NCBI GenBank assembly: GCA_023267215.1
Contig: JAHFNS010000001.1
Coordinates: 174,710-238,709 of the forward strand
Length of the DNA: 64,000 nucleotides
Reading direction: 5' to 3'
Origin: Candidatus Nomurabacteria bacterium
GTDB taxonomy: Bacteria > Patescibacteriota > Minisyncoccia > Phycocordibacterales > UBA9973
Of the stretch, positions 1 to 64,000 are shown one piece after another; the first letter of the stretch is position 1; every line of letters begins with the position of its first letter. The translations under genes were made by a program, and so were the position numbers. Under the pieces are notes generated by a model. That model was not told the DNA's origin, made no database searches, and saw only the letters and a list, made by a program, of their open reading frames with translations.

Positions 1-13
1 TATTCCTGAATTT

Positions 14-1438
14 TTAATAACCTTCTATAAACCTATATAGAAGTCTGACTGGAGTGCCTAGGGCGCCGCCTGCGAGGTTTTCGCCTTGTATTGCAGTCAT
101 ACGAGGGGCCATGTCTATGTGTATCCATTTATGACCTTTTATGAATTGGTAGAGAAAAATAGCTGCATAGATAGCTCCGCCATATCCCCCATCTTTATTT
201 TTAACATTCGTCCAATCCCCGAGCGAACCTTTGATTTCATTTTCATATTCTTCCCACATAGGCAATCTCCAAACATAATCCCCTGTCTCTTCTCCAGCTT
301 TTTCTATTGCTTTAGATAAATTGTCATCATCAGTAAAAATTGCCGAAGCTCTCTCGCCAAGTGCGACCATCGCAGCACCAGTCAAAGTCGCAATGTCTAT
401 AACGACTTCTGGTTTATATTTTTGAGAATAAGTTAATGCATCAGCTAAGATGACTCTGCCTTCGGCATCAGTATTTAAAATCTCAATCGTTTTACCGGAC
501 ATTGAGCGAATGACATCTCCTGGACGATAACTTTTCCCCGATGCCATATTTTCAACGGCCGGTATGAGCCCGATGACATTCTTTTTCAATTTCATTTTTG
601 CAACCAGAGCGAGGGTGTGGATGACAGCGGCACCACCAGACATATCCATATTCATACCGAGAAGACTATTTGAGGGTTTCAAATTTATTCCTCCAGTATC
701 AAATGTCACACCTTTGCCGACGAGGACAATAGGTTTCTCATTTTTCTTTCCGCCAGCGTATTCCATAATGATAAATTTAGATTCTTCGTCTGAACCACGG
801 CCGACAGAAAGTATCGCTCGCATTTTTTGCTTTTCCATTTCTTTTTCACCAAGTACAGTGACTTTCACAGGTAGATTTTTTACGGCTTCTTTTGCTTTTT
901 GCGCCAAAATTTGAGGAGTCATATCTCCACCTGGCATATTTGCAAGTGTCCTAGTCTTGTTCACTTCTTCTGCAATAGTGTGGCCTTTAAGAATGGATTT
1001 TTCAATATCCCCGAAAGACGGTCTTTGAGGAGTTCCCAAAAGACCGTCTTTGGGAGAATCTATACCAGAAATAATAATTTCTTTTACAAAATTAAAACCT
1101 TCTTCTGTCGGTGTTTTATATTCCACAAATTCATAATTTGCAAAATCTAGTTGAGAACCGATGAGTTCTCCCAATTCTGTATCTGTTAATTTAATATTTT
1201 TAAATTTAAAATCAGAAAAATCAAAAGCAATCTTTTCCGCTTTTATTCCTTTTGCCATTGTCACCATTTTACGGACAAGCAAAAAAAGCTTTCTCAAAGT
1301 CATTTTCTCATCGCATTTCAAAAAGAATGTTTTTGCACCATTTTCTTTTATAATCTCATCTTTATTTTTAGAACCGACAGATACAAAAAGAACTTCTCCT
1401 TTTACATCTTTTGGGTTGTTTTTAAATGCTATTTTCAT
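14..1438 (-). CDS. pepA: Leucyl aminopeptidase, M17 family
   Basis: 474 aa; M17 signature NTDAEGRL region (ILNTDAEGRVILADALTY) and conserved C-terminal catalytic domain. Confidence 0.85.
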   Translation of the reverse strand: MKIAFKNNPKDVKGEVLFVSVGSKNKDEIIKENGAKTFFLKCDEKMTLRKLFLLVRKMVTMAKGIKAEKIAFDFSDFKFKNIKLTDTELGELIGSQLDFANYEFVEYKTPTEEGFNFVKEIIISGIDSPKDGLLGTPQRPSFGDIEKSILKGHTIAEEVNKTRTLANMPGGDMTPQILAQKAKEAVKNLPVKVTVLGEKEMEKQKMRAILSVGRGSDEESKFIIMEYAGGKKNEKPIVLVGKGVTFDTGGINLKPSNSLLGMNMDMSGGAAVIHTLALVAKMKLKKNVIGLIPAVENMASGKSYRPGDVIRSMSGKTIEILNTDAEGRVILADALTYSQKYKPEVVIDIATLTGAAMVALGERASAIFTDDDNLSKAIEKAGEETGDYVWRLPMWEEYENEIKGSLGDWTNVKNKDGGYGGAIYAAIFLYQFIKGHKWIHIDMAPRMTAIQGENLAGGALGTPVRLLYRFIEGY

Positions 1439-1442
1439 ATTT

Positions 1443-2792
1443 TTAAAATCCTTCTTCTGTTAATCTTTCATCTATTCTATTCATATCTCGTGGAAACATA
1501 CAAGCTTCACGAATATTTTTTAGACCTAAAAGTTGCATAGTGATACGTTCAGCTCCAAAAGCAAAACCTCCTTCAGGCGGAACTCCATATTTGAAAGCTT
1601 CAAGAAACATTTTTATTTTAGCCGGATCCATTTTCCAAATTTTTACATGCTCCATGAGCTGGTCATAATCATTGATTCTGCGTCCACCAGAGAGCCATTC
1701 TACTCCACGACAAATGAGATCCACGCCTTCATTGTATTCTGGCTCTTCTTTACTTGGATAAATGTAAAATGGTTTTTTTAGTGTTGGATATCCGTAAATA
1801 AATACGAAATCCGAACCAGTCTCTTCTTTTATTATTTCACAAATTTGTCTTTCATCTTCTCCGTTTGTATCTTTTTCTCCACGAACATCACGACCAAATT
1901 TTTCAAAAATCTTTTGTTGAACTTCTCTTAAAGAAAGTGTTGGCGTTTTGTCTGTCATTGTCGGAAGAGTAACCCCTAACAATTTCAAATGTTCTTTGTT
2001 TTTTGTCTCTACTTGTTTCAAAATGTATCTTACTGTTTCTTCAGCCATATCTCGCACATCTGTCCATGAATCAATGAAGGCCATCTCTGCATCAAGTGAA
2101 ACCACTTCCGTCAAATGTCTAGTGGTTGAAGATGGCTCTGCGCGGAAAACTTTATTCACAGAAAAAACTCTTTCAAATGCTGACATCACGATTTGTTTGT
2201 AAAGTTGAGGAGATTGAGAAAGAAAAGCTTTTTTATCAAAATAATCAATCTTAAAAACTTCTGCTCCTCCTTCGGCAACAGCTGGAGATATACTAGGAGC
2301 TTGAAATTCAAAAAACATATTCTTTTTCATAAATTCCCTGAAAGCATCTATTACTGTTTCCTGTATTTTGAAAATTGCTTGTATTTTTGGTTGTCTTAAA
2401 ACTAACGCTCTATTATCAAGTTCTGCGGTCAACTCTAGATTATACCCACCAAGAGACATATCAAAAGGAAGAGGTGCTGCTTCGGATAAAATTTCAATAT
2501 TTAAAATTTCAAGTTCTATGTCGCCATTTAATACATCTGCTTTCACATTTCTCTCTGGACGCTTGTTTACTAAACCAGTGATCTTGAGAACCCATTCGAG
2601 TCTGATTTCTTTTGATTTTTCAATAACTTCCACATGAGAAGGTAATGCAACTACTTGCACTTTACCTGTCATATCTCGCATATCAAAAAATACCATTTTG
2701 CCTTGATCACGACGGACATCTACCCAGCCAGCTATGATGACTTCTTTGCCAACATTGTCTTTCAAATCTTTAATATAAATCCTATTTTTCAT
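1443..2792 (-). CDS. aspS: Aspartyl-tRNA synthetase, class IIb, short archaeal/non-discriminating type (AsnRS not fully excluded)
   Basis: 449 aa; N-terminal OB anticodon-binding domain; motif 2 FRAEPSSTTRHLTE; motif 3 GGFAFGAERI; GGRRINDYDQL resembles the AspRS-type GGxRIH segment rather than AsnRS GGSQREER. Confidence 0.8.
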   Translation of the reverse strand: MKNRIYIKDLKDNVGKEVIIAGWVDVRRDQGKMVFFDMRDMTGKVQVVALPSHVEVIEKSKEIRLEWVLKITGLVNKRPERNVKADVLNGDIELEILNIEILSEAAPLPFDMSLGGYNLELTAELDNRALVLRQPKIQAIFKIQETVIDAFREFMKKNMFFEFQAPSISPAVAEGGAEVFKIDYFDKKAFLSQSPQLYKQIVMSAFERVFSVNKVFRAEPSSTTRHLTEVVSLDAEMAFIDSWTDVRDMAEETVRYILKQVETKNKEHLKLLGVTLPTMTDKTPTLSLREVQQKIFEKFGRDVRGEKDTNGEDERQICEIIKEETGSDFVFIYGYPTLKKPFYIYPSKEEPEYNEGVDLICRGVEWLSGGRRINDYDQLMEHVKIWKMDPAKIKMFLEAFKYGVPPEGGFAFGAERITMQLLGLKNIREACMFPRDMNRIDERLTEEGF

Positions 2793-2820
2793 ATAAATAT
2801 TCTATCATATATTGAAAATA

Positions 2821-2856
2821 AAAAAAGCGGAGAATATGATGGGTCCCCGCTTTCTT
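2821..2856 (-). terminator. Intrinsic terminator (minus-strand stem AAAGCGGGGA...TCTCCGCTTT followed by a T-run), 28 nt upstream of the aspS start
   Basis: GC hairpin plus a run of 7 T on the minus strand, read directly from the sequence. Confidence 0.6.
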
Positions 2857-3300
2857 AATTTACCCTTTCCTTTATTAAGAAGGGTTTTAAAATTTATCAA
2901 TAATTTTTAAAAGCGGATTGCTACGTGGCTCTGCAGGAAGCCACTTTCCACTTATTTCTCTTATGCATCGGCTTTTTCCCCAATCAGGGTTAACACCGAT
3001 AAATTTGTTTTTTAAAGTCAGGAATTTTCTTCCTGATTTTGTGGCTTCTGCAAGCCACTTTAAACAATTCTCTAGGTCGCCACTGGCGACTTGGGAATCA
3101 CAAGAATTAGACATAAGAACTCCTTATAAAATTGATAAAATATTTAAAACAGTAAGGAACTATTACCCTCAGACCCAAATTTCATTTATTATTTGGGACT
3201 GGTGTGTATGTTTCTAGAAAACTGAGAGCACACACATCAGACTCAAACGCAAAACTGACTTCGATTTTATTCGGAGCCAGTTTTGTTTTTGTATTATTTC
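2857..3300 (-). ncRNA. GC-rich structured island upstream of aspS: candidate cis-regulatory leader or small structured RNA; the alternative reading is a 75-aa ORF at 2887..3114
   Basis: Local GC is about 45% against ~30% background. Two related hairpins occur (GTGGCTTGCAGAAGCCAC and GTGGCTTCCTGCAGAGCCAC), plus a GTCGCCACTGGCGAC hairpin and a GGTGTGTATG...CACACACATCAG hairpin. An upstream CCGCTTTT could pair with the terminator 5' arm as an antiterminator alternative. I could not match it to the RNase P, tmRNA, SRP or T-box consensus by eye. Confidence 0.3.
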
Positions 3301-3447
3301 AATTTTTCCAATTTATACAAAAGCAAATGGCTCCTTCTTAATGAGGGTGAGAATAAAGAGAACATTAATTTGTATATTTCTTAATTTCATAACTATATAA
3401 ACATATTAGCATAAAAAATAGAAACAACAACACACCTGTGGAAAACT

Positions 3448-4125
3448 CTAGACTTTTTCTACATTGAGCACTCTTCCATTTTTATCTAAAGAAACACAAA
3501 ATCCTTCTAAAAAATCGTAAGGCTTGATTTTCCAATCATAGTTTTTTATAAAAATATTTGCATTTTCAATCTTCATGTCATTTAAAAATAAAATTTCAAA
3601 AAATTTCATTACAAAAGCATGACTAATACAGACAGAACCATTGGGAATTTTTTTAAGTTTCTTGAAAAAAGAATCTATCCTCGCTATAACATCATTTACT
3701 TTCTCCTCATTTTTATCTTCCACAATACTTTTTACCACATTTTCACGCAATAAATTTACATTGAAATCTTTATTTTCTGGTGTAACAAAATTAGCTACTG
3801 AAAATTTAATTTCCTTTAATTCTGGTAAAATTTTTATGGGTAAATCAAAAAGCTTAGCTGTCTGTACGCAACGAGACACTGGCGAAGATAGGATATATTT
3901 AATTTTAAAATTTTTCTTTAAATTCTTAACTCTTTTAATTGTTTTTTCTGTATTCGTATCTAACAATGGATCATTTAACTGTAAACCATTTAAATCAAAA
4001 CTAGAAATCAAATCCATCCCTGGTATTAGGTCTAGATATATTGCTGGTCTTAAAAATAGTATTTTTTTCATAATTTTAATAAAGAAGCAGAGAAAATTTT
4101 CTCTGCTTAATAATTTAATAAACAA
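3448..4125 (-). CDS. Hypothetical protein with weak histidine-phosphatase-superfamily resemblance (degenerate RHG motif)
   Basis: 225 aa; SSPVSRCVQTAKLF resembles SSPLxRAxQTA and ISHAFVMKFF resembles the second His motif, but the N-terminal R-H-G is LRPA (no catalytic His). Confidence 0.4.
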   Translation of the reverse strand: MFIKLLSRENFLCFFIKIMKKILFLRPAIYLDLIPGMDLISSFDLNGLQLNDPLLDTNTEKTIKRVKNLKKNFKIKYILSSPVSRCVQTAKLFDLPIKILPELKEIKFSVANFVTPENKDFNVNLLRENVVKSIVEDKNEEKVNDVIARIDSFFKKLKKIPNGSVCISHAFVMKFFEILFLNDMKIENANIFIKNYDWKIKPYDFLEGFCVSLDKNGRVLNVEKV

Positions 4126-4786
4126 TTACTTCTAATTTTTGTCTATTTTGAGCTAAAAAAGAATGATTTTTTGTTATTCCTCTCAAATTTTCAGTTGCAT
4201 AATTCATAAGAATTTTCTTATTCATTTCATACATGATTTCTCTCAAAAGTATGTATTGAGCATAATGTCTAATTTGAAGTTTGCTTGTTTCTTCTATACT
4301 CAATTCTCTATTATACTGCAAAGAATATCTCTCTTTCCTTTTTTCCTGATAAAGAAGAAAAAAATAATTTAATTCAGAATCTGTGGGTAAAGAATCTCTT
4401 ATTTTGTCTTCTAGCTCATATTGACGAATATGCCAATTTTTAAACTGATTACTAAACAAAGAAACTTTTCCTTTAATATCTTGACTTAAAATTTCTTGAC
4501 TAAACTTAATTTCAGAGGTTTTTATATTGTCTCTTGGAAAATCAATGAAAATATCTTCCTCTGTATCGGCTATTAGAAATATAAAGAAGTTTTTTGGATA
4601 TTTACTTTGAACTTCTGACACTGCCTGAAGAGCTGAAATCATAAGAGAAGAAACACCATCAGAAATTCCCCCAGGAATATAATCTGGACAAAGTGGAACA
4701 AAAATTTCATTTCCATCTTCTAATATTTTTGGAAGCCTTCTCGAGGCTTCTTGTTTTTGAAAAGAAAAAATCTTGTTACTTATCAT
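4115..4786 (-). CDS. Hypothetical protein
   Basis: 223-aa ORF, no recognisable motifs; ends overlap the downstream ORF, suggesting an operon. Confidence 0.5.
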   Translation of the reverse strand: MISNKIFSFQKQEASRRLPKILEDGNEIFVPLCPDYIPGGISDGVSSLMISALQAVSEVQSKYPKNFFIFLIADTEEDIFIDFPRDNIKTSEIKFSQEILSQDIKGKVSLFSNQFKNWHIRQYELEDKIRDSLPTDSELNYFFLLYQEKRKERYSLQYNRELSIEETSKLQIRHYAQYILLREIMYEMNKKILMNYATENLRGITKNHSFLAQNRQKLEVIVY

Positions 4787-4849
4787 TCTGTAGTCCCTCC
4801 TAGGACTTTTTTAACTAATTAATTTTTAAAGAACAAAATACTCTCTCCT

Positions 4850-4881
4850 TCTGCTATCATGTACTAGTACATGATAGCAGA
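4850..4881. promoter_or_regulatory. Perfect 32-bp palindrome TCTGCTATCATGTACTAGTACATGATAGCAGA; candidate operator
   Basis: Perfect inverted repeat with a core GTACTAGTAC that resembles trp-operator CTAG half-sites. It lies between the TrpR-like gene and the 4115..4786 operon and has no flanking T-run, so it is unlikely to be a terminator. Confidence 0.45.
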
Positions 4882-4945
4882 AGAAAAAAGTAATGCAAGT
4901 GCATTTTATATAAAAACTGTGGATAACCCACAATCTCTTTTTTTA

Positions 4946-5233
4946 TTATTTACTTAATTTTTTTAACACTAAATGAAAACCCCCATTTTTATTACGAAGT
5001 TCGCGAGACCCTCTAGTGACCGTGCTTATACCAATACCTAAATCCCCTGCTATGTCTCTATGTTTCTCGTTTTTGTTAAGCCTCTTCACTATTTGCCATC
5101 TTATACAAATTTCATCAAATTCTGCAGGTGTCAAAATATCTCTCAAAAATTCAAATATTAATTCCTTATCTGTAGAAATTTTTGAAAAAACTTCTATAAT
5201 CTCCTTTTTGTATTGTGCGGAATTTTTTTTCAT
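4946..5233 (-). CDS. TrpR-like DNA-binding protein, YerC/YecD family
   Basis: 95 aa; RWQIVKRL...DIAGDLGIGISTVTRGSRELR matches the TrpR/YerC helix-turn-helix core. Confidence 0.7.
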   Translation of the reverse strand: MKKNSAQYKKEIIEVFSKISTDKELIFEFLRDILTPAEFDEICIRWQIVKRLNKNEKHRDIAGDLGIGISTVTRGSRELRNKNGGFHLVLKKLSK

Positions 5234-5236
5234 TTT

Positions 5237-6244
5237 TTAAAAATAATCAATCTTGATAGCTTTTTTAACTTTAGCCATTGTCTTTTTAGCTTCTTCTCTT
5301 GCCTTTTTTGTCCCATCTTCTAAAATCTTCATAACCTCTTCTGGGTGCTTTTCGAATTCTTTTCTTTTTTCACGAATTGGTTTAATTAATTTTTCTAAAA
5401 CCTCTATCAATCTTTTCTTAATAACAACATCTCCTAAACCACCCTTTTCATATTGCTTTTTTAATTCTAGAACTTCTTCTTTATTTTCATCAAAAATATC
5501 TAAATAAGTAAAGACAATATTTCCTTCTACTTTACCTTTATCTTCCACATGAATGTGGTTCGGGTCAGTATACATATTCATAACTTTTTTTGAAATTTCA
5601 TCATAACTATCTGAAAGATAAATACCATTATTAAGAGATTTACCCATTTTAGAATTTCCATCAGTGCCAATTAACCTCGGGATATCTCCCACTAAATGCT
5701 TTACACGTTTAAATGTTTCTCCGTAGAAACGATTGAAGTCGTCCACAATTTCATTCACTTGTTCAATAACTGGTAATTGATCTTCACCGACTGGAATTAA
5801 ATTTGATTCTGCAAAAAGAATATCCGCTGCTTGAGAAACAGGATAAGTTAAAAATCCAGCGGGAACATCTTCTCCATACCCTTTGTCTTTCATTTCACTT
5901 TTTACAGTCGGGTTCCTCTTCAATCGAGCAAGTGTCACCAAATTTAAAAACAAAACTGTAAGCTCTGCAATTTCTGGAATTTCTGATTGAATAAACATAA
6001 TAGTTTTTTTAGGGTCAAGACCACAAGCCAGATTATCAAGGGCAACTTCTAAAACATTTGCTCTAACTTTTTCTGGATTTTGTGCATTATCGGTAAGTGC
6101 TTGAATATCCGCAACCATATAAAAAGATTTATCGGCTTCATCTTGAAGTTTAACTCTATTTCTTATAGACCCGACAAAATGACCCAAATGGAGTTTACCC
6201 GTTGGGCGATCACCCGTGAGCACTATTTTTTCATCTTTTACCAT
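5237..6244 (-). CDS. trpS: Tryptophanyl-tRNA synthetase
   Basis: 335 aa; class I HIGH motif (TGDRPTGKLHLGHFVG) and KMSKS motif (KMGKS); size typical of TrpRS. Confidence 0.9.
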   Translation of the reverse strand: MVKDEKIVLTGDRPTGKLHLGHFVGSIRNRVKLQDEADKSFYMVADIQALTDNAQNPEKVRANVLEVALDNLACGLDPKKTIMFIQSEIPEIAELTVLFLNLVTLARLKRNPTVKSEMKDKGYGEDVPAGFLTYPVSQAADILFAESNLIPVGEDQLPVIEQVNEIVDDFNRFYGETFKRVKHLVGDIPRLIGTDGNSKMGKSLNNGIYLSDSYDEISKKVMNMYTDPNHIHVEDKGKVEGNIVFTYLDIFDENKEEVLELKKQYEKGGLGDVVIKKRLIEVLEKLIKPIREKRKEFEKHPEEVMKILEDGTKKAREEAKKTMAKVKKAIKIDYF

Positions 6245-6335
6245 ATAAATATATTACCATATTTGTCCCCATTTTAATAACATATTTAATAACTTTTCGT
6301 CTTTGACTATTTTTTTAAAGTGCTAGAATAACCAA

Positions 6336-7730
6336 ATGATAAAAGCAAAAAAAGATATAAATATACGTATTCCTCCTCAAAATATACCTTCTGAGCAGGC
6401 AGTGCTTGGTTCTATAATGCTCCGCAAAGATGCTATCCATGAAGTAGAAGATGTGATCACTCCAGATTCTTTTTACGTTGAAAAACACAAAATAATTTTC
6501 AGAGCAATGCTTGACCTCTCTCTTAAAAATGAACCAATAGATATGCTTTCTCTTTCTACAAAATTAGGTGAACAGAAAGTTTTAGAAAGAATTGGGGGTA
6601 ATCAATATTTAGCAGAAATAGCAAATATTGTCCCTTCTTCTGTAAATGTAAAACACTATGCCGAAATTGTACAAAAAAAATACGTTTTAAGAAGTTTAAT
6701 AGAAGCAGCAGATTATGTATCTGAACTTGGTTTTGAAGAAGGTGATGACCATATGGATGACATTTTAGATATGGCAGAAAAAAGAATTTTTAGCGTGATC
6801 TCTTCTCCTAAAAATCAAAAATATACGAATTTAAAAGATGCCTTACCTGAAGCATGGGAACGTCTTGAAAAATTACATGAACACAAAGGAGCTCTCAGAG
6901 GATTGCCGACTGGTTTCAAAGATTTGGATAGTACTCTTTCTGGTTTACAAAAGTCTGATCTAATTATTTTAGCCGCTCGTCCTTCTATGGGTAAAACGAC
7001 TCTGGCACTCGACATCGCTCGTATGTCTTCTGTTGTTCATGATAAATCTGTTTTAATTTTTTCCTTAGAAATGTCTTCTCAACAATTAGTAGATAGAATG
7101 CTTTCAGCACAATCTCGAGTAAATGCTTGGAACTTACGTACTGGACATTTGTCTTCTGATAGAGATTTTTCTCAACTTCGAGATTCATTAGATAAACTTG
7201 CTAAAGCAAAAATATATATTGATGATCAACCTGGCAATTCTATCGTTCGAATGAAAGCTCTTGCTCGCAGATTAAAAGCTGAAAAAGGATTGGATCTTAT
7301 AATCGTAGATTACTTACAACTTATGACTACTTCTAAAAATTATGATTCTATGGTCAATCAAGTGACAGAAATTTCAAGATCTTTAAAGAGCCTAGCAAAA
7401 GAACTCGATGTGCCCGTGCTCGCCCTCTCGCAGCTTTCTCGTGCTGTGGAATCTCGTGGAGGCAAACCAAGACTATCCGATCTTCGTGATTCAGGATCTA
7501 TCGAGCAGGATGCCGACGTCGTGATGTTTATTCATAGAGAAGATAAAGGCAAAGACGAATCTGAGAAAACAAACATTGCTGAAATATTGATTGAAAAACA
7601 CAGAAATGGTCCTACTGGTAAAGTTGATCTTTACTTTGATGAAAAAACAACTACCTTCTTAAATCTTGAAAAAAGTAGCTTGAGTGAATTTACCCAACCA
7701 AAAGTTAGTGGAGAGTTGGATGAGTTTTAA
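6336..7730 (+). CDS. dnaB: Replicative DNA helicase DnaB
   Basis: 464 aa; N-terminal DnaB domain, Walker A ARPSMGKTTLALDIA, conserved VPVLALSQLSR and DADVVMFIHR motifs. Confidence 0.95.
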   Translation: MIKAKKDINIRIPPQNIPSEQAVLGSIMLRKDAIHEVEDVITPDSFYVEKHKIIFRAMLDLSLKNEPIDMLSLSTKLGEQKVLERIGGNQYLAEIANIVPSSVNVKHYAEIVQKKYVLRSLIEAADYVSELGFEEGDDHMDDILDMAEKRIFSVISSPKNQKYTNLKDALPEAWERLEKLHEHKGALRGLPTGFKDLDSTLSGLQKSDLIILAARPSMGKTTLALDIARMSSVVHDKSVLIFSLEMSSQQLVDRMLSAQSRVNAWNLRTGHLSSDRDFSQLRDSLDKLAKAKIYIDDQPGNSIVRMKALARRLKAEKGLDLIIVDYLQLMTTSKNYDSMVNQVTEISRSLKSLAKELDVPVLALSQLSRAVESRGGKPRLSDLRDSGSIEQDADVVMFIHREDKGKDESEKTNIAEILIEKHRNGPTGKVDLYFDEKTTTFLNLEKSSLSEFTQPKVSGELDEF

Positions 7731-7740
7731 ATAAATAATT

Positions 7741-8373
7741 ATGAACACAATAGAAAGATTAACTGAAGTATTTAAAGAATTTCCAGGTATTGGGGAGAGA
7801 CAAGCAAAACGCTTTGTTTACTTTTTAATGTCTCGAGATGGAAGCTATTCTGACAATCTATCTAGTCTAGTGAAAGAATTAAAAAAGGAAGTATCTCAAT
7901 GTAAAGAATGTTTTAAATTTTTCCTTTTAGACTCAAACAATAAACTTTGCGAAATCTGCAGAGACCCAAATCTAGACTCTTCTGTACTTATGGTCGTCGA
8001 AAAAGATTCTGATTTAGAAAGTATGCATAAAAGTAGAATATATAATGGCAAATATTTTATCCTGGGAGGACTCGTGCCGATCGTGGAAAAAAATACAAAT
8101 TCAAGAATCAGAGTAAATGGACTTATAGAAAAAATAAAACGTGATTCAAAAGCCACACCAGAGGACGGACAAGCCTTAAAAGAAATTATTCTGGCTTTTT
8201 CATTGAGCCCTCAAGGCAACCATACAGACTTTTATATTCGCAACCAATTAAAACCCATCATTGAACCATTGGATATAAAAATTTCATCTTTGGGTAAAGG
8301 CCTCTCCACTGGCACCGAGCTCGAATACTCAGACAACGACACCCTCAAAAACGCTCTCAAAAATAGGCAATAA
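7741..8373 (+). CDS. recR: Recombination protein RecR
   Basis: 210 aa; HhH N-terminus, C4 zinc finger CKECFKF...CEIC, Toprim domain. Confidence 0.9.
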   Translation: MNTIERLTEVFKEFPGIGERQAKRFVYFLMSRDGSYSDNLSSLVKELKKEVSQCKECFKFFLLDSNNKLCEICRDPNLDSSVLMVVEKDSDLESMHKSRIYNGKYFILGGLVPIVEKNTNSRIRVNGLIEKIKRDSKATPEDGQALKEIILAFSLSPQGNHTDFYIRNQLKPIIEPLDIKISSLGKGLSTGTELEYSDNDTLKNALKNRQ

Positions 8374-8377
8374 AAAA

Positions 8378-8398
8378 TCCCGGAAACTAGTTCCGGGG
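8378..8398. terminator. Bidirectional hairpin CCCGGAAACTAGTTCCGGG between recR and the convergent ORF
   Basis: Perfect stem with A/T-rich flanks on both sides. Confidence 0.5.
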
Positions 8399-8401
8399 AA
8401 A

Positions 8402-8704
8402 TTAACTTTTGTAAAAACAAATATAACTGGCTACAAAAGTATCTACTTTTATATACACTTCAGTGCCAGATTTTACTATAAACTCTTGGTCAGTAAGAAG
8501 TAGCACTTCATTGTTGACTTTAAACATACCCGATGTTGCTTTCAACACCACTTCTTTTGAACTCATCTTTCCAAAAGGATAACTCCCAGGAAGTATAGTA
8601 CCAATAGAAATAATCTTTCTTCCATTTTCATCTACTACTTCAATGGTATCTACATTTCGTTGTCCTTCAAAATGAAGGACCCTAGGTATAGAAATATACT
8701 CCAT
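8402..8704 (-). CDS. Hypothetical protein
   Basis: 100-aa ORF between the rplU terminator and the recR terminator; no motif recognised; not L27. Confidence 0.45.
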   Translation of the reverse strand: MEYISIPRVLHFEGQRNVDTIEVVDENGRKIISIGTILPGSYPFGKMSSKEVVLKATSGMFKVNNEVLLLTDQEFIVKSGTEVYIKVDTFVASYICFYKS

Positions 8705-8801
8705 TTTTTACCTCGCTCTTTGTTTAAAAAACATTTAACTAAATTCATGAACTAATATGATTTAGTAATAACATAAACACAAGAAAAAGTCTATTAAAAA
8801 A

Positions 8802-8832
8802 TAAAAACACCCCTTACGGGGCATTTTTATTT
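8802..8832 (-). terminator. Intrinsic terminator downstream of rplU (CACCCCTTACGGGGCA hairpin plus T-run)
   Basis: Hairpin plus T-run readable on both strands. Confidence 0.6.
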
Positions 8833-9144
8833 TATATCTAAGATTTTTACTTTAAAGAATGGCTGACGGTGACCGTTTCTTTTGAGATAACGTGATTTTT
8901 GTTTATATTTGACAACCATAACTTTCCTAGTACGGCCGATTTGGACGAGCTCCGCTTCGACACTTGCCTCTTTTATATAAGGTGTACCGATAGTGGTATT
9001 TTTCCCATCATCAACTAAGAGGACTTTGTCAAAGGAAATCTTGTCTCCGACTTTGTATTCCCCCTTCATTTTCTCAACAGAAACAACGCTGTCTTTTGAG
9101 ACTTTATACTGCTTTCCACCTGTTTGTATAACTGCAAATTTCAT
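8827..9144 (-). CDS. rplU: 50S ribosomal protein L21
   Basis: 105 aa; MKFAVIQTGGKQYKV N-terminus characteristic of bL21. Confidence 0.9.
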   Translation of the reverse strand: MKFAVIQTGGKQYKVSKDSVVSVEKMKGEYKVGDKISFDKVLLVDDGKNTTIGTPYIKEASVEAELVQIGRTRKVMVVKYKQKSRYLKRNGHRQPFFKVKILDIK

Positions 9145-9206
9145 AAGATGTATATTATATTAATTTTCTTGAAAATGCAAGTCCAAGGTGTTATAATAAG
9201 CCTTAT

Positions 9207-10232
9207 ATGCAAACAAAAATTATTGAGAGATATTTTTTCTTTAGTTTATTATTAGCAACTCTCGCTTTTTCTCTTTTTATTTTTCGTCCATTTTGGATAG
9301 TGTTAGTGCTTTCTATCTCTTTTTCAATAGTCCTTTTTCCTATCTATAAATGGTTTAACAAAAAATTACCCAATTGGCTCTCAGCAGTTTTGACAGTATT
9401 GATTTTTGTCATTGCGATAATGATTTTGCTTTTTGGTATAGCGATAATTGTCTTGAATCAAAGTCAGAGTGTTTATAATCTTTTTATGAATGGAAATACT
9501 TTATCGACAATAGATTCTATAAACAATTCTATTATCAAGATATTACCTCAAGGACTATCTTTCAATCTATATGAAAAAATTTCAAACATAATCTCTTTTA
9601 TAACAAACAACGTGGCTAATCTTTTCACTACTACATTATCTACAGCCTTCGCTTTCTTCCTCACTTTTCTTTCGATGTTTTATTTTTTAAAAGACAATAT
9701 GTATTGGAAAAAAGCTATTAAGCTATTAAGTCCTCTTTCAGATAATGACGATGAAAAAATAATAAACAAACTTTCTATGGCGGTAAATGGAATTTTAAAA
9801 GGATATCTTTTATTAGCTTTTATTCAAGGATCTTTGGTCGGGATTGGTTTTGCTTTATTTGGCATACCAAACCCTGCACTTTGGGCATTGGTCGCTATGG
9901 TCACAGCTCTCGTACCTACCATAGGTAGTGGACTTGTCACAATACCAGCTATAATTTTTCTTTTAATAACTGAAAGCTATCTACCAGCACTGGGTCTCAC
10001 TATTTGGGGAGTAGCCATCGTTGGTACTATCGATAACATTTTAAATCCAGTTATCATTGGAAATAAAATAAATTTACATCCAATTTTAATTATGTTTTCT
10101 GCTTTAGGTGGTATATCTCTTTTTGGTCCGATTGGTATTTTGGTCGGACCATTGACAGTGAGCTTGCTCTATACCTTGATCTCTATATATAGAGATGAAT
10201 TTCGACAAAACCAAGTGACAGACAATTTGTAA
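9207..10232 (+). CDS. AI-2E family transporter (PerM/YdiK-like membrane protein)
   Basis: 341 aa; about 8 TM segments with the AI-2E/UPF0118 topology and a conserved C-terminal core. Confidence 0.75.
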   Translation: MQTKIIERYFFFSLLLATLAFSLFIFRPFWIVLVLSISFSIVLFPIYKWFNKKLPNWLSAVLTVLIFVIAIMILLFGIAIIVLNQSQSVYNLFMNGNTLSTIDSINNSIIKILPQGLSFNLYEKISNIISFITNNVANLFTTTLSTAFAFFLTFLSMFYFLKDNMYWKKAIKLLSPLSDNDDEKIINKLSMAVNGILKGYLLLAFIQGSLVGIGFALFGIPNPALWALVAMVTALVPTIGSGLVTIPAIIFLLITESYLPALGLTIWGVAIVGTIDNILNPVIIGNKINLHPILIMFSALGGISLFGPIGILVGPLTVSLLYTLISIYRDEFRQNQVTDNL

Positions 10233-10242
10233 TTTATTATAT

Positions 10243-11586
10243 ATGTCTCTAAAATTTTACAATACTTTAACTAAAGAAAAGGAAGAATTCGTACCGATTG
10301 ATAAAAAAAAGGTAAGTTTTTTTGTGTGTGGTCCTACCGTATATGATTACTCTCATTTAGGACATGGAAAAACATACACACAATTTGATGTTCTTGTTAG
10401 AGCTTTAAGATACTTTGGATATGAAGTTTTTTATCTACAGAATATTACAGATATAGATGATAAAATCATAAATCGTGCCAAAGAACAAAACATCTCTCCG
10501 AAGGAGCTATCAGAAAAATTCGAAAAAATTTATTTAGAAGACATGACAAGTTTAGGCAATACATCAATCAATAAATATGCAAGAGCTACTGATTATATTT
10601 CACAGATCATCAAACAGATTGAGACACTGATTGAAAAAGGCTATGCCTATAAAACAAGCGATGGTATTTATTTTGAAACAGCAAAATTTAAGAATTATGG
10701 AAAACTTTCCGGCCGAACAGAATTAAAAGAAGATGATGCCGTGTCTCGTATTGATGAATCAAAAGAAAAAAAGGGTTGGAATGATTTCTGTCTCTGGAAA
10801 GCGGAAAAAGAAGGCGAACCATCTTGGGATACACCTTTTGGTAAGGGACGTCCAGGTTGGCATATTGAAGATACTGCCATTACTGAAACTTTTTTCGGTC
10901 CACAATATGATATCCATGGAGGTGCAAGAGATCTAATTTTTCCTCATCACGAATGTGAAATTGCTCAAATGGAATCTGCTTCGGGTCGTTCTCCGCTTGT
11001 GAAATATTGGCTACACACTGGATTTCTGAATATAGATTCAAAAAGAATGGGTAAATCAAATGGTAATTTTAAGACACTTCGAACGATGATTGAGTTTGGT
11101 ATTTCCCCTATGTCTTTCCGTTTTTGGGTTTTAATGGCTCATTATCGTTCACCCATGAATTGGAACCAAGAAGCCTTAGAAGGCGCTGAAATAGCCCTAA
11201 AACGCTTATATAAGCTCTATATAGAGCTAGGTAAAGACTCTGGTGAAATAAGCACAAAATACCAGCAAAAGTTCAAAGAATACCTAGAAGACGACTTAGA
11301 TACACCGAGGGCAATTTCCCTACTTTGGGATGTGATAAAAGATGAGGACCTTTCTCCCGCCGATAAAAAAGCAACCATTCTTGATTTTGATAAAGTCTTT
11401 GGACTTGGTTTTGAAAATTTGAAAACAGAAAAAATTCCGGAAGAAATAATAAAAATTGCAGAAGAGCGCGAACTCGCTCGTAAAAATAAAGACTGGAAAA
11501 AATCTGACGAACTAAGAGATAAAATAATTTCCCTAGGATATGAAATAAAAGATTCTTCCGACGGCTACAAAATTTCTAAGATTTAA
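10243..11586 (+). CDS. cysS: Cysteinyl-tRNA synthetase
   Basis: 447 aa; CGPTVYDYSHLGHGKTY (HIGH) and KMGKS (KMSKS) motifs. Confidence 0.95.
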   Translation: MSLKFYNTLTKEKEEFVPIDKKKVSFFVCGPTVYDYSHLGHGKTYTQFDVLVRALRYFGYEVFYLQNITDIDDKIINRAKEQNISPKELSEKFEKIYLEDMTSLGNTSINKYARATDYISQIIKQIETLIEKGYAYKTSDGIYFETAKFKNYGKLSGRTELKEDDAVSRIDESKEKKGWNDFCLWKAEKEGEPSWDTPFGKGRPGWHIEDTAITETFFGPQYDIHGGARDLIFPHHECEIAQMESASGRSPLVKYWLHTGFLNIDSKRMGKSNGNFKTLRTMIEFGISPMSFRFWVLMAHYRSPMNWNQEALEGAEIALKRLYKLYIELGKDSGEISTKYQQKFKEYLEDDLDTPRAISLLWDVIKDEDLSPADKKATILDFDKVFGLGFENLKTEKIPEEIIKIAEERELARKNKDWKKSDELRDKIISLGYEIKDSSDGYKISKI

Positions 11587-12560
11587 TTATCCCAATTAAA
11601 ATTTCTACCAAAATGTCCCCATTTGGAAGTTTCAGCAAAATTTACATTTTCTAAATCTAAAAAATTTTTTATACCTTTAGGAGTCAAATTATATTCTGTT
11701 TGTGTATTTATTTTTATTTCCACACCATCTAAAATTGCTACAGCCATCACTGGCTCTGGTTTACCAATAGCATAAGCAAGTTTTACAAATACTTCTTTAG
11801 CTTTACCACTTTTTATAAAATCTACTGCTATCTTCCGAGCGATGTATGCTCCACTTCTATCTACTTTCGTATAATCTTTTCCAGAAAAAGAACCACCACC
11901 AATAGGAATTTCTGGTCCATAATTATCAATCACTAACTTCCTACCAGACAAACCTGTATCCGCATCAAAACCACCTTGAATCCATTCACCTGCAGGATTG
12001 ATTAAATACTGTGCCCCGTCGCTCGAGAGCGACTGGGGTTTTTTTGTTTCTATTATATTTTTTACTAATGGTAATAACTCTTCATTTTTTGTATTTTGGA
12101 AACTCACCACAACTGTCTCCACTTCACCATTATTTAATGTCACTTGTACTTTTCCATCATAGGGATATTTTTCAAAAACCCTCTCACATAAATCTCTTGC
12201 AAGTTCATACTCAGGTGGCATCATACTTTCCGTATCACTCGTCGCATATCCTTTCATTATTCCTTGGTCTCCTGCTCCACCTATATCTACTCCGAGTGCA
12301 ATACTAGGACTTTGTTTTGATAAATTAATTATTATTTTAAAATCTTCTCCGACTATTTCTTTTACTATTTTTTCTAATAGAGGAGACGCATGGCTCGTCA
12401 CTTCACCATTGATAGTTATCAACTTATGTCCACCCATCACTTCCACAGCCACTCGGCTATTTTTGTCTTCCGCCAAATAAGCATCTAAAATAGAATCAGC
12501 AATAAAATCACAGATTTTATCAGGGTGTTTAGGGCTCACAAATTCGGCTGTTTTTATCAT
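11583..12560 (-). CDS. metK: S-adenosylmethionine synthetase (short form)
   Basis: 325 aa; SPKHPDKICDFIADSILDA (GHPDK motif), INPAGEWIQGGFDADTGLSGRKLVIDNYG and GGGSFSGKDYTKVDRSGAY conserved MetK blocks; contains a GC-rich in-frame hairpin at 12014..12038. Confidence 0.8.
   Translation of the reverse strand: MIKTAEFVSPKHPDKICDFIADSILDAYLAEDKNSRVAVEVMGGHKLITINGEVTSHASPLLEKIVKEIVGEDFKIIINLSKQSPSIALGVDIGGAGDQGIMKGYATSDTESMMPPEYELARDLCERVFEKYPYDGKVQVTLNNGEVETVVVSFQNTKNEELLPLVKNIIETKKPQSLSSDGAQYLINPAGEWIQGGFDADTGLSGRKLVIDNYGPEIPIGGGSFSGKDYTKVDRSGAYIARKIAVDFIKSGKAKEVFVKLAYAIGKPEPVMAVAILDGVEIKINTQTEYNLTPKGIKNFLDLENVNFAETSKWGHFGRNFNWDN
12014..12038. repeat. GC-rich hairpin CCCCGTCGCTC-GAG-AGCGACTGGGG inside metK, in frame
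   Basis: Near-perfect 11-bp inverted repeat encoding KPQSLSSDGA in a variable MetK loop. Confidence 0.5.
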
Positions 12561-12621
12561 AAGTAAATCTAGTATAACAATAATTTTGCAAAATATGCAA
12601 TAATTTAGTAATCTTATAACT

Positions 12622-13515
12622 ATGATAGATAAAATAATAAATACGAAAAATATAAATGGATCTGAAGTAATATTATTAAGCGCTCCTTATGAAGGAAGTG
12701 TATCTTTTATGACAGGAACAACAAAAGCACCTCAAAAAATAATCGACTGCTTGGATAATTCTTTAGAACTTTTTGATACAGAATTACTTTGTGAACCAGG
12801 TAATAATATAAAAACTGCACATAAAAAAATTACTGGATTAGAAAAACTTAATTCAGAAAAAGCTGTTAAAAAAATAAAATCAGAATATTTAAACTTATTT
12901 AGTAATAAAAAATTTATAATTATTCTAGGAGGAGAACACACTGTATCTTTAGGGGCATTTGAATCAATTTCTAAAAAAGAAAATCCAAAAGATATAACTA
13001 TATTACAAATAGATGCTCATCAAGATTTGCGAAATGATAATAGCGATTATAGTAATGAAAAAAATAAATATGCTCATTCTTGTGTGATGCGTAGAGCTCA
13101 TGAACTTGGTTTTAATTTAGTACAAGTCGGCATTCGTACTTTTTCTAAATATGAATATGAATACACAGAAAAAAATAAAAAAACTATTACAGTTTTCCCT
13201 TGGAATAAAAACAATAAAATCCCAAAAATTGAAAATATTATAAAATCTATCAAAACCAAAAACGTATATTTATCACTTGATGTAGATGGCATAGATCCAA
13301 GTTTCATGCCTGGTACTGGTACTCCAGTTCAAGGAGGACTCGATTGGAATTACACACTTAATTTAATAGAAAAATTATTTGAGAAAAAAAATATAATAGG
13401 CGCAGATATTGTGGAAGTTTCTCCACAAAGAGATTCTGTACTTACAGAATTTGGGGCAGCTTTATTGTGTTATAAAATAATGACTTACAAATTTAAACAA
13501 AAATTACTTTCTTAA
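12622..13515 (+). CDS. speB: Agmatinase/arginase-family ureohydrolase
   Basis: 297 aa; GGEHTVS, DAHQDL and SLDVDGIDPSFMPGTGTP metal-binding signature motifs. Confidence 0.8.
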   Translation: MIDKIINTKNINGSEVILLSAPYEGSVSFMTGTTKAPQKIIDCLDNSLELFDTELLCEPGNNIKTAHKKITGLEKLNSEKAVKKIKSEYLNLFSNKKFIIILGGEHTVSLGAFESISKKENPKDITILQIDAHQDLRNDNSDYSNEKNKYAHSCVMRRAHELGFNLVQVGIRTFSKYEYEYTEKNKKTITVFPWNKNNKIPKIENIIKSIKTKNVYLSLDVDGIDPSFMPGTGTPVQGGLDWNYTLNLIEKLFEKKNIIGADIVEVSPQRDSVLTEFGAALLCYKIMTYKFKQKLLS

Positions 13516-14083
13516 AAATTTTTTTATGTAGAATAGCAAAACTAATTATCGCATTAATTAATATAAAATAAATACCTAAAGAATATATAGAAAAAGTCCA
13601 ATCTTTTATAATTAGCAACCCTATTATATTGTTAACAATTCCTAACATGTAAAGACCCGCATTTTCTGTTTCGGGGAACTTCCAAGATTTTACAATAGTA
13701 GGAACAGCAGCTAATCCATCACTTAAAATCACAAAAAGAATTGATATTTCTAAACTATGAGTAAATACATAAAGCACTAATGCTAATAAAGAAAGAATTC
13801 CACAAATTAAATCAAAAAGTGTAATCTTCCAATAACCATTTCTCAAAATCAAAGAATAAATAATAACCAAAAGAGGACAAAAACCTGATGCAAATACCGG
13901 AAATACAGAAAAACCCGCTCCAGCTTTAAGCTGAAAATATACTCCCAAAAATGGTGCTAACATCCAAATGAACCAAGAAACTAGGTTTGGCTTAGCATGT
14001 CCTAAATACATGCTCCTTAAATAAAGAAAATCTCCTATTAAACTTATTACAACCGCTATAATAATTATTTTTTCTGACAACAT
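13493..14083 (-). CDS. Hypothetical polytopic membrane protein
   Basis: 196 aa with about 6 hydrophobic segments; no other motif. Confidence 0.5.
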   Translation of the reverse strand: MLSEKIIIIAVVISLIGDFLYLRSMYLGHAKPNLVSWFIWMLAPFLGVYFQLKAGAGFSVFPVFASGFCPLLVIIYSLILRNGYWKITLFDLICGILSLLALVLYVFTHSLEISILFVILSDGLAAVPTIVKSWKFPETENAGLYMLGIVNNIIGLLIIKDWTFSIYSLGIYFILINAIISFAILHKKIFKKVIFV

Positions 14084-14085
14084 AA

Positions 14086-14123
14086 ATGTGGATAACTGCC
14101 CCTAAGCTGGGCTTAGGGGCACT
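14086..14123. repeat. DnaA-box-like TGTGGATAA followed by palindrome GCCCCTAAGC-TGG-GCTTAGGGGC (member of the CCTAAGC palindrome family)
   Basis: Perfect 10-bp stem; near-identical copy at 41006..41044 with an inverted loop; sits at the 3' end of Cys-rich paralog 1. Confidence 0.6.
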
Positions 14124-15834
14124 AATATATTTCTTGCTGATAACATCGTTCACAATAAACAATCTCTGATCTATCCGGTGCATATGTCGTTTCAAATTCA
14201 TTTTGACAACCTTCTTTCATACATTTTCTGTGCCAAAGTTTTAAAGGATTTCTCAAATTGATACGTTGATAATGTCGGCAGTTTGGACAAAGTCTCGGTA
14301 AAGGCAAATTCATTCTTTTGTAAAATTTTAATTCCTCTGGAAAAATTCTAAATGCTTCTGTGCATTGTTCTTTGCATTTACCAGCATGCTCACAAGCTAT
14401 AACTTTATTTATTATGTCATCTGTAATATCTTTAATACCATCTGGTATATCCGTGCATTCTATATCAATCTTATAATTTCTAATTTCTGCATCTTCCCAA
14501 TTATAACCTTTCTCAATTGCTTCTCTTTTGTCTAACGGAAAATATTCCTGAGCAATACTTTCATTATAAGCAAAAGGTGAAAGCTCGCTCGGGAAAAATT
14601 CTCCATATTTATATGTTCTTCCTTTTTTATCTACATATGGCATATCGTCCATATGTTTGATAATTTTAGGAATTAAATCTTCATACTCTTCTTTTGTGTA
14701 CTGTTTATTTAAAATACAGTATTGTTTTTTATATAGACCCTCACAACCAAAGATATTTAAACAATCATGACATTCTTCATTGTATCTTGAATCTTGATTT
14801 GAAAAATTTCTAATACCAAAAGCCCCGTTTGATCCACCAAAACCATGAGCAATCTCATAGAGAAGTTCCGCATTAAAGCCTTGAAATGAAGTATCATAAC
14901 TATCTTTGGTATTATTTCTGCTAAAAAATAGATACTTCGAATTTTCAGCTTGTCTAGAACTAAAAGAATTGTGGGTATTTCTAACTTCATATAAATCATC
15001 CCCATTAGAATTAATAGATTTGTATATATGGGCGTAGCGATGTGGTATTTTTAAATTGAGTTTTTTTAATTTTTCTAAATTATCAAGATGTATTTTATAA
15101 CTACCAATATTATTTGATTTAATAAATTCTTGATATTTTTCCTTTGTGTATTGCTGATTGAAAATATTATATTGTTTATTTACAAGTCCAACACAACCAA
15201 AACAATTCATACAATTTCTACAATCTAACAAATAATAACTATCAATACAATCTGTACAGTTATAACTAAAAAATAAAAGATTTGTTCGTGCGCATTCAAA
15301 AAGTTCATAACTAAATTGTATTTTTTCTGAAAAAGCTATATCTAAAGAATCTTGAGAATCAAAAATTTGATTACTAAAATAAACTCGTTCATTATTTATT
15401 CCACCAAATAAAAGATAGCATTCTTTAAGATCAAGACCATAATTACAATATTCGCTTGAAACAAAATTAGTCTGATATAAATTAGATCTTGGAACTTCTA
15501 ATTGTAATAATTGAAATTGACTAAAAAATGGAACAGAAAAATCATACTCACGACCATAATCTAATGGATTCCATTCATCAGAAAGCCAACAATCATGACA
15601 ATAAATTATATATAGTCTTTTTTTGCTATAAACACTAAGTATAGATTTTTTACATATAACACACTCATGTCTATAAAATACACGATTATTGCGAAATAAT
15701 AACCTTTTTTGAAATCGACAGTCCGGACAAAATGTTGGAGCTGGAACTTTTATTTTTTCGTAGAATTTAAAATCTTCGGGCTCTATAATGAAATCCTTCT
15801 TACAGTTTTGACAATTTTTTGTTTCAGAATTCAT
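14122..15834 (-). CDS. Cysteine-rich repeat protein, paralog 1 of 7 (uncharacterised family)
   Basis: 570 aa; N-terminal CQNCKKDFIIEPEDFKFYEKIKVPAPTFCPDCR; internal CxxCxxCFGCxxL modules followed by KxYCILNKQYTKEEY; PYVDKKGRTYKYGEFFPSELSPFAYNE block; C-terminal LCPNCRHYQRINLRNPLKLWHRKCMKEGCQNEFETTYAPDRSEIVYCERCY. Confidence 0.8.
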   Translation of the reverse strand: MNSETKNCQNCKKDFIIEPEDFKFYEKIKVPAPTFCPDCRFQKRLLFRNNRVFYRHECVICKKSILSVYSKKRLYIIYCHDCWLSDEWNPLDYGREYDFSVPFFSQFQLLQLEVPRSNLYQTNFVSSEYCNYGLDLKECYLLFGGINNERVYFSNQIFDSQDSLDIAFSEKIQFSYELFECARTNLLFFSYNCTDCIDSYYLLDCRNCMNCFGCVGLVNKQYNIFNQQYTKEKYQEFIKSNNIGSYKIHLDNLEKLKKLNLKIPHRYAHIYKSINSNGDDLYEVRNTHNSFSSRQAENSKYLFFSRNNTKDSYDTSFQGFNAELLYEIAHGFGGSNGAFGIRNFSNQDSRYNEECHDCLNIFGCEGLYKKQYCILNKQYTKEEYEDLIPKIIKHMDDMPYVDKKGRTYKYGEFFPSELSPFAYNESIAQEYFPLDKREAIEKGYNWEDAEIRNYKIDIECTDIPDGIKDITDDIINKVIACEHAGKCKEQCTEAFRIFPEELKFYKRMNLPLPRLCPNCRHYQRINLRNPLKLWHRKCMKEGCQNEFETTYAPDRSEIVYCERCYQQEIY

Positions 15835-15851
15835 GATTTATCTATTCTATA

Positions 15852-15874
15852 ATTCTATAGAATATTAGAATACT
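15852..15874. promoter_or_regulatory. Conserved upstream motif ATTCTATAGAAT-A-TTAGAATAC ahead of Cys-rich paralog 1
   Basis: Perfect 12-bp palindrome; the same motif recurs upstream of paralog 3 at 22208..22232. Confidence 0.4.
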
Positions 15875-16534
15875 TTAAATCCCCTCTTTTTTAAGTTCTT
15901 CTAGAAGTTCGCGGGCTTTTTTGGAAATTTTGTTTGGTATTCTAAAATTTATTTTTATATATAAATCACCTGCTTTTCCGTTTTTTATTGCCTCACCATA
16001 ACCTGTCATTTTGATAGTCTGTTTATTGTGAATACCAGCAGAAATTTTTATAATTACTTCTTTGTTTCCACTTACTACTATCTTTTTCTCTACACCTAAA
16101 ATAGAATCAATTAAAGAAATATATATATCCATCTGCATATCTCTTCCACGAGGAGTCCGCGTAAACCCCCCTCTACCTCCAGTGAAAAAATCACTGAATA
16201 TATCATTCAAATTTCCAAAATCAAAATCTACATTCCCACCTTGGAAACCTCCACCGAAACCAGAAAAATCAAAACCTTCAAAACCACCTTGTCTAGCTCC
16301 TCCATAACCACCTGCACCCATATTTTCAAAACCAGAGCCAAATTGGTCGTATTTTGCGCGTTTAGTGTCATCTGAAAGCACTTGGTAAGCTTCATTTACT
16401 TCTTTAAATTTTGCTTCATTCCCTTCTTTTTTGTCAGGATGATATTTGTGCGCCAACTTATAAAAAGCCTTCTTTATTTCGTCTTTGGAAGCACCTTTAT
16501 TTATACCTAAAACTTCATAATAATCCTTACTCAT
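15875..16534 (-). CDS. dnaJ: DnaJ-family co-chaperone: J domain, G/F region and short C-terminal domain, lacking the CxxCxGxG zinc finger
   Basis: 219 aa; [35 protein letters not shown] with the HPD motif; Gly/Phe-rich linker; no Cys repeats. Confidence 0.8.
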
Positions 16535-16541
16535 AGGGCTA

Positions 16542-18038
16542 TTATATCATAGGTTCAGCTTCTACTGAAGTCTTGTTTTTTGTTCCAATCTCTGATGAAC
16601 TTTCTTCATTTTCTTCTCCTTCTTCTTTCTTTTTTCCCTTTCCTTCAATTATAGCTTTCTCTTCCGCACTTCGGATAATCGTCGCTTCTTCTTCAGCAAT
16701 TAATCTTGCAGCATCATCTTTCGAAATTGAATATTTTTCTCGAGAAGAAGCAATTATTTCTTCTCTACAAGAACGATGAGTGGGAGGCAAAACTCGTAAA
16801 GTTTCTGCTGAAAATGGATCGTAAGATTCTCCATCGATAGTCATCTTAACGAAAATTTCTCCGACAGCAAGATTGATCATATCTTTTACAGCAAATATCG
16901 GATCAAATTCTGGCTTCATTTTTACCGCATCTTCACCACCAACACGAAAAGTAATGAGACTACCACAATTACCGAGCACAGCTTGATGAACTTTCGGAAT
17001 AATTTGTCCGACATATTGATGCGCAATGGTTAAATTCAATCCGTATTTTCTAGCCTCTGATAAAATATTTTCAAAAGTTTGCGTAACAACATTTTGGAAC
17101 TCATCTACATATAGGTAAAAGTCTTTACGATCTCGCTCTGGTATGGCAGCTCGCTCCATTCCTGCTTGTTTTATTTTCGTCAAAAACATTGAACCCAAAA
17201 AGGAAGAGTTCTCTTCTCCCAAACGTCCTTTTGATAAATTAATAAGAATAATTTTTTCTTCATTCATTAATTTACTTATATCTATTTTATTTTGCTTCTG
17301 TCCAAAAATATTTCGGAGTAATGGATCAGAAAGAAACTGCCCGAGTTTGTTGACGAGTGGGATGATAGCGTCTGTATCAAATTTTTCAGACCAATCGGCA
17401 AATTCGATAGCGAAGAATCTTTTGACCATGTCGTCTGTAATATACTCGACAACTTTTTGTCTATAATTTCTATCAGTCAACATTGAGATCATTCCACGCA
17501 TCGTGGCATGAGGATAGTCTAAAAGCGCCAAACAAGTAAAACGAAAAACGTGCTCCAAACGTGGAGTCCAGTTTGCACCGAATTGTTTCTGAAAAACTTC
17601 GATCAAACCTTGAGTAAGTTGAAACTTAAAAGTTGGTTCAACATTTGCGAGCGGATTAAAGGACGCTGGAAAATCAACATCTGCTGGATCAATAATACAA
17701 ACATCCGCTACTCTTTCCTTAGGAATATAATCAAGTATTGCATCAATAACATCTCCGTGTGGGTCGATCAAACATAAACCATGTTTGTAAGTAATATCTT
17801 GCCGTAAAAAAAGTTCCAATAATTTTGTTTTTCCGACACCTGACTTTCCAATAATATATAAGTGTCTTCTTCTGTCTATTCGTTTAATACCAAAAATAAA
17901 TTTCTTCTCTTCTAAAGAAGCAACATAATTTGTACGTCCAAAAAAAGAAACCTCTTCCGGGTCAACCTTTCCAAAAACAGGAAGCTCTGGTGGTGGTGGA
18001 GCGTATTTGATTATTTGCACTCGATTTGGCTTCGGCAT
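16542..18038 (-). CDS. P-loop ATPase of the FtsK/HerA/VirD4 (TraD/TraG-like, 'T4SS DNA-binding domain') superfamily, paralog A
   Basis: 498 aa; Walker [11 protein letters not shown], Walker [14 protein letters not shown] motif; soluble (no TM segment); acidic/Lys-rich C-terminal tail. Confidence 0.75.
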
Positions 18039-18057
18039 ATTTGATTATTCTAGCATA

Positions 18058-18130
18058 AATCACCACCCCTTTCATCCCCTAGCCCATATTCACCTCACCC
18101 CTGCCCCTCTCCTTAGTGAAATAGAGGGGT
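18058..18130. repeat. GC-rich palindromic element, family 1 (CACCTCACCCCTGCCCCTCTCCTT...AGAGGGG), intergenic copy
   Basis: GC island in an AT-rich spacer between ATPase A and Cys-rich paralog 2; shares the CCCCTCTCCTT arm with the copies at 22441 and 26504. Confidence 0.6.
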
Positions 18131-18132
18131 TT

Positions 18133-19839
18133 TTAATATACCTCTTTATTATAACAACTCTTACAAAATATTTTTGGTGCTTCTTCTTTAGTGTAATGGG
18201 TTTTAAAATTAATACCACATTTGTCGCAATTTCTATCAACTTGTTTCATTTGAGAAACCCATATCTTTGCTTTTTCTTCTATTCTACAAAATGGACACTG
18301 TCTAGAAAGAGGCACATTTAATTTTTTTACTAAATCAAGTTCTTGTTTTGCTATTCTGTACCCTCTTGGACAAACACTGCATTTTATAATTTCTTTTAAA
18401 ATTTTGTCATCAGTATTTTTGATATTATCTGGAATTTCTGAAGAATCCAGTGTTATTGGATATTTTTCAAAAAAATGATTACGCCATTTCAATTTATATT
18501 CTTCGACTTCTTTTTCTGTTTTTGGAAATAAAAAGTTAGCATAAGAGTTATTATAAGCGTGTGGAGAAAATTCCATTGGGAAAAATTCTCCATATTTGTA
18601 GATATTTCCTTTTTTGTCTACATATGGCATTTTATTCATGTGTTCAATAATTTTTTCTTTCAATCTAAAATATTCTTCTTTTGTGTATTGTTTATTTAAA
18701 ATACAGTATTTTTTATTTCTTAAAGAGATACATCCAAAACAATCTGACCCTCCGACAACTGACTTACAATATTCTGCATCATTTAATCCCCACCCAGATT
18801 CATGGCTAAATTTAACATTAAATGGGTTCTCCCCGACTGTCACACATTCATAAATCAATTCAGCATTAAATCCCCAATCTACATAATCATAACTATCTTT
18901 CGTAGAGCCTTCTTTCATAAGCATAAGATATTTAGAATTTTCACAGTTTGTAACATCAAAACATTCTTGGCAATTTTTTGATCTAAAAACATAACTACCC
19001 GAAACATTTTTACTTTGAGTTGCCCATACTGGTTGAGGAATATTTTCTTTAAAATATTCCTGCGCTTTTTCTTTCCAATATTGATATTGTTTATATGAAC
19101 CTAAATCAATACTTTTCATTTTATTTTTATATTCCTCTTCAGAAAGTTTCTCACCCATAAATATATATGACCCATTTTTAACATTCACAGCACCCAAACA
19201 ATGATGCACCCCCTCGCAATCTCGAAGAAAGGCACTATCATAACAAAATCTATTATTACTCAAAGATCCTACAATATTAAAAGATTTAAAGAGGTTCGAG
19301 CAATCAAAACACTTTTCTGAATCAAAAACAACTGAACACATATATAAATCTTTATTTCTGGTTAGCCAAAAACTAGAGACACAATCTTCATTGTAATCCG
19401 AGTAATAAACTAAATATAAATTTTTTGAGTGAGCGACATGGTTAACATATGGAGAAGTTTTAATAGTCGCAAAATCGACATGTAAACTCAAAACAGGAGT
19501 TTTTTGCAAAAGTTCTCTCCATTGTTCCAAAAATGGTCTAGAAAAATCAATATTCATACCCATAACAAATGGATCCCAGTTATCACTCCACCAACATTTA
19601 ACACAGTAAACAGTAAAAGGCGTATTTGGTTCATACATAGAAAACCCTTCTTCTCCACAAAGATCACATTTCCGTTTAAATAAAGTAAAATTCGGCATCC
19701 AAATTAATCTTCTTTGTAATCGACAAGATGGGCAAAAAGTTGGTGGTGGAACTTTTATCTTTTCATAAAATCCAAAATCATCTGGCTCGATGATAAAGTC
19801 TTTTTTGCAATTTTTACATTGTCGCATTTCACTTTGCAT
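18133..19839 (-). CDS. Cysteine-rich repeat protein, paralog 2
   Basis: 568 aa; same N-terminal CKNCKKDFIIEPDDFGFYEKIKVPPPTFCPSCR and PYVDKKGNIYKYGEFFPMEFSPHAYN block; diverged C terminus. Confidence 0.8.
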   Translation of the reverse strand: MQSEMRQCKNCKKDFIIEPDDFGFYEKIKVPPPTFCPSCRLQRRLIWMPNFTLFKRKCDLCGEEGFSMYEPNTPFTVYCVKCWWSDNWDPFVMGMNIDFSRPFLEQWRELLQKTPVLSLHVDFATIKTSPYVNHVAHSKNLYLVYYSDYNEDCVSSFWLTRNKDLYMCSVVFDSEKCFDCSNLFKSFNIVGSLSNNRFCYDSAFLRDCEGVHHCLGAVNVKNGSYIFMGEKLSEEEYKNKMKSIDLGSYKQYQYWKEKAQEYFKENIPQPVWATQSKNVSGSYVFRSKNCQECFDVTNCENSKYLMLMKEGSTKDSYDYVDWGFNAELIYECVTVGENPFNVKFSHESGWGLNDAEYCKSVVGGSDCFGCISLRNKKYCILNKQYTKEEYFRLKEKIIEHMNKMPYVDKKGNIYKYGEFFPMEFSPHAYNNSYANFLFPKTEKEVEEYKLKWRNHFFEKYPITLDSSEIPDNIKNTDDKILKEIIKCSVCPRGYRIAKQELDLVKKLNVPLSRQCPFCRIEEKAKIWVSQMKQVDRNCDKCGINFKTHYTKEEAPKIFCKSCYNKEVY

Positions 19840-19842
19840 AAA

Positions 19843-20427
19843 TTATTTCTTAATAATTACAAAAGCTATGCCGTATTTAATGTTTACTTCTTTATATTCT
19901 ATATTTAATTCATCCAACTGTCTTTTCCATCTATTTAATGGAACAGCGAATTGTCCATTTGATAACAACTTCTCTTCTGTTTCATAATCCCCTTTATCCA
20001 TAACATGAATAGCAAATCCACCAGACCTGAGAGAATCATAAGAATTTTTTATTAGATCCCATTGTTTTTCAGTCTCTATAAATTTTAATAAAACATGAGC
20101 ATAAGTAATATCAAAAGGAGCGTTTGGTAAAGTTAAAGTACAGTCATGTTCTACAACATTTTCACCACCTAAAAGGTGATCAACTGTAATATCAAATGTT
20201 GTTATCAAAAGAGGCCTTGTGATAAATTCTTGAAAAATTTTCTCATGATAATATATAAATCTTTTATCTCCACAACCAAGCACTGCAATTTTTACTAAAT
20301 CACTTTTTGTTTCTAGTTTTACTTGCTTAAAAATAAGAAACAACTCGTCTCTTTTTTCTTTAACACGATTTTCAATTTCTTCGTCTGAATAACTTATGTA
20401 TTTTTTATGGTAATCACTTAATTGCAT
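19843..20427 (-). CDS. Small class I SAM-dependent methyltransferase-like protein
   Basis: 194 aa; motif I IAVLGCGDKRF, motif II-like PFDITYAHVLL, LRSGGFAIHV; 4 nt upstream of paralog 2, suggesting translational coupling. Confidence 0.55.
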   Translation of the reverse strand: MQLSDYHKKYISYSDEEIENRVKEKRDELFLIFKQVKLETKSDLVKIAVLGCGDKRFIYYHEKIFQEFITRPLLITTFDITVDHLLGGENVVEHDCTLTLPNAPFDITYAHVLLKFIETEKQWDLIKNSYDSLRSGGFAIHVMDKGDYETEEKLLSNGQFAVPLNRWKRQLDELNIEYKEVNIKYGIAFVIIKK

Positions 20428-20476
20428 ATTTTTATATTAAATTTAAATTGTTGATATAATTTTTTCTCCTAATTTT

Positions 20477-22201
20477 TTAATACACTTCAGCTTGATAACA
20501 ACGTTCACAATAAATTATCTCTTTTCTATCTGGTGCGTAAGAAGTCTCGAATTCATTTTGACAGCCTTCTTTCATGCATTTGCGATGCCAGAGCTTCATA
20601 GGGTTACGCTTCTTTAATCTAGCCTCATGCCTACAAAGAAAACACAGATGTTGTAATGGCACTCCTATCTTTCTATATAAATTCAATTCATCTGGTGTTA
20701 TTTTATAAGCTCCTCTACAATAATTACTTTCTTTGTCTTTATTCTCACAACCTATGACTTCTTTTGTTATAGAATCATCAACATCATCTAAGCTATCTGG
20801 AAGATCTTTAGCTTCTATTGTTATTTCATATTCATTTGCCTTTTTATCTCTCCATCTATAACCCATCTCTAACGCCTTCTGTTTTGTTATTGGAAAATAA
20901 TCTTGAGCTTGAGTCTCGTTATAACAAAATGTCGAAAGTTCTGCTGGAAAAAATTCTCCATATTTATATATTCTTCCTTTTTTGTCCACATACGGCATAT
21001 TCATCATGTGCTCTTTTATTTTGGAAATTAACTCTTCATATTTTTCTTTAGAATATTGTTTATTTAAAATACAGTATTTTTTATTTCGTAATCCAATACA
21101 ACCAAACAAATTTGAACATCCATGACAACTAATGGAATATTCAACATCACTAGAACTATAAACCACACTTGTAAAAAGATTACGATAATTCCCTATCCCA
21201 GTATCGAAACATTCATACACAAGCTCTGCAAACCCTATACCAGGACCAGAATCATAAGTATCTTTCACATTTTTTGCCAACCAATGAGAATTTTTTGTAT
21301 CTTCAACATTTCCACTAATATCAAAACAGGTTTTACAATTCTTTGCACCCTCTAGATTATCACCTGTCGAATTTACAGTTTTTATCTGAACGGCGAAACG
21401 GTGTATTGTTTTTAAACAAAATTCATCAAATTTATTTTTTTGCTCTATGACACTTTTATGTTTCTTAAGATTTAATTTTTCTAAGCGTGTGTTGTATTCT
21501 TCTCTCGTTAGTTGCTCATTCCACATACAGTATGATTTGTTGCGCAAGTTCGTACAACCAAAACAATTTGTACAACCCATACAATCATATAAAAAATATG
21601 AATCAACACAACTTTTACAATTGAAAGAATACAATAAATGATAACTATCAGCACATATCATATCTTCATAACAAAGTTCTGAACGATGTAATATATAAGA
21701 ATCTAAACACTCCCTAGTTTCTGAAATTCTATTTGAATAGAATGTTTTCTCAATTCTCCAAGAACCAGAAGACATATAGCTATCTTTACTTTCTTCTGCC
21801 ACATTACAATAATCACTATTCGTAGCATGTATATTTGAAAGACATTGTATAGGAACACGGTCTCTCAATTCTCTCCATTGTTCAAAAAAATTCTTAGAAA
21901 AATCATATTCCTTTCCATATGAAGTAGAATCCCATGCATCACTCCACCAATATTCTGAATCATATACACAAACTTTTTCTTCTGGAGAAATAAAAGAAAT
22001 TATCGTTTCACTATGATTTGGAGCATCACATTTTCTTCTAAAGAAAGACATTTCATTACGCCAACATAAACGCCGAATAGTCCGACATTCCGGACAAAAT
22101 GTAGGTGGCGGAACTTTTATCTTTTCATAAAAATGAAAATCTTCAGATTCTATCTTAAATTCTTGCTTACAATTTTGACATATTTTAATTTCTTCTTTCA
22201 T
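20477..22201 (-). CDS. Cysteine-rich repeat protein, paralog 3
   Basis: 574 aa; CQNCKQEFKIESEDFHFYEKIKVPPPTFCPECR N terminus; C-terminal KLWHRKCMKEGCQNEFETSYAPDRKEIIYCERCY. Confidence 0.8.
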   Translation of the reverse strand: MKEEIKICQNCKQEFKIESEDFHFYEKIKVPPPTFCPECRTIRRLCWRNEMSFFRRKCDAPNHSETIISFISPEEKVCVYDSEYWWSDAWDSTSYGKEYDFSKNFFEQWRELRDRVPIQCLSNIHATNSDYCNVAEESKDSYMSSGSWRIEKTFYSNRISETRECLDSYILHRSELCYEDMICADSYHLLYSFNCKSCVDSYFLYDCMGCTNCFGCTNLRNKSYCMWNEQLTREEYNTRLEKLNLKKHKSVIEQKNKFDEFCLKTIHRFAVQIKTVNSTGDNLEGAKNCKTCFDISGNVEDTKNSHWLAKNVKDTYDSGPGIGFAELVYECFDTGIGNYRNLFTSVVYSSSDVEYSISCHGCSNLFGCIGLRNKKYCILNKQYSKEKYEELISKIKEHMMNMPYVDKKGRIYKYGEFFPAELSTFCYNETQAQDYFPITKQKALEMGYRWRDKKANEYEITIEAKDLPDSLDDVDDSITKEVIGCENKDKESNYCRGAYKITPDELNLYRKIGVPLQHLCFLCRHEARLKKRNPMKLWHRKCMKEGCQNEFETSYAPDRKEIIYCERCYQAEVY

Positions 22202-22207
22202 TCTAAT

Positions 22208-22232
22208 ATTCTATAGAATTTTAGAATAGATA
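22208..22232. promoter_or_regulatory. Conserved upstream motif ATTCTATAGAAT-TT-TAGAATAGATAC ahead of paralog 3
   Basis: Same 12-bp palindrome plus TAGAATA as upstream of paralog 1. Confidence 0.4.
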
Positions 22233-24308
22233 CTATTCTAATACTTTTTTCAAAACATCTTCTGGTACTTCTTTAATTTCTTTTTTTTCTGTCACAATAT
22301 TTGCTGTATCTATTAAACTTTTTAATTTATCCATATCACTCCTACTTGCTGATTTATCTTTCAAGATATTTTTATGTTCAGGTTTTTCATTTTTTAATTC
22401 ACTCAGTGAAATTGCTGGAGGTTTAGGCACAACTATATTTCCCCTCTCCTTGGTAAGGAGAGGGTCAGGGTGAGGTAAATTTGTTTCATTCAACGCTTTA
22501 TCTAAAACTTCTTTTAATGCTGAATTATCTTTAGCTCCTAAAGGTTTTGATTTTATTTTAAATGGTTCAAAAGAAGGTTTTTTACTGAAAACTTTTTTAA
22601 TAGTTGAAAATATTTTAGGAGAAACAGGTGCTACTTTTTTAATTGGTGCAATATTTTTAATTGGAACAGCTTTACCAAATTCATAACACACAGGTTTATC
22701 TTCTCTGTATCTATCTTCTCCTTCTTTCACATCTATCTCTTCGTTTGTTATATCCTTGTTCTGAAATTCTATTCCTAAATCTGCCAATGGTTTATAAAAT
22801 TTTGTTTCATCTTGTTTTATTTGTTTCATTGAACCAGCCACTGGTTTCAATTCTCCTGCTTTTATTTTAGAGATGCAATCTTTACAATAAACAGCTCGGC
22901 CTGGTTCTGGTTTAAAAGGCACTAACGTATCTTTTTTACAAATAGAACAAACTGCCGGAAATTTCTCCATACTACCTATATCACTTTCGTTACCAAGAGA
23001 CATCCCGCTCCAATTATTAATTTCTCTTTCCACTACTTCTCTTGGTCGACAATAAAGTTCTCGAGAAGTCTTAATAACTTCATCTTCAATATCTTTGTTA
23101 CCAGATTTTACCATCGGCGGAAGAGTTTTAGCAGAAAATGGACGCGAAGAAACACCATCTATCATTAATTTCAAATAAATTTTGTAATTTGGCAAACTGA
23201 CAATATCTTGAGGGGTAAATTCTGGTTCAAATTCTTTTTCTAAAAATTCTGCATCATCTGCACCAACCCTAAAAATCATCATCGTGCCAACGTTACCAAA
23301 AATAGAATCTCTCACACTTGAATTTTTATCTGAAATTAATTGAGCAGTGTATTGATGTGCCACGGTCAAATTTAATCTATATTTTCTAGCCTCGGACAAG
23401 ATACCAGCAAAAGCCTCCGTCACGAAATTTTGAAATTCATCTACATAAAGATAAAAATCTTTTCTATCATCTTCTGGAATACGCACACGTTCCATTGCAG
23501 CCAATTGAATCTTAGTAATTATCATCCCTCCTAAGAGTGCGGAGTTGTCTTCACCGATACGCCCTTTGGAAACATTCACTAAAAAAATTTTCCCTTCATT
23601 CATTATGTCAAAAACATTTATGGTGCTTATGGATTGTCCGACTATATTTCGAATAATAGAAGTGGAAAGAAATTGTCCGACTTTGTTTTGAATAGGTGCA
23701 ATAGCTTCATTTCTAAATTTCTCTTGCCAGGCTTCATATTCATGAACCCAAAAAGCTTTAATGACTGGATCTTTTAAATTCGAAATTATTTTTTGACGAT
23801 AATCTTTATCCACCAACATTCGAGGTATACCTAATAGTGTCGAACCTGGAGTATCAAGCAAAGCTAAAATAGTATTATTTAAAATATATTCCATACGGGC
23901 AGACCAAGCATTTGCCCAAATTTTCGTAAAGATACCCATCAATCCAGAAGCCACTAAATGTTTATACTTTGGATCAACAAGTTCAAGTACATTGAAACCA
24001 ATATGAAAATCTGCATCGGCTGGATTAAAATAAATAACATCTTTCATGCGGTGTGGCGGAATGGCAGAAAGAATGGCTTCCACATTTTCTCCGTGCGGGT
24101 CAACCATACAAACGCCGTCACCATTTTCAATGTTCTGAATGATCATATTAAACATCAAAGCAGATTTACCAGTACCAGACTTTCCAAGAATATAAACATG
24201 CTGACGCCTGTCTTTGCGCTTGATACCAAAAAGCTGGTTTTTATCCCTGTAAGTAGTGTAACCAATATAAGTAAGTTCTTTATTTTTAGGTATTTCCTTC
24301 AGGTCCAT
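22233..24308 (-). CDS. P-loop ATPase of the FtsK/HerA/VirD4 superfamily, paralog B, with a C-terminal CxxC...CxxC zinc-ribbon extension
   Basis: 691 aa; Walker A ILGKSGTGKS, Walker [13 protein letters not shown]; about 45% identical to paralog A over the ATPase core; C-terminal CSICKKDTLVPFKPEPGRAVYCKDC; contains an in-frame GC-rich element at 22441..22476. Confidence 0.75.
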   Translation of the reverse strand: MDLKEIPKNKELTYIGYTTYRDKNQLFGIKRKDRRQHVYILGKSGTGKSALMFNMIIQNIENGDGVCMVDPHGENVEAILSAIPPHRMKDVIYFNPADADFHIGFNVLELVDPKYKHLVASGLMGIFTKIWANAWSARMEYILNNTILALLDTPGSTLLGIPRMLVDKDYRQKIISNLKDPVIKAFWVHEYEAWQEKFRNEAIAPIQNKVGQFLSTSIIRNIVGQSISTINVFDIMNEGKIFLVNVSKGRIGEDNSALLGGMIITKIQLAAMERVRIPEDDRKDFYLYVDEFQNFVTEAFAGILSEARKYRLNLTVAHQYTAQLISDKNSSVRDSIFGNVGTMMIFRVGADDAEFLEKEFEPEFTPQDIVSLPNYKIYLKLMIDGVSSRPFSAKTLPPMVKSGNKDIEDEVIKTSRELYCRPREVVEREINNWSGMSLGNESDIGSMEKFPAVCSICKKDTLVPFKPEPGRAVYCKDCISKIKAGELKPVAGSMKQIKQDETKFYKPLADLGIEFQNKDITNEEIDVKEGEDRYREDKPVCYEFGKAVPIKNIAPIKKVAPVSPKIFSTIKKVFSKKPSFEPFKIKSKPLGAKDNSALKEVLDKALNETNLPHPDPLLTKERGNIVVPKPPAISLSELKNEKPEHKNILKDKSASRSDMDKLKSLIDTANIVTEKKEIKEVPEDVLKKVLE
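22441..22476. repeat. GC-rich palindromic element, family 1 (CCCCTCTCCTTGGTAAGGAGAGGGTCAGGGTGAGGT), inside the CDS in frame
   Basis: Perfect 11-bp inverted repeat; encodes PDPLLTKERG in ATPase B. Confidence 0.6.
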
Positions 24309-24357
24309 ATAGGTAAATTATACATCCTGTAGTCAATTTTAACAATATATTTCAGTC

Positions 24358-24393
24358 AAAAAAAAGACGGAAGCCTTGCTTCCGTCTTTTTTT
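24358..24393 (-). terminator. Intrinsic terminator downstream of dnaK (GACGGAAGC-CTT-GCTTCCGTC plus T-run)
   Basis: 9-bp perfect stem flanked by A-run and T-run (bidirectional). Confidence 0.7.
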
Positions 24394-24394
24394 C

Positions 24395-26317
24395 TTATTT
24401 TGTTTCCCCTTCAGGTTTTTCGCCTGCCTTATCGGCGGGTGAATTTTCTTTGTATTCCGCATCGTGGACTTCGGGATTTTGTTCTTCAGGAGCACTTGCA
24501 GGAGGAGTCTCAGCGCCAGCTTTATTCATAGCCTCACCGATTTTGGACATCTCAGCAGAAAGCTCTTCTGTTGCTTTCTTTATCGCTTCAACATCCGTTC
24601 CGTCTTTCACTCCACGAAGTGTAGTGATTTTCGTATTCACATTTTCTTTCACATCCGCAGGAATTTTTGCTTCATTATCTTTCAATGCTTTTTCAGCAGT
24701 GTAGATAATCATTTCTGCAGTATTTTTGATATCAACAATTTCTCTTTTCTTTTTATCTTCTTCAGCATGAAGCTCTGCATCTTGTTGCATTTTTTTAATA
24801 TCTTCTTCTTTGAGACCAGAACTTGCTTCAATCTTGATTGATTGAGCTTTACCTGAAGCTTTATCTTTCGCAGTCACGTTCAAGATTCCATTTACATCAA
24901 TATCAAATATAACTTCCACTTGTGGTATGCCACGTGGTGCTGGCGGAATTCCATCTAGAATAAAGCGTCCGAGTGATTTATTATCAGAGGCCATTGGGCG
25001 TTCTCCTTGGACAATATGAATCTCCACAGAAGTCTGATTATCAGCAGCAGTTGAAAACACTTGAGATTTTGAAGCTGGAATAGTCGTATTTCTATCAATC
25101 AATTTTGTACCCACTCCTCCTAATGTTTCAATACCTAAAGATAAAGGTATAACATCTAAAAGCAAAACATCTCGCACATCTCCTGCTAAAACGCCTGCTT
25201 GCACAGCAGCACCAAGAGCCACAACTTCATCTGGATTGATAGACATATTTGGCATTTTACCAAAAAGATTTTTCACTGCTTCCACAATCATTGGCATTCT
25301 AGTTTGTCCACCAACCATTATAATTTCATTTATTTCACCCATTTTAAATGGAGAAGCTTCTAAGGCTCTTTTAGTTATTTCAATTGACCTATCAACATAT
25401 TCTTTTGCTAAAGATTCCAAAGTTGCACGAGACATTTTCAAAAGTAAATGTTTTGGTCCACCAGCATCAGAAGTGATAAATGGGATATTTATTTCTGCTT
25501 CCATTGTGGTAGAAAGTTCGTGTTTTGCTTTTTCTGCTGCTTCTTTCAATCTTTGATGAGCAAGAGGGTCTTTGCGAACATCGATACCTGATTCCTTTTT
25601 ATACTCTTCAGCAATCCAAGAAATGATTTTTCTATCAATATCTCCTCCACCCATGTGCGAGTCACCATCTGTAGACTTCACTTCTATCACATCATCTCCA
25701 ATTTCAAGCACAGATACGTCGAAAGTTCCTCCACCGAAGTCATAAACAACTATTTTTTCATTTTTCTTTTTATTAAATCCATAAGCAAGTGCAGCAGCAG
25801 TTGGTTCATTGATGATTCTTTTGACATCAAGCCCTGCTATTTGTCCTGCATCTTTCGTTGCTTTTCTTTGTGCATCATTAAAATAAGCAGGCACAGTGAT
25901 GACAGCTTCTGTAATTTTTTCTCCAAGCTTTGCTTCTACATCTGTTTTTATTTTCTGCAAAATCATCGCAGAAATTTCTTCTGGACGATAAAACTTATCA
26001 GACATTTTTACTTTTACTCCACCATCTTCTCCAGTCTCAATTTTAAACGGAGCAGTTCCTTTATCTTTCTGTACTTCTGGATCATCAAATCTGTGACCCA
26101 TGTATCTTTTTATTTCAGAAATTGTATTTTCCGGATTTGTGACTGCTTGTCTTTTTGCAAGAAGCCCAACGATACGGTCACCATTCTTTGCTGTCGCGAC
26201 GACAGAAGGAGTGGTGCGATTGCCCTCCACATTTTCAATAATTTTTGGCACGCCTCCTTCAATGAAAGCGACTGCCGAATTTGTTGTACCTAAATCTATA
26301 CCTATTATTTTTGACAT
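24395..26317 (-). CDS. dnaK: Chaperone DnaK (Hsp70)
   Basis: 640 aa; [21 protein letters not shown] and VGGQTRMP Hsp70 signatures. Confidence 0.97.
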
Positions 26318-26416
26318 ATATTTTATAAGGTTAATTTATAATGTTTAATAATTTTACTAATATTTCGCGACCACTAAAAACTTGTATAATTAGAGTATAT
26401 ATGATAGCATATAGGT

Positions 26417-26974
26417 ATGTCAAGTAAAAATGAATATTCTAATAAAATACTTAAAATTCTAGGTGAAAAACCAGTTATTCCTGTAGACGAAGTAAAAAGA
26501 ATTCACCTCTCCCCAACCCCTCTCCTTGATAAGGAGAGGGGCGAAGGGGTGAGGTCTGGCTATGCCTTAAATCGTTCAATAAAAAACTTAATTGAATCTG
26601 GATGCGTAGATATGATTCAATCTGATAATCAAAATTATTTAAAATTAACCAAAAAAGGGAAAAATAAATTAAACTCTATTAAGCTTGAAGGAGATCAAGC
26701 TCTCGTATCTAACACTTGGGATGGTTTGTGGAGAATAATAATTTTAGATATTCCAGAAAACAGAAAAAACGAAAGAGAAAGTTTACGTTATCTTTTAAAG
26801 AAAGCCGATTTCGTTTGTATTAAGAATACTGTTTGGATATCACCTTTCCCTTATGAACATCTTTTTACAAATATCAAAAAAGATTTAGGTCTCGGTACTG
26901 AACTGATGATTATCGTCACCGACAAAATTGACGAGGAAACAAAACTCGCTTTTTTGAAAAGTCTCAAAAAATAG
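26417..26974 (+). CDS. Hypothetical protein: N-terminal winged-helix-like region plus a C-terminal Cas2/VapD-like segment
   Basis: 185 aa; WDGLWRIIILDIPENRKNERESLRYLLKKADFVCIKNTVWISPFP resembles the Cas2 beta1-alpha1 core pattern; contains an in-frame GC-rich element. Confidence 0.4.
   Translation: MSSKNEYSNKILKILGEKPVIPVDEVKRIHLSPTPLLDKERGEGVRSGYALNRSIKNLIESGCVDMIQSDNQNYLKLTKKGKNKLNSIKLEGDQALVSNTWDGLWRIIILDIPENRKNERESLRYLLKKADFVCIKNTVWISPFPYEHLFTNIKKDLGLGTELMIIVTDKIDEETKLAFLKSLKK
26504..26555. repeat. GC-rich nested palindromic element, family 1 (CACCTCTCCCCAA-CCCCTCTCCTTGATAAGGAGAGGGG-CGAAGGGGTGAGGT), in frame
   Basis: Inner perfect 11-bp stem plus outer complementary arms; encodes LSPTPLLDKERGEGV. 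Confidence 0.65.
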
Positions 26975-27000
26975 GAAATTTAAAAAATTTTAAGAGTCGT

Positions 27001-27045
27001 GTTGGTCCCCTGTCCTCTTGACTCCGAGGGCGAAGGCTCAAGAAA
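27001..27045. repeat. Degenerate GC-rich element (...GAGGGCGAAGGCTCAAG), intergenic
   Basis: Shares GAGGGCGAAGG with the 26504 copy; GC island in an AT-rich spacer. Confidence 0.35.
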
Positions 27046-27072
27046 TTTTTTGAAATTCCCTATTTTTTATTT

Positions 27073-28947
27073 TTAAATTCTATTTTTAAATCCTCCAGCT
27101 TGTAGATCCCAAAGTTTTTTGTAAACTCCATCTTGTTTATTTGAGAGTTCGTCGTGATTTCCATCTTCCACAATTTTTCCTTTTTCTAAAACAATAATCC
27201 GATCCATCTGTCTTATCGTAGAAAGTCTGTGAGCAATTACGATTGTTGTCTTCCCTTTTATAAGTTTAACAAGAGCATCTTGGATTAAGGATTCAGAGTG
27301 AGAGTCAAGTGAAGATGTCGCTTCGTCTAATGTGAGTATTGGAGCATTTTTGAGAATTGCTCGAGCAATAGCCACGCGTTGACGTTCTCCCCCAGAAAGT
27401 TTGATTCCTCGTTCTCCTACATATGTTTCATATTTTTGTGGTAATTGATCTATAAAGTCATCACAATGAGCCATGTGTGCTGCTACTAATACTTCTTCGT
27501 CTGTCGCATCTCTCCTGCCATAACGAATATTCTCCATTAAAGTACGGTGAAAAAGCACAGGGTCTTGGGGAACGAAAGCAATTTGTTCGCGAAGATTTTC
27601 TTGAGAAATTTTACTTATATCTATTCCATCAATCATTATCTTGCCATCAGTTATATTAAATAATCTCATTAAAAGACGTACAAAAGTTGTTTTACCAGAG
27701 CCAGAAGAACCAACAATAGCTATCTTCTGTCCGGCAGGTATAGTCAAAGAAAAATCATCTAATACTTTACTATTGTTATTTTTATAAATATAAGTCACTT
27801 TATCAAAAACAACTTCTCCCTTCGGATATAAAGCTACCGGCAAAACTTTTATATTTTTTGCAACTTCTACTCCATTATCAATTATTTCATAAGGTGTGTC
27901 AAAAATTAATGCCATTTCTTGAGCGTTAGAAAAACTGTCATAGTAAGTTCTAATGATTCCAGCAAAACCCCATAAACTATCACCGAGACGGACAAAATAA
28001 GTTTGTAATAATATCATTACAGGTAAAGTGATAAGAGAGATTTGCCAATCACTAATAGCTACCCAAAAAATAATAAATTCAGTAATAACTAAATAAAAAC
28101 TTTGAACAAGAGTGAGCCCTTCCCACAAGTACCAATTGAAAATAGTTGCTTTTTGTTGTTCTTCAATCACTTCCCCTGTACGCTTCCTTTCGTATTGAGT
28201 TCCCGTAAAAAATTGTATCGAAGAATGGTTTCCAATAGCGTCAGAAACAACCCCATTGGTTTTACTGTCGGCAATAGAAGCTAAAACATCATACTTGAGT
28301 TTGTATCGAGTGTAAATAAAAGCTGTTAACAAAAATACAAGACAAAAAATACCTAAAATATAAGCATATTTAGGAAATAAGGTATAAATAGCTATGACTG
28401 TACCAACACTACGAATAAGAAGAGGTAATGCATTAGCAGCCATTTGATCTGTTAACCTTTCAAACGCATTAGAATATTTATTTATTTTTTGAGTTAATGA
28501 TCCAGTAAAACTATTCGCAAAAAAAGAATGCGAATGTCCAATCATATAAGAAAAAGCTTGTTCACGTAATCCTGCTTTTACTTTTGATTCAAAATAAGCC
28601 AAACAAAATCCTGAAATTCTACGCATGGCCCAAGCAGATAAATTTAATATAAAAATAAAGATTATTATAGATTTAGCAATTGAGACAATTGAAAAATTGT
28701 TAACGCTTAAAACATCCCATAATTTCAAATATTGAAGTGGTATATAAACACTTAGAGCCGAAAAAAGTGTAGTCAAAATGATAACAGAAAAAAAAGAAAT
28801 CTTGTATTTCCTTATAACTTGCCAATAATATTTAAGCACCAACTTAAGGCGCAAATTTGAATAATCCTTTTCTTTTTCCATATAAAGCCAAAAAATAAGG
28901 CATTTCTGCCTTGTTTTTACTATACCATAAAAAATATAAATCACCAA
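27073..28947 (-). CDS. ABC exporter, fused permease/ATPase (MsbA-like type I)
   Basis: 624 aa; six-TM domain; Walker A GSSGSGKTT; ABC signature LSGGERQRVAIARA; Walker B ILTLDEATS; true start may be the internal Met at about 28881. Confidence 0.9.
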   Translation of the reverse strand: MVIYIFYGIVKTRQKCLIFWLYMEKEKDYSNLRLKLVLKYYWQVIRKYKISFFSVIILTTLFSALSVYIPLQYLKLWDVLSVNNFSIVSIAKSIIIFIFILNLSAWAMRRISGFCLAYFESKVKAGLREQAFSYMIGHSHSFFANSFTGSLTQKINKYSNAFERLTDQMAANALPLLIRSVGTVIAIYTLFPKYAYILGIFCLVFLLTAFIYTRYKLKYDVLASIADSKTNGVVSDAIGNHSSIQFFTGTQYERKRTGEVIEEQQKATIFNWYLWEGLTLVQSFYLVITEFIIFWVAISDWQISLITLPVMILLQTYFVRLGDSLWGFAGIIRTYYDSFSNAQEMALIFDTPYEIIDNGVEVAKNIKVLPVALYPKGEVVFDKVTYIYKNNNSKVLDDFSLTIPAGQKIAIVGSSGSGKTTFVRLLMRLFNITDGKIMIDGIDISKISQENLREQIAFVPQDPVLFHRTLMENIRYGRRDATDEEVLVAAHMAHCDDFIDQLPQKYETYVGERGIKLSGGERQRVAIARAILKNAPILTLDEATSSLDSHSESLIQDALVKLIKGKTTIVIAHRLSTIRQMDRIIVLEKGKIVEDGNHDELSNKQDGVYKKLWDLQAGGFKNRI

Positions 28948-28990
28948 AATTTAACTCTTTCACACATATACGCTATCGCTGATATGTGTA

Positions 28991-30706
28991 TTAGTATATC
29001 TCTTTTTTATAACATTCACTACAAATGACTTTTTTAGGGCCACCCTCTGACTCCGATCTATATGTCGTATCTATTTCTTTTTTACATAAAAAACACGATC
29101 TCCTATTTAATCTCATTGGATTACGAAGTTTTAATCTTCTATTGTGTCGTTCATCTGGATGGACAGACGGCAAAGGTAAATCAAATCTTCTATAAAAATT
29201 TAATTCTTGTTCTATTATTTTGAAAGGCCTGCCAGTAACTTCACATTCAATGACCTCATTTAAAATTGAATCATCTACTTCAGAAATTGTTTGTGGTAAA
29301 TCTTTACCTTTTATTGTAACTTTATAAGAACCAGAAATATACTCACGCCAAAGATATCCTTTTTCTTCTGCTATTTTTTCACTAATTGGAAAATAATCTT
29401 GAGCAACAGTTTCATTATAGGCAAATGGCGAAAGTTCAGATGGAAAAAATTCACCAAACTTATATATTTTCCCCTCTTTATCTACATATGGCATATCTAG
29501 CATATGCTGTTTGATTTTTGGAAGCAAATTTTCATATTCCTCTTTCGTATATTGTTTATTTAAAATACAATATTTTTTTCTATTCATTTCTGTGCAACCA
29601 AAACAATCCTGACAGTTATTCATCATAAAACTATAATAGATATCCCTAGAATACCAAATAATGGCACCTAAAAAACATCTACTGTTGTAAACACCAATAC
29701 TTATGCCTTCGTAAGTTAATTCTGAATTACCTCCAGATCCAGGGCCTACATCATAGGCATCACTACATCCTTGACTACCCCAATTTGCATATTTTACATT
29801 TTGAAATTCACCATCTAAATCAAAAACGTTATAACAATTGCGTGAATTATATACGTGATCACCAACAACATTTGTCGTGTTTATAAGTTTTACATCTCTG
29901 TGTAAAGCTTCCTGCCAAAGTTTTTTAAATTTATTTCTAGCTTCTTCTATGCCATGACGTGTATCAAGAGCAAGCGCATCTTTCTTTTTCAAATATTCTT
30001 CTTTTGTATATTGAATATTCTCAATACAATAATTTTTGTTTCTCAAATTTGTGCACAAAACACAATCCGAACAATTTCTACAGTCATATAGGAAATAAGA
30101 ATCCAAACATCCTTCACTTTCTAGTGAAAAAAATAATCGACTAGAATCTCGGCAATATACATTTTCATATCCAAATTCCATATCATAACAAATATAAGAA
30201 TCTTGAATAAATTTACATCTAGAGACCCTGTTGCAATATAAAGAATCCTCACAATTCCAAGCTGCAGTAATTAAATAACAATTTTTTAGTTCTACACTTA
30301 CATTACAAAATCTAGAATTTACCGACTTTGAATCGGATAAGGCAAGATGTGGTACTTCCTCTATAAGATTAGCAAATTGCTCAAAAAATGGCTTAGAAAA
30401 ATCATAATCTCTGCCATGGGAAGATGAATCCCATCGATCGCTCCACCACATTTCCTTATCATAAGTTTTTACCTTAGCATCAGGATGAAAAACTGAAATA
30501 ATTAAATCTTTTTTACCCTCTTCTGCATTTGGTCTCTTAAAAAGTGAATGTTCATTACGCCAAACAAGCCGACGAATAAGTCTACACTCCGGACACCAAG
30601 TCGGCGGAGGGACTTTTATTTTTTCATAAAATTTAAAATCTTCCGGTTCTATCATGAAGTTTTGTTTACAATTCTGACATATTCTTTTTTCTTGTTTATA
30701 TTCCAT
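28991..30706 (-). CDS. Cysteine-rich repeat protein, paralog 4
   Basis: 571 aa; MEYKQEKRICQNCKQNFMIEPEDFKFYEKIKVPPPTWCPECR; C-terminal ribbon partly degenerate (SVHPDERHNRR in place of CPNCRHYQR). Confidence 0.8.
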   Translation of the reverse strand: MEYKQEKRICQNCKQNFMIEPEDFKFYEKIKVPPPTWCPECRLIRRLVWRNEHSLFKRPNAEEGKKDLIISVFHPDAKVKTYDKEMWWSDRWDSSSHGRDYDFSKPFFEQFANLIEEVPHLALSDSKSVNSRFCNVSVELKNCYLITAAWNCEDSLYCNRVSRCKFIQDSYICYDMEFGYENVYCRDSSRLFFSLESEGCLDSYFLYDCRNCSDCVLCTNLRNKNYCIENIQYTKEEYLKKKDALALDTRHGIEEARNKFKKLWQEALHRDVKLINTTNVVGDHVYNSRNCYNVFDLDGEFQNVKYANWGSQGCSDAYDVGPGSGGNSELTYEGISIGVYNSRCFLGAIIWYSRDIYYSFMMNNCQDCFGCTEMNRKKYCILNKQYTKEEYENLLPKIKQHMLDMPYVDKEGKIYKFGEFFPSELSPFAYNETVAQDYFPISEKIAEEKGYLWREYISGSYKVTIKGKDLPQTISEVDDSILNEVIECEVTGRPFKIIEQELNFYRRFDLPLPSVHPDERHNRRLKLRNPMRLNRRSCFLCKKEIDTTYRSESEGGPKKVICSECYKKEIY

Positions 30707-30713
30707 AATTCAA

Positions 30714-30731
30714 TCTACGCCATGGCGTAGA
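30714..30731. promoter_or_regulatory. Perfect palindrome TCTACGCCATGGCGTAGA just upstream of the paralog 4 start
   Basis: 18-bp inverted repeat; related ACGCCATGGC at 32641..32652 upstream of paralog 5. Confidence 0.4.
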
Positions 30732-30840
30732 TGCTACTTTTTGATATTGTGCCACCAGATTTTAACGCGAAATTTAACTGTCTGCCAAGCCATTGGCACA
30801 ACATATCTGATATATTTTAATTTTGTTTTTATTCTGTTCA

Positions 30841-32622
30841 TCATACAAATTCAGCTTGATAACATTTCTCACAATATACTATTTCCTTCCTTTCGTCACT
30901 TATAGCTGTCTCAAATTCATTCTGGCAAGGACTATTATCATGTGTATGTTTTATGGTATTTTTATATACACCATCTTTTGATTCTACACCATTACACATA
31001 CATTTTCTATGCCATAATTTCGGTGGATTTTTCTTTTTTGTACGTTGTATGTATCTACAATTAGGACATAAATGCGGTAAGGTTATATTTATTTGTCTGT
31101 GAAATTGTAGCTCATTAGGCAATATACGGAAAGCCTCTGTACATTGTTCATTACATTCTCCTTTATGTTCACATTCTATTACTTCGTTTAAAATCGAATC
31201 TTCTACATCTTTAATATCATCTGGTAAATCTTCAGCTTTTAAAGTAACTCTATAATTTCTTTCTTTTTCTTCATGCCATTTAAATCCTTTTTCTAGAGCT
31301 TCTTCTTTACTTAAAGGAAAATATTTATGAGCCCATGTTTCATTGTAAGAGAATAAAGAAAGATCACTCGGAAAATGCTCCCCATATTTATATATCTTTC
31401 CACAACTATCTATATGTGGCATATCCATCATATGCTGTTTGATTTTAGGAATTAATTCCTCATATTCCTCTTTAGTATATTGTTTATTTAAAATGCAATA
31501 TTTTTTATTTTTTAGATTTGTGCAACCAAAACAATTTGAACAATTATATATTTTATTAGAATATTCAATATCTTTAGAGTCATAACAGGCACGGCTAAAA
31601 AAACAACGTTGAGAATGCATCCCTCCGGTATTTTCATAATAAAGTTCTGTATTACCACCACATAAAATGGCATCATAACTATCTTTCATTAAAAGACCAG
31701 CCATAAAAATAAACTTGCTGTTTTCAACCCCCATACGTGTAGCAAAACAAAATTGACAATTTTTAGTATTTCTAAGATCGTCCCCAGTTACATTTACAGA
31801 ATTAGTTATTAAAGCAAATCGTCTTGGAATTTTATAATAAAAATCCCAGAATTTTTCTTCTATTTTTTTTAAAGTACCATAACTACTTAAATTCCAATTT
31901 TTGATTTCTTTTTCATATTCTTCTTTTGTATATTTCTTGTTAAAGATACAATATTTTTGATTTCTCAAATTTACACAACCAAAACAGTTCGAACATCCAA
32001 TACAATTTAAAAGAAATGCGGAATCCATACATTCATCTGAAAAATAAACAAATTTAGTGTTATAAACCCCATTTGAGTCTAAAGTTTCATATATGTGGTC
32101 ACCATTTATTATAAAATCAGAATCCATAGAATCACGAACAAAACCAGGGGTTTGACAGTTATAACAATTAATTGATTCATAGCCATCAAATGTCAGCATG
32201 CAATTTTTACAACGGATATTCCCATTACAATAACCAAGATCAGAGGAGTTTTTAGATCCCGTCGCTTGATTTGGTACAACTTTTTGCAATTCATAAAATT
32301 GTTCTAAAAATGGCTTTGAAAAATCATATTCCCTACCATATTCTATTCCATCCCAAGAATCTCCATGCCAACATGAAATACAATAAACCTTAAATGGAGA
32401 ATTTTCATTATAAATACTTATAATTTCTTTATTACAATTTTCACATTTATCCTTATAGAGAGATCTATCTTCACGATAAGCAAGACGTCTTATCATTCTA
32501 CACTCCGGACACCAAGTCGGTGAAGGTACTTTTATCTTTTCATAAAAATTAAAATCTTCCGGCTCTATTGTGAAGTCTTTTTTGCAATTCTGACATATTC
32601 TTTTTTCTTGTTTATATTCCAT
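30841..32622 (-). CDS. Cysteine-rich repeat protein, paralog 5
   Basis: 593 aa; same N terminus as paralog 4; C-terminal CEHKGECNEQCTEAFRILPNELQFHRQINITLPHLCPNCR with a 20-aa insertion. Confidence 0.8.
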   Translation of the reverse strand: MEYKQEKRICQNCKKDFTIEPEDFNFYEKIKVPSPTWCPECRMIRRLAYREDRSLYKDKCENCNKEIISIYNENSPFKVYCISCWHGDSWDGIEYGREYDFSKPFLEQFYELQKVVPNQATGSKNSSDLGYCNGNIRCKNCMLTFDGYESINCYNCQTPGFVRDSMDSDFIINGDHIYETLDSNGVYNTKFVYFSDECMDSAFLLNCIGCSNCFGCVNLRNQKYCIFNKKYTKEEYEKEIKNWNLSSYGTLKKIEEKFWDFYYKIPRRFALITNSVNVTGDDLRNTKNCQFCFATRMGVENSKFIFMAGLLMKDSYDAILCGGNTELYYENTGGMHSQRCFFSRACYDSKDIEYSNKIYNCSNCFGCTNLKNKKYCILNKQYTKEEYEELIPKIKQHMMDMPHIDSCGKIYKYGEHFPSDLSLFSYNETWAHKYFPLSKEEALEKGFKWHEEKERNYRVTLKAEDLPDDIKDVEDSILNEVIECEHKGECNEQCTEAFRILPNELQFHRQINITLPHLCPNCRYIQRTKKKNPPKLWHRKCMCNGVESKDGVYKNTIKHTHDNSPCQNEFETAISDERKEIVYCEKCYQAEFV

Positions 32623-32664
32623 AATCCAGATTCCCCCATATACGCCATGGCTGATATGAGGGAA

Positions 32665-34335
32665 TTAATTGATATTTTGTTTATAACACTCTTCGCAGGC
32701 TATTTTTTGATATCCCCATTCTGGTAAATAATATGCTTCTATATCCTTTTTACAATAAATACATTTGTATGGATATACTTGCAATACCATCAAATCTTTC
32801 AAGATATTTTTTATTCTCACATCAAAATGTAATCTCGGAAGTGGAATATTATTTTCTTTATAAAAAATAAGTTCATTTTTTGCAATATTAAAACGCCATC
32901 CTGTCTCCGGGCAAATGAGTGCTTGGGTAACTATCGTATCTTCTACATCTTTAATATCATCTGGTAATTGATTTGTCGGCATACCTTCTACATTATTTTC
33001 AACAACATCTTCCCAGTAACCCCCAAGTTTTAAAATATCCTCTTTTTTCGTATCAGGAAAATATAAAAATGCACTGGAAAAATTGAAAGGTCCAGCGCTC
33101 ATAGAATAAGGTAAAAACTTTCCATATTCTTCTCTTTTCTTCATATCAGAAATAATTTTATTTTTTAATTCTTCATACTGTTCTTTAGTATATTGTTTAT
33201 TTAAAATACAATATTTCTTCTTCTTTAAGCCAACACAACCAAAACAATATTCACATTCAATACATAGATCTAAATATTCAGAATATCTAGATGAAGACCA
33301 GTTAGAGTACTTGAGTGCATAATTCTTATCACAACAACTACAATTACCAGATAATTCTGAATACCAACAACCATTAGCATCAATATCGGATTTTTTTCTC
33401 ATTCCTCGAATACAATTCGAGCAATCCTCAGATTCATTTATTGTATTACAATTATGACAATTTTTTACATCTAGTAGATAATCGCCATCAGAACCATAAG
33501 CTCTCATATTAAAGTTTTCTCTATGGACTACTTCTTTTTGAACAATTTCATCAAAATGTCTCTTATAATCTTGTATTGATTCATACGAGCCGAGTTTGAA
33601 TAATTTTAATTTTTCCAAATATTCTTCCCTTTTATATTGAATATTTTCTATACAATATGATTTTCCCCTTAAATTCCAACACATAAAACAATTCTGGCAA
33701 TTGCGACAATCATACAAGAAATAGGAATCTATGCAATCGCGGGAATGTTTAGAGAAAAAAAGTCTATAAGAATGGTGACATTCTGAAATTTCATAGCATT
33801 TTTCACAATCAAAACATATTGTTGCGTCCAGGGAATTTTTAACTTTTATGTTTCTATATGAATAGAATAAATCTTCACATTCTTCCATAGAACGAGATAA
33901 GTAACAATTTTTAGAATTCCATACATCATCACACCAATCACAGCCAGTATTTTTTTTACCGTTCTGATGAGGATGAGGGACTTTTTCTTGAAGCTCTTGA
34001 AGTTGTTCAAAAAATGATTTATTTTCATCATAATCTTGACCGTAATCCATAGCATCCCATTTGTCGCTATACCATTCGGAAGATGTATAGATTGGATAAC
34101 GACTTTTTTCCGGTAATACTGTGATCAAGCTTTCACCTGAGAGGTCAGACTTGCCTTTTCTAAATTTTCCAAACATCCAAAAAGATAAATGTATCTTTAC
34201 ACGACAGAAAAAACATATGGTTGGTAATTCTATGCCAACTTTTTCATATAAAGAAAGTTCCCCCTCTGTTATGGTAAATAGATTTAGACAGTGCTCACAA
34301 GTTTTACTTTGCGTTTTCATTGTACTCAAAAACAT
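32665..34335 (-). CDS. Cysteine-rich repeat protein, paralog 6 (most divergent)
   Basis: 556 aa; retains the CxxCxxCF(G/M)CxxL plus KKKYCILNKQYTKEQYEEL modules; N and C termini diverged; start overlaps the grpE stop. Confidence 0.7.
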   Translation of the reverse strand: MFLSTMKTQSKTCEHCLNLFTITEGELSLYEKVGIELPTICFFCRVKIHLSFWMFGKFRKGKSDLSGESLITVLPEKSRYPIYTSSEWYSDKWDAMDYGQDYDENKSFFEQLQELQEKVPHPHQNGKKNTGCDWCDDVWNSKNCYLSRSMEECEDLFYSYRNIKVKNSLDATICFDCEKCYEISECHHSYRLFFSKHSRDCIDSYFLYDCRNCQNCFMCWNLRGKSYCIENIQYKREEYLEKLKLFKLGSYESIQDYKRHFDEIVQKEVVHRENFNMRAYGSDGDYLLDVKNCHNCNTINESEDCSNCIRGMRKKSDIDANGCWYSELSGNCSCCDKNYALKYSNWSSSRYSEYLDLCIECEYCFGCVGLKKKKYCILNKQYTKEQYEELKNKIISDMKKREEYGKFLPYSMSAGPFNFSSAFLYFPDTKKEDILKLGGYWEDVVENNVEGMPTNQLPDDIKDVEDTIVTQALICPETGWRFNIAKNELIFYKENNIPLPRLHFDVRIKNILKDLMVLQVYPYKCIYCKKDIEAYYLPEWGYQKIACEECYKQNIN

Positions 34336-34900
34336 TCACTCGGGCGGCACGAATCACACGGTCGCCAAGTTTATAACCCTTTTGAATAACTTCAGATATT
34401 TTATGATTATCTTCTTTTTTTTCTGTCGGCGTCATATCTATAGATTGATGAATATTTGGATCAAAATTTTCTCCAACTTCTCCTATTTCTTTCACATTAT
34501 ATTCTTCAAAAATTGTGTTCAATTGAGCATGAATATATTCCACTCCTTTTCTCCAACTTTCATCCACTTTCTCCCAAGCTTCACGATTAGCAAAAGCCAT
34601 ATTAAAACTATCTAAAACACTTAAAAATCTAGTTAGAATTCTCTCACGCATAGATTCTGAAAAATTGGCTTTCCTTTCTTCTTCTTGTTTTTTATAATTT
34701 ATAAAATCTGCTCGCTCTTTCTGCCAACCTGTCAGATATTCTTCTTTTTCAGCTTTACACGTCTTCAAATCGGCCCTTAGTTTCTTAAGAGTCTTTTTTA
34801 GATCTTCTTCACCATCTTCATTGAATTCAAACTCCAAAACTTCTGCCTCTGGTTCAGATTCTTTTGAGATTTCTTTATTTTCTTCTTCTGCCATAAGCAT
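34304..34900 (-). CDS. grpE: Nucleotide exchange factor GrpE
   Basis: 198 aa; GWQKERADFINYKKQ and FDPNIHQSI conserved GrpE blocks. Confidence 0.85.
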   Translation of the reverse strand: MLMAEEENKEISKESEPEAEVLEFEFNEDGEEDLKKTLKKLRADLKTCKAEKEEYLTGWQKERADFINYKKQEEERKANFSESMRERILTRFLSVLDSFNMAFANREAWEKVDESWRKGVEYIHAQLNTIFEEYNVKEIGEVGENFDPNIHQSIDMTPTEKKEDNHKISEVIQKGYKLGDRVIRAARVNVFEYNENAK

Positions 34901-34927
34901 ATATTAGCATATCTTTTAAAAAAGATA

Positions 34928-35012
34928 AAATAATACTTTTTTCGACATACGCTTCAAAAAGATACTTAACGATATCAGGTTCGAGTGCGAGCCGTTAAAA
35001 AGTGTTATTTTA
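34928..35012. repeat. ~85-nt intergenic element, copy A (second copy at 48312..48396)
   Basis: About 85% identical to copy B: ACTTTTTTCGACATACGCT...AGATACTTAA.GA..TCAGGTTCG.GTGCGAG.CG..AAAAAGT. On the minus strand it contains sigma-70-like TTGAAG-N16-TATTAT ahead of grpE. Confidence 0.55.
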
Positions 35013-35018
35013 TATTTT

Positions 35019-35444
35019 TTATCTCTTAGACCACTGAGGTGCCTTTCTTGCCTTTTTGAGGCCGAATTTTCTACGTTCTTTTGCACGAGGGTCACGTTTT
35101 AAATATCCTAAATCTTTCAAATTGTGTCGTAATTCTCCATCAAATAAAACCAAGGCTCTAGAGAGACCATGTCGTACAGCTTCTGCTTGTGAATGAATCC
35201 CCCCACCTAGAACTTTTGCTACAACTTTCCATTTTAAATTATTCTTTTCTTTATCTTCAATCCCTTTCATAAGCGGATCCCAAATTAAGCGACGTTGTTC
35301 TTCAGTTCTAAAATATTCCTTGGAATCTTTATCATTAACAACAAAACTAGATTTAGAGGCTTCAAAAATACGCACTCTAGCTGTTGAAGTTTTTCTTCTA
35401 CCTATTGCCTCAATATATTTTTCTTTTGATATTTCTTTTATCAT
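35019..35444 (-). CDS. rpsI: 30S ribosomal protein S9
   Basis: 141 aa; C-terminal RRKFGLKKARKAPQWSKR. Confidence 0.9.
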   Translation of the reverse strand: MIKEISKEKYIEAIGRRKTSTARVRIFEASKSSFVVNDKDSKEYFRTEEQRRLIWDPLMKGIEDKEKNNLKWKVVAKVLGGGIHSQAEAVRHGLSRALVLFDGELRHNLKDLGYLKRDPRAKERRKFGLKKARKAPQWSKR

Positions 35445-35460
35445 TTTTCTTATAAATATT

Positions 35461-35829
35461 TTAATCTTCTACTATTAAATTTTTCATCATTTCTCTTCTT
35501 AATTTATTTCCTGGAAGCATGTGATAGACAGCTAGTTTGACTAATTCTTTCATCCCTTTCTTTTCAGCTGTTTCTGTGCCTTTCAAAATACGAAGACCAC
35601 CTCTATATCCAGAATATCTAGTGTGAAAAATTTCATCTAATTTTTTGGTAGTAATCTTAATTTTTGAAGAATTCATCACTCTTACTTTAAAACCAGAATA
35701 AACATTTCTTTCAAATGAAGCTTTATTTTTACCCATCAAAAATACAGCCACCTCGCTTGCAACTCGGCCTAAAGTTCTCCCACTGGCATCTATTATTTTT
35801 TCTTCTGTTTTATTGTCTTGCTTTTTCAT
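35461..35829 (-). CDS. rplM: 50S ribosomal protein L13
   Basis: 122 aa; IIDASGRTLGRVASEVA uL13 N terminus. Confidence 0.9.
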   Translation of the reverse strand: MKKQDNKTEEKIIDASGRTLGRVASEVAVFLMGKNKASFERNVYSGFKVRVMNSSKIKITTKKLDEIFHTRYSGYRGGLRILKGTETAEKKGMKELVKLAVYHMLPGNKLRREMMKNLIVED

Positions 35830-35835
35830 AATTTT

Positions 35836-36189
35836 TTATACAAATTCTATTAAAGCCATCGGTGCTCCATCTGCTTTTCTAAGACCCAATTTTAAAACTC
35901 TAGTGTAACCACCTTTTTGATCTTTATATTTAGGCGCAATTATTTCAAAAAGTTTCTTCACTTCACGACTACGATTTGAAAGTTTGGAAATAATAACTCT
36001 GCGTGTAGCCATATCTCCTTTTTTTGCTTTTGTTATAAGTTTCTCAATAAAAGGACGCAATTCTTTTGCTTTTGGTTCAGTTGTTTTTATTTTTCCACGT
36101 ACAATCAAATTAAGTGCCAAAGAATTCAACAGCGCTTTTTTTTGATTTTTAGTTCTTCCAAATTTTCTTTTTGTATTATGGTGTCGCAT
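35836..36189 (-). CDS. rplQ: 50S ribosomal protein L17
   Basis: 117 aa; MRHHNTKRKFGRTKNQKKALLNSLA bL17 N terminus. Confidence 0.9.
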   Translation of the reverse strand: MRHHNTKRKFGRTKNQKKALLNSLALNLIVRGKIKTTEPKAKELRPFIEKLITKAKKGDMATRRVIISKLSNRSREVKKLFEIIAPKYKDQKGGYTRVLKLGLRKADGAPMALIEFV

Positions 36190-36193
36190 ATAA

Positions 36194-37183
36194 TTATTCT
36201 TTTAGGTTTAAACCAAATTTGCTCAAAACTTTTTTAATTTCACTTATTCCTTTTTCTCCAATACCTTCAATTTCAAGTAAATCTTCTCGTTTTTTTCGAG
36301 CCAAACCTCCTAAGGTTCTCACATTTCCAGCTGTAAGAGCATTCAATGTTCTAGTAGAAAGATCAAGACTGTCAGTGCGAGTTTTTAAAACATCGGTAAA
36401 ATCATCACCTTTTTTTTCTTCATTATCTTCTTTTTTATCTTTTCCAATATTTTTAACTGCAACTTCTTTATTTTCAAGTATTGGAACTTCCACTTCTTTA
36501 AAATCAATAATGGACTTTAATTGATAAATCATTATTTCAATAGACTTTAAAAATGCTTCACGTGGAGTAAGGGTGCCATCTGTCTCAATAGAGATTCTTA
36601 AACGGTTATAATTTGTATTGTCTCCGACACGCATATTTTCAACTTCATAAGCTACACGACGAATCGGAGTAAAGATACCATCAACAGCAATCATCCCTAT
36701 ATCAACTTTTTCTTTTTGTAAAATTTCTTTAGGAACAAAACCTAAACCTTTTTCAACCTTCATTTCAATATTTAAATCAACTTTGCCTGTGACCTCAACA
36801 ATGTATAATTCAGGATTTAAAATTTCTACTTGTCCACCAGTTTTTACATCTTTTGCAGTAACTTCTTTTGGACCTTTAACAGAAAGCGTCACCATTTGTG
36901 GTTCATCGGATATCATCTTAAAACGAATCTTTTTCAAGTTCAAGATCATCACAATGACATCTTCTTTTATACCATCCATTGTTTGAAATTCATGGCTAAT
37001 ACCATCTATCTTTATAGATGTAATACTAGCACCCGGCAAAGAAGAGAGAATAATTCTTCTCAAACTATTGCCAAGAGTATGACCATATCCAGGATAAAGA
37101 CCATCTATTTCAAATACTCCTTTATTGTTTTCTTCTAAAACAATACGAGGTTTAGAAGGCAAAATTATTTTATATTCAGGCAT
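36194..37183 (-). CDS. rpoA: DNA-directed RNA polymerase alpha subunit
   Basis: 329 aa; GYGHTLGNSLRRIILSSLPG N-terminal domain and C-terminal domain. Confidence 0.92.
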   Translation of the reverse strand: MPEYKIILPSKPRIVLEENNKGVFEIDGLYPGYGHTLGNSLRRIILSSLPGASITSIKIDGISHEFQTMDGIKEDVIVMILNLKKIRFKMISDEPQMVTLSVKGPKEVTAKDVKTGGQVEILNPELYIVEVTGKVDLNIEMKVEKGLGFVPKEILQKEKVDIGMIAVDGIFTPIRRVAYEVENMRVGDNTNYNRLRISIETDGTLTPREAFLKSIEIMIYQLKSIIDFKEVEVPILENKEVAVKNIGKDKKEDNEEKKGDDFTDVLKTRTDSLDLSTRTLNALTAGNVRTLGGLARKKREDLLEIEGIGEKGISEIKKVLSKFGLNLKE

Positions 37184-37248
37184 AATATTTTTATACTTTT
37201 AAATTTTAATAATGCTTGTTCCGCTTTTAGCGGAAATAAATAATAAAA

Positions 37249-37854
37249 TTAACGACTATAAAATTCGAGCACAGCATTTAAATCAAGAAAAGTCTCTACA
37301 TTTTTTGGCTTTGCTAAAATATTTCCTTCCATCTTAGTAACATCAAATGTCATCCAAGAAGGAGAATTATAATCTTTCAATCTTTCGGTTAAATTATCAA
37401 ATATTTTCTTTATTTTTGAACCTTCACGAATCTTGACCACATCTCCTACTTTTACCTCATAGGAAGGAATAGTGATTTTATGGTTATTCACAATAAAATG
37501 TCCATGAGAAACCATCTGTCTTGCTGCTCGTCTACTTGCTGCTAAACCCATTCGATAAACTACGTTATCTAAACGAGCTTCTAATTCTTCATAAAATTTC
37601 TCGGCTGTTCCAGCTCCTTTAATATGACTTGCTTTTTTAACGTAATTTGAAAGTTGACGTTCAGTGATACCATAAGAAAAACGGATTTTTTGCTTTTCTA
37701 TAAGTTGAACACCGTATTCAGATAAAGCTTTGGGGCGACGCGCGTTTGGACCACCAAATTTAGGAGATGAAGCAGAAAACTTTGGAGTCTGACATTTGTC
37801 ATATACCCCGGCTCCTAATCTTCTTCCTATTTTAAATTTTGGTTTTGATATCAT
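37249..37854 (-). CDS. rpsD: 30S ribosomal protein S4
   Basis: 201 aa; uS4 N terminus and S4 RNA-binding domain. Confidence 0.9.
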   Translation of the reverse strand: MISKPKFKIGRRLGAGVYDKCQTPKFSASSPKFGGPNARRPKALSEYGVQLIEKQKIRFSYGITERQLSNYVKKASHIKGAGTAEKFYEELEARLDNVVYRMGLAASRRAARQMVSHGHFIVNNHKITIPSYEVKVGDVVKIREGSKIKKIFDNLTERLKDYNSPSWMTFDVTKMEGNILAKPKNVETFLDLNAVLEFYSR

Positions 37855-37898
37855 AAGTTAGTTTCTAGATTCACTAATCGCTAGTACCTAATTGATAA

Positions 37899-38330
37899 TT
37901 ACACTCTCCTTGGTTTCTTGGCTTTTGGACCATTATGTGGAACTGGAGTAGCATCTTTTATGGCTGTTATTTCTATTCCATGAGCCATAAATGCTCTAAT
38001 AACTGGTTCACGTCCTGAACCAACCCCTCGTACCACAACATCCGAATCTTTTACTCCGAGTACAGCTGCCTTATCACCTATCAAATCACCTACTTTGGAA
38101 GCTGCAAATGGAGTCCCCTTTTTTGCTCCTCTAAAACCTAAACTCCCTGCACTAGACCAAAATAGTGTATTTCCTAATTTGTCTCCAAAAAGAACCTTCG
38201 TATTATTAAATGTTGCGTCAATATACAAAATCCCAGAAGTTATTTTTTTCTTAGGTGTTTTCGCCTGAGTTGTTTTAACTTCTACTTTTTCTAAAGAATC
38301 AGATTCAGTTGTAATTTTTGTTTTTCCCAT
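37899..38330 (-). CDS. rpsK: 30S ribosomal protein S11
   Basis: 143 aa; GILYIDATFNNT...FRGAKKGTPFAA uS11 core. Confidence 0.9.
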   Translation of the reverse strand: MGKTKITTESDSLEKVEVKTTQAKTPKKKITSGILYIDATFNNTKVLFGDKLGNTLFWSSAGSLGFRGAKKGTPFAASKVGDLIGDKAAVLGVKDSDVVVRGVGSGREPVIRAFMAHGIEITAIKDATPVPHNGPKAKKPRRV

Positions 38331-38339
38331 TTTTATAAA

Positions 38340-38720
38340 TTATGTTTTACTTTCTTTTCTCTTACCTGAAGCCATTGTACGTCTTACATTTCCTCTTACT
38401 GTTCGAGAATTTGTTTTTGTTCTTTGGCCTCTAACTGGCAATCTTTTGATATGTCTAACACCTCTATAGGTCTTAATGTCTTTCAATCTTTTGATATTTG
38501 CAGAAATTTCTCTTTTTAAATTTCCTTCAATTTTCATTCCTTCAATAATTGCACGAATTTTATTTTCCTCTTCGGGTGTCAAATCTTTTGCTTTTTTACC
38601 GACATCTATACTAACTTGTTTTAAAATTTTTCGAGCAGTCGAAATACCTATTCCATAAAGGCATGTCAAACCAATCTCAAGTCTCTTTTCGTCTGGTACT
38701 GTTATTCCTAAAATTCTCAT
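38340..38720 (-). CDS. rpsM: 30S ribosomal protein S13
   Basis: 126 aa; MRILGITVPDEKRLEIGLTCLYGIG. Confidence 0.9.
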   Translation of the reverse strand: MRILGITVPDEKRLEIGLTCLYGIGISTARKILKQVSIDVGKKAKDLTPEEENKIRAIIEGMKIEGNLKREISANIKRLKDIKTYRGVRHIKRLPVRGQRTKTNSRTVRGNVRRTMASGKRKESKT

Positions 38721-38722
38721 AA

Positions 38723-38833
38723 TTATTGTTTTTGTTTATGTTTTGGATTAGAACAAATCACTCTTAAATGTCTGGCTCTTTTAACCATTTTACAATTATC
38801 ACATATTTTTTTAACTGTTGATCTAATTCGCAT
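38723..38833 (-). CDS. rpmJ: 50S ribosomal protein L36 (absent from the ORF track because it is under 60 aa)
   Basis: Manual translation gives [36 protein letters not shown], the canonical bL36 with its C-x2-C...C-x4-H zinc ribbon; it sits between rpsM and infA as expected. Confidence 0.85.
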
Positions 38834-38955
38834 AAAAATATTTAATTGACCAAAACAAGACAAAAATAAAGGGAAAACCCTTATTTTTCAATGTTTAAAA
38901 TCTTTTATAAACTGTAATTACTATAATACACCATTCTTAAAAAAAATACAACTAT

Positions 38956-39201
38956 TTAAAACCTTTTTATTATTCTTCCTTTTCCACCATAAGGATCGAG
39001 TACGACCTCTACAGAATCCCCAATTAAAACTTTAATTCTATGCATACGCATTTTTCCACTAAGATAAGCCAGAATTTCTTTCTTCCCTTCTATATTACTT
39101 TCTGTTTTATCTTCAATTTGAACTCTAAACAAAGTAGAAGGTAATGATTCAGTAATAACCCCTCTAGTCGTTAAAATTTTTTCGTTTTTTAAATCACTCA
39201 T
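38956..39201 (-). CDS. infA: Translation initiation factor IF-1
   Basis: 81 aa; S1-like OB fold; GVITESLPSTLFRVQIE...MRMHRIKVLIGDSVEV. Confidence 0.9.
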   Translation of the reverse strand: MSDLKNEKILTTRGVITESLPSTLFRVQIEDKTESNIEGKKEILAYLSGKMRMHRIKVLIGDSVEVVLDPYGGKGRIIKRF

Positions 39202-39253
39202 TAAGTACTATGATTATAATAAATATAAAACTTTAAGTCAAAGCACAATGTTG

Positions 39254-39297
39254 ATAAGCTGGGCTTAAGGAAACTTCTCCTAAGCCCAGCTTACGGG
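39254..39297. repeat. Long hairpin TAAGCTGGGCTTAAGGA-AACTTC-TCCTAAGCCCAGCTTA (CCTAAGC palindrome family) at the 3' end of paralog 7
   Basis: About 16-bp stem read directly; shares its core with the 14098, 41021 and 50635 copies. Confidence 0.6.
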
Positions 39298-39300
39298 AAA

Positions 39301-41004
39301 TTAATATACCTCTTGATTATAACATTTCTCACAGTAAATTATTTCTGGTCTATCTGGTGCATAGCTAGTCTCAAACTCGTTTTGGCAACCATCTTTCATA
39401 CACTTTCTATGCCAAAGTTTAAGAGGATTTCTTTGTTTAAGTCTATTATAGTGTCTGCAGTTAGGACAGAAGTGAGAAATGGGTAGATTCATTCGTTTAT
39501 AGAAGGATAGCTCATCTGGTATGATTTTGAAGGCTTCAGTACATTGTTCATTACATTTTCCTTTATGTTCACATTCTATGACTTTGTTCACGATATCATC
39601 TTTCACATCTTTTATATCATTAGGAATATCTTCATTCTTAATGTCTATTGTGTAATTTCTCTCTTCTTTATCTTTCCACTTATATCCTTGTGTTATGGCT
39701 TCTTCTTTAGTTAATGGGAAGTATTCTTGGGCTATGGTTTCGTTATAGCAGAATGGACTTAATTCACTTGGGAAGAATTCACCGTATTTATAGATTCTTC
39801 CCTTTTTATCTATATAGGGCATATCGTTCATGTGTTTGATTATCTTGGGGACTAATTCTTCGTATTCTTCCTTTGTATATTGTTTGTTTAAGATGCAGTA
39901 TTGTTTGGAACGGAGACCGATGCAGGCGAAACAATTATTACAAACATAACAAAAATCACAATAAGAAAGTTCACTTGATTCTCCACAAGTATTGGTAATT
40001 TTCGTATTAGTATTTTTCCAAAATGATATATTCTCATAAACGAGTTCCATAAATTCACAAAAGTTTGCATCATAAACATTACGACCATCTATCATTCTGG
40101 TACAATACTTTTCGTCTTCACATTTTTTCACGTCAAAACAATCATGAACATTTTTTGACTGGATGATATTATTTCCTGATACATTTTTACTCTGTAACTC
40201 TATTGAAAATTTATGAGGAATTGTTTTTTTAACTTTCAAAAACTCTTCTTTCACTTTTTCAAGTCCCTCTTTTGTATTTAAGCCTAATGCATTTTTTTTA
40301 TTTGAAAATTCCTCTTTTGTATAGGCTTTATTAAAAATATGATATTTCTGTCCACGAAGACCTACACAACCAATACAATCTTGGCAATTTTTACAATCGA
40401 AGCAATAAATTAGGTCAAAAGAATTTGAACATTCTTGTGCAAAAATAGAATGGGAAAGTTTTTCACAATCTATGCATTCATAACAATATTCACATTCTCG
40501 TGCTAGGTGTGTATCAATACAATTCTTTGATTCATAAGGAGAACCATACATACAATCTTCAATGGCAATAGAACCAAAACAAAGATAGGAATTTTTTACA
40601 TCGCCAACATAATTACAATAATCACTATTATAAACAAAATTTGCGTTTAAATTTATTCTTGGTACTTTTTCTTGTAACTCCTTTAATTGAATAAAAAAGT
40701 TTTTAGAGAAATCATAATCTATTCCATAAGATAAAGCATCCCAATTGTCAGACCAAAAATAATCTCTTTCATATACTTTATATGGTTTATCTAAAGAATA
40801 AACGGAAATTATATTTTTACCAGTTCCATCACACAATCTTTTATAAAGAGAACGTTCATTTCTGAAAGAAAAACGTCTAATTAATCTACATTCCGGACAA
40901 AAAGTTGGAGGTGGAACTTTGATTTTTTCATAAAATCCAAAATCATCTGGCTCTATAATAAAGTCTTTTTTGCAATTCTGGCAATTTCTAGTTTCACTTT
41001 GCAT
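39301..41004 (-). CDS. Cysteine-rich repeat protein, paralog 7
   Basis: 567 aa; N-terminal 45 aa nearly identical to paralog 2; C terminus nearly identical to paralog 1 (KLWHRKCMKDGCQNEFETSYAPDRPEIIYCEKCY). Confidence 0.8.
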   Translation of the reverse strand: MQSETRNCQNCKKDFIIEPDDFGFYEKIKVPPPTFCPECRLIRRFSFRNERSLYKRLCDGTGKNIISVYSLDKPYKVYERDYFWSDNWDALSYGIDYDFSKNFFIQLKELQEKVPRINLNANFVYNSDYCNYVGDVKNSYLCFGSIAIEDCMYGSPYESKNCIDTHLARECEYCYECIDCEKLSHSIFAQECSNSFDLIYCFDCKNCQDCIGCVGLRGQKYHIFNKAYTKEEFSNKKNALGLNTKEGLEKVKEEFLKVKKTIPHKFSIELQSKNVSGNNIIQSKNVHDCFDVKKCEDEKYCTRMIDGRNVYDANFCEFMELVYENISFWKNTNTKITNTCGESSELSYCDFCYVCNNCFACIGLRSKQYCILNKQYTKEEYEELVPKIIKHMNDMPYIDKKGRIYKYGEFFPSELSPFCYNETIAQEYFPLTKEEAITQGYKWKDKEERNYTIDIKNEDIPNDIKDVKDDIVNKVIECEHKGKCNEQCTEAFKIIPDELSFYKRMNLPISHFCPNCRHYNRLKQRNPLKLWHRKCMKDGCQNEFETSYAPDRPEIIYCEKCYNQEVY

Positions 41005-41005
41005 A

Positions 41006-41044
41006 ACTGTGGATAACTGCCCCTAAGCCCAGCTTAGGAGAGAT
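41006..41044. repeat. CTGTGGATAACTGCCCCTAAGC-CCA-GCTTAGGAG (DnaA-box-like motif plus CCTAAGC palindrome) at the 5' side of paralog 7
   Basis: Near-identical to 14086..14123 with the loop inverted. Confidence 0.6.
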
Positions 41045-42354
41045 TATTTTGGATAATTTACAATAACTTGAATGCTTTTACTTTTATCAGGAAAAGAAGA
41101 TTTCCAAAAAGGACGAAGAACTAACTCAGCAGAATCAATATTTGGGTACTTGGATAAAATCTGGTTAAACTCAGTTTTCTTTTTTCCTAATACATCATTA
41201 ATGAATGATGTTTGATCAACTTTCCAAATGATTTTCGAAGTACCAGTTAAAGTGAAATTAATACTTTTTACATCTGCAAAAGATACATTTTCTTTATCTG
41301 CTAAAACGAAAGACATATCTCTAATGTTTGGTATATAAATATCTTCTCCTGCGTATTTATCAACAATATCTTCTGCTATTTTTTTGGTTAACTTTTTTTC
41401 ATCAAAAAGAAAACCATAAAGGGTACCTTTCACTTTTACCGAAACTTTATTATCTTTATCTGGAGAAAAAGTGATATCTTTATCTAAAATACTGGTAAAT
41501 ACAGCATCTTTGTAAAGGATAAACCCACTTGGAATCTGATCTGTTACTTTTTTCACAAGCTTAGTCTCTAAAATAGCTTTTAGTTCATTCACTGCACTCG
41601 CCTTATCTAATGAAGATACAACTGGTGATTTACCTTTAAAACCACCACTAATATCTCCCTTTGACCTAGCATAAAATTTAGAATACTTAGGTGTGCCCTT
41701 AAATCCTAAAATTTTAAAATCTAACGGAGTACTGTTGTATTCTTCTCCGCCTTCTGCTCCATAGATACCTACCTCGACGTTTCCAGGTTTACCATCTTTT
41801 GTGATTCCGGGTACAGTTATTTTATTACTTGTCTTGTAAATTTTTCCATTTGACCCCTCTAAGCGAGTATCTATGTCGAGCATTTGTGGGGAAGAATTGT
41901 AAGAGTTATAAACAATGATAGTGCCTGTAGCTTTTATGGTTGTGTCTTTCATTTCTCCACCCTGTATAGATTTATTTTCTTCTCCTGAAATAACAACTAA
42001 ATCAAAAGATAAACCAGGTGTACTTAAATCTTTTGTAGCTGTTAAATTATCATTCAATTGTATTTCTTTTACCTTGGGAATTATTGTAATTTTGGCACCA
42101 GAAAATAAAAAAGAAAGAGCAAAAAGAAGAAATAAAACAGAAATAAACGCTACAAAAAAAAGCCTATACTTAGATTTTTTACTGCTCTTTTTTACTCCAC
42201 CATAAACTATTTCTCTTTCTCTTATTTTTTCTTTTTTTCTATCAGAAAAACTCTCAGCATTAATAGTAGGTCTCTCTTTAACTTTTATAATTTTTATAGA
42301 TGCAGGTGTATGAGTTTTAACTTTCACCATATCCTGCATTAAATTTTTTGCCAT
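41044..42354 (-). CDS. Hypothetical single-pass membrane-anchored protein (possibly PilN/PilO-like)
   Basis: 436 aa; basic cytoplasmic N terminus, one TM segment (VAFISVLFLLFALSFLF), large extracytoplasmic domain; placed downstream of an actin-fold ATPase. Confidence 0.3.
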   Translation of the reverse strand: MAKNLMQDMVKVKTHTPASIKIIKVKERPTINAESFSDRKKEKIREREIVYGGVKKSSKKSKYRLFFVAFISVLFLLFALSFLFSGAKITIIPKVKEIQLNDNLTATKDLSTPGLSFDLVVISGEENKSIQGGEMKDTTIKATGTIIVYNSYNSSPQMLDIDTRLEGSNGKIYKTSNKITVPGITKDGKPGNVEVGIYGAEGGEEYNSTPLDFKILGFKGTPKYSKFYARSKGDISGGFKGKSPVVSSLDKASAVNELKAILETKLVKKVTDQIPSGFILYKDAVFTSILDKDITFSPDKDNKVSVKVKGTLYGFLFDEKKLTKKIAEDIVDKYAGEDIYIPNIRDMSFVLADKENVSFADVKSINFTLTGTSKIIWKVDQTSFINDVLGKKKTEFNQILSKYPNIDSAELVLRPFWKSSFPDKSKSIQVIVNYPK

Positions 42355-42363
42355 AATATAATT

Positions 42364-43566
42364 TTAACAAATAAAACGATTAATATAAACAGACTCAATA
42401 ATAAGGAATGGGTCACGATCTATATTTTCTTTATCTGAGTAATCCAATCGGACAGATTTGAAATCTACATTTCCGTGAAGAATTTGGTTATTCAAAAATA
42501 TAATTTTAAACTTGGAAATAGTTGAAATATATTGATTAAATTGTTCCCTATTAATAATATCACCAAAAAAATCTGCAAAATCTTGATCTACTGTTATAAA
42601 AATAGTTGATGGAATAGATGTATTTTTTGAAATATCCACTAAAGATTTTTGGAATAGATCAAGCCATTCTGTTTTTAATTTATCCATAACAGGACCAATT
42701 TTTTTAAAAATGGCATCCGAGGCATGTCCATCCATATAGATGGAAATATAAGTTTTTGCTTCATCTAAGGAACAATTTAATTTGGTAGCGGTTTTGCGAA
42801 TCATAAAATTACGTCCTAAAGGAAAAGAAACAGAACTTATTAACGCTTCTTTTTTGATTATAGAAATATCCGTCATCTCTCCACAAATATCCATTAAAAG
42901 AAAGTCTTCCTGGCTCATAAACATATCTCGAACGATGGTGAAAGATGCTATGGTAAAAGAAGAAAATCTTATGTCTCTCGGATGAAAGTGTTTAAATATA
43001 CTCTCTTCAATTTTTTTTAAAACTTTTTCTCCACTCATAGAAACAAAAATATTCATCTCGAGCTTTTGACATTTTTTATTAAAAGGTTCTTTAGTTACAT
43101 AACCATTTAACATGGTCTTAATATTTTTAAATTCAATCATTCTAATTTTATTTGGAGTATCTTTAAATTCTGCCAAGTGCTCTTTTTCAAATAAACTTAT
43201 CTCTTTTTGAATTAAACCGTCAGCAAGTTTAGAAGTAAATATGAAAGGAATATTTTTCTCTAATTTAATAATTCTAGTCTCCGAGACATACCAAGGTGAA
43301 GAAAGAACACAGAAAATTTTGGTTGGATTTCCAACCGAAGATAAAGATATTTTTTTAGCTATAATATCAAGTGCTTTTAAAGTTAATAAAAGAAACCTAT
43401 CGGAATCCATCTTGTTTTCAAAAGTTATTGATTCTCTAATAGAAAAAATTATTTTAGGAGTTTTGTTTTTATTTATTTCAAAAACTGCACCTCCAACAGA
43501 AGAAGATCCAATATCAAAAACTAAACCTAATTTCTTCCCTTCTGCTTTCTTAGAAAAGATTCCCAT
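42364..43566 (-). CDS. Actin-like ATPase-fold protein (PilM/FtsA-like)
   Basis: 400 aa; N-terminal phosphate-1 motif GLVFDIGSSSVGGAVFE typical of the ASKHA/actin fold. Confidence 0.4.
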   Translation of the reverse strand: MGIFSKKAEGKKLGLVFDIGSSSVGGAVFEINKNKTPKIIFSIRESITFENKMDSDRFLLLTLKALDIIAKKISLSSVGNPTKIFCVLSSPWYVSETRIIKLEKNIPFIFTSKLADGLIQKEISLFEKEHLAEFKDTPNKIRMIEFKNIKTMLNGYVTKEPFNKKCQKLEMNIFVSMSGEKVLKKIEESIFKHFHPRDIRFSSFTIASFTIVRDMFMSQEDFLLMDICGEMTDISIIKKEALISSVSFPLGRNFMIRKTATKLNCSLDEAKTYISIYMDGHASDAIFKKIGPVMDKLKTEWLDLFQKSLVDISKNTSIPSTIFITVDQDFADFFGDIINREQFNQYISTISKFKIIFLNNQILHGNVDFKSVRLDYSDKENIDRDPFLIIESVYINRFIC

Positions 43567-43590
43567 AAATGTAATTGTATCATAAAAACT

Positions 43591-45234
43591 CTATAGAAGC
43601 ACAGCCTTTATACGTCTAACTCCAGCTGAAACAGCTTCTTCTTTTATTATTTTAAATTGTCCTAATTCACCTGTATTTTTGACATGCGGCCCTCCACAAA
43701 ATTCTTTTGAAATTTGATTCCCATCTTTGTCTTCAATAAAATATACGCTCACCATATCTGGGTATTTAGCTCCGAATTCCATTTCTGCCCCTATTTTTTC
43801 TGCCTCAGAAAGAGGCATTTCACAACGAATAACGTCAAGCTTATTTTCTATTTTTTCATTAACAAAATCTTCTACTTTCTTTTTTTCTTCATCTGTTAGT
43901 TTGTGATCACAAATGAAATCTATACGCAAACGTTCTTCTGTGATATTACTTCCCTTTTGTTTTATATTTTTATCAACAATATTTTGTAAACCAGCTAAAA
44001 GTAAATGATGTGCAGTATGTAATCTAATAGTTTTTTCATTATGATTAAGAAGTCCACCCTTGAACATTCCCGCCGAAGCAGTCTGCGAAAGCCTCTGGTG
44101 TTCTGCCATTTTTTTATTAAAATCTTCTAAATCTATCTTTTGTTCTTTCTCTTTTGCAAGCTCAAGAGTAAGCTCGATTGGGAAACCATAAGTAGTAGCC
44201 AAAATAAATGGATCTTCTCCTCTTTCAAATTCTTTTAAACCTCTACCTAGCGTTTCTCTAAATTTTTGTTCTTCTTTATTTATTTCTCCATTATCATTCA
44301 AAACATAAATACCTTCATACCTTTTTTTATTTCTTTCAATTATTTTTTCTAATGGCTCCTTAGAAAATCTTACAGCCCTGCGTACTAATCTCCTCAAAAC
44401 ATATCCTCGTCCAGTATTAGAAGGTAAAACTCCATCAGAAATAATAAAAAGTGCAGCTTTTATATGGTCAGAAATAATTCTCTCTTCTTTTGCCTTTTCT
44501 CCATTAAATAAATCCGTATCATAAACACTTTCTTTTTTTTGTACTATCGAAACCAATCTTTCAAGTCCCATACCTGTATCAATACCCAATATATCTAGCT
44601 TTTTAAGGGTTACCTCACCTTTATCTAATTTTTCTCGAGAACCATCACAAAAATACTCATTGAAAACTATATTCCAAATTTCAACATCTTCTCCGTTTGC
44701 ATTTTTGCAATAAACTTCTGTAGTTCTACCACAAGGACCAGAATTTCCTGTCGGTCCCCAAAATACATCTTCCCCTTCTTCTTTTATATTTTTAACTCCG
44801 ATTTCTTTCCAAATTCTTTCTGACTCTTCATCTTTCGGAACATTTTTACTTCCTTTATAAACTGTCACATAAGAAATATCCAAATTCATTTCTTTAGTAA
44901 TAAAATCATAAGCATACTCTATCGCTTCTTTTCTTCCATATCCACCAAAAGAAAAATTACCCAACATTTCAAAAAATGTTAAATGCGTAGAATCTCCGAC
45001 TTCATCAATATCTCCTGTACGTATACATTTTTGAATAGTGGTTACATTTAAACTTCCAAAATCTTTTTCTGCATCCTTTGGATTAATATAATAAGGTTTA
45101 AATTGTTGCATTCCTGCCGTTGTAAAAAGTACTGAAGGATCATTCTCAGGTATTAATAAAGAAGAAGGTATTATTTTGTGTCCTCTTTTCTCAAAAAACT
45201 TTAAAAATCTTGACCTAATTTCATTTGAATCCAT
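43591..45234 (-). CDS. alaS: Alanyl-tRNA synthetase, short form (catalytic plus editing domains, no C-Ala domain)
   Basis: 547 aa; FTTAGMQQFKPYY catalytic motif; editing-domain HTAHHLL and CGGPHV zinc motifs. Confidence 0.85.
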   Translation of the reverse strand: MDSNEIRSRFLKFFEKRGHKIIPSSLLIPENDPSVLFTTAGMQQFKPYYINPKDAEKDFGSLNVTTIQKCIRTGDIDEVGDSTHLTFFEMLGNFSFGGYGRKEAIEYAYDFITKEMNLDISYVTVYKGSKNVPKDEESERIWKEIGVKNIKEEGEDVFWGPTGNSGPCGRTTEVYCKNANGEDVEIWNIVFNEYFCDGSREKLDKGEVTLKKLDILGIDTGMGLERLVSIVQKKESVYDTDLFNGEKAKEERIISDHIKAALFIISDGVLPSNTGRGYVLRRLVRRAVRFSKEPLEKIIERNKKRYEGIYVLNDNGEINKEEQKFRETLGRGLKEFERGEDPFILATTYGFPIELTLELAKEKEQKIDLEDFNKKMAEHQRLSQTASAGMFKGGLLNHNEKTIRLHTAHHLLLAGLQNIVDKNIKQKGSNITEERLRIDFICDHKLTDEEKKKVEDFVNEKIENKLDVIRCEMPLSEAEKIGAEMEFGAKYPDMVSVYFIEDKDGNQISKEFCGGPHVKNTGELGQFKIIKEEAVSAGVRRIKAVLL

Positions 45235-45238
45235 AAAC

Positions 45239-45727
45239 TTATCTTTCTTTATTTAAATTTTCATCAGAAATTCTTCTAATTGGTTTTTCAAGAATATTAA
45301 GAAAAATAAAAATCAAAAGTACTAAAATAGTTGATATAATTGCAAGATTAAAAAGTCCGAATCCAGCAGCCATACCAATGCCTGCAGTCACCCAAAGTCC
45401 ACCAGCGGTCGTAAGCCCCCTTGTACGAGAATCTCTGAACATTATCATACCAGCGCCAAGAAAGCCGATACCCACAATAATATTAGAAGCTATCATTACA
45501 GGATTAAAACCTGGTGTATTTATATATTTTTCTCCCATAGTCTCAGAAATCATTATAAAAAGAGCTGCTCCCATAGAAACAAGGGCATGAGTTTTCATTC
45601 CCGCTTCTTTATGTACCAAAAGACGTTCAACACCAATAAGCATTCCTAAAACTATCGCTACTATTAATTTTAAAAAAATATCACTATTTTGTATAAAAAA
45701 TTGTTCCATATAATAATCATACAACAA
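45239..45727 (-). CDS. MgtC/SapB-family membrane protein
   Basis: 162 aa; LIVAIVLGMLIGVERLLVHKEAGMKTHALVSMGAALFIM MgtC signature. Confidence 0.75.
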   Translation of the reverse strand: MLYDYYMEQFFIQNSDIFLKLIVAIVLGMLIGVERLLVHKEAGMKTHALVSMGAALFIMISETMGEKYINTPGFNPVMIASNIIVGIGFLGAGMIMFRDSRTRGLTTAGGLWVTAGIGMAAGFGLFNLAIISTILVLLIFIFLNILEKPIRRISDENLNKER

Positions 45728-46910
45728 TTCCTCCGCCTAAACAAACATCTTTATCATATATGACACAAGATTGCCCAGAGGCCACCAATATAGGTTTTTT
45801 AAATATAACCTCTGCGGAAGCCTTGCTTCCGCAAATTACATTACAGGTCAAAAATTCACTATGATAACGAATTTGAGCTGTGTAAGTTTTATCTTGTTTA
45901 GGAGTAGTAAAGATCCAATTTATATTACTTATTTTAATTTCTTCCCCTCCTTGATGAGGAGGGGTGCCCTTTAGGGTGGGGTGGTGCTTTTTAGAATTAC
46001 CACCCCCTGCCCCCTCCTCCACGAGGAGGGGGTTAAGATTTTTGTCTTGCGACACATATAAAATATTTTTCTTTATATCTTTACCAACTATATAATAGGC
46101 TCCATCATTAGGACTTTTTTTAATAATAGTAAAACCATGACGTTCTCCTAAAGTATGGAAAACTACTCCATCGTGATATCCAATTTCTTCTCCTTTTTCA
46201 TTCCCCGCCTCTGACGGGGCAAGCAAAACTTTTCCCTTTTTTTCTTTAATATAATGTTTCAAAAAATCTTTCAAATCTACAGCCCCTAGAAAGCAAATAC
46301 CCTGGCTATCTTTTTTAAGAGCGACTGGCAATTTGAATTTTTTAGCAAGCTTGCGGACTTCTGTTTTTTTTAGATGACCTATAGGAAATAAAATTCTACT
46401 TAATTGCTCTTGCTTCAATGTCCACAAAAAATATGATTGATCTTTTGAAGGGTCAATGCCTTTTCTTAAATTTTTGGAAAAAGTCGGCCCTTTTTGAATT
46501 CTTAAGGGCCGGCCTTCTCCAAAAATTTGTGCATAATGCCCTGTTGCGATGTAGTCAGCTCCCATAGCAATTGCTTTTTTAAGAAAAGCCCCAAATTTCA
46601 CTTCTTTATTACACATCACATCAGGATTCGGCGTTCTCCCTCTCTTATATTCGGCAATCATATAGTCTGCAACTTCTTTTTTATACACGTCACTCAAATC
46701 AAAAGTAAGAAATGGAATATCCAAAAAAGCTGCGACGCGCATAGCGTCCAGGCGTTCTTCTTCTTCATTACATTCCAAGAAATCCGGATGCCAAGTACGT
46801 ATAAAAACCCCGACTACGTCATAGCCTTGTTTTTTTAATAATGCTGCACTTACAGCAGAATCAACACCACCAGATAAACCAACAAATACTACTTTTTTAT
46901 TCTTTTTCAT
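45717..46910 (-). CDS. mnmA: tRNA-specific 2-thiouridylase MnmA
   Basis: 397 aa; PP-loop VGLSGGVDSAVSA; conserved catalytic Cys; carries an ~85-nt GC-rich in-frame insertion encoding EEGAGGGNSKKHHPTLKGTPPHQGGEE. Confidence 0.85.
   Translation of the reverse strand: MKKNKKVVFVGLSGGVDSAVSAALLKKQGYDVVGVFIRTWHPDFLECNEEEERLDAMRVAAFLDIPFLTFDLSDVYKKEVADYMIAEYKRGRTPNPDVMCNKEVKFGAFLKKAIAMGADYIATGHYAQIFGEGRPLRIQKGPTFSKNLRKGIDPSKDQSYFLWTLKQEQLSRILFPIGHLKKTEVRKLAKKFKLPVALKKDSQGICFLGAVDLKDFLKHYIKEKKGKVLLAPSEAGNEKGEEIGYHDGVVFHTLGERHGFTIIKKSPNDGAYYIVGKDIKKNILYVSQDKNLNPLLVEEGAGGGNSKKHHPTLKGTPPHQGGEEIKISNINWIFTTPKQDKTYTAQIRYHSEFLTCNVICGSKASAEVIFKKPILVASGQSCVIYDKDVCLGGGIVV
45944..46032. repeat. Composite GC-rich palindromic element (CCCCTCCTTGATGAGGAGGGG ... 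GGTGG..CCACC ... CCCCCTCCTCCACGAGGAGGGGG), in frame inside mnmA
   Basis: Two hairpins related to the family 1 core plus a third stem; strongly GC-rich against the surrounding coding sequence. Confidence 0.6.
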
Positions 46911-46914
46911 AAAA

Positions 46915-47757
46915 CTATCTAATTCCTATAAACTTTTTTATCACTTCATCAAGTTTTTCAAAATTTTCTCTCTTAAAACTATGTTCTTCACTAAGTAATA
47001 TACTTATTTGATGATTGTTCTCAATGGCAAAATTTACATAGTCTCTTCTTGGAAAAATCATATCTTTTTCACCACAAATAAATAAGATATCCTTGTCCAT
47101 TAATTTATATTTATGTGCAACTACATGTGTTGATTTCATATTACCAAATATATCGTATCCGGCTTTTGCATATTTTGAGACAATTTTACCCCAATCTTTT
47201 ATTTTTAAATTATTTTGTAAAACCTTTCTTGGTCTCTTCTTTGGAATCCAAAAAGAACATAACCATGACAATATAATACTTTTTGTTATAACCCGACTAA
47301 AAAAAGCAAAAACATAGCCCATCTTTTTATCAAAACCTGCTGGAGTAACTAAAATTATTTTTTCAAAATTATTTTTATAATCATTATACAGATAAGCCAA
47401 TGGTATTGCAGACATTGATTTAGCAATAATATAAAATTTATCTTCCAAAATTTGATTCTTAATTAAATTATCAATTACTACACTCAAATAACTTGCCATA
47501 TATCTTGCATCGTATGTATCTTCTTCTCTAAATAATTTAGTTGCTTTTCCATGCCCTAACCAATCGATAGCACACAAACGTTCATTGGGAATATCTACAG
47601 CCATTCTTTCATAAAATTCATATGCATCTGATCCTAATCCATGAAGTAAAAGAATATCTTTCTTGATTTTCGTATTATCCTTACAAACCCCAACATCAAC
47701 GTTAAGTCCTTTAAAATCAATCTTCATTAAAAAACATTCAAATTTTGAATTTAACAT
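46915..47757 (-). CDS. Alpha/beta-hydrolase-fold protein
   Basis: 280 aa; LLLHGLGSD motif; nucleophile elbow IIAKSMSA. Confidence 0.6.
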   Translation of the reverse strand: MLNSKFECFLMKIDFKGLNVDVGVCKDNTKIKKDILLLHGLGSDAYEFYERMAVDIPNERLCAIDWLGHGKATKLFREEDTYDARYMASYLSVVIDNLIKNQILEDKFYIIAKSMSAIPLAYLYNDYKNNFEKIILVTPAGFDKKMGYVFAFFSRVITKSIILSWLCSFWIPKKRPRKVLQNNLKIKDWGKIVSKYAKAGYDIFGNMKSTHVVAHKYKLMDKDILFICGEKDMIFPRRDYVNFAIENNHQISILLSEEHSFKRENFEKLDEVIKKFIGIR

Positions 47758-47766
47758 TATATTAAT

Positions 47767-48294
47767 TTACAGTTTCATTAGCTTTTTGTAAAGCTCATAT
47801 GTCGCATAAGCGTCTGATAAGGCACTATGGGGACGTTCATTTTTTATATCAAAAAGCTTGCACATATCACGCAAAGAAAAATGTTTGAAATTTGGTTTTT
47901 TGTGAAATTTCGCCCAAGCAATAGAGATAGTATCTAATTTATGGTAATGCATGGTATTTTTCCATTTATTTTTAGCAAAAGCATATTCCAAAAATCCATA
48001 ATCAAAAGAAACGTTTTGCCCAACCATAATACAATCTTTTACTTTTTTGGCTAAAATCTGTATCGCCTCTTCTAAATTAGAAGCTTGATTCCAATCTTTT
48101 TTATTATAATGATTTATTTTTAAAGCCACAGGGTCTGCGTTTTTTATATGTTTTGGTTTTATTTTTAATTCAAATTTCTCAATAACTCTGAGTTTTGGTG
48201 TTGTTATCACGCAACCAATCTCAATAATTTCATGTCTAGTGAAATCAAGTCCCGTAGTTTCTATATCTATAAAAGCTAAATTGTGTTTTCGCAT
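47767..48294 (-). CDS. DEDDh 3'-5' exonuclease (DnaQ/epsilon-like)
   Basis: 175 aa; Exo I FIDIETTGLD, Exo II GQNVSFDYGFL, Exo III HSALSDAYAT. Confidence 0.8.
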   Translation of the reverse strand: MRKHNLAFIDIETTGLDFTRHEIIEIGCVITTPKLRVIEKFELKIKPKHIKNADPVALKINHYNKKDWNQASNLEEAIQILAKKVKDCIMVGQNVSFDYGFLEYAFAKNKWKNTMHYHKLDTISIAWAKFHKKPNFKHFSLRDMCKLFDIKNERPHSALSDAYATYELYKKLMKL

Positions 48295-48311
48295 ATAATT
48301 TATAAAATCTA

Positions 48312-48396
48312 AAATAGTACTTTTTTCGACATACGCTACTGTAAGATACTTAATGACGTCAGGTTCGTGTGCGAGTCGTGAAAAAGTAGCTATTTT
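48312..48396. repeat. ~85-nt intergenic element, copy B
   Basis: See copy A at 34928..35012; located upstream of the exonuclease gene on the minus strand. Confidence 0.55.
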
Positions 48397-48406
48397 GAAT
48401 TTTATA

Positions 48407-49291
48407 TTAATTTTTTAAATATCTCTGTTTGTTTAATAAATGCTCTGCAAAAGTCTTCGCATAATGAATATTACCATCTTTATCATGTAAATAATAAAGA
48501 TAAGGTGAACTTACAGGATTTATAGCAGCTTCAATAGCTTTTATACCCGGATTAGAAATAGGATTTTCTGGTAATCCTTTCATTTTATAAGTGATAGAAG
48601 CGGCATCTACTTGTAAAGGCATACCCATAGCTATTCTTTTCCATAAAATTCCCGAGATAAATTTTCTATCTGTGTCTCCTTTTGATTCTTCTTCTATAAG
48701 AGAAGCCATAATAATGATATCTTTTTCAGATTTGCCAGATGACATAATCTGAGATTTTAAAATTGAGATTTTCTTTTCAAAATTATTACCCATAGCAGAC
48801 AAAACATCTTGTTCTCCATCAGTAGTTAAGAAAAAATATGTATCAGGAAAAAGATATCCCTCTTTTGCTTTTGCTAAAAAATTATCTTGATTAAAATTTG
48901 GTAATTTAGAAATAAAAGTTTTAGAAATATCGGATAAATTAAAACCTTCTGGAATCGTTACTTTTACTGGAGCCAAATGTCTTTCACCTTTTGCTAAACG
49001 TTTAGCAATTTCTATAACGGACAATTTATCTTCAAACAGATAGTCTCCAGAAATTATATGTTTCTCTCCGCCAAAAATTATAGCAAAAATCTCAAATAAG
49101 GCACGAGAATGAATAAGATTTTTTGTTTTTAAATCTTTAGAAATAGATCTTAAACTTGTTCCTTCTTTTATGCTTATAATCGTTCCCAAAGGAAAATCTT
49201 TTGGAGAATTAAAAAATAAAGAAAAAACTAATAAAAAAAGCACAATCAAACAAACTATATAGACAGTTTTAGATGAAGAAAAATTTAACAT
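48407..49291 (-). CDS. mltG: Endolytic murein transglycosylase MltG (YceG-like)
   Basis: 294 aa; N-terminal TM segment; YLFPDTYFF and GILWKRIAMGMPLQVDA YceG motifs. Confidence 0.8.
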   Translation of the reverse strand: MLNFSSSKTVYIVCLIVLFLLVFSLFFNSPKDFPLGTIISIKEGTSLRSISKDLKTKNLIHSRALFEIFAIIFGGEKHIISGDYLFEDKLSVIEIAKRLAKGERHLAPVKVTIPEGFNLSDISKTFISKLPNFNQDNFLAKAKEGYLFPDTYFFLTTDGEQDVLSAMGNNFEKKISILKSQIMSSGKSEKDIIIMASLIEEESKGDTDRKFISGILWKRIAMGMPLQVDAASITYKMKGLPENPISNPGIKAIEAAINPVSSPYLYYLHDKDGNIHYAKTFAEHLLNKQRYLKN

Positions 49292-49294
49292 AAG

Positions 49295-50590
49295 CTATGT
49301 AGGTAAATTTGTAGGTGGAGAAGCTTCTTTTGATTCGATACGTTCCAAAGAAGGAACTTTCAATATTTGACCTGGAAAATGCCATAAAGTAGCCAGCTCT
49401 TCAGTGTTTAAAATCATTATATGGTGATGAAAAAAGTTTGGAAATATCAAAGGAGAAAGAGGCCAAGGTAACTGAATTTTATGTCTCATTGGTGGATGGA
49501 AGAATTCTCTTTCTTGATACTCTTGCAACATTCTGTTTGATAAACGCATAATCTTTTTACTAGAAAGTGGGAAAAATCCAGAAATAAAGTTGGGACTCAT
49601 GGCATCTGCTTGTGTAGGGTTGATACGCCAAAGTTCGTTTATGAAAGGCTGAGCATATTGTCTAAAAATAAGACGAATATTTCTTCTATTGTTTATATTA
49701 AACAATTCTCTTTTTGCAACATAACAAACTCTAATACCGGTTTCAAAACCAACTTTCAACATTTTTCTGCCAGCCCCTTCCATCATTGGTCTCATAAAAT
49801 CAGGAGAACGAACTTCTTTCGAGTATGTCCCATCTGGTCTTTCTCGAGCACCAGTAAACTCTTCTAAGGCTTTTAAAATCACCTCTCTTCCTTCTTCTAC
49901 CCAATCATGAGTGCCAAACCAAGTTCCTTTTGTTTTATATTTTTTCTGTGAAGGAGTAACAACTATTTGCATCCACATTTGTTCTCCTTTCCCCATTGAA
50001 CCAAAAAGTTCAACCACTGGAGAAATAGGGTCAACTTTAAATTCTTCTTTCGGATCTTTGTCCAGCCCGAAATCAACATAAGTTTTAATCGGAAAAACAT
50101 CCGGCTTTAATAATTTAAACTCGCAACCCCATAAACTATATTCACTATTTACACTAATTTTATCAACGGCTAAAGTATAATCTTCCACTTCTTTTACTTG
50201 TGCTTGAGGATATTGTGCATACATCTGAGTTTCTATTAAACCTTTTACACGAGAAGGTGTACGAATATAAAAATGAACTTGTCCTTCAATAGAGGCTATC
50301 TCTAGTGAGAACCAAAACCAGACAGCCCCTTGCCAGTATGTCTCAAGCCCACTTTTTTGGCTCCAGTGATATAAGGCATTGGTTATAAAAAGTTCCATTG
50401 CTTTCGGAGACCTCAAAACATCTCGTGGAGGGACAATTTCAAGTAAAACCCACTCGATACCAGAAATAAAATTGGCCTGCACATAATGCAACCAAAATTG
50501 ATGAGCAATATAAACTAAAAGTGCTGTACCCAAAAAAGGTAAAATACCTAAAATTATTTTATAAATCCAAAGGATGATTAAATCTGCCAT
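49295..50590 (-). CDS. Hypothetical protein with N-terminal TM segments
   Basis: 431-aa ORF; no P-loop or other catalytic motif recognised. Confidence 0.5.
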   Translation of the reverse strand: MADLIILWIYKIILGILPFLGTALLVYIAHQFWLHYVQANFISGIEWVLLEIVPPRDVLRSPKAMELFITNALYHWSQKSGLETYWQGAVWFWFSLEIASIEGQVHFYIRTPSRVKGLIETQMYAQYPQAQVKEVEDYTLAVDKISVNSEYSLWGCEFKLLKPDVFPIKTYVDFGLDKDPKEEFKVDPISPVVELFGSMGKGEQMWMQIVVTPSQKKYKTKGTWFGTHDWVEEGREVILKALEEFTGARERPDGTYSKEVRSPDFMRPMMEGAGRKMLKVGFETGIRVCYVAKRELFNINNRRNIRLIFRQYAQPFINELWRINPTQADAMSPNFISGFFPLSSKKIMRLSNRMLQEYQEREFFHPPMRHKIQLPWPLSPLIFPNFFHHHIMILNTEELATLWHFPGQILKVPSLERIESKEASPPTNLPT

Positions 50591-50632
50591 TAGTTATATT
50601 TTAATATAAAAAAGAAAATAAAGAAAGAAAAT

Positions 50633-50675
50633 ACCCCTAAGCTCCGCTTAGGGGTTCCAGAAGCCCAGCTTATTT
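50633..50675. repeat. CCCCTAAGC-TCCG-CTTAGGGG palindrome plus an AGAAGCCCAGCTTA fragment (CCTAAGC family)
   Basis: Perfect 9-bp stem; the adjacent half-copy matches the arms of the 39254 and 41021 copies. Confidence 0.55.
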
Positions 50676-51702
50676 ACACCAAAGCATAAAGCCCATTCTT
50701 GTTTTTCTTAAAGAATTTAGGATTTACAAGATTGACTAAAATAGTATTCTTCTTAAAATATCTTTCTTTCATTACTCTTTCTACTATATCTTCTTTTGAG
50801 AGTGGACCTTCTTTTTTTAAGATATCTTTTATGACTTCTCTGGCAATACCAGTCTTGTATCCCCATTCAGCTAACGCATAAAGCCCACGACCGACAAGTA
50901 CAAATCTAGAATCTTTGATAAGTTCATTGTGGCAAGTGGCATAATGAGTCTTCTTGCCAAAAGTCTTAGAAATAGCATCCGCTACTTCTCTAAAATGCAT
51001 TGGAGAACCGTGACGTCTCATTACTAGAAAAGCATAATCTTTCACTCCGCGAGTACGAACATTTGGTGAGCTTAATTTACCCCATTCCCCTAATGGATTT
51101 TTAGAAATTGTTTTAGATATAGAAAGCCATCTCTTTGCTATTTCATCATTTTTATATTGTTCTGACACATCTTTCATTTGGTCAAAAAACTTTTTAATCA
51201 TTTCTGCTTCCAAGACAAGATCTTCATCTTTTAAAGATGAATAGAGTTTTTTTAGAGAATCATGAACTTTTTCTGCCATTTCATCATCTACGCTCCAACG
51301 AGTCTTAAAATGATCATCTTCACGATGTTTCTTAAAATAATCTCCCAATTCTAGATAAAAATGAATATGATTTTGAGTATTTTTATCTTTGGAAATATGA
51401 GCTAAAAGATCATGTTCGGCAACAATTGAACCTAAAGAATGTATAACTTGTTTAAGTTCTTCAAAAATTACTTGCTCTTCTTTATAAGCAGCAGATTTTT
51501 TTATCAAAGCGAGTGCAGCATCTTCAATCTGACGAACACGCTCTCTGGTGATGTTGTATTTCTTGCCTATTTCTTCTAAAGTCTTCCTCTCGGCGTCAGC
51601 TGTCAAACCAAAACGATTCATAATGACATCGCGAGTACGGTCTTGAAGATGTGAAGTTATTTTTTTAGTGACTTGTTTTGGTTTAAAAGATATTATTGCC
51701 AT
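50674..51702 (-). CDS. Protein with a sigma-70 region-4-like HTH followed by a ~250-aa uncharacterised C-terminal domain
   Basis: 342 aa; DVIMNRFGL...TLEEIGKKYNITRERVRQIEDAAL matches sigma-70 region 4.2; no region 2 visible. Confidence 0.55.
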   Translation of the reverse strand: MAIISFKPKQVTKKITSHLQDRTRDVIMNRFGLTADAERKTLEEIGKKYNITRERVRQIEDAALALIKKSAAYKEEQVIFEELKQVIHSLGSIVAEHDLLAHISKDKNTQNHIHFYLELGDYFKKHREDDHFKTRWSVDDEMAEKVHDSLKKLYSSLKDEDLVLEAEMIKKFFDQMKDVSEQYKNDEIAKRWLSISKTISKNPLGEWGKLSSPNVRTRGVKDYAFLVMRRHGSPMHFREVADAISKTFGKKTHYATCHNELIKDSRFVLVGRGLYALAEWGYKTGIAREVIKDILKKEGPLSKEDIVERVMKERYFKKNTILVNLVNPKFFKKNKNGLYALV

Positions 51703-51771
51703 AATTTTTTTATTAATTAAATTTAATACTTTTATAATACACCTATGTCAACTTAATGTCAAATCTCCCAA

Positions 51772-53586
51772 CTACTTTTTTCTTAATGCTCTCGCTCGAT
51801 CTATCTCAGTAAGATATTTTTTACGAATTCGGACTGATTTCGGAGTGATTTCTAAATATTCATCTCCATTCATAACCTCAAGGCCTCGTTCAATACTCAA
51901 GGTAAATACAGGATTTAAATAAATTGCTTCATCAGTACCTGAAGCTCTCATGTTTGTAAGCTGTTTACCTTTGGTAGGATTTACTGACATATCGTCTCCT
52001 TTTAAGACATTACCAATAACCATACCTTCATATACCTCTGTACCGTGATCAACATACATTATACCACGTTCTTGTAAATTTGCAAGAGAAAAAGTTACAG
52101 CTTTACCAGGGACCATAGAAACCATAGAACCATACTCTCTCCTTTTTATTTCCCCTGCATACTCCTTAAAGCCTATAACCCTAGAAGACATTATGCCTTC
52201 CCCTTTTGTATCTATAATAAATTCTCCACGGTATCCTAATAATCCACGTGTTGGTATGTCAAAAACGATTCTCGCAACACCATGCTTCTCTGACATGTCT
52301 TTCATTAAACCTCTTCTTTTATTAATTTTTTCTATAACTCCTCCAGAAGACTCCATCGGTACATCTATCACTAATTCTTCATACGGCTCTGTCATCACGC
52401 CATCTTGTTCTTTAATAATAACTTCTGGTTGAGAAACCTGCATTTCAAATCCTTCTCTACGCATGTTTTCCAATAAAATAGCAATATGAAGCTCTCCTCT
52501 TCCGTAAATTTTAAAGAAACTAGGTCCCATTTTATCGCCTTGATCTGGAGAAAAATCAACTTTTAATCCGACATTTATTTCAAGTTCTTTTTCCAATCTC
52601 TCTTTGATTTGTCGAGAAGTGACAAATTTACCTTCGCGGCCAGCAAATGGAGAATCATTCACCAAAAAATTTAAAGATAAAGTCGGTTCGTCAATCGCGA
52701 TATGCGGGAGTTGCTCTACACTTTCATCTTCACAAATAGTTTCTCCAATATAAATATCTGGAATACCAGACAAAAGTACAATATCACCAGAAGTCGCTTC
52801 TCTCACCTCTTTTCTATTTATTCCTTCAAAACCGAAAAGCTTGGTTATCTTACCTACTCTCGTGCTAGCTTGTTCTCCTTTTATAAAAACCTGGCTTCCT
52901 GAAATCATTTTGCCAGAATAAATTCTAGCGACAGCCATACGTCCTAAAAAATTGTCATAGCCTAAGTTGAAAACTTGAGCAGACATTTTCCCCTCTGCGT
53001 TTAAAGAAGCTGGTGACACATGTTCTAGTATCATATCTAATAATGGAGACAAATCTTCACTTTTATCTCTATCCTCTAATTTTCTAAAAGCTTTTCCTTC
53101 ACGTCCTATAGCATATACTGTCTCGAAATTTGCTTGGTCATCATTTGCACCCAATTCAAAAAACAATTCTAAAACTTCTTCATGCACTCTATGCGGATCT
53201 GAAGCAGGTTTATCTATCTTATTTATAACTACAATAGGCTTGATACCAAGTTCAAGAGATTTCTTCAAAACAAATCTAGTCTGTGGCATTGGTCCTTCTA
53301 CGGCATCCACAAGCAATAAAACTGAATCTACGGCTCTTAGCACACGTTCTACTTCTGAACCGAAATCTGCGTGGCCAGGAGTATCTACAATATTTATTTT
53401 CGTACCCTTATACATTATAGAGGTATTTTTGGAATAAATAGTAATACCTCGCTCTTTTTCTAGAGCGTTTGAATCCATTGATATATTTTCATCTTGAAGC
53501 CCTCCGTTTTGTTTCATCAAGGCATCCGTCAGAGTCGTCTTGCCATGGTCCACGTGGGCGATGATTGCGATATTGCGTATTTCCAT
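51772..53586 (-). CDS. typA: Translational GTPase TypA/BipA
   Basis: 604 aa; [14 protein letters not shown] and DTPGHADF G motifs; EF-G-like domains; BipA C-terminal domain. Confidence 0.9.
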
Positions 53587-53718
53587 ACAATAATTCTTTT
53601 GTAAACGAAAAAAGCCCTTGGGCTCTCATTCGATTAAATATATAATAGCATACTTTTTAAAAAATAACAAATAAAATAATAAAAGGAGTGCGTTTTTCAT
53701 TGCACTCCTTTAAACATT

Positions 53719-54183
53719 TTACTCTTTACAAACTATCACCCCGACCCTTGACTCAGAACGGTCTAAGGGGAAAGGTTTTTTTGATAAAAAAATTTGCTGT
53801 TTAGAATTTAAAATTGCTTCCAATTCAGAAGCAAAATCTTCCAAGTTTATTAATCTTTTCTCTACTAAAATCTCTGGCTCAGCAAAGTATTCAATCGCCT
53901 TTACCATAGATATTCTCTGCTGATCCTTGTCAATGAAGCAAGCAATTATAGAAATACTATTGTTCCGATCATGAATATTTTTAAATAATTTTTGGATATC
54001 GGTGTTTGAAAGTTCAATATCAAAAATTACTGCAAAATAATTCGTCCCGTCCCATATTTCCTCTAACGCCTGTTGTCCTGAGGAAACAATTATAAACTTG
54101 TAACCCCATTTGTTTAGATAATTACTAAGTAGTTTGGAAGTTAAGTAATCATCTTCAATAATTAGAATTTTTTTACTAAACAT
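53719..54183 (-). CDS. Receiver-domain (CheY-like) protein
   Basis: 154 aa; KKILIIEDD... N terminus and an acidic pocket; no output domain. Confidence 0.5.
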   Translation of the reverse strand: MFSKKILIIEDDYLTSKLLSNYLNKWGYKFIIVSSGQQALEEIWDGTNYFAVIFDIELSNTDIQKLFKNIHDRNNSISIIACFIDKDQQRISMVKAIEYFAEPEILVEKRLINLEDFASELEAILNSKQQIFLSKKPFPLDRSESRVGVIVCKE

Positions 54184-54228
54184 ATGTCCTCCTTTTAAGT
54201 CAACAACTTATTTCTTAATAAAGAATAA

Positions 54229-54462
54229 TTAATTACATTGAGCTTTGATTAATTTAATGCCTTCATCAGAATACCTGCAAAGAATGACTTTGCCCTGTTT
54301 TTCTGAATCTTTTCTTGCTTCCTTTATCCTTGTTTCTAAAGAATTGATTATTTGATCATCTACTTCCTGATCAGGACAAAAATCAATTTCTTCATCCCCA
54401 AAGTTCATATTACTACAGAAGTCAAAAATTCTTTGAAGAGATGTATAAACAATGGTAGCCAT
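54229..54462 (-). CDS. Hypothetical small protein
   Basis: 77-aa ORF, no motif; weak support. Confidence 0.3.
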   Translation of the reverse strand: MATIVYTSLQRIFDFCSNMNFGDEEIDFCPDQEVDDQIINSLETRIKEARKDSEKQGKVILCRYSDEGIKLIKAQCN

Positions 54463-54547
54463 TGTGCCTCCGATTTAATTGTAAAAATAACTAAATTTAT
54501 TTACCTAAAAGATTACAACTTTATAGAAAAAAGTCAATGCGTGGATT

Positions 54548-55033
54548 TTAAGAAAAAACATTGTGAGATTTTATGTAACGATACTCGTGAATCGTTAAAG
54601 AGATGATGACTACATCAAGAATTGTGAGCAATAGCAATGGAATTGAAAAGGTATGGAAATAACGATAAATTTCATAAATAATAAATAGGCTGAAAACTAC
54701 GATGGAAACGGGATAAGCCAAAAGCTTTCTTCTTAGTAGTCCGACTACCAATAAAAGCTTGATGACACCATGAGTAAGTAAATAAAAAGCTAAAAGATAT
54801 TTTGTATGAATAGAAAAATTATTAATTATAGTCATAAAATAATTCGCAAAGAAGTCTCTAGGATCTTCTAAGAGCTCACCATGAGAAAGAAATGCGACGA
54901 CAGAAACGATAAAAGTTTTCGTCACAAAAAAAGCGATAATTCCTGTAACAATTTCGAGAAAAGCATACACCCCCTTCACGACGACGATCACTTCAAATAT
55001 AGAATGAATTTTTTTTTCGCTGATCTTTTTCAC
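54548..55033 (-). CDS. Hypothetical 4-TM membrane protein
   Basis: 161 aa with four hydrophobic helices. Confidence 0.5.
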   Translation of the reverse strand: MKKISEKKIHSIFEVIVVVKGVYAFLEIVTGIIAFFVTKTFIVSVVAFLSHGELLEDPRDFFANYFMTIINNFSIHTKYLLAFYLLTHGVIKLLLVVGLLRRKLLAYPVSIVVFSLFIIYEIYRYFHTFSIPLLLLTILDVVIISLTIHEYRYIKSHNVFS

Positions 55034-55059
55034 ATATTAATGATAGCACAAATTAATTG

Positions 55060-55142
55060 TGCGCCGGGTAGGATTCGAACCTACGTAGCCCGAAGGCGAC
55101 AGATTTACAGTCTGTTGTAATTGACCACTCTACCACCGACGC
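55060..55142 (-). tRNA. tRNA-Tyr (anticodon GTA), long variable arm, no encoded CCA
   Basis: Manual fold: acceptor GCGTCGG/CCGGCGC with one G-U pair, anticodon loop CTGTAAA, variable arm TCGCCTTCGGGCTACG, T-loop GGTTCGAATCC. Confidence 0.85.
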
Positions 55143-55296
55143 ATTAGTATAAATTAACATAAAATAACTTTTTTTGCATCTTATTTATTCTCACTTTACA
55201 TTCATTGATTAATCCTATATGAAGTGGTATCCTTACCATAAATAGATTTAGTCTCTGTTTAAAAAACAATTTGACAATAAAATCTCGGAGGTAAAA

Positions 55297-55725
55297 TTGA
55301 ACAAAATAAAAGTATTACTCGTGGAAGATTCAAAGGAATTACAATGCGTTCTTTTTAATCTTCTAAAAGAAAATGGCTTCGACTATATTTCATGTGCAGA
55401 CAACGGCAAAGAAGCCATTGAACTTTCTGAAATAGATGATTTTGATTTAATCATAATGGATATGCAAATGCCCGTTATAAATGGTTTTGAAGCATCTGAA
55501 AAGATTCGCAAAATGCTGGGTTATGGGAAAATTCCAATCTTCGCATTGCATTTTTATGACTCAGAAATAGACATAAAAATGTGTGTTGAAGCTGGAGCCA
55601 CAAAAGTCTTCAAAAAACCACTTAATCAAAAAGATTTAATTTTCAAAGTAAAAGAGTGTTTTCCAAAAGACGCTCCTAAAAAAATAGGGAAACGCCGTTA
55701 TACAAACAAAAAACCGTTTGCATAA
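55297..55725 (+). CDS. Stand-alone response-regulator receiver domain (CheY-like)
   Basis: 142 aa; VLLVEDS...DLIIMDMQMPVINGF with phospho-acceptor Asp and a conserved Lys. Confidence 0.75.
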   Translation: MNKIKVLLVEDSKELQCVLFNLLKENGFDYISCADNGKEAIELSEIDDFDLIIMDMQMPVINGFEASEKIRKMLGYGKIPIFALHFYDSEIDIKMCVEAGATKVFKKPLNQKDLIFKVKECFPKDAPKKIGKRRYTNKKPFA

Positions 55726-55741
55726 CGGCTTTTTGTTTTTT
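55695..55741. terminator. Hairpin (CCGTT-TGCAT-AACGG inside GCCGTTAT...ATAACGGC) plus T-run, overlapping the receiver-gene stop
   Basis: Stem-loop followed by CTTTTTGTTTTTT. Confidence 0.5.
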
Positions 55742-58427
55742 ATACTCTGCTTTTTGATTTTAGATGGATTGGACTTTTAACTCTCGATTTTTTAGTTTCA
55801 ATAAGAAGCTCGTCGTTTTTGACGGAAACAAATACAGTGTCCCCTTTCTTCACATTATTAGAGATTATGAAATTTGCCACAGGGTTTAAGATTTTATTTT
55901 GTATCAAGCGATTGAGTGGTCTTGCACCATAGTGTGGATCGTATCCTTCTTTTGCTAGGAAAGACAATGCTTCTTCAGAAACCTTAAAATCAATCTCTTT
56001 TGCGAGGAGTCTTTCTTTCACAACTTTCATTCTCAAATCAACGATGCCTTTGATAGCTTCTTCTGAAAGAATATCAAAAACAATAATCTCATCCAGACGA
56101 TTTATAAATTCTGGTCGAAAATGATCCTTCATTGCTTCCATTACTTTATCTTTCATATTACTATAATCTTCTTTGTCGGATTTATTTGAAAATCCAATTG
56201 ATTCCATTTTTTCTATAAACTGTGAGCCAATATTGGAAGTCAAAATAATAATGGCATTTTTGAAATTAACTACTCTCCCTTTACCATCCGTCAATCTTCC
56301 TTCATCAATAACCTGTAATAACATATTGAAAACTTCCGGATGAGCTTTTTCTATCTCGTCAAAAAGTATTACGGAAAATGGACGATGACGAATAGATTCA
56401 GTGAGTTGTCCTGCTTCATCATAGCCAACATATCCTGGAGGAGAACCGATAAGTTTAGAAATAGAATGTTTTTCCATATATTCAGACATATCAACACGAA
56501 TGAGAGAGCTGTCGTCGTTAAACATAAATTGTGCCAAAGCCTTAGTAAGTTCTGTTTTACCGACTCCTGTTGGCCCTAGGAAAATAAAGGAGCCATTAGG
56601 TCTATTCGGGTCTCCAATACCTGCACGTGAACGACGAATGACATCTGAGACACGCTTAATAGCTTCATCTTGACCGACTACTCTCTTCTTCAATTCTTCT
56701 TCCATTCTTTGTAATTTTGCACGATCTTCTTCAAGCATTTTTGTAAGTGGAATACCCGTCCAACGTGCAACGACTTCAGCAATATCTTCAGTAGTCACTT
56801 CTTCTTTCAAGATTCTGCGTAACTTTTGAAGTTTTTGTAAACGCGTAAGTTTTATTTCTAACTCTTTTTTCAAAATAGGTATTTTACCATAACGGATTTC
56901 AGCAGCTTTAGATAAATCAGATCTCATTTCTGCATCTTCAGCTAAAAGACGCAAGACATCCAATTCTTTTTTGATAGAACGAATCTCAACAACTGTTTCT
57001 TTTTCGTTTTGCCATTTTAACTCAAGTTCTTTTGTTTTTTCGTGTAAATTGGCAATCTCTTTATCTATTTCTTTTATTCTTAACTTATTTTTTGTATCTT
57101 TAATATTTTTTGTATCATTTTCAATTTCTGTTTTTAATGCTTCTTTTTCAATTTCTAGACGCATAATTCTTCGATGAGCATCTTCTAAAACAGGAGGCTT
57201 ATTTTCAAGTGCAATTTTTAAAGAAGAAGAAGCTTCATCTATAAGATCAACAGCTTTATCTGGTAAAAATCTATTTGTCACATAACGAGTCGAAAGATTT
57301 ACTGCAGAAATTATTGCATCATCGGTAATTCTCACACCGTGGAAAAGTTCATATTTCTCTTTAAGGCCACGCAGAATAGTGATGGCATCATCCACACTCG
57401 GTTCATCGATATAAACTGGTTGGAAACGTCTGGCAAGTGCTGGATCTTTTTCAATATGTTTTTGATATTCTTTCAAAGTCGTCGCGCCAACAGCTCGAAG
57501 CTCTCCACGAGAAAGCGCAGGCTTCAACATATTTGAGGCATCCATTGTGCCCTCTCCGCCACCAGCCCCAACGATAGTGTGAATTTCGTCAATAAAAAGA
57601 ATTATTTTACCATCTGCTCTTTCTATTTCTTTCATTATCCCTTTTAATCTTTCTTCAAATTCTCCACGATATTTTGTGCCAGCAATAAGAGAACCTAAAT
57701 CAAGCGAAACAAGTTCTTTTTCTTTTAAAGATTCAGGCACGTTACCTTTAGCAATACGTTCTGCCAAACCTTCGACTACAGCTGTTTTTCCTGTACCTGC
57801 TTCTCCGATTAAAATTGGATTATTTTTCGTTCGACGCGAAAGAATTTGTATAATTCGCATTATTTCATTATCTCTTCCTATCACAGGATCCAACTTATCT
57901 TCTTTGGCTAATTTTGTAAGATTGCGGGTATATTTCAAAATTAATTTAAATTTTTTAGGCTCTCCAGCATCTGTAATATTTTGATTGCGGAGTTCTTCTA
58001 GCACTTTCAAAACAGGCTCTTTTAAAATTCGAAATCGTGCCAATACTTCTTTCGCCTCACCACCAACTTCGAGCATAGCAATAAAAAGATGTTCAGTAGA
58101 AACAAAATCATCTTTCATATATTCTGCTAGTTTTACAGAATGTTCTATCACCTGTGCTAAATCAGGATTGAGATAAATTTGATATGCAGGTGAAAGAGTA
58201 CTACGAGATTCTGGTGTTTCGATAGATTCTAAAATAGAGTCAGTTAAAAATACTATATCCACTTCCAATTTATCTAAAATAGAATTAACCATGCTTTCTT
58301 CCTGAAGCAAAAGAGCAGCTAGTAAATGCAAAGAAGAGACATGATTTTGTCCACGTTCAATAGCTAGCTCATGAGCTTTTTTGATTGCGTCTTTTGATTT
58401 AGTTGTGAATTTATTAAGTGGTGGCAT
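55740..58427 (-). CDS. clpB: Chaperone ClpB (AAA+ disaggregase)
   Basis: 895 aa; Clp_N, two AAA+ modules (GEAGTGKTA and GPTGVGKTE Walker A), long coiled-coil M domain. Confidence 0.9.
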
Positions 58428-58493
58428 ACGTAATAGTTATAAAGTTAAAAGTTTATAAAGTAGAAAGTTAAATAGAGAAGCTAGAAAATAATT

Positions 58494-59273
58494 TTATGGC
58501 GTGGTTTTTGTTTCTGGTTTAGAATCTTTTGTTTTTAGTGCTTCAAGTATTGAATTAATTGGGGTAAAAGAAGTGACGTCACCTGATAATGCTATACCTA
58601 AAATATCTCCATCTAAGTCAAGTACCAACCCGCCAGCATTTGCTTTTGTAACATTAAATCTCATATCTTTGTTTCCATCAAAAATAAAAGAAGATACTGT
58701 ACTACCAAAAACTAAAATTTTCTGGCCTATCTTCATTTTACTTAAATCTCCAAAGGTGGGTAATGTGAAAGCAATTTTATTCTTTTCATCAAGAGGTGCT
58801 CCTACTTTTAAAAAAGAAAAACCATTTTTATCAAGAGAAACAAAACTTGCTTTAAATTTGCCACTATCATTTTTTACATAATATATTCCGACATCTGACA
58901 CAAGTGTACCGTCAGCCACAATAATGTCATCATTAGAAATCACAAAACCTCTCCCAGCCCCTACTTCAATAATTTTACCATCGACGTCTTGTGTTTCTTT
59001 AGTGATAGTGAAAACAGATGATTGATTTTTAGCAATTGCATCAACTACCAAATCTTCCTCTTTTATAACTACAGTCTGTACTGTATTTTTGATTTCACCT
59101 GGTACTATTTTTTCAACTGTCTGTCTAATAACACGATTTATGGGAGCAGTTACTGATGTCGGTGCTTGCTGCATTAAAGTCACTGTCGTAATACCTGTCG
59201 CAATAGAAGTGACAAAAGAAAGCAATATGGCAAGTAATATAAGCTGAGGTTTATTTAAATCTTTAATATCCAT
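58494..59273 (-). CDS. Trypsin-like (S1C/HtrA-like) peptidase-fold protein, probably catalytically inactive (Ser to Ala)
   Basis: 259 aa; N-terminal TM anchor; ANAGGLVLDLDGDILGIA aligns to the HtrA GNSGGPLvNxxGevIGIN block with the nucleophile Ser replaced by Ala. Confidence 0.5.
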   Translation of the reverse strand: MDIKDLNKPQLILLAILLSFVTSIATGITTVTLMQQAPTSVTAPINRVIRQTVEKIVPGEIKNTVQTVVIKEEDLVVDAIAKNQSSVFTITKETQDVDGKIIEVGAGRGFVISNDDIIVADGTLVSDVGIYYVKNDSGKFKASFVSLDKNGFSFLKVGAPLDEKNKIAFTLPTFGDLSKMKIGQKILVFGSTVSSFIFDGNKDMRFNVTKANAGGLVLDLDGDILGIALSGDVTSFTPINSILEALKTKDSKPETKTTP

Positions 59274-59276
59274 ACG

Positions 59277-60521
59277 TCAATTATACCATTTTTTTAATTT
59301 TTGCAAAATCTGAGATAAGGCTTTAATTGTGTAATCTATATCAGATTTAGTTGTCTTAACTCCTAGAGAAAAACGTAAACCACCTATTTCAGTATTCTGT
59401 TCTGGACGGATAGCGTCTATAACATACGAACCTTCTTTACGAGAGCTTTCACAAGCACTTTTTGCTGAAGCCATTATTCCCTTCGCTGAAAGTTCTATCA
59501 CCAGAAGTTCACTCGGGATTTTTGGAAAAGTAATATTTATATTATTTGGTAATCTATTTTCTAAATCTCCGTTAATAATCATCCCCGTGTCAAGGGGCAT
59601 CCTTGACAGTTTATTAACAAAATAATCTCGCAAAATTGTTAAACGTTTATTTTCTTTTTCTTTATTTTTTTGTACAGATTTTAAAGCAGAAGAAAATTTA
59701 ATAATTGCTGGTAAATTCTCTGTCCCCGGACGCAAACCATTTTCTTGATCTCCCCCACCAAACATTGGCGAAAGCGGCACAGTTTTTCTCTTATAAAGCA
59801 CCCCGACCCTCCCTGACCCTTCTATTTTAGAACCAGAAATTGAAAGCAAGTCAACTCCCAATTTTTCTACATTTAAATCTAAATAATTTACTGCTTGCAC
59901 AGCGTCTATGTGAAATAGAGGAAAGGAAAACTCGTCAAAAATCTTTTTTCCAGGTCCTCGGTTCTCGGGGTCCCCTACCCCCGCCAGACCATGTAAAAAA
60001 GTTTTTTGCCGAGTTTTCCTGCAATACCTAATTTCTTTTGCAATTTCTTTTATAGGCTGAATAATACCAATTTCATTATTCGCATACATTACTGAAATAA
60101 GTACAGTATTTTTCTTTATTTCTTTTTTTATTTTTTTAGGATCTATTATTCCATTTTTTTCAACTGACACTATCGATATTTCTGCAAATTTCCTTTTCTC
60201 TAACATTCTAAAAGTTTCGAGCACTGAAGGATGTTCTATGTTGGTGGTGATGATATGTGGCTTAGTGAAGGCCTTTCTTTCGCCTAAAAGCGAAGGAAAG
60301 ACTTTCGCTAATACGACTCCCTGAATCGCAAGATTGTTTGATTCTGTTCCTCCACTTGTAAAAATTATTTCTTCAGATCGACAATTCAAACTATTAGCGA
60401 CCTCCTTTCTCGCATTTTCAAGCCTTTTTTTAGCTTCTACTCCTTCTCTATGTACAGAACTAGAATTAGCAGAGAACCCTGCTGCATAATCTATGTATAT
60501 ATTTTTATTTGATTTAGCCAT
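59277..60521 (-). CDS. Cysteine desulfurase (class V aminotransferase, IscS/NifS-like)
   Basis: 414 aa; PLP-fold IIFTSGGTESNN, HIDAVQAV, SGSKIEG (Lys) motifs; contains a GC-rich in-frame insertion at 59951..59990. Confidence 0.8.
   Translation of the reverse strand: MAKSNKNIYIDYAAGFSANSSSVHREGVEAKKRLENARKEVANSLNCRSEEIIFTSGGTESNNLAIQGVVLAKVFPSLLGERKAFTKPHIITTNIEHPSVLETFRMLEKRKFAEISIVSVEKNGIIDPKKIKKEIKKNTVLISVMYANNEIGIIQPIKEIAKEIRYCRKTRQKTFLHGLAGVGDPENRGPGKKIFDEFSFPLFHIDAVQAVNYLDLNVEKLGVDLLSISGSKIEGSGRVGVLYKRKTVPLSPMFGGGDQENGLRPGTENLPAIIKFSSALKSVQKNKEKENKRLTILRDYFVNKLSRMPLDTGMIINGDLENRLPNNINITFPKIPSELLVIELSAKGIMASAKSACESSRKEGSYVIDAIRPEQNTEIGGLRFSLGVKTTKSDIDYTIKALSQILQKLKKWYN
59951..59990. repeat. 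GC-rich insertion inside the cysteine desulfurase CDS, in frame
   Basis: CAGGTCCTCGGTTCTCGGGGTCCCCTACCCCCGCCAGACC encodes GLAGVGDPENRGPG just before the conserved HIDAVQAV block. Confidence 0.45.
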
Positions 60522-60545
60522 TTAAATAGTATATATTGAAACAAT

Positions 60546-61016
60546 ATGAATATAAAGCTTGAAATCATTTTTTTTGTTTTTCTTGGGATAATTATTTTAA
60601 TCGATGCTATTTGGATATTCAGGACAGAAAAACGTCTAAGGAAGTTTTTTGCTGGTAAAAAAGCTAAGGACCTAGAAGAAAACATAGAAGTATTAGAAGA
60701 AAATATTTTAAAATTAAAATTAGCTAAAGAAGAAATAGAAAAAGAGTTAAAAAATATAAATACAAAATTAAGAAAAAGTATAAGAGGTCTTGAAACAATT
60801 CGTTTCAATCCTTTTCCAGACCAAGGCAGTAATCAAAGTTTCGCTATAGGAATCATGAATGAAGATGGTGATGGAGTAGTACTTTCTAGTTTATATTCTC
60901 GAGAAAGAATGAGTATATTTGCCAAATCTATTAAAAATGGTAAATCAGAATACGAACTTACTAAAGAAGAAAAAGAGGTTTTAAAAAAAGCAGAAGTAGA
61001 GCACAAAGCTTTATAA
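60546..61016 (+). CDS. Hypothetical protein: N-terminal TM segment plus coiled coil
   Basis: 156 aa. Confidence 0.5.
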   Translation: MNIKLEIIFFVFLGIIILIDAIWIFRTEKRLRKFFAGKKAKDLEENIEVLEENILKLKLAKEEIEKELKNINTKLRKSIRGLETIRFNPFPDQGSNQSFAIGIMNEDGDGVVLSSLYSRERMSIFAKSIKNGKSEYELTKEEKEVLKKAEVEHKAL

Positions 61017-61037
61017 ATTTTGTATTAACAAAATAAA

Positions 61038-62549
61038 ATGGAAGAAAACAAAAACAATATAATAACTAGACCACCAATAGTGGTAGTGATGGGACACATT
61101 GATCATGGTAAATCAACGCTTCTTGACTATATAAGAAAAACAAATGTAGTTGATAAAGAAGTTGGAGGTATTACTCAAAATATTTCTGCTTACGAAGTTA
61201 TGCATTTGACAGATAAAGGAGAAAATCGAAAAATTACTTTTATTGATACACCAGGACATGAGTCATTTTCAAAAATGCGTGAACGAGGATGTCAAATAGC
61301 TGATGTTGCTATCTTAATAGTTTCTGCTGAAGATGGAGTAAAACCTCAAACGATAGAAGCTTGGAAAACAATAGTTGCTAATAATATTCCCTGCTTGATT
61401 GCAATAAATAAAATAGATAAACCAAATGCAAATATAGAAAAGACTAAAAACGAACTTGCAGAAAACGAAATTTATTTGGAAAATTATGGAGGGAAAATTC
61501 CATTTGTAGAGATTTCTGCAAAAACTGGCGTAGGAATAGATGATTTATTATCTTTAGTAAATATTGTAGCGGAAATGGAAAATTTTACTGGCAATACGAA
61601 TGAAAACGCTTCTGGTTTTGTATTAGAAGCAAATCTTGATTCAAAACGTGGAATAGAGGCAACTCTCATAATTAAAAATGGAACTCTTTCCAAGGGAATG
61701 GTAGTGATAGTAGAAGATAGTATGTGTTCTGTACATATTATGGAAGATTTTAAAGGAAAAAATATAAATGAAGCAACTTTCTCTTCTCCTGTTCGACTTA
61801 TTGGTTTCTGTAAAATTCCCAGGATAGGTGCAGAATTTAAATCTTTCAAAAACAAAAAGGAAGCAGAAAAATTTTCAGAATCTTTAAAGTCTGATTTAAA
61901 ATCTTCAAAAAGATCCAACCTTTGTCCACCAGAAGAAAATGGTAAAAAAATTATTCCAATTATTTTAAAAGCAGATATATCTGGCTCAATAGAGGCAATA
62001 GAAAAAGAAATAAAAAAGATACAAAACGAAAACACTGAATTTAGAATCATCCAAAAAGGTGTCGGACCCATTGGGGAGTCAGATATTAAAACCATAGGTG
62101 GTTGTGAAAATATATTGGTTATCGGATTCAATGTAAAAATAGAAAAAAGTGCTATTGAATTGGCAGAAAAACGCAGTATTACTATCTCCTCTTTTGATAT
62201 TATTTACAAAATGACTGAATGGCTAGAAATGGAAATGGAAAACCGAAGATCTAAAATAGAAACCATAGAAACAACTGGCAAAACTAAAATTCTGAAAGTC
62301 TTTAGTCATACTAAAGAGCGTCAAATAGTCGGTGGTAAAGTATTACAAGGAAGAATAGTCTTAGATAAAACGGTAAAGATCTTGCGTCGAGATTTTGAAA
62401 TAGGTCGTGGAAAAATAGTAAATTTAGAAAAAAACAAAACAAAAGTAAAAGAAGTTGAAGAAGGTGCAGAATTTGGAATGATGCTTGAATCGAAAATAGA
62501 AGTTGTCGAAGGTGACATAATAGAATCTTTTAATATTACCCAAAAATAA
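61038..62549 (+). CDS. infB: Translation initiation factor IF-2 (short form)
   Basis: 503 aa; G domain VVVMGHIDHGKSTLLD, DTPGHESF, NKID; beta-barrel and C2 domains. Confidence 0.9.
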   Translation: MEENKNNIITRPPIVVVMGHIDHGKSTLLDYIRKTNVVDKEVGGITQNISAYEVMHLTDKGENRKITFIDTPGHESFSKMRERGCQIADVAILIVSAEDGVKPQTIEAWKTIVANNIPCLIAINKIDKPNANIEKTKNELAENEIYLENYGGKIPFVEISAKTGVGIDDLLSLVNIVAEMENFTGNTNENASGFVLEANLDSKRGIEATLIIKNGTLSKGMVVIVEDSMCSVHIMEDFKGKNINEATFSSPVRLIGFCKIPRIGAEFKSFKNKKEAEKFSESLKSDLKSSKRSNLCPPEENGKKIIPIILKADISGSIEAIEKEIKKIQNENTEFRIIQKGVGPIGESDIKTIGGCENILVIGFNVKIEKSAIELAEKRSITISSFDIIYKMTEWLEMEMENRRSKIETIETTGKTKILKVFSHTKERQIVGGKVLQGRIVLDKTVKILRRDFEIGRGKIVNLEKNKTKVKEVEEGAEFGMMLESKIEVVEGDIIESFNITQK

Positions 62550-62550
62550 G

Positions 62551-62874
62551 ATGCTTCAGAGAAATGAAAAAGTGGCAAATTTAATAAAGGAGTTGGGGGC
62601 TCAATTTCTAGAACGTGAAAATAACGGCACTTCTCTTATCACTGTCACTTCCTGCAACGTCTCCCCTGATCTTAAAAAAGCAACTCTCTTCATAACAGTT
62701 CTTCCTGACGAAAAAGAACATGATGCCTTAGACTTCGCTAAAAGAAGACGTGGAGATTTGAGAGATTATTTAAAAAAGAATATAGAAATAAAGACTATTC
62801 CTTTTATTGATATAAAAATAGATCAAGGAGAAAAAAATAGGCAAAAAATTGAAGAATTGCTTCGAGAAAAATAA
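62551..62874 (+). CDS. rbfA: Ribosome-binding factor A
   Basis: 107 aa; KH-like RbfA fold signature ITVTSCNVSPDLKKATLFITV; immediately follows infB. Confidence 0.8.
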   Translation: MLQRNEKVANLIKELGAQFLERENNGTSLITVTSCNVSPDLKKATLFITVLPDEKEHDALDFAKRRRGDLRDYLKKNIEIKTIPFIDIKIDQGEKNRQKIEELLREK

Positions 62875-62882
62875 TATTTTTG

Positions 62883-62964
62883 TGCCCGGAGTGGGAATCG
62901 AACCCACATCCCTTGCGAGACACGATTTTAAGTCGTGCGCGTATACCAGTTCCGCCATCCGGGC
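62883..62964 (-). tRNA. tRNA-Leu (anticodon TAA), no encoded CCA
   Basis: Manual fold: acceptor GCCCGGA/TCCGGGC, anticodon loop CTTAAAA, long variable arm, T-loop GGGTTCGATTCCC. Confidence 0.85.
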
Positions 62965-62980
62965 ATTTCTTTTCGTAGTG

Positions 62981-63052
62981 AGGCCTGGGGCGGAATTGAA
63001 CCGCCGTATAGAGATTTTGCAGATCTCTGCCTTACCACTTGGCTACCAGGCC
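62981..63052 (-). tRNA. tRNA-Cys (anticodon GCA)
   Basis: Manual fold: acceptor GGCCTGG/CCAGGCC, anticodon loop CTGCAAA, T-loop GGTTCAATTCC. Confidence 0.8.
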
Positions 63053-63124
63053 ATTAAGTTAATATAACATTTTTAAAAAAATTTTCAAAATAAAGAAAAT
63101 GTGTTAAACTTATATTGTTCTAAT

Positions 63125-63197
63125 CCGCCCTTAGCTCAGCTGGTAGAGCAGATCCCTCTTAAGGATAAGGTCGAAGGTTCGATCCCTTCAGGGCGGA
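63125..63197 (+). tRNA. tRNA-Lys (anticodon CTT) with an unusual C1-G72 first pair
   Basis: Manual fold: acceptor CCGCCCT/AGGGCGG, D arm GCTC-AGCTGGTA-GAGC, anticodon loop CTCTTAA, T arm GAAGG-TTCGATC-CCTTC. Confidence 0.75.
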
Positions 63198-63326
63198 CAA
63201 TTTAAAAAGTTTATGTTATAAAGTTTTTAAATTGTCCGAGACGGAGCATGACGGTGCGAGTCCGGGTCGGGGAAGTTTTTAGTAAAAAACTATTCCTGAC
63301 GACAAGTACAAATAGAGTTTATATAT

Positions 63327-63410
63327 GCCGGGGTGGCGAAATTGGCAGACGCACTTGCCTTAGGAGCAAGCGAGAGTAATCTCATGGGAGTTCAAGTCTC
63401 CCCTCCGGCA
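63327..63410 (+). tRNA. tRNA-Leu (anticodon TAG), no encoded CCA
   Basis: Manual fold: acceptor GCCGGGG/CTCCGGC, anticodon loop CTTAGGA, long variable arm, T-loop GAGTTCAAGTCTC. Confidence 0.85.
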
Positions 63411-63445
63411 CTTGACTTTTTATTTCAATATGCTATACTATTAGC

Positions 63446-64000
63446 ATGAGTAAAACAAACAACAAATTAATCTTTATTTCCGGTGTTTTTTCCTTTATTT
63501 TGGGGCTTTTATTGTCAGCTTCACCTGTTTATGCTCGTGGTGGTGTAGTAGAAAGTGGATTAACGTTTACTCCCTATAATTATCCTATACAATATTTATC
63601 AAATCCTGTACCTAATCAAACATCAATCCCTGGCTGTGAAGGAAGAAATACTGGTTTTAGTACAATAAATGGACAATCTTGTGTTGGAAATAATATAAAC
63701 AACACAAATAATGCTGATCAAAATACAAACACAACTTCTTCAAATATCACCAACACTACTACAAAAAATTCTAACACTACCACAGAGAATAATAATACTG
63801 TTTCAAAAATTACTGACACAAACAACACTATAGCCACTCTTGATTCTAATAGTAGTAATAAAGACACTTACGGTAGTCTTACAGCTAATGCTTTAATTGG
63901 CTCAAATAGTTTTATGCCTACTGGCTTATTGCAATGGATTATCTGTATAATCTTAATATTAGCAATAATCTTTTTGTGGAGATATGTTCATAATTCAAAA
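63446..64000 (+). CDS. 3'-partial Asn/Thr-rich secreted or surface protein (runs off the window end; not in the ORF track)
   Basis: Manual translation from ATG at 63446 gives MSKTNNKLIFISGVFSFILGLLLSASPVYARGG... with a signal-peptide-like N terminus, a CEGRNTGFSTINGQSCVG Cys pair, long N/T-rich low complexity and a C-terminal hydrophobic segment; no stop before 64000. Confidence 0.55.
   Translation, partial: MSKTNNKLIFISGVFSFILGLLLSASPVYARGGVVESGLTFTPYNYPIQYLSNPVPNQTSIPGCEGRNTGFSTINGQSCVGNNINNTNNADQNTNTTSSNITNTTTKNSNTTTENNNTVSKITDTNNTIATLDSNSSNKDTYGSLTANALIGSNSFMPTGLLQWIICIILILAIIFLWRYVHNSK

Follow-up and report, generated by a model that had tools for sequence, protein, structure and literature searches.

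VirD4-like T4CP homologs, which the ATPases considered here resemble, have been counted in 2,918 Patescibacteria genomes; there are 5,713 of them, only 148 near virB4, and their exaptation "cannot be ruled out" (PMC12102498). Type VII secretion loci carry arrays of substrate genes beside EccC, and type I secretion loci carry such arrays beside ABC exporters; we propose that the arrays of Cys-rich genes described below, which lie beside two ATPases, are analogous to both. The window analysed here is a 64,000-nucleotide stretch of a Nomurabacteria-like genome (Parcubacteria/OD1). It belongs to a lineage of tiny Paceibacteria (Patescibacteria) in which the heat-shock genes grpE, dnaK and dnaJ are no longer contiguous, Cys-rich arrays and two secretion-type ATPases having come between them. 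The three genes keep their canonical order on the minus strand, as coordinates and profile matches agree, and are separated by two blocks of ~8 kb that together hold six Cys-rich paralogs of ~570 aa. The spacers measure 7,986 nt from the grpE stop to the dnaK start and 7,860 nt from the dnaK stop to the dnaJ start, bearing out the separations of about 8 kb by paralogs, ABC exporter, winged-helix (wHTH) protein and ATPases that an earlier note on this DNA had described. Every gene of the interval lies on the minus strand, with the wHTH gene as sole exception. The principal genes are as follows.

34304..34900, minus: grpE, 198 aa (PF01025, E 1e-38)
32665..34335, minus: Cys-rich paralog 6, 556 aa, its ORF overlapping the grpE stop by 32 nt
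30841..32622, minus: Cys-rich paralog 5, 593 aa
28991..30706, minus: Cys-rich paralog 4, 571 aa
27073..28947, minus: MsbA-like ABC exporter half-transporter (Pfam ABC_membrane and ABC_tran)
26417..26974, plus: PaaX-like winged-helix protein, divergent from dnaK (PaaX_M, E 2e-18)
24395..26317, minus: dnaK, 640 aa (PF00012, E 1e-242)
22233..24308, minus: ATPase B, 691 aa (TrwB_AAD_bind, DUF87, TraG-D_C, zf_Tbcl_2, TIGR04272)
20477..22201, minus: Cys-rich paralog 3, 574 aa
19843..20427, minus: 194-aa ORF, specific to this genome
18133..19839, minus: Cys-rich paralog 2, 568 aa
16542..18038, minus: ATPase A, 498 aa (TrwB_AAD_bind, TraG-D_C, T4SS-DNA_transf)
15875..16534, minus: reduced DnaJ, 219 aa (J domain, G/F stretch and CTD I)
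14122..15834, minus: Cys-rich paralog 1, 570 aa (AF2 model available)
39301..41004, minus: seventh Cys-rich paralog, 567 aa, just upstream of infA-rpmJ-rpsM (found by tblastn)
49295..50590, minus: DUF8128 membrane protein, 431 aa, with one N-terminal TM helix
50674..51702, minus: protein with Sigma70_r4 and HARE-HTH, 342 aa, the neighbour constantly found upstream of DUF8128

The grpE gene follows rpsI after a gap of 118 nt, and ClpB lies within the same collinear 45-kb block. The ABC exporter, which occupies an equivalent position in about a dozen relatives, matches TIGR02204 with an E-value of 3e-111 that is nevertheless under that model's cutoff, and its true start is probably an internal ATG. 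The 194-aa ORF had been labelled an MTase; it has no significant Pfam, NCBIfam or PDB match, and not one of the ~160 related loci contains it. The label is unsupported.

The Cys-rich proteins constitute a large family that has no Pfam model and for which no description was found in the literature. The six paralogs of the Hsp70 region (556–593 aa, 5.1–6.6% Cys) share 35–49% identity with paralog 1 and have no Pfam or NCBIfam match in profile scans, while the seventh is 53% identical to paralog 1 and lies outside the interval 14122-34900 that the earlier note covered. At least 7,990 homologs, every one labelled hypothetical, free of Pfam domains and derived from Paceibacteria-type MAGs, fall into 5,046 clusters at 50% identity with uniform lengths of 545–600 aa. 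Paralog 1 has an AF2 model with pLDDT 82 and pTM 0.85. The family shows Cys quartets that are conserved and a ladder of Cys spaced at 9 residues; in its predicted architecture, a Cys-ladder beta-solenoid is flanked at both termini by zinc-ribbon or treble-clef modules. The proteins are synthesised in the cytoplasm, lack signal peptides and have no TM segment by TM prediction. Orthologs across genomes are 65–82% identical, similar to GrpE, which indicates strong purifying selection and is more in keeping with a core machine inside the cell than with proteins exported for interaction with a host.

ATPases A and B exceed the Pfam thresholds for TrwB_AAD_bind and TraG-D_C and have no TM segments by TM prediction, features that identify them as predicted soluble VirD4/TraD-like P-loop ATPases. 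Specifically, ATPase A scores 28.5 bits against TrwB_AAD_bind and carries Walker A GKSGVGKT and Walker B LYVDEF, while ATPase B scores 39.1 bits against TrwB_AAD_bind and 45.8 bits against TIGR04272 (cutoff 36). Additionally, ATPase B bears a C-terminal CxxC-x17-CxxC zinc finger (residues 448–482) and a K/E/P-rich tail, and this finger aligns in register with residues 57–83 and 538–565 of the Cys-rich proteins. Unlike the ATPases and the Cys-rich proteins, DUF8128 has a single N-terminal TM helix, and its fold resembles the VirB4 N-terminal domain and EccE. In other lineages DUF8128 is directly adjacent to the ATPase and Cys-rich genes and makes up the third part of their module; seven loci (L014, L015, L031, L036, L037, L048 and L050) have the order HARE-HTH-DUF8128-ATPase-(Cys)n and contain no Hsp70 genes.

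It is fairly probable that an old Paceibacteria module of ATPases, DUF8128 and Cys-rich proteins joined the Hsp70 locus in a single lineage; the Cys-rich proteins would be clients of the ATPase motor. On the best reading of the gene neighbourhoods, the partner of the family would be the ATPase machinery rather than the chaperone. From gene neighbourhood, fold analogy and the lack of signal peptides, we infer that the clients would be either cargo or assembled subunits: the ATPases may dock on membrane-bound DUF8128 as a split VirB4/T4CP-like motor, which may recognise the Cys-rich proteins through shared CxxC-x17-CxxC-type fingers or through a conserved C-terminus. A model of unfolded export sits awkwardly with zinc ribbons, whose folding normally takes place in the cytoplasm. 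A somewhat unlikely alternative is that the Cys-rich proteins handle nucleic acids or metals inside the cell and are not clients of a secretion-like motor, for example as zinc-finger adaptors that pass DNA or RNA on to uptake translocases of the FtsK/HerA/CedD type, or as Zn or Fe-S storage scaffolds. Their multiple treble-clef or zinc-ribbon modules (zf_Tbcl at E 0.01–0.03, TIGR04272 below its cutoff), the weak E-values of the ATPases against the DNA-translocase families TraD, CedD and HerA, and the high sequence conservation expected of core machinery all suit such a role; however, every supporting family match falls under its curated threshold, and the proposal leaves unexplained the tandem arrays of up to 12 paralogs (L020), the membrane-anchored VirB4-NTD/EccE-like partner and the recurrent ABC exporter neighbour.

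The layout was compared across about 160 related loci (L-numbered), including GrpE-centred metagenome loci and 80 Cys-centred genome loci, in which Hsp70 and ATPase neighbours were scored within 10 kb; these loci lack phylogenetic independence, which makes the counts larger than the number of events. The clade of the window shares the backbone alaS-...-rpsM..rpsI-grpE-[Cys x0–4]-(ABC)-PaaX(-)-dnaK-ATPase B-[Cys]-ATPase A-dnaJ. Among close relatives in the GrpE-centred set, a Cys-rich gene follows grpE immediately in 47 of 52, most often an ortholog of paralog 6 (73–82% identical), and in 27 of these 47 the next ORF overlaps the grpE stop by 17–44 nt. Such tight junctions are conserved in dozens of related genomes, and the interleaving is real and no oddity of assembly. 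The number of Cys-rich copies between grpE and dnaK varies from 0 (4 loci) through 1 (5), 2 (13) and 3 (6) to 4 (2), two clade members have none between the ATPases, and the site of the seventh paralog holds 0–2.

The earlier note spoke of repeated insertion specifically into the Hsp70 operon, a description that does not hold: the seventh paralog sits by infA/rpsM, and what separates dnaK from dnaJ is a single module that existed beforehand, ATPase B-(Cys)n-ATPase A, which stands alone beside DUF8128 in other Paceibacteria. Fifty of the 80 Cys-centred loci, many of them short, have neither an Hsp70 gene nor an ATPase within 10 kb, so that the ATPase link is also not obligatory in gene order; adjacency counts in this set are 74 for Cys-Cys and 20 for Cys-ATPase. 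Comparative gene order indicates that the layout is inherited rather than a set of fresh insertions. An insertion hotspot, the alternative floated in the earlier note, would have mobile or fast-turnover Cys-rich cassettes, with or without the ATPases, landing at permissive boundaries of the Hsp70 operon with no functional meaning. What stands of this idea is the variability: 0–4 copies per site among close relatives, orthologs of paralog 1 in quite different contexts (L002, L003, L005, L007–L013), the genome-specific 194-aa ORF inside the array, and a short hairpin, TAAGC-N3-GCTTA, that flanks some paralogs (5 occurrences versus 0.06 expected). Such variation is explicable by tandem duplication, loss and inter-array recombination with no need of mobility, and the hotspot is rendered improbable by the fixed array positions, the ATPase B...ATPase A frame and the grpE/paralog 6 junction being stable in dozens of genomes, by the purifying selection on orthologs, and by the orientation of the Cys-rich genes, 187 of 189 being co-directional with surrounding housekeeping genes. 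Moreover, Pfam, NCBIfam and PADLOC scans of the region's ORFs find no integrase, transposase or relaxase, and among 2.9 million viral contigs the family is essentially absent, with just 2 partial matches at contig ends.

Functional coupling to Hsp70, the other proposal of the earlier note, would make the Cys-rich proteins, or the whole ATPase/Cys-rich machine, obligate clients of DnaK/DnaJ/GrpE, which would fold them, load them with metal or hold them export-competent, with the gene order selected for co-expression. The tightness of the junctions speaks for this: besides the overlaps at the grpE stop, a gap of 7 nt separates ATPase A from dnaJ downstream of it, and ATPases at least 85% identical to ATPase A are directly upstream of dnaJ in 7 of 7 loci. 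L056, which belongs to another lineage, has dnaJ upstream of DUF8128-ATPase A-Cys-Cys at a distance of two genes; L067 has a Cys-rich gene at the same distance upstream of hrcA-grpE (Cys-NUDIX-hrcA-grpE-dnaK-dnaJ); and the collinear block includes ClpB. The pairs grpE-paralog 6 and ATPase A-dnaJ are probably co-transcribed, and their junctions, together with the arrangement of L056, are compatible with selected co-expression. Against these stands the restriction of the association to one clade. Of 9 loci whose ATPase is 63–78% identical to ATPase A, 8 are without a nearby Hsp70 gene and 7 have DUF8128 close by, and outside the clade a contiguous (hrcA-)grpE-dnaK-dnaJ operon, the arrangement that the earlier note had set against its own proposal, is present in L067, L158 and L160, the latter two with no Cys-rich gene within 10 kb. 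The clade members with no Cys-rich gene between grpE and dnaK (four) or between the ATPases (two) also argue against an obligate relationship. Tight packing is common in streamlined genomes even for unrelated neighbours, and comparable packing occurs here, with a gap of 6 nt between rplQ and rplM and with grpE following rpsI.

The regulatory elements around dnaK bear further on this coupling.

24359..24393, minus: intrinsic terminator of dnaK, GACGGAAGC-AAG-GCTTCCGTC followed by T8
26361..26385, minus: part of an operator-like palindrome of ~30 bp, comprising its left arm, its core and the beginning of its right arm
15852..15863, no strand assigned: core ATTCTATAGAAT of a palindrome of ~26 bp that lies immediately before paralog 1, on its upstream side

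The terminator, already recognised in the earlier note, has a G+C-rich stem of 9 bp lengthened by A/U pairs and then T8, and its RNA folds strongly (-22.5 kcal/mol, z = -6.4 versus shuffles). A promoter-like TTGACA-18-TATACT precedes dnaK at 26423..26394, and the operator-like palindrome lies between its -10 box and the start codon. This palindrome occurs once in the window, is not in the upstream region of any of its Cys-rich or ATPase genes, and is conserved in at least 20 of the 36 PaaX-dnaK spacers of related loci with the PaaX(-)/dnaK(+) pairing; the PaaX-like protein is a candidate regulator of dnaK. ATPase B has a promoter-like site of its own at 24345..24317. Through this configuration, dnaK appears to be insulated as a unit by a promoter of its own, by a private operator palindrome beside the divergent PaaX-like gene and by a strong terminator, an organisation that weighs against coupling to Hsp70, which we regard as unlikely. 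We infer instead that Hsp70 proximity is a historical accident of one clade and no requirement of the family, although it may still bring useful co-expression.

In the favoured course of events, in which an old module merged with the Hsp70 locus, the ATPase B-(Cys)n-ATPase A block was placed between dnaK and dnaJ in the clade ancestor, and a second Cys-rich array, plus the ABC exporter, between grpE and dnaK, leaving the module interleaved with remnants of an hrcA-grpE-dnaK-dnaJ operon in the window genome. Later, the arrays gained and lost copies (0–4 per site) within a constant framework, and in a sub-clade DnaJ shed both the zinc finger and CTD II, on one occasion. The J-protein has a J domain with HPD at residues 4–63, followed by a G/F-rich stretch; it has no PF00684 match and zero Cys residues, in line with the earlier note. 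It lacks CTD II and the dimerisation end as well, a reduction absent from that note, because residues 134–201 match DnaJ_C profile positions 2–76 of 152, the first half only. Among the top 120 DnaJ homologs (clusters), 82 are short, 2 intermediate and 36 full-length, and one change on a single branch of the DnaJ tree explains the short form. The loss is a single event in one sub-clade, later than the arrival of the cassettes. Sister genomes (L023, L063 and L148) share the ATPase A-dnaJ layout but still have a DnaJ of full length with its zinc finger, which disfavours the idea that the CxxC-rich neighbours compensate for the lost one.

The palindrome upstream of paralog 1 has a second copy at 22208-22219, upstream of paralog 3, and in related loci it directly adjoins the ATG in 7 of 302 Cys-rich genes versus 0 of 426 other genes.

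The Hsp70 'operon' in the window is a relic: in a single clade of Paceibacteria its members have been parted by a far older module of VirD4/TraD-like ATPase and Cys-rich genes. The earlier note had claimed that the Cys-rich family inserted repeatedly into the Hsp70 operon; its observation is confirmed, its coordinates all hold and so do nearly all of its labels, whereas its interpretation is supported only in part. The window is gene-dense with a GC content of about 31%, and nearly all housekeeping genes lie on the minus strand (ORF listing together with Pfam and NCBIfam scans). Its gene content is typical of Patescibacteria, and the named close homologs come from Nomurabacteria, Paceibacterota and Minisyncoccia MAGs. 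The ORF listing confirms grpE, dnaK and dnaJ in canonical order on a single strand. Both GrpE (PF01025, 132.8 bits, profile positions 4-163 of 165) and DnaK (PF00012, 806.8 bits, profile positions 1-598 of 599) are full-length and score above threshold. The paralog 6 ORF overlaps the end of grpE by 32 nt, and the grpE-dnaK and dnaK-dnaJ gaps measure 7,986 and 7,860 nt, with five genes in each. The order of transcription is as follows.

clpB (55740-58427, minus strand) through typA, then a Sigma70_r4/HARE-HTH gene, the gene of the membrane protein DUF8128 (49295-50590, minus strand) and yceG
An RNase T-like gene, an alpha/beta hydrolase gene, mnmA, mgtC and alaS
Two uncharacterised genes (42364-43566 and 41044-42354, minus strand), one FtsA/actin-like and one for a single-pass membrane protein, then Cys-rich paralog 7 (39301-41004, minus strand)
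infA and rpmJ (38721-39300, minus strand), rpsM, rpsK, rpsD, rpoA, rplQ, rplM and rpsI
grpE, Cys-rich paralogs 6, 5 and 4, an ABC exporter gene and, on the opposite strand, a PaaX-like gene (26417-26974)
dnaK, ATPase B (22233-24308), paralog 3, a 194-aa ORF (19843-20427, minus strand), paralog 2, ATPase A (16542-18038), dnaJ and paralog 1
A membrane protein gene, then an arginase-family gene on the opposite strand

Judged from this arrangement, the three chaperone genes would not form a single transcription unit, given the two gaps, the divergent gene upstream of dnaK and the terminator after it. That terminator, already reported in the earlier note, is a GACGGAAGC-AAG-GCTTCCGTC hairpin followed by T8 directly after the dnaK stop codon (-22.5 kcal/mol, z = -6.4). 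A promoter-like TTGTTA-17-TATAAT lies after the terminator and ahead of ATPase B, and another, TTGACA-18-TATACT at 26394-26423, precedes dnaK, which looks like an insulated unit. The grpE-paralog 6 and ATPase A-dnaJ pairs are probably co-transcribed, but the same goes for many unrelated gene pairs of this genome. A palindrome of about 30 bp with the consensus ACAAGTATTTAGTG..CACTAAATACTTGT lies at 26361-26385, past the -10 box and ahead of the dnaK start; it is always paired with a divergent wHTH gene of the PaaX-like type and is recovered by a strict pattern in at least 20 of 36 related PaaX-dnaK spacers, including that of RAAC4_OD1_1. Since it folds into no stable RNA hairpin, a protein-bound operator is more likely, and the divergent PaaX-like protein is the obvious candidate binder. 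The palindrome occurs once in the window and does not precede grpE, clpB, the ATPase genes or any Cys-rich gene, so no cis-regulatory link is found between dnaK and the cassettes. A CIRCE element or other heat-shock operator shared by dnaK and the cassettes is rejected, because the window contains no CIRCE and the palindrome lies nowhere else in it.

Compared with the CIRCE/HrcA-controlled hrcA-grpE-dnaK-dnaJ operon of Gram-positive bacteria, the window retains the same three chaperone genes in the same order and on one strand. The outgroup Paceibacteria loci L067, L158 and L160 keep the contiguous form of that operon, one of them (L067) with hrcA. Unlike that operon, the window carries neither hrcA nor CIRCE and holds about 8 kb of unrelated genes in each gap; its dnaK is monocistronic, with its own terminator, the ~30-bp palindrome and the divergent PaaX-like gene, and its DnaJ is reduced to J-G/F-CTD I. 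The lack of hrcA and CIRCE, together with a palindrome accompanied by a PaaX-like gene, suggests a replacement heat-shock regulator in this lineage, with HrcA/CIRCE control of dnaK giving way to another palindrome and a PaaX-like protein.

A second palindrome, which is AT-rich, about 26 bp long and has the core ATTCTATAGAAT, lies directly at or across the ATG of paralogs 1 and 3 (15852-15863 and 22208-22219). Across related loci it is found at the ATG of 7 of 302 Cys-rich genes and of none of 426 others; the loci named for it are L087, L117, L129, L131, L135, L065 and L003. It folds weakly as RNA (-6.7 and -8.1 kcal/mol; z -0.9 and -2.4), so that it may be a protein-binding site, and no claim of an RNA thermometer-like hairpin is made.

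Synteny viewed from the Cys-rich genes argues against serial insertion. The 80 Cys-centred loci from GTDB species genomes contain 189 family genes, 187 of them co-directional, in arrays of up to 12 copies (L020); two family genes are direct neighbours 74 times, and a family gene adjoins an ATPase gene 20 times. ATPase A or B is present in 24 of these loci and an Hsp70-system gene in 16, with both in 10 and neither in 50. In all seven loci whose ATPase A shares at least 85% identity with that of the window, this ATPase gene stands directly upstream of dnaJ, and DUF8128 is not nearby. At 63-78% identity, by comparison, an Hsp70 gene is missing nearby in 8 of 9 loci, which are arranged SecDF-HARE-HTH-DUF8128-ATPase-(Cys)n; L031 and L050, for example, carry ATPase B-(Cys)4-5-ATPase A. 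The exception, L056, has dnaJ two genes upstream of DUF8128. Because ATPase identity sorts the loci into these two states, the dnaK-dnaJ block represents one pre-existing module, found elsewhere as ATPase A/B-Cys with DUF8128 and no Hsp70 gene, and the repeated insertion proposed between dnaK and dnaJ falls away. Nor is the family confined to the Hsp70 operon: a seventh paralog (39301-41004, minus strand), 53% identical to paralog 1, lies outside both the Hsp70 region and the interval first described, between two uncharacterised genes and infA-rpmJ-rpsM, a position that holds 0-2 copies in relatives.

Viewed from the chaperone genes, the interleaving is stable inside the clade. Across 78 GrpE-centred metagenome loci, close relatives (GrpE 68-88% identical) keep the whole framework of the window. 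A Cys-rich gene directly follows grpE in 47 of 52 close loci, and in 27 of these 47 the two genes overlap at the grpE stop. Copy number varies, with 0, 1, 2, 3 and 4 Cys-rich genes between grpE and dnaK in 4, 5, 13, 6 and 2 loci, respectively, and 0 (2 loci) or 1 (4 loci) between the two ATPases. Outside the clade, the distant loci L158 and L160 (GrpE 36-38% identical) have a contiguous grpE-dnaK-dnaJ and no Cys-rich gene, L067 reads Cys-NUDIX-hrcA-grpE-dnaK-dnaJ, and RAAC4_OD1_1 (L045) combines a contiguous PaaX(-)-dnaK-dnaJ with a lone Cys-rich gene 6 kb downstream amid polyamine genes. The earlier note had held that intact operons with Cys-rich genes elsewhere would count against functional coupling; outside the clade such an intact operon occurs, with grpE-dnaK-dnaJ contiguous in L067, L158 and L160 and dnaK-dnaJ contiguous in L045. 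The chaperone link of the Cys-rich module is clade-specific and probably historical. It also serves as a caution that, in streamlined genomes, operon-like proximity can be a clade-specific accident. The locus is rated as combining a rearranged Hsp70 locus with a T4CP-like ATPase system, both of known kinds, and the more interesting object is the module itself, in which a very large uncharacterised Cys-rich family goes together with orphan VirD4-like ATPases and with a membrane protein of the VirB4-N-domain/EccE-like type. Its main appeal is that it offers a testable handle on abundant 'dark' Patescibacteria genes.

The Cys-rich family comprises at least 7,990 homologs by profile search, all annotated 'hypothetical' and none with a Pfam domain. 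An exhaustive HMM search yields 5,046 clusters at 50% identity, 2,207 of them at E<=1e-30, nearly all full-length at 545-600 aa. Where genome matches are named to lineage, they belong to Nomura-, Giovannoni-, Wolfe-, Staskawicz-, Lipton-, Jorgensen- and Sungbacteria as well as RAAC4_OD1_1, all within Parcubacteria/Paceibacteria. In the window, identity to paralog 1 is 33-53% across the set of seven, whereas orthologs of each paralog are 65-82% identical between genomes, a conservation about that of GrpE. Four groups of cysteines are conserved: a quartet near the N-terminus (C8/C11/C36/C39); a ladder in the middle of the protein, spaced at 9 residues, with CxxCxxCxxC (C196-C223) and a second copy (C355-C373); C481/C491/C516/C519, a C-terminal repeat of the N-terminal module; and a terminal C-x4-C-x17-CxxC. 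Spacing of the CxxC-x17-CxxC type appears at C58..C82 and C538/C543..C564. Pfam, NCBIfam and PADLOC searches return no match for these proteins, with just a weak zf_Tbcl at E<=10, and no description of the family was found in literature on cysteine-rich Patescibacteria/CPR proteins, Parcubacteria VirD4/zinc or DUF8128. A tiny patescibacterial genome devotes about 12 kb to seven copies of one uncharacterised family, and some relatives carry 12 copies in 21 kb. Extreme tandem expansions in other Paceibacteria comprise 12 copies in 21.8 kb in the single-cell genome AH-259-L05 (L020, 1-21773), nine in L041 and eight in L050, and take up a very large share of genomes below 1 Mb.

ATPases A and B belong to the VirD4/TraD-like P-loop proteins, are soluble and retain intact Walker A and B motifs. 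They score 28.5 and 39.1 bits against the TrwB model PF10412 (cutoff 20.5) and 25.4 and 26.1 bits against the TraG model PF12696 (cutoff 22), thus passing the TrwB_AAD_bind and TraG-D_C thresholds like the T4CPs VirD4, TrwB and TraD. A survey of Patescibacteria (PMC12102498) counted 5,713 T4CP homologs in 2,918 genomes, 148 of them near virB4, and left their role open; at about two per genome and far from virB4, ATPases A and B match that orphan count. Unlike T4CPs, they have no N-terminal membrane anchor (no 19-residue segment with Kyte-Doolittle hydropathy of at least 1.6), no T4SS gene such as virB4 or relaxase gene among the annotated ORFs of the window, and NCBIfam equivalog scores of at best 37-48 bits, far under the cutoffs of 250-650. 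ATPase B additionally bears a CxxC-x17-CxxC finger at residues 448-482 (TIGR04272, 45.8 bits vs 36; PF23477, 43.4 vs 27), which aligns in register with two Cys-rich modules, where TIGR04272 reaches 12-14 bits against the cutoff of 36. The flanking of Cys-rich arrays by such ATPases is previously unreported.

In other lineages a protein of about 430-475 aa is encoded upstream of the ATPases, and its homolog in the window (E 2e-32) is the product of 49295-50590, for which, as for its homologs, precomputed annotation lists PF26449 (DUF8128). It has a single N-terminal TM helix, and structural superposition on solved VirB4 or EccE supports a VirB4 N-terminal domain/EccE-like fold, at a sequence identity of 5-14% to the VirB4 N-terminal domain, stand-alone TrsD and type VII EccE. 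Unlike in VirB4 and EccE systems, the DUF8128 gene adjoins VirD4-like ATPases, not VirB4 or EccC; in the clade of the window some 25 kb separates it from them. From gene neighbourhood and fold analogy, DUF8128 and ATPases A and B may form a split, membrane-docked VirB4/T4CP-like motor, with the co-encoded Cys-rich paralogs as what it would work on. The link of this family to thousands of orphan VirD4-like ATPases and a VirB4-N-domain/EccE-like protein provides a testable hypothesis for the role of the ATPases, and may bear on what obligate symbionts build or export.

The arrays themselves resemble known substrate arrays. Tandem Cys-rich paralogs without signal peptides stand beside FtsK/VirD4-superfamily ATPases, as Esx and PE-PPE proteins do beside EccC, and an MsbA-like ABC exporter is a recurrent extra neighbour, as with RTX beta-roll proteins beside HlyB-type exporters; moreover, the Cys-rich proteins share with such arrays a beta-solenoid core and a conserved extreme C-terminus. 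This likeness is a functional analogy alone, as the family is related to Esx and RTX proteins neither in sequence nor in fold. Unlike known secretion substrates, the proteins have zinc-binding end modules and high sequence conservation, and because conservation and zinc-ribbon content speak against classical unfolded export, action inside the cell stays a serious rival to the motor-client model, which draws on gene neighbourhood and fold analogy. It appears improbable that Paceibacteria possess a new ATP-driven export/assembly system in which DUF8128 recruits two soluble VirD4-like ATPases for Cys-rich cargo or subunits and which also became fused with the Hsp70 genes in one clade because of a chaperone need. 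On that reading, the arrays of ~570-aa zinc-finger/beta-solenoid proteins would be secreted cargo or subunits of a surface or cytoskeletal fibre, and the genomic fusion with grpE, dnaK and dnaJ would reflect Hsp70 holding or loading Cys-rich clients; if true, it would be the first chaperone-coupled secretion module specific to the Candidate Phyla Radiation.

A viral or mobile origin of the Cys-rich family was considered and rejected, with two partial matches in IMG/VR. The annotated ORFs of the window include no recombinase, relaxase or phage gene. In the PADLOC search for anti-phage defence, the Cys-rich proteins and DUF8128 have no match and the ATPases show just generic HerA/mad8 similarity.

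The DnaJ of the window has a J domain with HPD, read as 'YHPDK' (PF00226, E 9e-26, residues 4-63), and a Gly/Phe-rich linker at residues ~64-125. The missing zinc finger described in the earlier note is borne out by the lack of a PF00684 match and of any Cys residue. CTD II is missing as well: DnaJ_C matches profile positions 2-76 of 152, corresponding to CTD I alone, so the protein probably cannot dimerise in the usual way. Of the class A features it therefore has the J domain and G/F linker and lacks the zinc finger and complete CTDs, and its TIGR02349 DnaJ_bact score is 170.6 against a cutoff of 377.2. Its composition (J, G/F and a C-terminal substrate-binding domain without zinc finger) resembles the class B/CbpA type, and some sources name its orthologs 'curved DNA-binding protein'. 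Unlike CbpA, it descends from a class A DnaJ and occupies the dnaJ locus, with nearest relatives of 361-369 aa that carry PF00684, and its NCBIfam CbpA score (79.9) is far under the cutoff of 403.

Relatives encode three DnaJ sizes at the syntenic position: ~360-376 aa with four CxxCxGxG repeats, ~285-292 aa with the zinc finger kept and a short C-terminus, and ~211-228 aa without zinc finger or Cys. The best 120 DnaJ homolog clusters comprise 82 short, 2 intermediate and 36 full-length forms. In a neighbour-joining tree built from the region they share, a single change accounts for this length distribution, which indicates that the short form is a conserved, selected sub-clade state and not a pseudogene or artefact. 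For chaperone biology, this amounts to a class A DnaJ that has eroded step by step to a minimal J-G/F-CTD I form kept by selection. L023, L063 and L148 combine full-length DnaJ with the same ATPase A-dnaJ layout; hence, zinc-finger loss is later than the arrival of the cassette and is not explained by it.

Several further features of the window accompany these results. The 194-aa ORF (19843-20427, minus strand), formerly labelled an MTase, has no support from a methyltransferase family or solved structure: NCBIfam and PDB sequence searches are empty, Pfam gives only a sub-threshold DUF2482, and a 'VLGCGD' motif is the sole methyltransferase hint. With no detectable homolog among ~160 related loci, it is unique to this genome; it sits in the array between the two ATPases and appears to have been gained there recently. 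The apparent 580-nt gap that separates paralog 7 from rpsM (38721-39300, minus strand) is filled by infA (IF-1) and rpmJ (L36), which fall below the length of the ORF list; paralog 7 thus directly heads the infA-rpsM-rpoA cluster. Upstream of paralog 7, the uncharacterised pair at 41044-42354 and 42364-43566 is syntenic in dozens of relatives and encodes a 400-aa protein with faint FtsA/EutJ/Ppx (actin/Hsp70-fold) matches and a 436-aa single-TM protein; it may be a PilM/PilN-like pair. The 436-aa protein (41044-42354) was rejected as a DUF8128 relative, showing no similarity. The clpB gene lies in the same collinear minus-strand block of ~45 kb as grpE, dnaK and dnaJ and is kept in the related loci L164 and L166.

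Two short hairpins recur. TAAGC-N3-GCTTA occurs five times (0.06 expected) at 14103, 39255, 39281, 41024 and 50638, where it flanks paralogs 1 and 7 and also precedes the DUF8128 gene; its extended form, CCTAAGC-N3-GCTTAGG, is found in 0 of 166 related loci and is thus probably a genome-specific terminator or REP-like element. CATATCAGC-N4-GCGTATATG occurs twice (0 expected), at 28965-28986 and 32637-32658 (minus strand), in the short spacers from paralog 4 to the ABC exporter and from paralog 6 to paralog 5. Four tRNA genes on both strands cluster at the right end of the window (62883-63410), with a fifth at 55060-55142. The closest genome relative, JAMPXW010000002.1 (L001/L021), is deposited as 'Burkholderiales bacterium' and many of the loci L003-L081 as 'uncultured Candidatus Saccharibacteria'; since all are clearly Paceibacteria-like in gene content and synteny, these public labels are probably wrong.

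Follow-up and report, generated by a model that had tools for sequence, protein, structure and literature searches.

Two paralogous coupling-protein-like ATPases of CPR bacteria, one of a type that recurs beside tandem cysteine-rich zinc-ribbon genes

The locus described here belongs to an ultra-small bacterium of the CPR and lies in a 64-kb window (the whole stretch of DNA that was analyzed), and all of its genes are encoded on the minus strand. In the direction of transcription, it comprises ATPase B (22233..24308, 691 aa), cysteine-rich (Cys-rich) paralog 3 (20477..22201, 574 aa, 36 Cys), an ORF of 194 aa (19843..20427), Cys-rich paralog 2 (18133..19839, 568 aa), ATPase A (16542..18038, 498 aa), dnaJ (15875..16534), and Cys-rich paralog 1 (14122..15834, 570 aa), separated by gaps of 3 to 94 nt. 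These coordinates, the strand, and the gene order agree with the initial annotation of this DNA. That annotation also had a Cys-rich gene following each ATPase, which holds for B and paralog 3 and not for A, which is followed by dnaJ. The block lies inside a grpE-dnaK-dnaJ chaperone operon, with dnaK at 24395..26317 (minus strand). The short DnaJ (219 aa) has a J domain, a G/F region, and part of the CTD, lacks the zinc-finger domain, and is a neighbor through operon context only; the order dnaK-B-(Cys)n-A-dnaJ is kept only in a close Nomurabacteria-like lineage. A consensus scan placed a palindromic terminator-like stem-loop between dnaK and ATPase B (24359..24393) and a promoter-like site at 24345-24317, suggesting that a separate transcription unit begins at B. 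A 33-nt palindromic element lies immediately upstream of the paralog 3 start (22200..22232), and a second copy is found upstream of paralog 1 (15839-15871). Instead of the three Cys-rich paralogs originally reported, the window contains seven. The additional genes, all on the minus strand, are paralog 4 (28991..30706, 571 aa), paralog 5 (30841..32622, 593 aa), paralog 6 (32665..34335, 556 aa), which is directly downstream of grpE, and paralog 7 (39301..41004, 567 aa), which is 15 kb from the nearest ATPase; thus, four of the seven are not adjacent to an ATPase. The orthologous position of paralog 6 is conserved in loci L006, L014, L089, and L103. A scan of the 52 larger ORFs in the window, all housekeeping, detected no tra or vir gene, and no relaxase, oriT-like, or replication gene was found near the ATPases. 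A conventional conjugative T4SS nearby, which the initial annotation had named as grounds for abandoning its proposal of a novel module, was not found.

ATPases A and B were 46% identical over 428 aligned residues. In the translations, Walker A reads GKSGVGKT in A and ILGKSGTGKS in B, and both proteins contain the Walker B sequence LYVDEFQN and a T(I/V)AHQ motif. The Walker A and B residues were invariant in the ATPase alignment, as expected of the P-loop NTPase of a coupling protein (T4CP). No TM segment was found in either protein (maximum Kyte-Doolittle 19-residue scores of 1.27 for A and 1.13 for B). The paralogy, motifs, and lack of TM segments read from the letters alone were all borne out, as was the T4CP type of both ATPases, which fall on the VirD4/TraD side of the FtsK-HerA superfamily. 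Both exceeded, weakly, the Pfam gathering scores of TrwB_AAD_bind (PF10412; 28.5 bits for A and 39.1 for B, cut-off 20.5), T4SS-DNA_transf (PF02534; 22.6 and 29.6 bits, cut-off 20.1), TraG-D_C (PF12696; 25.4 and 26.1 bits, cut-off 22), and the HerA central domain DUF87 (23.4 and 34.3 bits against 23.2, i.e., barely at the threshold). FtsK_SpoIIIE gave no match in Pfam, and the scores for HerA equivalogs were far under their cut-offs. The same was true of the NCBIfam equivalog models TraD and CD1115, so T4CP membership is at the superfamily level only. Assignment to VirB4 by sequence model was rejected, with 17 bits against a cut-off of 643 for TIGR00929 and 28 against 325 for CD1110 (NCBIfam); the ATPase half scored better against VirD4/TraD models.

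The two ATPases carry different tails. In ATPase B, a zinc finger of the form CxxC-x17-CxxC (aa 448-481) corresponds to PF23477 (zf_Tbcl_2) and TIGR04272 (E 3e-11 and 4e-12, respectively; 43-50 bits for PF23477, cut-off 27) and is accompanied by a long K/E/P-rich tail, as the C-terminal ribbon and Lys/Glu-rich tail noted previously had indicated. This finger is present in every B-clade member across CPR. In ATPase A, the linker PPPPELP at the N-terminus and the tail EAEPMI at the C-terminus are both conserved, and the C-terminus E-x-P-[LMI]-[IV] is common to A and to fused proteins of Peregrini- and Gracilibacteria. The orthologues of A are 84-92% identical, a conservation equal to that of DnaK.

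The N-terminal TM anchor of a T4CP does not occur in the same polypeptide here; the anchor is a separate protein, C (49295..50590, minus strand, 431 aa), the detached N-terminal half of the ATPase, encoded ∼25 kb from the ATPase genes in this genome. C has one N-terminal TM helix and, in a model of moderate confidence (pLDDT 65), a cytoplasmic fold that may resemble the N-terminal domain of VirB4, and it ends in the linker ELATLWHFP…PPTNLP. In other CPR lineages, C is either fused to the ATPase (L043-L054, L062, and L074) or encoded immediately upstream of the ATPase gene. C and B together are colinear with the fused protein of L062 (39% over 924 columns), and C and A with that of L045 (38% over 807 columns). 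A single PHROG profile, phrog_5156 (824 positions), was matched by C at positions 76-194 and by A/B at 375-818 (B at 375-807, E 7e-63). Thus, the initial description of a soluble translocase does not stand, because the conserved half that provides the membrane anchor is a separate gene here and part of the ATPase polypeptide in other lineages. In 27 of 80 loci, the gene immediately upstream of C encodes f3 (in the window, 50674..51702, minus strand, 342 aa), a DNA-binding protein with Sigma70_r4 and HARE-HTH domains, and the gene order f3-C-(f11)-ATPase is recurrent across CPR. At the level of sequence, these alignments show that A and B are paralogs, each the motor half of a coupling-protein (T4CP/VirB4-like) ATPase of conjugative origin that is split between genes. 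The B-type, with its zinc-finger tail, is the CPR-wide form. The A-type, with a …EPLI-COOH tail, is a second form in Paceibacteria; in Peregrini-, Gracili-, and Abawacabacteria, the A-type is fused to C.

The 194-aa ORF had been presented as a SAM-dependent methyltransferase and a member of the module. It matched no methyltransferase, family, or structure in Pfam, NCBIfam, or the PDB, and the only trace was phrog_4752 (tRNA MTase; E 0.0098 over 44 aa). The stretches VLGCGDKRF and LRSGGFAIHV resemble MTase motif I and post-III, but they are degenerate, and the assignment to class I SAM-dependent methyltransferases was not supported. The ORF forms a singleton cluster with no homolog in any of 159 related loci, and so does not belong to the module; it is a lineage-specific insertion outside the conserved system.

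The Cys-rich proteins belong to a family of ∼570 aa that comprises ∼5,000 clusters at 50% identity and has no Pfam family and no fold relative. They contain 31-36 cysteines and several predicted zinc sites. Structure prediction (AF2 model of paralog 3: pLDDT 84, pTM 0.86) placed a β-solenoid specific to each paralog between zinc-ribbon ends that are conserved. All paralogs have similar termini and a similar stretch at residues 361-440, whereas column identity in the solenoid is 0.45-0.5 between paralogs against 0.70-0.82 among orthologues. The termini are predicted treble-clef zinc ribbons beside basic CRxxRR / RNPxKLWxRKC stretches, and no DNA-binding fold was detected in the solenoid. Against zf_Tbcl_2 (cut-off 27 bits), the C-terminus from L051 scored 27.5 bits, that from L045 24.8, and that of paralog 3 in the window 17.7, so a domain shared with B is supported for the family and is marginal for the window copies. 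We note that the zf_Tbcl_2 domain is both small and promiscuous. Members of the Cys-rich family are essentially missing from phage records and from 2.9 million viral contigs.

The distribution of these genes around ATPases was analyzed in related loci across CPR. Cys-rich genes occurred in 37 of the 57 A-containing loci and in none of the 23 B-only loci (Fisher p = 2e-8; this value carries no phylogeny correction, and the loci are phylogenetically non-independent). In A-type loci of at least 15 kb, 24 of 30 had Cys-rich genes, and 18 of 30 had one within 1.5 kb. Most of these genes (164 of 179) were on the same strand as the nearest ATPase, and their share of bases was 24-29% up to 6 kb from the ATPase and 15-17% between 6 and 10 kb. 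Loci L117, L119, L120, L134, and L150 share the gene order f3-C-B-[Cys x 1-5]-A, and in Peregrini-, Gracili-, and Abawacabacteria the C-A fusion proteins lie beside one to six or more Cys-rich genes, with the other neighbors unrelated. The linkage spans two CPR classes with differing other neighbors and holds in Paceibacteria and in the three groups just named, and the ATPase/Cys-rich association first seen here recurs well outside this genome. However, an ATPase was present in only 8 of 19 Cys-centered loci of at least 15 kb, and 7 of those 19 were singletons; with roughly half of the long Cys-centered loci free of an ATPase, the link is not obligate. The initial annotation had held that finding the two gene types widely apart would make their adjacency coincidental; this was half the case, for the B-only loci and for about half of the Cys-centered loci. 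One-to-one pairing of ATPase and paralog was contradicted by the copy number between B and A, which ranged from 0 to 5 among relatives: B directly adjoins A in L003, L008, L011, and L014, and L012 likewise has no Cys-rich gene between the two. These results show that the A-type is the form around which tandem Cys-rich arrays cluster.

We tentatively favor, with nearly an even chance of being correct, the explanation that the ATPases form a T4CP-derived, T4SS-unlinked split membrane machine whose clients are the Cys-rich proteins. C would tether hexameric rings of A and/or B to the membrane, and the Cys-rich proteins would be either cargo of the motor or adaptors that choose it. Docking may involve their conserved parts, namely, the treble-clef zinc ribbon at the N-terminus, the core at 360-440, and the CxxC-x17-CxxC finger at the C-terminus, the last of which appears to be of the same domain family as the finger in the B tail, and the paralog-specific solenoid faces may give each paralog a separate specificity. 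The machine would run without a linked T4SS channel, and the 194-aa ORF, dnaK, and dnaJ would be neighbors and not components. Two observations were counted in favor of this client or adaptor role: the paralogs differ mainly in a solenoid that orthologues conserve, with the ends in common, and zf_Tbcl_2 occurs both in family C-termini (27.5 bits) and in the B tail (50 bits). Against the explanation stand the ATPase-free and singleton Cys-centered loci, the four window paralogs away from an ATPase, the relatives in which B directly adjoins A, the promiscuity of the small zf_Tbcl_2 domain, and the reported non-essentiality of the Southlakia T4CP homologue (PMC12102498). Moreover, as zinc-ribbon proteins without signal peptides, the Cys-rich proteins are apparently cytoplasmic and look like a poor fit for unfolded export. 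In a stronger version, which we consider unlikely, the A-type ATPase anchored by C would drive a CPR-specific protein-translocation pathway lacking a T4SS channel, and the ∼570-aa proteins would be its dedicated exported or surface-delivered host-interaction substrates, each with a different binding face and recognized through the zinc-ribbon ends. If true, a split coupling protein would here have given rise to a new secretion-like system.

The adjacency might also carry no functional link, if the Cys-rich family acts independently and expands in tandem and if the ATPase region, the B-A interval above all, is a hotspot that readily tolerates duplications and insertions. The variable B-A copy number, the many singletons and ATPase-free Cys-centered loci, the window paralogs located after grpE, after dnaJ, and near rpsM, and the stable orthologous positions, which would allow a separate function for each paralog, all agree with this view. 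We nevertheless judge it rather improbable, given that the adjacency recurs in four lineages despite differing other neighbors, that Cys-rich genes occur in many A-containing loci and in no B-only locus (37/57 against 0/23), that the strand bias is strong, and that the very short intergenic gaps are consistent with co-transcription. Alternatively, the C-anchored ATPase may retain the ancestral T4CP function and pump DNA, in uptake, export, or segregation, with f3 and the Cys-rich proteins as nucleic-acid-binding accessories that present DNA in a relaxosome-like manner. The T4CP ancestry, the DNA-binding domains of f3 encoded before C, the treble-clef ribbons beside basic stretches, and the same finger type in B point this way; but relaxase, oriT-like, and replication genes were not found nearby, the solenoid shows no DNA-binding fold, f3 may be a plain transcription factor, and the need for seven or more paralogs with distinct solenoids is left unexplained, which makes this reading doubtful.

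Two further proposals fared worse. One, which takes up the initial annotation's "maturation machine," has the ATPases work with the Hsp70 system so that the Cys-rich proteins are folded, supplied with metal, or assembled. We consider it quite improbable: ∼17 close relatives keep the order grpE-(Cys)-PaaX-dnaK-B-(Cys)n-A-dnaJ-(Cys), and the abundant cysteines and predicted zinc sites are suggestive, but the chaperone linkage is seen only in a single shallow lineage. In other lineages, the ATPases lie next to secDF-f3-C or different genes, and Cys-rich arrays occur with the ATPase and without chaperones; in the window, a terminator-like hairpin lies between dnaK and B. An anti-phage or conflict system, in which a HerA/FtsK-type ATPase acts with a diversified sensor or effector family, is very improbable. 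Such a system would fit the multi-copy, divergent, copy-number-variable Cys-rich family and the weak PADLOC matches that A and B gave with the mad8 and HerA models (E 1e-10 to 1e-15). Against it, A is a syntenic core gene as conserved as DnaK, PADLOC gave no match for the Cys-rich proteins or the 194-aa ORF, the arms-race signature is absent in that the "variable" solenoid is conserved among orthologues, and the family is essentially missing from viral and phage sequences.

Returning to the split machine with Cys-rich clients, the A-type ATPase beside tandem Cys-rich arrays points to an uncharacterized membrane machine. A recent study (Quiñonero-Coronel et al., 2025; PMC12102498) counted 5,713 VirD4-type homologues in 2,918 genomes of Patescibacteria, found just 148 of these homologues near virB4, and stated that "exaptation … cannot be ruled out." A and B are almost certainly the same proteins as these "orphan" T4CP homologues, which they resemble in numbering about two per genome and in rarely lying near virB4; the portions of that paper available say nothing of a split architecture, of C, of A/B subtypes, or of Cys-rich neighbors. 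The role of the orphans is acknowledged there as a question. Our results assign them a defined architecture, in which motor and membrane halves are separate, two subtypes can be told apart by their tails, and an HTH protein is a partner, together with a candidate client family of ∼5,000 sequence clusters without any annotation. The question can thereby be framed as pairwise hypotheses for testing in heterologous systems or in cultivable members of the Paceibacteria or Gracilibacteria. Should the Cys-rich proteins prove to be cargo, the largest uncultured bacterial radiation would have a new route of host interaction.

The closest annotated homolog is an 812-aa T4CP of an Embleya plasmid (L161; 32% identity, E 6e-56), encoded in a monoderm T4SS locus with PrgI, a VirB4-like ATPase, a relaxase-like gene, and NlpC/P60. 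Like monoderm T4CPs (VirD4/TraD/TrwB), the proteins described here have a Walker A/B P-loop motor, the T4SS-DNA_transf, TrwB_AAD_bind, and TraG-D_C domains, and a membrane-anchored N-terminal region of ∼400 aa, supplied by C; the Embleya protein also has a similar linker, ELAxLxHLP…PPxxxP, before the ATPase. Unlike them, they are encoded by two genes 25 kb apart, are duplicated into A and B subtypes with distinct tails, and form a syntenic chromosomal core accompanied by Cys-rich arrays and not part of a mobile element, with no relaxase, VirB4, VirB6, or other T4SS gene nearby; linkage to a relaxase or a T4SS channel (VirB4, VirB6, VirB8…), as expected of a T4CP, was thus not found. They differ from VirB4/TrwK (PDB 7o42) in the VirB4 model score (17 bits against 643) and in having no VirB3, VirB6, or VirB8 neighbor. 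In type VII secretion, the FtsK-like ATPase EssC/EccC is also accompanied by adjacent paralogous substrate arrays, but it has three P-loop domains in place of the one found here, where no WXG100 or LXG-like substrate or other T7SS component was present. The predicted solenoid of the Cys-rich proteins, with its regularly spaced Cys, resembles the cysteine-ladder β-solenoids of the Tenebrio antifreeze protein (1ezg) and curli CsgA (8c50), and the terminal CxxC…CxxC ribbons predicted in these proteins resemble treble-clef zinc ribbons (PF13451 and PF23477).

All of the genes initially annotated at this locus were present on the minus strand at the coordinates first given, including those of the paralogous P-loop ATPases A (16542–18038) and B (22233–24308). 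The initial annotation counted three Cys-rich paralogs, whereas a BLASTP search of all window ORFs identified seven, with mutual identities of 30–53%: Cys1 (14122–15834), Cys2 (18133–19839), Cys3 (20477–22201), Cys4 (28991–30706), Cys5 (30841–32622), Cys6 (32665–34335), and Cys7 (39301–41004). The ATPase/Cys-rich block lies inside a chaperone operon. After grpE (34304–34900) come three Cys-rich genes, followed by an ABC exporter gene and a divergent PaaX-like regulator; then dnaK, B, Cys3, a 194-aa ORF, Cys2, and A; and lastly a short dnaJ, Cys1, and the gene of a membrane protein. Between dnaK and B, a consensus scan predicted both a palindrome resembling a terminator and a site resembling a promoter. 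The remaining window genes are housekeeping genes (ribosomal proteins, rpoA, aminoacyl-tRNA synthetases, dnaB, clpB, infB, and others), and no tra or vir genes were found in the 64 kb. The PaaX-like regulator (26417–26974, plus strand), which has a PaaX_M Cas2-like domain and is divergent from dnaK, keeps its position in relatives; hrcA is the usual bacterial gene at this position. The DnaJ (15875–16534) is of the short type (219 aa), in which the J domain, the G/F region, and part of the CTD are present and the CxxCxGxG zinc-finger domain is missing; a ~217-aa or ~361-aa form is encoded at the equivalent position in related genomes. Two unannotated genes of 436 and 400 aa adjoin Cys7 (41044–43566), the latter with weak matches to FtsA and Ppx-GppA (actin-like ATPases), and the same pair adjoins a Cys-rich gene in the comparison loci L089 and L098.

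ATPases A (498 aa) and B (691 aa) are 46% identical across 428 residues (BLASTP). As initially annotated, both have intact Walker A and B motifs and T(I/V)AHQ, and neither has a TM segment. Both exceed, weakly, the Pfam gathering scores of TrwB_AAD_bind, T4SS-DNA_transf, TraG-D_C, and DUF87, and a PDB sequence search with A returned TrwB alone (E = 0.1). A locus search of contigs from one genome per species gave at least 592 relatives, every one of them in CPR/Patescibacteria, and two subtypes were distinguished. The tail of B contains a CxxC-x17-CxxC treble-clef finger (PF23477/TIGR04272) followed by a long charged stretch, and this finger occurs in every B-clade protein, single-ATPase lineages included. 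It is absent from all A-clade proteins and from the fused proteins of Peregrini- and Gracilibacteria described below, which instead end in E-x-P-[LMI]-[IV]-COOH; the fused clade neighbors the A clade in a rough neighbor-joining tree. This common tail looks like a candidate docking peptide. The A orthologues are 84–92% identical, a level of conservation equal to that of DnaK in the same loci (81–89%). The N-terminal peptide of A (residues 1–25) and its C-terminal EAEPMI (493–498) are near-invariant in the A-type proteins of loci L001–L056. The best non-CPR match of B was a 395-aa motor-only protein (39% identity, E = 2e-89) on the Sulfitobacter mediterraneus plasmid NZ_CP081110.1 (99994–101181); on this alphaproteobacterial plasmid, recombinase and transposase genes surround it, and T4SS genes are absent nearby.

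Although the initial annotation described these ATPases as soluble, they are not orphan soluble proteins: their membrane half, C, is encoded separately in this genome and is fused to the ATPase elsewhere in CPR. ORF clustering on 80 retained loci revealed a cassette, secD-secF-f3-C-(f11)-ATPase, that recurs across CPR, in which f3 is a Sigma70_r4 and HARE-HTH protein and C is a protein of ~440 aa with a single N-terminal TM helix. Both are present in the window (f3, 50674–51702; C, 49295–50590). Fusions with C at the N-terminus were found in Peregrini-, Gracili-, and Abawacabacteria (733–761 aa), in one Berkelbacteria locus (838 and 941 aa), and in locus L074 (1053 aa). When concatenated, the window C and B are colinear with the fused protein of L062 (39% over 924 columns), and C and A with that of L045 (38% over 807 columns). 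A single 824-position PHROG profile spans both halves, with C at 76–194 and A/B at 375–818. The nearest annotated non-CPR relative is an 812-aa type IV coupling protein (T4CP) of an Embleya plasmid type IV secretion system (T4SS) locus, which also encodes PrgI, a VirB4-like ATPase, a replication-relaxation protein, and NlpC/P60. The colinear fusions, the single profile, and the relationship to the Embleya T4CP thus show that a T4CP/VirB4-like protein has been split and that A and B represent its motor halves. The Embleya T4CP has an ELAxLxHLP…PPxxxP linker in common with the end of C; in hhalign, the C profile matched only this 50-aa linker motif of the Embleya N-terminus (2% probability), and the motif was later confirmed within a long BLAST alignment. 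The ATPase genes of this genome have been relocated from the f3-C neighborhood to the dnaK operon. The ancestral neighborhood f3-C-…-MnmA-…-AlaRS is retained at 43591–51702, and in loci L077 and L072 the ATPase is located between C and MnmA. The alternative that C is a third ATPase paralog was discarded: C lacks a P-loop, and it clusters with the ATPases only via the fused homologues.

The proposed pairing of ATPases with Cys-rich genes held in part. In the ATPase-centered set, Cys-rich genes occurred in 37 of the 57 A-containing loci; in those of ≥ 15 kb, they were present in 24/30, and within 1.5 kb in 18/30. In contrast, they occurred in none of the 23 B-only loci at a coverage of ≥ 40% (Fisher p = 2e-8, with loci treated as independent despite shared ancestry), apart from a single incomplete copy at the end of a contig, downstream of a B-type ATPase (L073). 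Most Cys-rich genes (164/179) lie on the same strand as the nearest ATPase, and their density decreases from 24–29% of bases within 6 kb of the ATPase to 15–17% at 6–10 kb. The association was seen in Paceibacteria and in Peregrini-, Gracili-, and Abawacabacteria, where the other neighbors differ. The order f3-C-B-[Cys × 1–5]-A-[Cys…] was found in five Cys-centered metagenome loci (L117, L119, L120, L134, and L150). Overall, zero to five Cys-rich genes separate B from A; the two are directly adjacent in L003, L008, L011, and L014, and L012 likewise has no intervening Cys-rich gene. Among the Cys-centered loci of ≥ 15 kb, 8/19 contained an ATPase and 7/19 were singletons.

The Cys-rich proteins (5.4–6.3% Cys) have no family assignment, no Pfam domain was found in any member, and their source annotation is “hypothetical.” When 1.84 billion representatives were searched with a profile, 4,967 clusters (50% identity) had E ≤ 1e-3, and for 2,187 of them E was ≤ 1e-30; the best 150 clusters are all 444–612 aa, nearly all full-length, and of a single architecture without fusions. 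Two members with 57–70% identity, P0240 and P0181, are labeled “Nanobdellota archaeon” and “Burkholderiales bacterium,” and are probably mis-binned CPR contigs. The AlphaFold model (pLDDT 84, pTM 0.86) predicts an N-terminal zinc ribbon and helices, a lower-confidence β-solenoid core, and a well-predicted C-terminal region with additional CxxC pairs. Among the cysteines, C8/C11/C36/C39, C207/C213, C368/C377, C485/C495, and C542/C547/C565/C568 are conserved, and C520/C523 are invariant across orthologues. The C-terminal 35 residues resemble zf_Tbcl_2, a domain also present in the tail of B (27.5 and 24.8 bits in Peregrinibacterial members; 17.7 bits in Cys3). Column identity in the solenoid is ~0.45–0.5 among paralogs vs. 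0.70–0.82 among orthologues, and the termini and residues 361–440 are conserved among paralogs. Since the solenoid varies among paralogs and is kept in orthologues, this sequence pattern points to a shared scaffold on which each paralog keeps a stable specificity of its own, and not to arms-race hypervariability. A transposon-like nature of these genes was rejected, because the intergenic gaps are 3–94 nt and there are no terminal repeats; the repeats that were detected represent gene-internal paralogy or small hairpins.

The 194-aa ORF (19843–20427), initially annotated as a methyltransferase of the module, lies outside the conserved system. It had no match in Pfam, NCBIfam, PDB (sequence search), or phage records (tblastn), formed a singleton cluster, and had no homologs among 159 related loci; a degenerate motif I/post-III pattern discernible on visual inspection and a weak PHROG match to a tRNA MTase (E = 0.0098) are its only methyltransferase traces.

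Several palindromic elements were also observed. A 33-nt element, ATTCTAATATTCTATAGAATnnTAGAATAGATA, occurs at 15839–15871 and 22200–22232, directly 5′ of the Cys1 and Cys3 start codons, the copies being 97% complementary to each other; its core, TTCTATAGAA, has no other occurrence in the window. For this element, a role as an operator or as a translational-control hairpin common to the two paralogs is conceivable. A 23-nt perfect palindrome, CCCTCTCCTTG(G/A)TAAGGAGAGGG, is found within ATPase B (22442–22464), within the PaaX-like gene (26518–26540), and in an intergenic region (~18106). In both of these unrelated coding sequences it is in frame and encodes PLL(T/D)KERG, a peptide missing from all orthologues in the 80 loci, and in L010 and L127 it is intergenic; it resembles the in-frame palindromic insertions of Rickettsia (RPEs). 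GC-rich hairpins, CCCCTAAGC-N4-6-GCTTAGGGG, follow Cys1 (14092–14126), flank Cys7 (39255–39303 and 41013–41047), and precede gene C (~50635), and a second type (…ATATCAGC…GCGTATAT…) occupies other intergenic spacers near Cys4–Cys6. Both types may be terminators or REP-like elements.

Our overall reading, which we hold tentatively, is that of a split T4CP-like membrane ATPase with Cys-rich clients. C would tether hexamers of A and/or B to the membrane, and the Cys-rich proteins would be its clients, either as cargo or as adaptors, and would dock by their conserved ends, their solenoid faces possibly providing paralog-specific specificity. The Cys-rich arrays cluster statistically, across classes, around A-type ATPases, and the link is not obligate; a duplication hotspot without a functional link is possible, if rather unlikely. 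It is unlikely that the locus encodes a DNA-handling machine in which the zinc-ribbon proteins are nucleic-acid adaptors.

We consider a chaperone-linked maturation module improbable; the dnaK/dnaJ context is limited to a close Nomurabacteria-like lineage. A tblastn search of phage records with one Cys-rich paralog gave zero matches, and a viral-contig scan for the family gave a single marginal match at a contig end; by these searches, the family appears essentially absent from viral data, and a defense system is the least probable explanation, with very little chance of being correct.

In the literature searched, no description of the Cys-rich family or of PF26449 was found, nor any mention of the split architecture, the partner C with a predicted VirB4-like fold, the diagnostic A and B tails, or the Cys-rich association. 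Together, these results bring an open question of CPR biology within direct reach of testing. The ATPases themselves are already in the literature as “orphan T4CP homologues.” A previous survey reported 5,713 VirD4-type homologues across 2,918 Patescibacteria genomes, 148 of them near virB4 (PMC12102498), and our finding of split motor halves agrees with and extends this observation.

Follow-up and report, generated by a model that had tools for sequence, protein, structure and literature searches.

Several kinds of short palindromic repeats are known in compact genomes. Rickettsia palindromic elements (RPEs; Ogata et al. 2000; PMC10969869) measure about 100-150 bp, fall into ten sequence families and are reported from Rickettsia. 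REPs and REPINs are imperfect palindromes of 20-40 nt, often arranged as inverted doublets, and are thought to be moved in trans by a hairpin-specific HUH tyrosine transposase (PMC3116915; PMC3733652; PMC12306157). REPs are extragenic by definition, usually have a GTAG/CGTC head and share their genome with a cognate RAYT gene, which they often flank (PMC3116915; PMC3733652; PMC12306157); their consensus differs between lineages, and cross-phylum similarity is low (PMC12306157). The SDRs of Nostocaceae (Elhai et al. 2008, Genome Res 18:1484) are reported to be mobile and Nostocaceae-restricted, and SDR5 to insert precisely into HIP1.

Here we describe palindromic units in a 64-kb window, the whole stretch of DNA analysed, from the genome of a Paceibacteria/Nomurabacteria-type CPR bacterium. 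Like RPEs, these units are palindromic non-coding repeats of a reduced, AT-rich genome that lie in frame in unrelated housekeeping genes, where the extra peptide is tolerated; in both cases several families coexist, and a transposase is known for neither. They differ in measuring 25-51 nt (96 nt for a composite), in being GC-rich with homopyrimidine/homopurine arms, and in occurring in many phyla and in a CPR host; it is by size and host that they are set apart from RPEs. The original prediction had likened the palindromes to RPEs. As a way of working this likeness is supported, but it does not extend to membership of the family, given the different size and host. With REPs the units share short palindromes, enrichment at gene 3' ends, a tail-to-tail doublet (in mnmA) and non-autonomy, but they also lie inside ORFs and have the same core in many phyla, and the listed copies have no GTAG/CGTC head, their flanks being ACCTCACCCC / GGGGTGAGGT. 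Terminal inverted repeats, present in 56 of the 153 listed copies, recall MITEs. GC-rich mini-elements of compact, AT-rich genomes also include the GC clusters of yeast and other mitochondria and the palindromes of green-algal organelles, which insert in frame into protein genes and show nested insertions. To our knowledge, no enzyme has been assigned to these; they differ from the present units in being organellar and of unrelated sequence families. SDR4-6 are reportedly hairpin-forming, 21-27 nt long and nested within other repeats. The present element is like them, by description only, as a 25-nt hairpin that is Nostocales-rich and lies inside longer inverted repeats. It differs from SDRs in its wider occurrence, with copies in CPR, Ignavibacteria, Chloroflexi, Armatimonadota, Bacteroidota and phages, the CPR copies often lying within genes. 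No description of the element was found in the literature searched, no SDR consensus of Elhai et al. (2008) being among the texts compared, and the element has no Rfam or Pfam match.

Palindromic units in the window

Five GC-rich palindromic sites had been predicted, and we confirmed four of them, one (18058-18130) only in part. These four sites in 64 kb comprise one complete nested palindrome, two truncated family-1 copies and one related composite in mnmA (Table 1), amounting to three family-1 copies plus the composite, and three of the four lie in long ORFs. The GC content of the window is 32%. The intact GC-rich state of the copies in such a genome could also reflect selection for function.

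Table 1. Palindromic units and related inserts in the window
Feature	Position	Strand	Structure and evidence
Degenerate intergenic family-1 unit	18092..18129	-	Tail ACCTCACCCC and hairpin with mutated right arm
Family-1 unit with single tail	22441..22476	+	C-terminal linker of 691-aa VirD4/TraG-like ATPase, ORF 22233-24308 (minus); hairpin (C)CCCTCTCCTT-GGT-AAGGAGAGGG(T), then CAGGGTGAGGT
Complete family-1 element, PaaX-like gene	26504..26555	.	Fold, motif, absent from most orthologues; tail (C)ACCTCTCCCC 26505-26514; hairpin CCCCTCTCCTT-GAT-AAGGAGAGGGG 26517-26541; tail GGGGTGAGGT 26546-26555
Composite element, mnmA site 3	45939..46034	-	Four hairpins (45944-45964; ~45966-45977; 45978-46006, GGGGTGGT...ACCACCCC; 46010-46032), 32 residues, fold
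Possible mini-hairpin insert, mnmA site 2	46196..46216	-	GCCCCGTC-AGA-GGCGGGG, encodes LAPSEAG
Second kind of in-frame palindromic insert, mnmA site 1	46467..46526	-	AT-rich outer stems, core GGCCGGCCCTT / AAGGGCCGAC

The complete copy lies in the PaaX-like gene (ORF 26417-26974). Its hairpin has an 11-bp stem and sits inside a perfect nested palindrome that folds on either strand with -36 to -38 kcal/mol (z = -4.6) and encodes HLSPTPLLDKERGEGVRS with the frame kept, in agreement with the prediction of a palindromic in-frame insert. The PaaX-like protein has 185 aa in the window vs 171-172 aa in most orthologues, which lack a 13-residue segment, and DNA alignments show a net gap of 39 nt that equals tail plus hairpin. 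In the AlphaFold model, the inserted residues form a coil loop (32-46) with pLDDT < 50. Among relatives, this insertion site is occupied by differing hairpin variants.

The copy in the ATPase ORF also has the predicted form, a hairpin with one tail that encodes in frame a peptide of the PLL(D/T)KERG type, LPHPDPLLTKERG; its fold has z = -2.4 and -3.3 on the two strands. It is found at the orthologous place in two relatives' loci (L145 and L180), in one of them in another reading frame, and different hairpin variants re-use the site in relatives. The length difference at the copy is only about 5 residues, and the variable, low-complexity linker in which it lies is too poorly conserved to show a clean insertion. 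In the PaaX-like, ATPase and mnmA ORFs alike the frame is kept, the translations being those predicted from the DNA.

The mnmA composite consists of two hairpin-plus-tail units joined tail to tail, with a fold of -56 to -60 kcal/mol (z = -5.2), and encodes the 32 residues NPLLVEEGAGGGNSKKHHPTLKGTPPHQGGEE. The site was correctly predicted as a composite palindrome in frame, but wrongly as a member of family 1: its arms are CCCCTCCT / CCCCCTCCTC, and judged from its sequence it is a related but distinct variant, apart from family 1 proper. The 32-residue segment is absent from some MnmA orthologues; solved MnmA structures are about 24 residues shorter at site 3, and alignment to them places the insert between the PRC-barrel and the C-terminal barrel. 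The AlphaFold model of MnmA, mediocre overall (mean pLDDT 61), has pLDDT < 50 at 295-333 (site 3) and 125-159 (site 1). Thus in both the PaaX-like protein and MnmA the inserted residues coincide with low-confidence coil in the models. MnmA orthologues are 361-459 aa long, with three variable sites that carry several insert families, the same family recurring at different sites. Site 1 is a hyper-variable insertion position among orthologues, and its insert in the window encodes IFGEGRPLRIQKGPTFSKNL and folds with -32.2 kcal/mol (z = -7.2). Site 2 is a weak candidate for a hairpin insert: 7-10 residues are missing there in many orthologues, and its fold is not significant (z = -1.1).

Between genes, only the 18092-18129 part of the longer predicted patch was identified as a unit, with a tail and a mutated hairpin whose fold is not significant (z = -1.3). 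It begins 3 nt past the stop codon of ORF 18133-19839 (minus strand), and no U-tract follows the hairpin (18104-18129) on the transcribed strand. Intact orthologous copies of the unit exist at L134:709, L149:2120, L135:484, L198:1799 and L204:1562, and a variant at L148:224. In the window, a different hairpin family likewise has four copies that start 3 nt past a stop codon. The fifth predicted site, 27001-27045, taken for a degenerate copy, shows neither a family-1 motif nor a significant fold (z = -0.4 and -0.06). We rejected it as a family-1 copy; it is the GC-rich centre of another, AT-stemmed palindrome. This separate 110-nt palindrome spans 26962-27072 (z = -4.0).

Anatomy of the family-1 unit

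The family-1 unit is a 25-nt hairpin, made up of the all-pyrimidine arm CCCCTCTCCTT, a free 3-nt loop and the all-purine arm AAGGAGAGGGG, with the 10-nt tail GGGGTGAGGT at 2-3 nt from it, on one side or inverted on both. The hairpin arms are stop-free in every frame. Among the 153 listed copies, the tail GGGGTGAGG occurs within 45 nt of the 25-mer in 149, with a modal spacer of 2-3 nt; inverted tails ACCTCACCCC / GGGGTGAGGT flank both sides in 56, and a single tail is present in 93. In the arm variants CCCCTCTCCTT, CCCCTCCTT and CCCCCTCCTCC both arms are altered together. Units join each other and other short hairpins to form nested or tail-to-tail composites. With up to one mismatch, CCCCTCTCCTT has 5 matches in the window vs 0.55 expected (none of 100 shuffles reaches 5) and GGGGTGAGGT has 4 vs 0.89 (2 of 100 shuffles reach 4); all four tail matches lie within 5 nt of hairpins.

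Distribution across genes, phyla and phages

An exact-match scan of 596 Gb found the 25-mer CCCCTCTCCTT-NNN-AAGGAGAGGGG in at least 120 genome stretches, where about 0.03 would be expected by chance according to our own estimate. The records are labelled Nostocales, Bacteroidota, Ignavibacteria, Chloroflexi, Armatimonadota, several CPR classes and Bathyarchaeia; phyla are those of the record labels, Bathyarchaeia being a putative assignment, and the non-cyanobacterial records are MAGs. Nostocales records dominate the listed matches, and there the 25-mer forms the middle of longer inverted repeats that are richer in AT. The element is also carried by isolate cyanobacterial genomes, and the 25-mer occurs in nine viral stretches. 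The identity of the 25-nt core thus extends over many phyla and phage contigs, and the element is not peculiar to its host lineage.

In other CPR classes, family 1 lies within Dus, MgsA/RarA, PheT, TsaD and TsaE, and on a Mu-like phage contig in the Mu-F protein and the large terminase. The peptide of the mnmA composite also appears in PaaX-like proteins, other MnmA proteins and one TsaD fragment. All coding copies had been expected to read PLL(D/T)KERG. This is true of the two family-1 copies in genes of the window, but elsewhere all three frames are read (PLLxKERG in 10 cases, PLS[LF]xRRG in 8 and PSPxKGEG in 1), and both orientations of the asymmetric unit are seen in genes. Half of the copies at other CPR loci (6 of 12) lie inside long ORFs, and those in large cyanobacterial genomes are mostly intergenic and close to gene 3' ends. 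Intergenic copies are biased toward gene 3' ends, with a median distance of 113 nt vs 238 nt to 5' ends, and 14 occur in convergent vs only 2 in divergent regions.

The hairpin is absent from 29 of 41 syntenic stretches of at least 12 kb (40 loci from relatives plus the window), and insert-bearing alleles recur across independent assemblies. Orthologues are polymorphic for the insertion, and the same element is re-used in unrelated genes, sites and frames. For three of the window sites, the orthologous position is also filled in relatives, down to 58-62% PaaX identity, so that many copies may have been inherited from long ago and not recently moved. The idea that GC-rich palindromes inserted in frame and are tolerated as peptide loops is borne out by the orthologues without the insert, the re-use elsewhere and the low-pLDDT coil. 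Two contrary outcomes had been set beforehand, an ancestral AT-rich segment in orthologues and a lack of other copies, and neither appeared.

Origin of the copies

The copies are probably very small, non-coding, non-autonomous palindromic DNA elements. The arms are stop-free, and therefore copies with a net length that is a multiple of three survive in genes, where they would persist as Pro/Leu/Gly/Glu/Arg-rich loop peptides. Now or formerly, the elements would spread in the form of DNA hairpins, moved in trans by an enzyme with specificity for hairpin plus tail, most plausibly a single-strand, hairpin-specific transposase of the HUH/RAYT kind. A preference for landing in or beside existing hairpins would account for the hot spots, and horizontal transfer, for example on phages, would have led to the common core. 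We infer both this mechanism of mobilisation and, from their distribution, the selfish or mobile nature of the hairpins. An all-against-all comparison of the 729 ORFs within 2.5 kb of copies at 129 loci gave only TPR and ABC-ATPase clusters and thus no linked transposase, the Pfam lists of syntenic CPR loci contain no RAYT or transposase, and no related autonomous IS with the same ends was found near copies at the 129 loci. Neither a target-site duplication nor a clean empty/filled pair was seen, the closest pairs having only 85-93% flank identity, and no recent transposition event of the element was found.

The lack of a transposase linked to any copy or present in the Pfam lists of the CPR region, as well as the missing target duplication, would also fit a spread by host replication and repair, in which template switching or gene conversion would act between hairpins where forks stall, followed by quasi-palindrome correction. 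Such a process would create composites and hot spots and keep arms complementary, consistent with the re-use of the PaaX, ATPase and intergenic sites by different variants and the co-variation of arms among CCCCTCTCCTT, CCCCTCCTT and CCCCCTCCTCC. We nevertheless consider it unlikely. It leaves unexplained the first arrival at hairpin-free sites of unrelated genes, as well as the constant hairpin-tail spacing of 2-3 nt in distant phyla and the identical core in phages and many phyla, which suggest sequence-specific recognition. Somewhat more improbable still is that the hairpins are functional cis-elements under selection, serving as 3'-end mRNA stabilisers or terminators or as translation/ribosome signals, with a conserved binding partner behind the cross-phylum likeness. 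REP-type hairpins stabilise upstream mRNA (reviewed in PMC12306157), and here the gene-3'-end bias and the start of the intergenic copy and of four hairpins of another family at 3 nt past a stop codon point in this direction. So do the Shine-Dalgarno-like purine arm AAGGAG(A)GGGG and tail GGGGTGAGG, the resemblance of the pyrimidine arm to the 16S 3' end, the orthologous sites that stay filled across long divergence and the perfect GC-rich stems that persist at 32% GC. However, copies in housekeeping genes, in three frames and in both orientations are unexpected for a strand-specific signal, most orthologues do without the hairpins, the U-tract is missing at 18104-18129, and no Rfam family matches.

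It might also be argued that the copies are ancestral or ordinary low-complexity linkers, or artefacts of assembly or binning, with only incidental palindromy; the linker that holds the ATPase copy is of low complexity and little conserved, and the window genome and all non-cyanobacterial 25-mer records are metagenome assemblies. This reading is highly improbable and already contradicted by the recurrence of the same DNA in unrelated genes, in intergenic DNA and in isolate cyanobacterial genomes, by insert alleles that recur in independent assemblies, by perfect 11-bp stems (z = -4.6), and by the absence of the segments from most orthologues.

Implications for CPR genomes and small mobile DNA

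REPs, RPEs and MITEs are normally lineage-specific, and it has long been asked how the smallest palindromic repeats move. A single 25-nt core with its constant companion tail, found in genomes labelled from cyanobacteria to CPR and in phages, offers a comparative handle: the mobilising activity could be traced by phylogenetic profiling, with the element set against gene families. Tentatively, we can imagine one ultra-small hairpin replicator (25-nt core plus 10-nt tail, with arms stop-free in six frames) whose core is almost invariant, which is shared by at least ten bacterial phyla, by phages and possibly by archaea, and which moves by a mechanism that depends on no enzyme encoded in or linked to the element. 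Such a replicator would repeatedly have given new surface loops to essential proteins of streamlined CPR genomes, including tRNA-modification enzymes, an aminoacyl-tRNA synthetase and repair proteins. If this is true, no small mobile DNA with a wider distribution would have been described in prokaryotes, unlike the case of the lineage-specific REP/REPIN and RPE. In CPR bacteria, some of the variation in length and some 'extra loops' seen in conserved proteins probably come from invading DNA hairpins and not from adaptive protein evolution, which matters for annotation, alignment-based phylogeny and structure prediction. The inserts also mark natural insertion-tolerant positions (13-32 residues) in MnmA, TsaD, TsaE, Dus, RarA and PheT.

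Palindromic elements in the window

We found GC-rich palindromes at four of the five sites in the original prediction, as established by direct reading, motif excess and folding, in a window of 32.3% GC. Judging from synteny and protein matches, the host is a Paceibacteria/Nomurabacteria-type CPR bacterium. The family-1 element is a GC-rich 25-nt hairpin with a 10-nt tail on one or both sides, and its motif has five matches in the window versus 0.55 expected. The copy in the PaaX-like gene comprises a tail ACCTCTCCCC, a hairpin CCCCTCTCCTT-GAT-AAGGAGAGGGG with an 11-bp stem, and a second tail GGGGTGAGGT. The composite in mnmA has tails GGGGTGGT and ACCACCCC opposed at its centre, indicating that it consists of two hairpin-plus-tail units joined tail to tail. 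The fold z-scores of these intact copies are -4.6 (PaaX-like gene) and -5.2 (mnmA). Of the proposed intergenic copy at 18058-18130, only a tail and a hairpin are recognisable, and the right arm has decayed. The segment at 27001-27045, also proposed as a copy, lacks the motif, does not fold significantly and was rejected as a family member; it is the centre of a separate AT-stemmed palindrome. With long stems rich in AT around a GC-rich centre, this 110-nt palindrome (26962-27072; z = -4.0 and -3.4) occupies the convergent intergenic region that separates the PaaX-like gene from the ABC transporter gene; it may act as a bidirectional terminator or represent a different MITE-like element.

Palindromic features and associated ORFs (window coordinates, except for the last line)
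Feature	Position	Context
Family-1 nested palindrome, perfect	26504-26555	In 185-aa PaaX-like ORF (PF20803)
Family-1 hairpin with single tail	22441-22476	In 691-aa VirD4/TraG-like ATPase ORF
Family-1 tail and hairpin with decayed right arm	18092-18129	Begins 3 nt past a stop codon
Four-hairpin composite, arms CCCCTCCT / CCCCCTCCTC, slightly unlike family 1	45939-46034	In mnmA (site 3)
Other palindromic in-frame segment, 60 nt, strong (z = -7.2)	46467-46526	In mnmA (site 1)
Weak GC hairpin, 21 nt, in frame, encoding LAPSEAG	46196-46216	In mnmA (site 2)
CCCCTAAGC-NNN-GCTTAGGGG hairpins	14099-14119, 39277-39297, 41020-41040, 50634-50654	Downstream of minus-strand genes
CGGAAGC-CTT-GCTTCCG palindromes	24359-24393, 45811-45835	
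ORFs of ~550-590 aa	14122-15834, 18133-19839, 20477-22201, 28991-30706, 30841-32622, 32665-34335	
Family-1 copies in phage contig L124	1907, 3752, 4408, 6607, 7216	Flanks nearly identical

Among 153 copies from different genomes, a tail GGGGTGAGG (at most one mismatch) lies within 45 nt of the hairpin in 149, one-sided in 93 and two-sided in 56. The spacing is usually 2-3 nt, widening to 12-23 nt when a further small hairpin is interposed, and the loop triplet is free (38 variants). Several lineages have their own dialects. In Nostocales the module is central in a longer, AT-richer inverted repeat, and in Ignavibacteria one tail reads GGGGAGAGGT. In Dehalococcoidia the module is accompanied by a second conserved hairpin, AGAGGGGC-N4-GCCCCTCT, and loci of this type have the tail (GATTAAGGGGGTGAGGTT) on a single side, giving a lineage-specific composite arrangement. 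The loci with this pairing (L029, L060, L063, L067, L068, L086, L091, L093, L095, L097 and L111) are mostly Dehalococcoidia MAGs, L091 being labelled a delta proteobacterium.

The window contains other hairpins as well. A third GC-rich family has four copies where chance predicts 0, and every copy follows the stop codon of a minus-strand gene at a distance of 3-20 nt. After the copies at 14099 and 41020, the transcribed strand continues with CAGTTATCCACA, a perfect DnaA-box-like TTATCCACA and the ATG that starts the next gene. A 17-nt palindrome core occurs twice versus 0 expected: between dnaK and the ATPase gene it forms a terminator-like hairpin flanked by A7/T7, and inside mnmA it encodes CGSKASA, a motif present in only some MnmA orthologues and causing no length change. 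We also observed a series of ORFs of ~550-590 aa interleaved with two VirD4/TraG-like ATPases bearing a treble-clef zinc finger, an arrangement kept in relatives. The Cys-rich ORF 18133-19839, the one member of the series scanned, has no Pfam match, and similar-size syntenic genes in relatives have no Pfam match on record.

In-frame insertion into protein-coding genes

Relatives of the PaaX-like protein number more than 1,800 and are usually 171-172 aa long; in protein alignments these shorter relatives have no counterpart of HLSPTPLLDKERGEGVRS. Some relatives also have the family-1 peptide, at exactly the same position as in the window, while others have there a shorter ITTPNPLLHKEG, encoded by CCCCCCTCCTC-AAC-AAGGAGGGG, a 30-residue composite TPLLNKEGVGGGNSKNHHLALKGTPPKKGG that is the peptide of the mnmA insert in the window, or further GC-rich palindromes. 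In DNA alignments, filled and empty alleles differ by a net 39 nt (13 codons), which matches a tail and a hairpin together. These alleles show no recognisable target duplication, and their flanking sequences reach 85-93% identity at most.

MnmA orthologues are 361-459 aa long, with three variable positions. Site 3, which holds the composite in the window, is variously filled, empty or occupied by unrelated inserts in orthologues, and solved MnmA structures are ~24 residues shorter there. Site 1 is hyper-variable and contains the composite in one orthologue. Recurrent insert peptide families, such as LLFHGSHSNLN...AYAEKSTALYFL and ELPEGPNPVIRGRAQGRKIGR, occur at differing MnmA sites in different relatives (P0125, P0133, P0136, P0149, P0157, P0162, P0214 and P0216 in our alignment), suggesting additional mobile insert families in this lineage. 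Because the linker that holds the ATPase copy is poorly conserved, a clean insertion is not demonstrable in that gene; an element is present at the orthologous place in two relatives, one of them in a different frame. AlphaFold models show coil with pLDDT below 50 for the insert of the PaaX-like protein (residues 32-46) and for sites 1 and 3 of MnmA. Orthologues without the segments and these low-confidence loops support the proposed in-frame insertion of GC-rich palindromes, similar to that of the Rickettsia palindromic elements (RPEs). Explanations of the inserts as an ancestral protein feature or as an assembly artefact were rejected.

Long ORFs contain 6 of the 12 copies from other CPR loci versus 6 of 92 copies from low-GC non-CPR loci. 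The CPR host ORFs encode Dus, MgsA/RarA, PheT, TsaD, TsaE and one unassigned protein. In-gene copies use all three reading frames, and direct reading of the family-1 arms reveals no stop codon in any frame, so the element can be tolerated inside ORFs. Intergenic copies are a median of 113 nt from a gene 3' end versus 238 nt from a 5' end, and 14 lie in convergent regions versus 2 in divergent promoter regions. Such a hairpin is missing from 29 of 41 syntenic stretches of at least 12 kb (40 loci from relatives and the window). Hot spots exist at the intergenic site, in the ATPase linker and in the PaaX loop, and these are occupied in some relatives down to 58-62% PaaX identity, indicating either repeated targeting or old insertions with frequent loss.

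Distribution across phyla and viruses

The exact pattern CCCCTCTCCTTNNNAAGGAGAGGGG, with 22 fixed bases and a chance expectation that we estimate at ~0.03 in 596 Gb, matched at least 120 genome stretches. Among the matches listed, many records are labelled Nostocales, including isolates and complete genomes; others are labelled Bacteroidota, Ignavibacteria/Melioribacteraceae, Chthonomonadaceae (62-66% GC), Dehalococcoidia, Leptospirales, Desulfobacterales and Fibrobacteres, as well as Nomura-, Falkow-, Uhr- and Saccharibacteria. Two MAGs among them are labelled Bathyarchaeia, and the Pfam matches of one (L057) are not diagnostic of archaeal origin. The exact pattern is also found in nine viral stretches. 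Thus, the family-1 25-mer is not restricted to the lineage in which it was noticed. One viral stretch, L124 (IMGVR_UViG_3300048592_001291), is a 7.3-kb Mu-like phage contig of 45% GC with five copies, two of them in frame, in genes for a Mu-F-like protein and the large terminase. This in-frame, multicopy state makes this phage a possible vehicle for horizontal spread. A BLAST search of plasmids with a 62-nt consensus gave a single match, in Brasilonema, unannotated.

Rfam searches, with the window at the gathering threshold and with the element and eight loci by E-value, returned only tRNAs and chance miRNA-like matches. Pfam and NCBIfam searches with the insert peptides gave no match, and a duplicated 40-aa insert-peptide query gave no candidates in a peptide database. 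The 32-aa composite had only 4 matches at E <= 0.001 in a library of 1.8 billion representatives, indicating that the peptide search is underpowered. Literature searches (sequence strings, SDR, RPE with cyanobacteria, CPR with palindromes) found no description of the family-1 element.

Possible mechanism and relation to known elements

At the DNA level the element is a palindrome, and it occurs in unrelated genes and genomes, in various frames and orientations. We propose that it is mobile but non-autonomous, with its hairpin and tail serving as the recognition signal for mobilisation in trans. The most plausible mobiliser would be a single-strand-specific HUH/RAYT-like enzyme; such an enzyme might favour existing hairpins or gene ends, and horizontal spread might involve phages as carriers. 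Clustering of 729 adjacent ORFs recovered TPR and ABC-ATPase families alone, with no recurrent transposase-type neighbour. Alternatively, copying could be transposase-free, through template switching or gene conversion between hairpins, which is also possible.

A selected cis-function, as a 3'-end stabiliser or as a Shine-Dalgarno/anti-Shine-Dalgarno mimic, is another possible explanation. The two strands (for example, at 26505-26555) are a purine strand AAGGAGAGGGG...GGGGTGAGGT and a pyrimidine strand ACCTCACCCC...CCCCTCTCCTT. Without the central G/C runs, the former resembles AAGGAGGTGA, an extended Shine-Dalgarno sequence, and the latter TCACCTCCTT, the 16S rRNA 3' end; a variant arm CCCCTCCTT is one base off CACCTCCTT. 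These resemblances may be coincidences of base composition.

Among known systems, the element works like RPEs, sharing their behaviour when compared by description rather than by sequence, but its size places it outside them. It is similar to REP/REPIN elements in size, doublet form and 3'-end bias. However, it is intragenic and lacks a GTAG/CGTC head, and no RAYT is seen beside its copies. Judged by description only, it may be identical or related to the small dispersed repeats (SDRs) of Nostocaceae (Elhai 2008); SDRs are reported as restricted to that family. A recent survey reported little similarity between REP consensus motifs across phyla (PMC12306157), which makes a family-1 core shared across phyla unusual. 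Family 1 is a very small hairpin element with a wide distribution, and in CPR genomes it colonises coding sequence.
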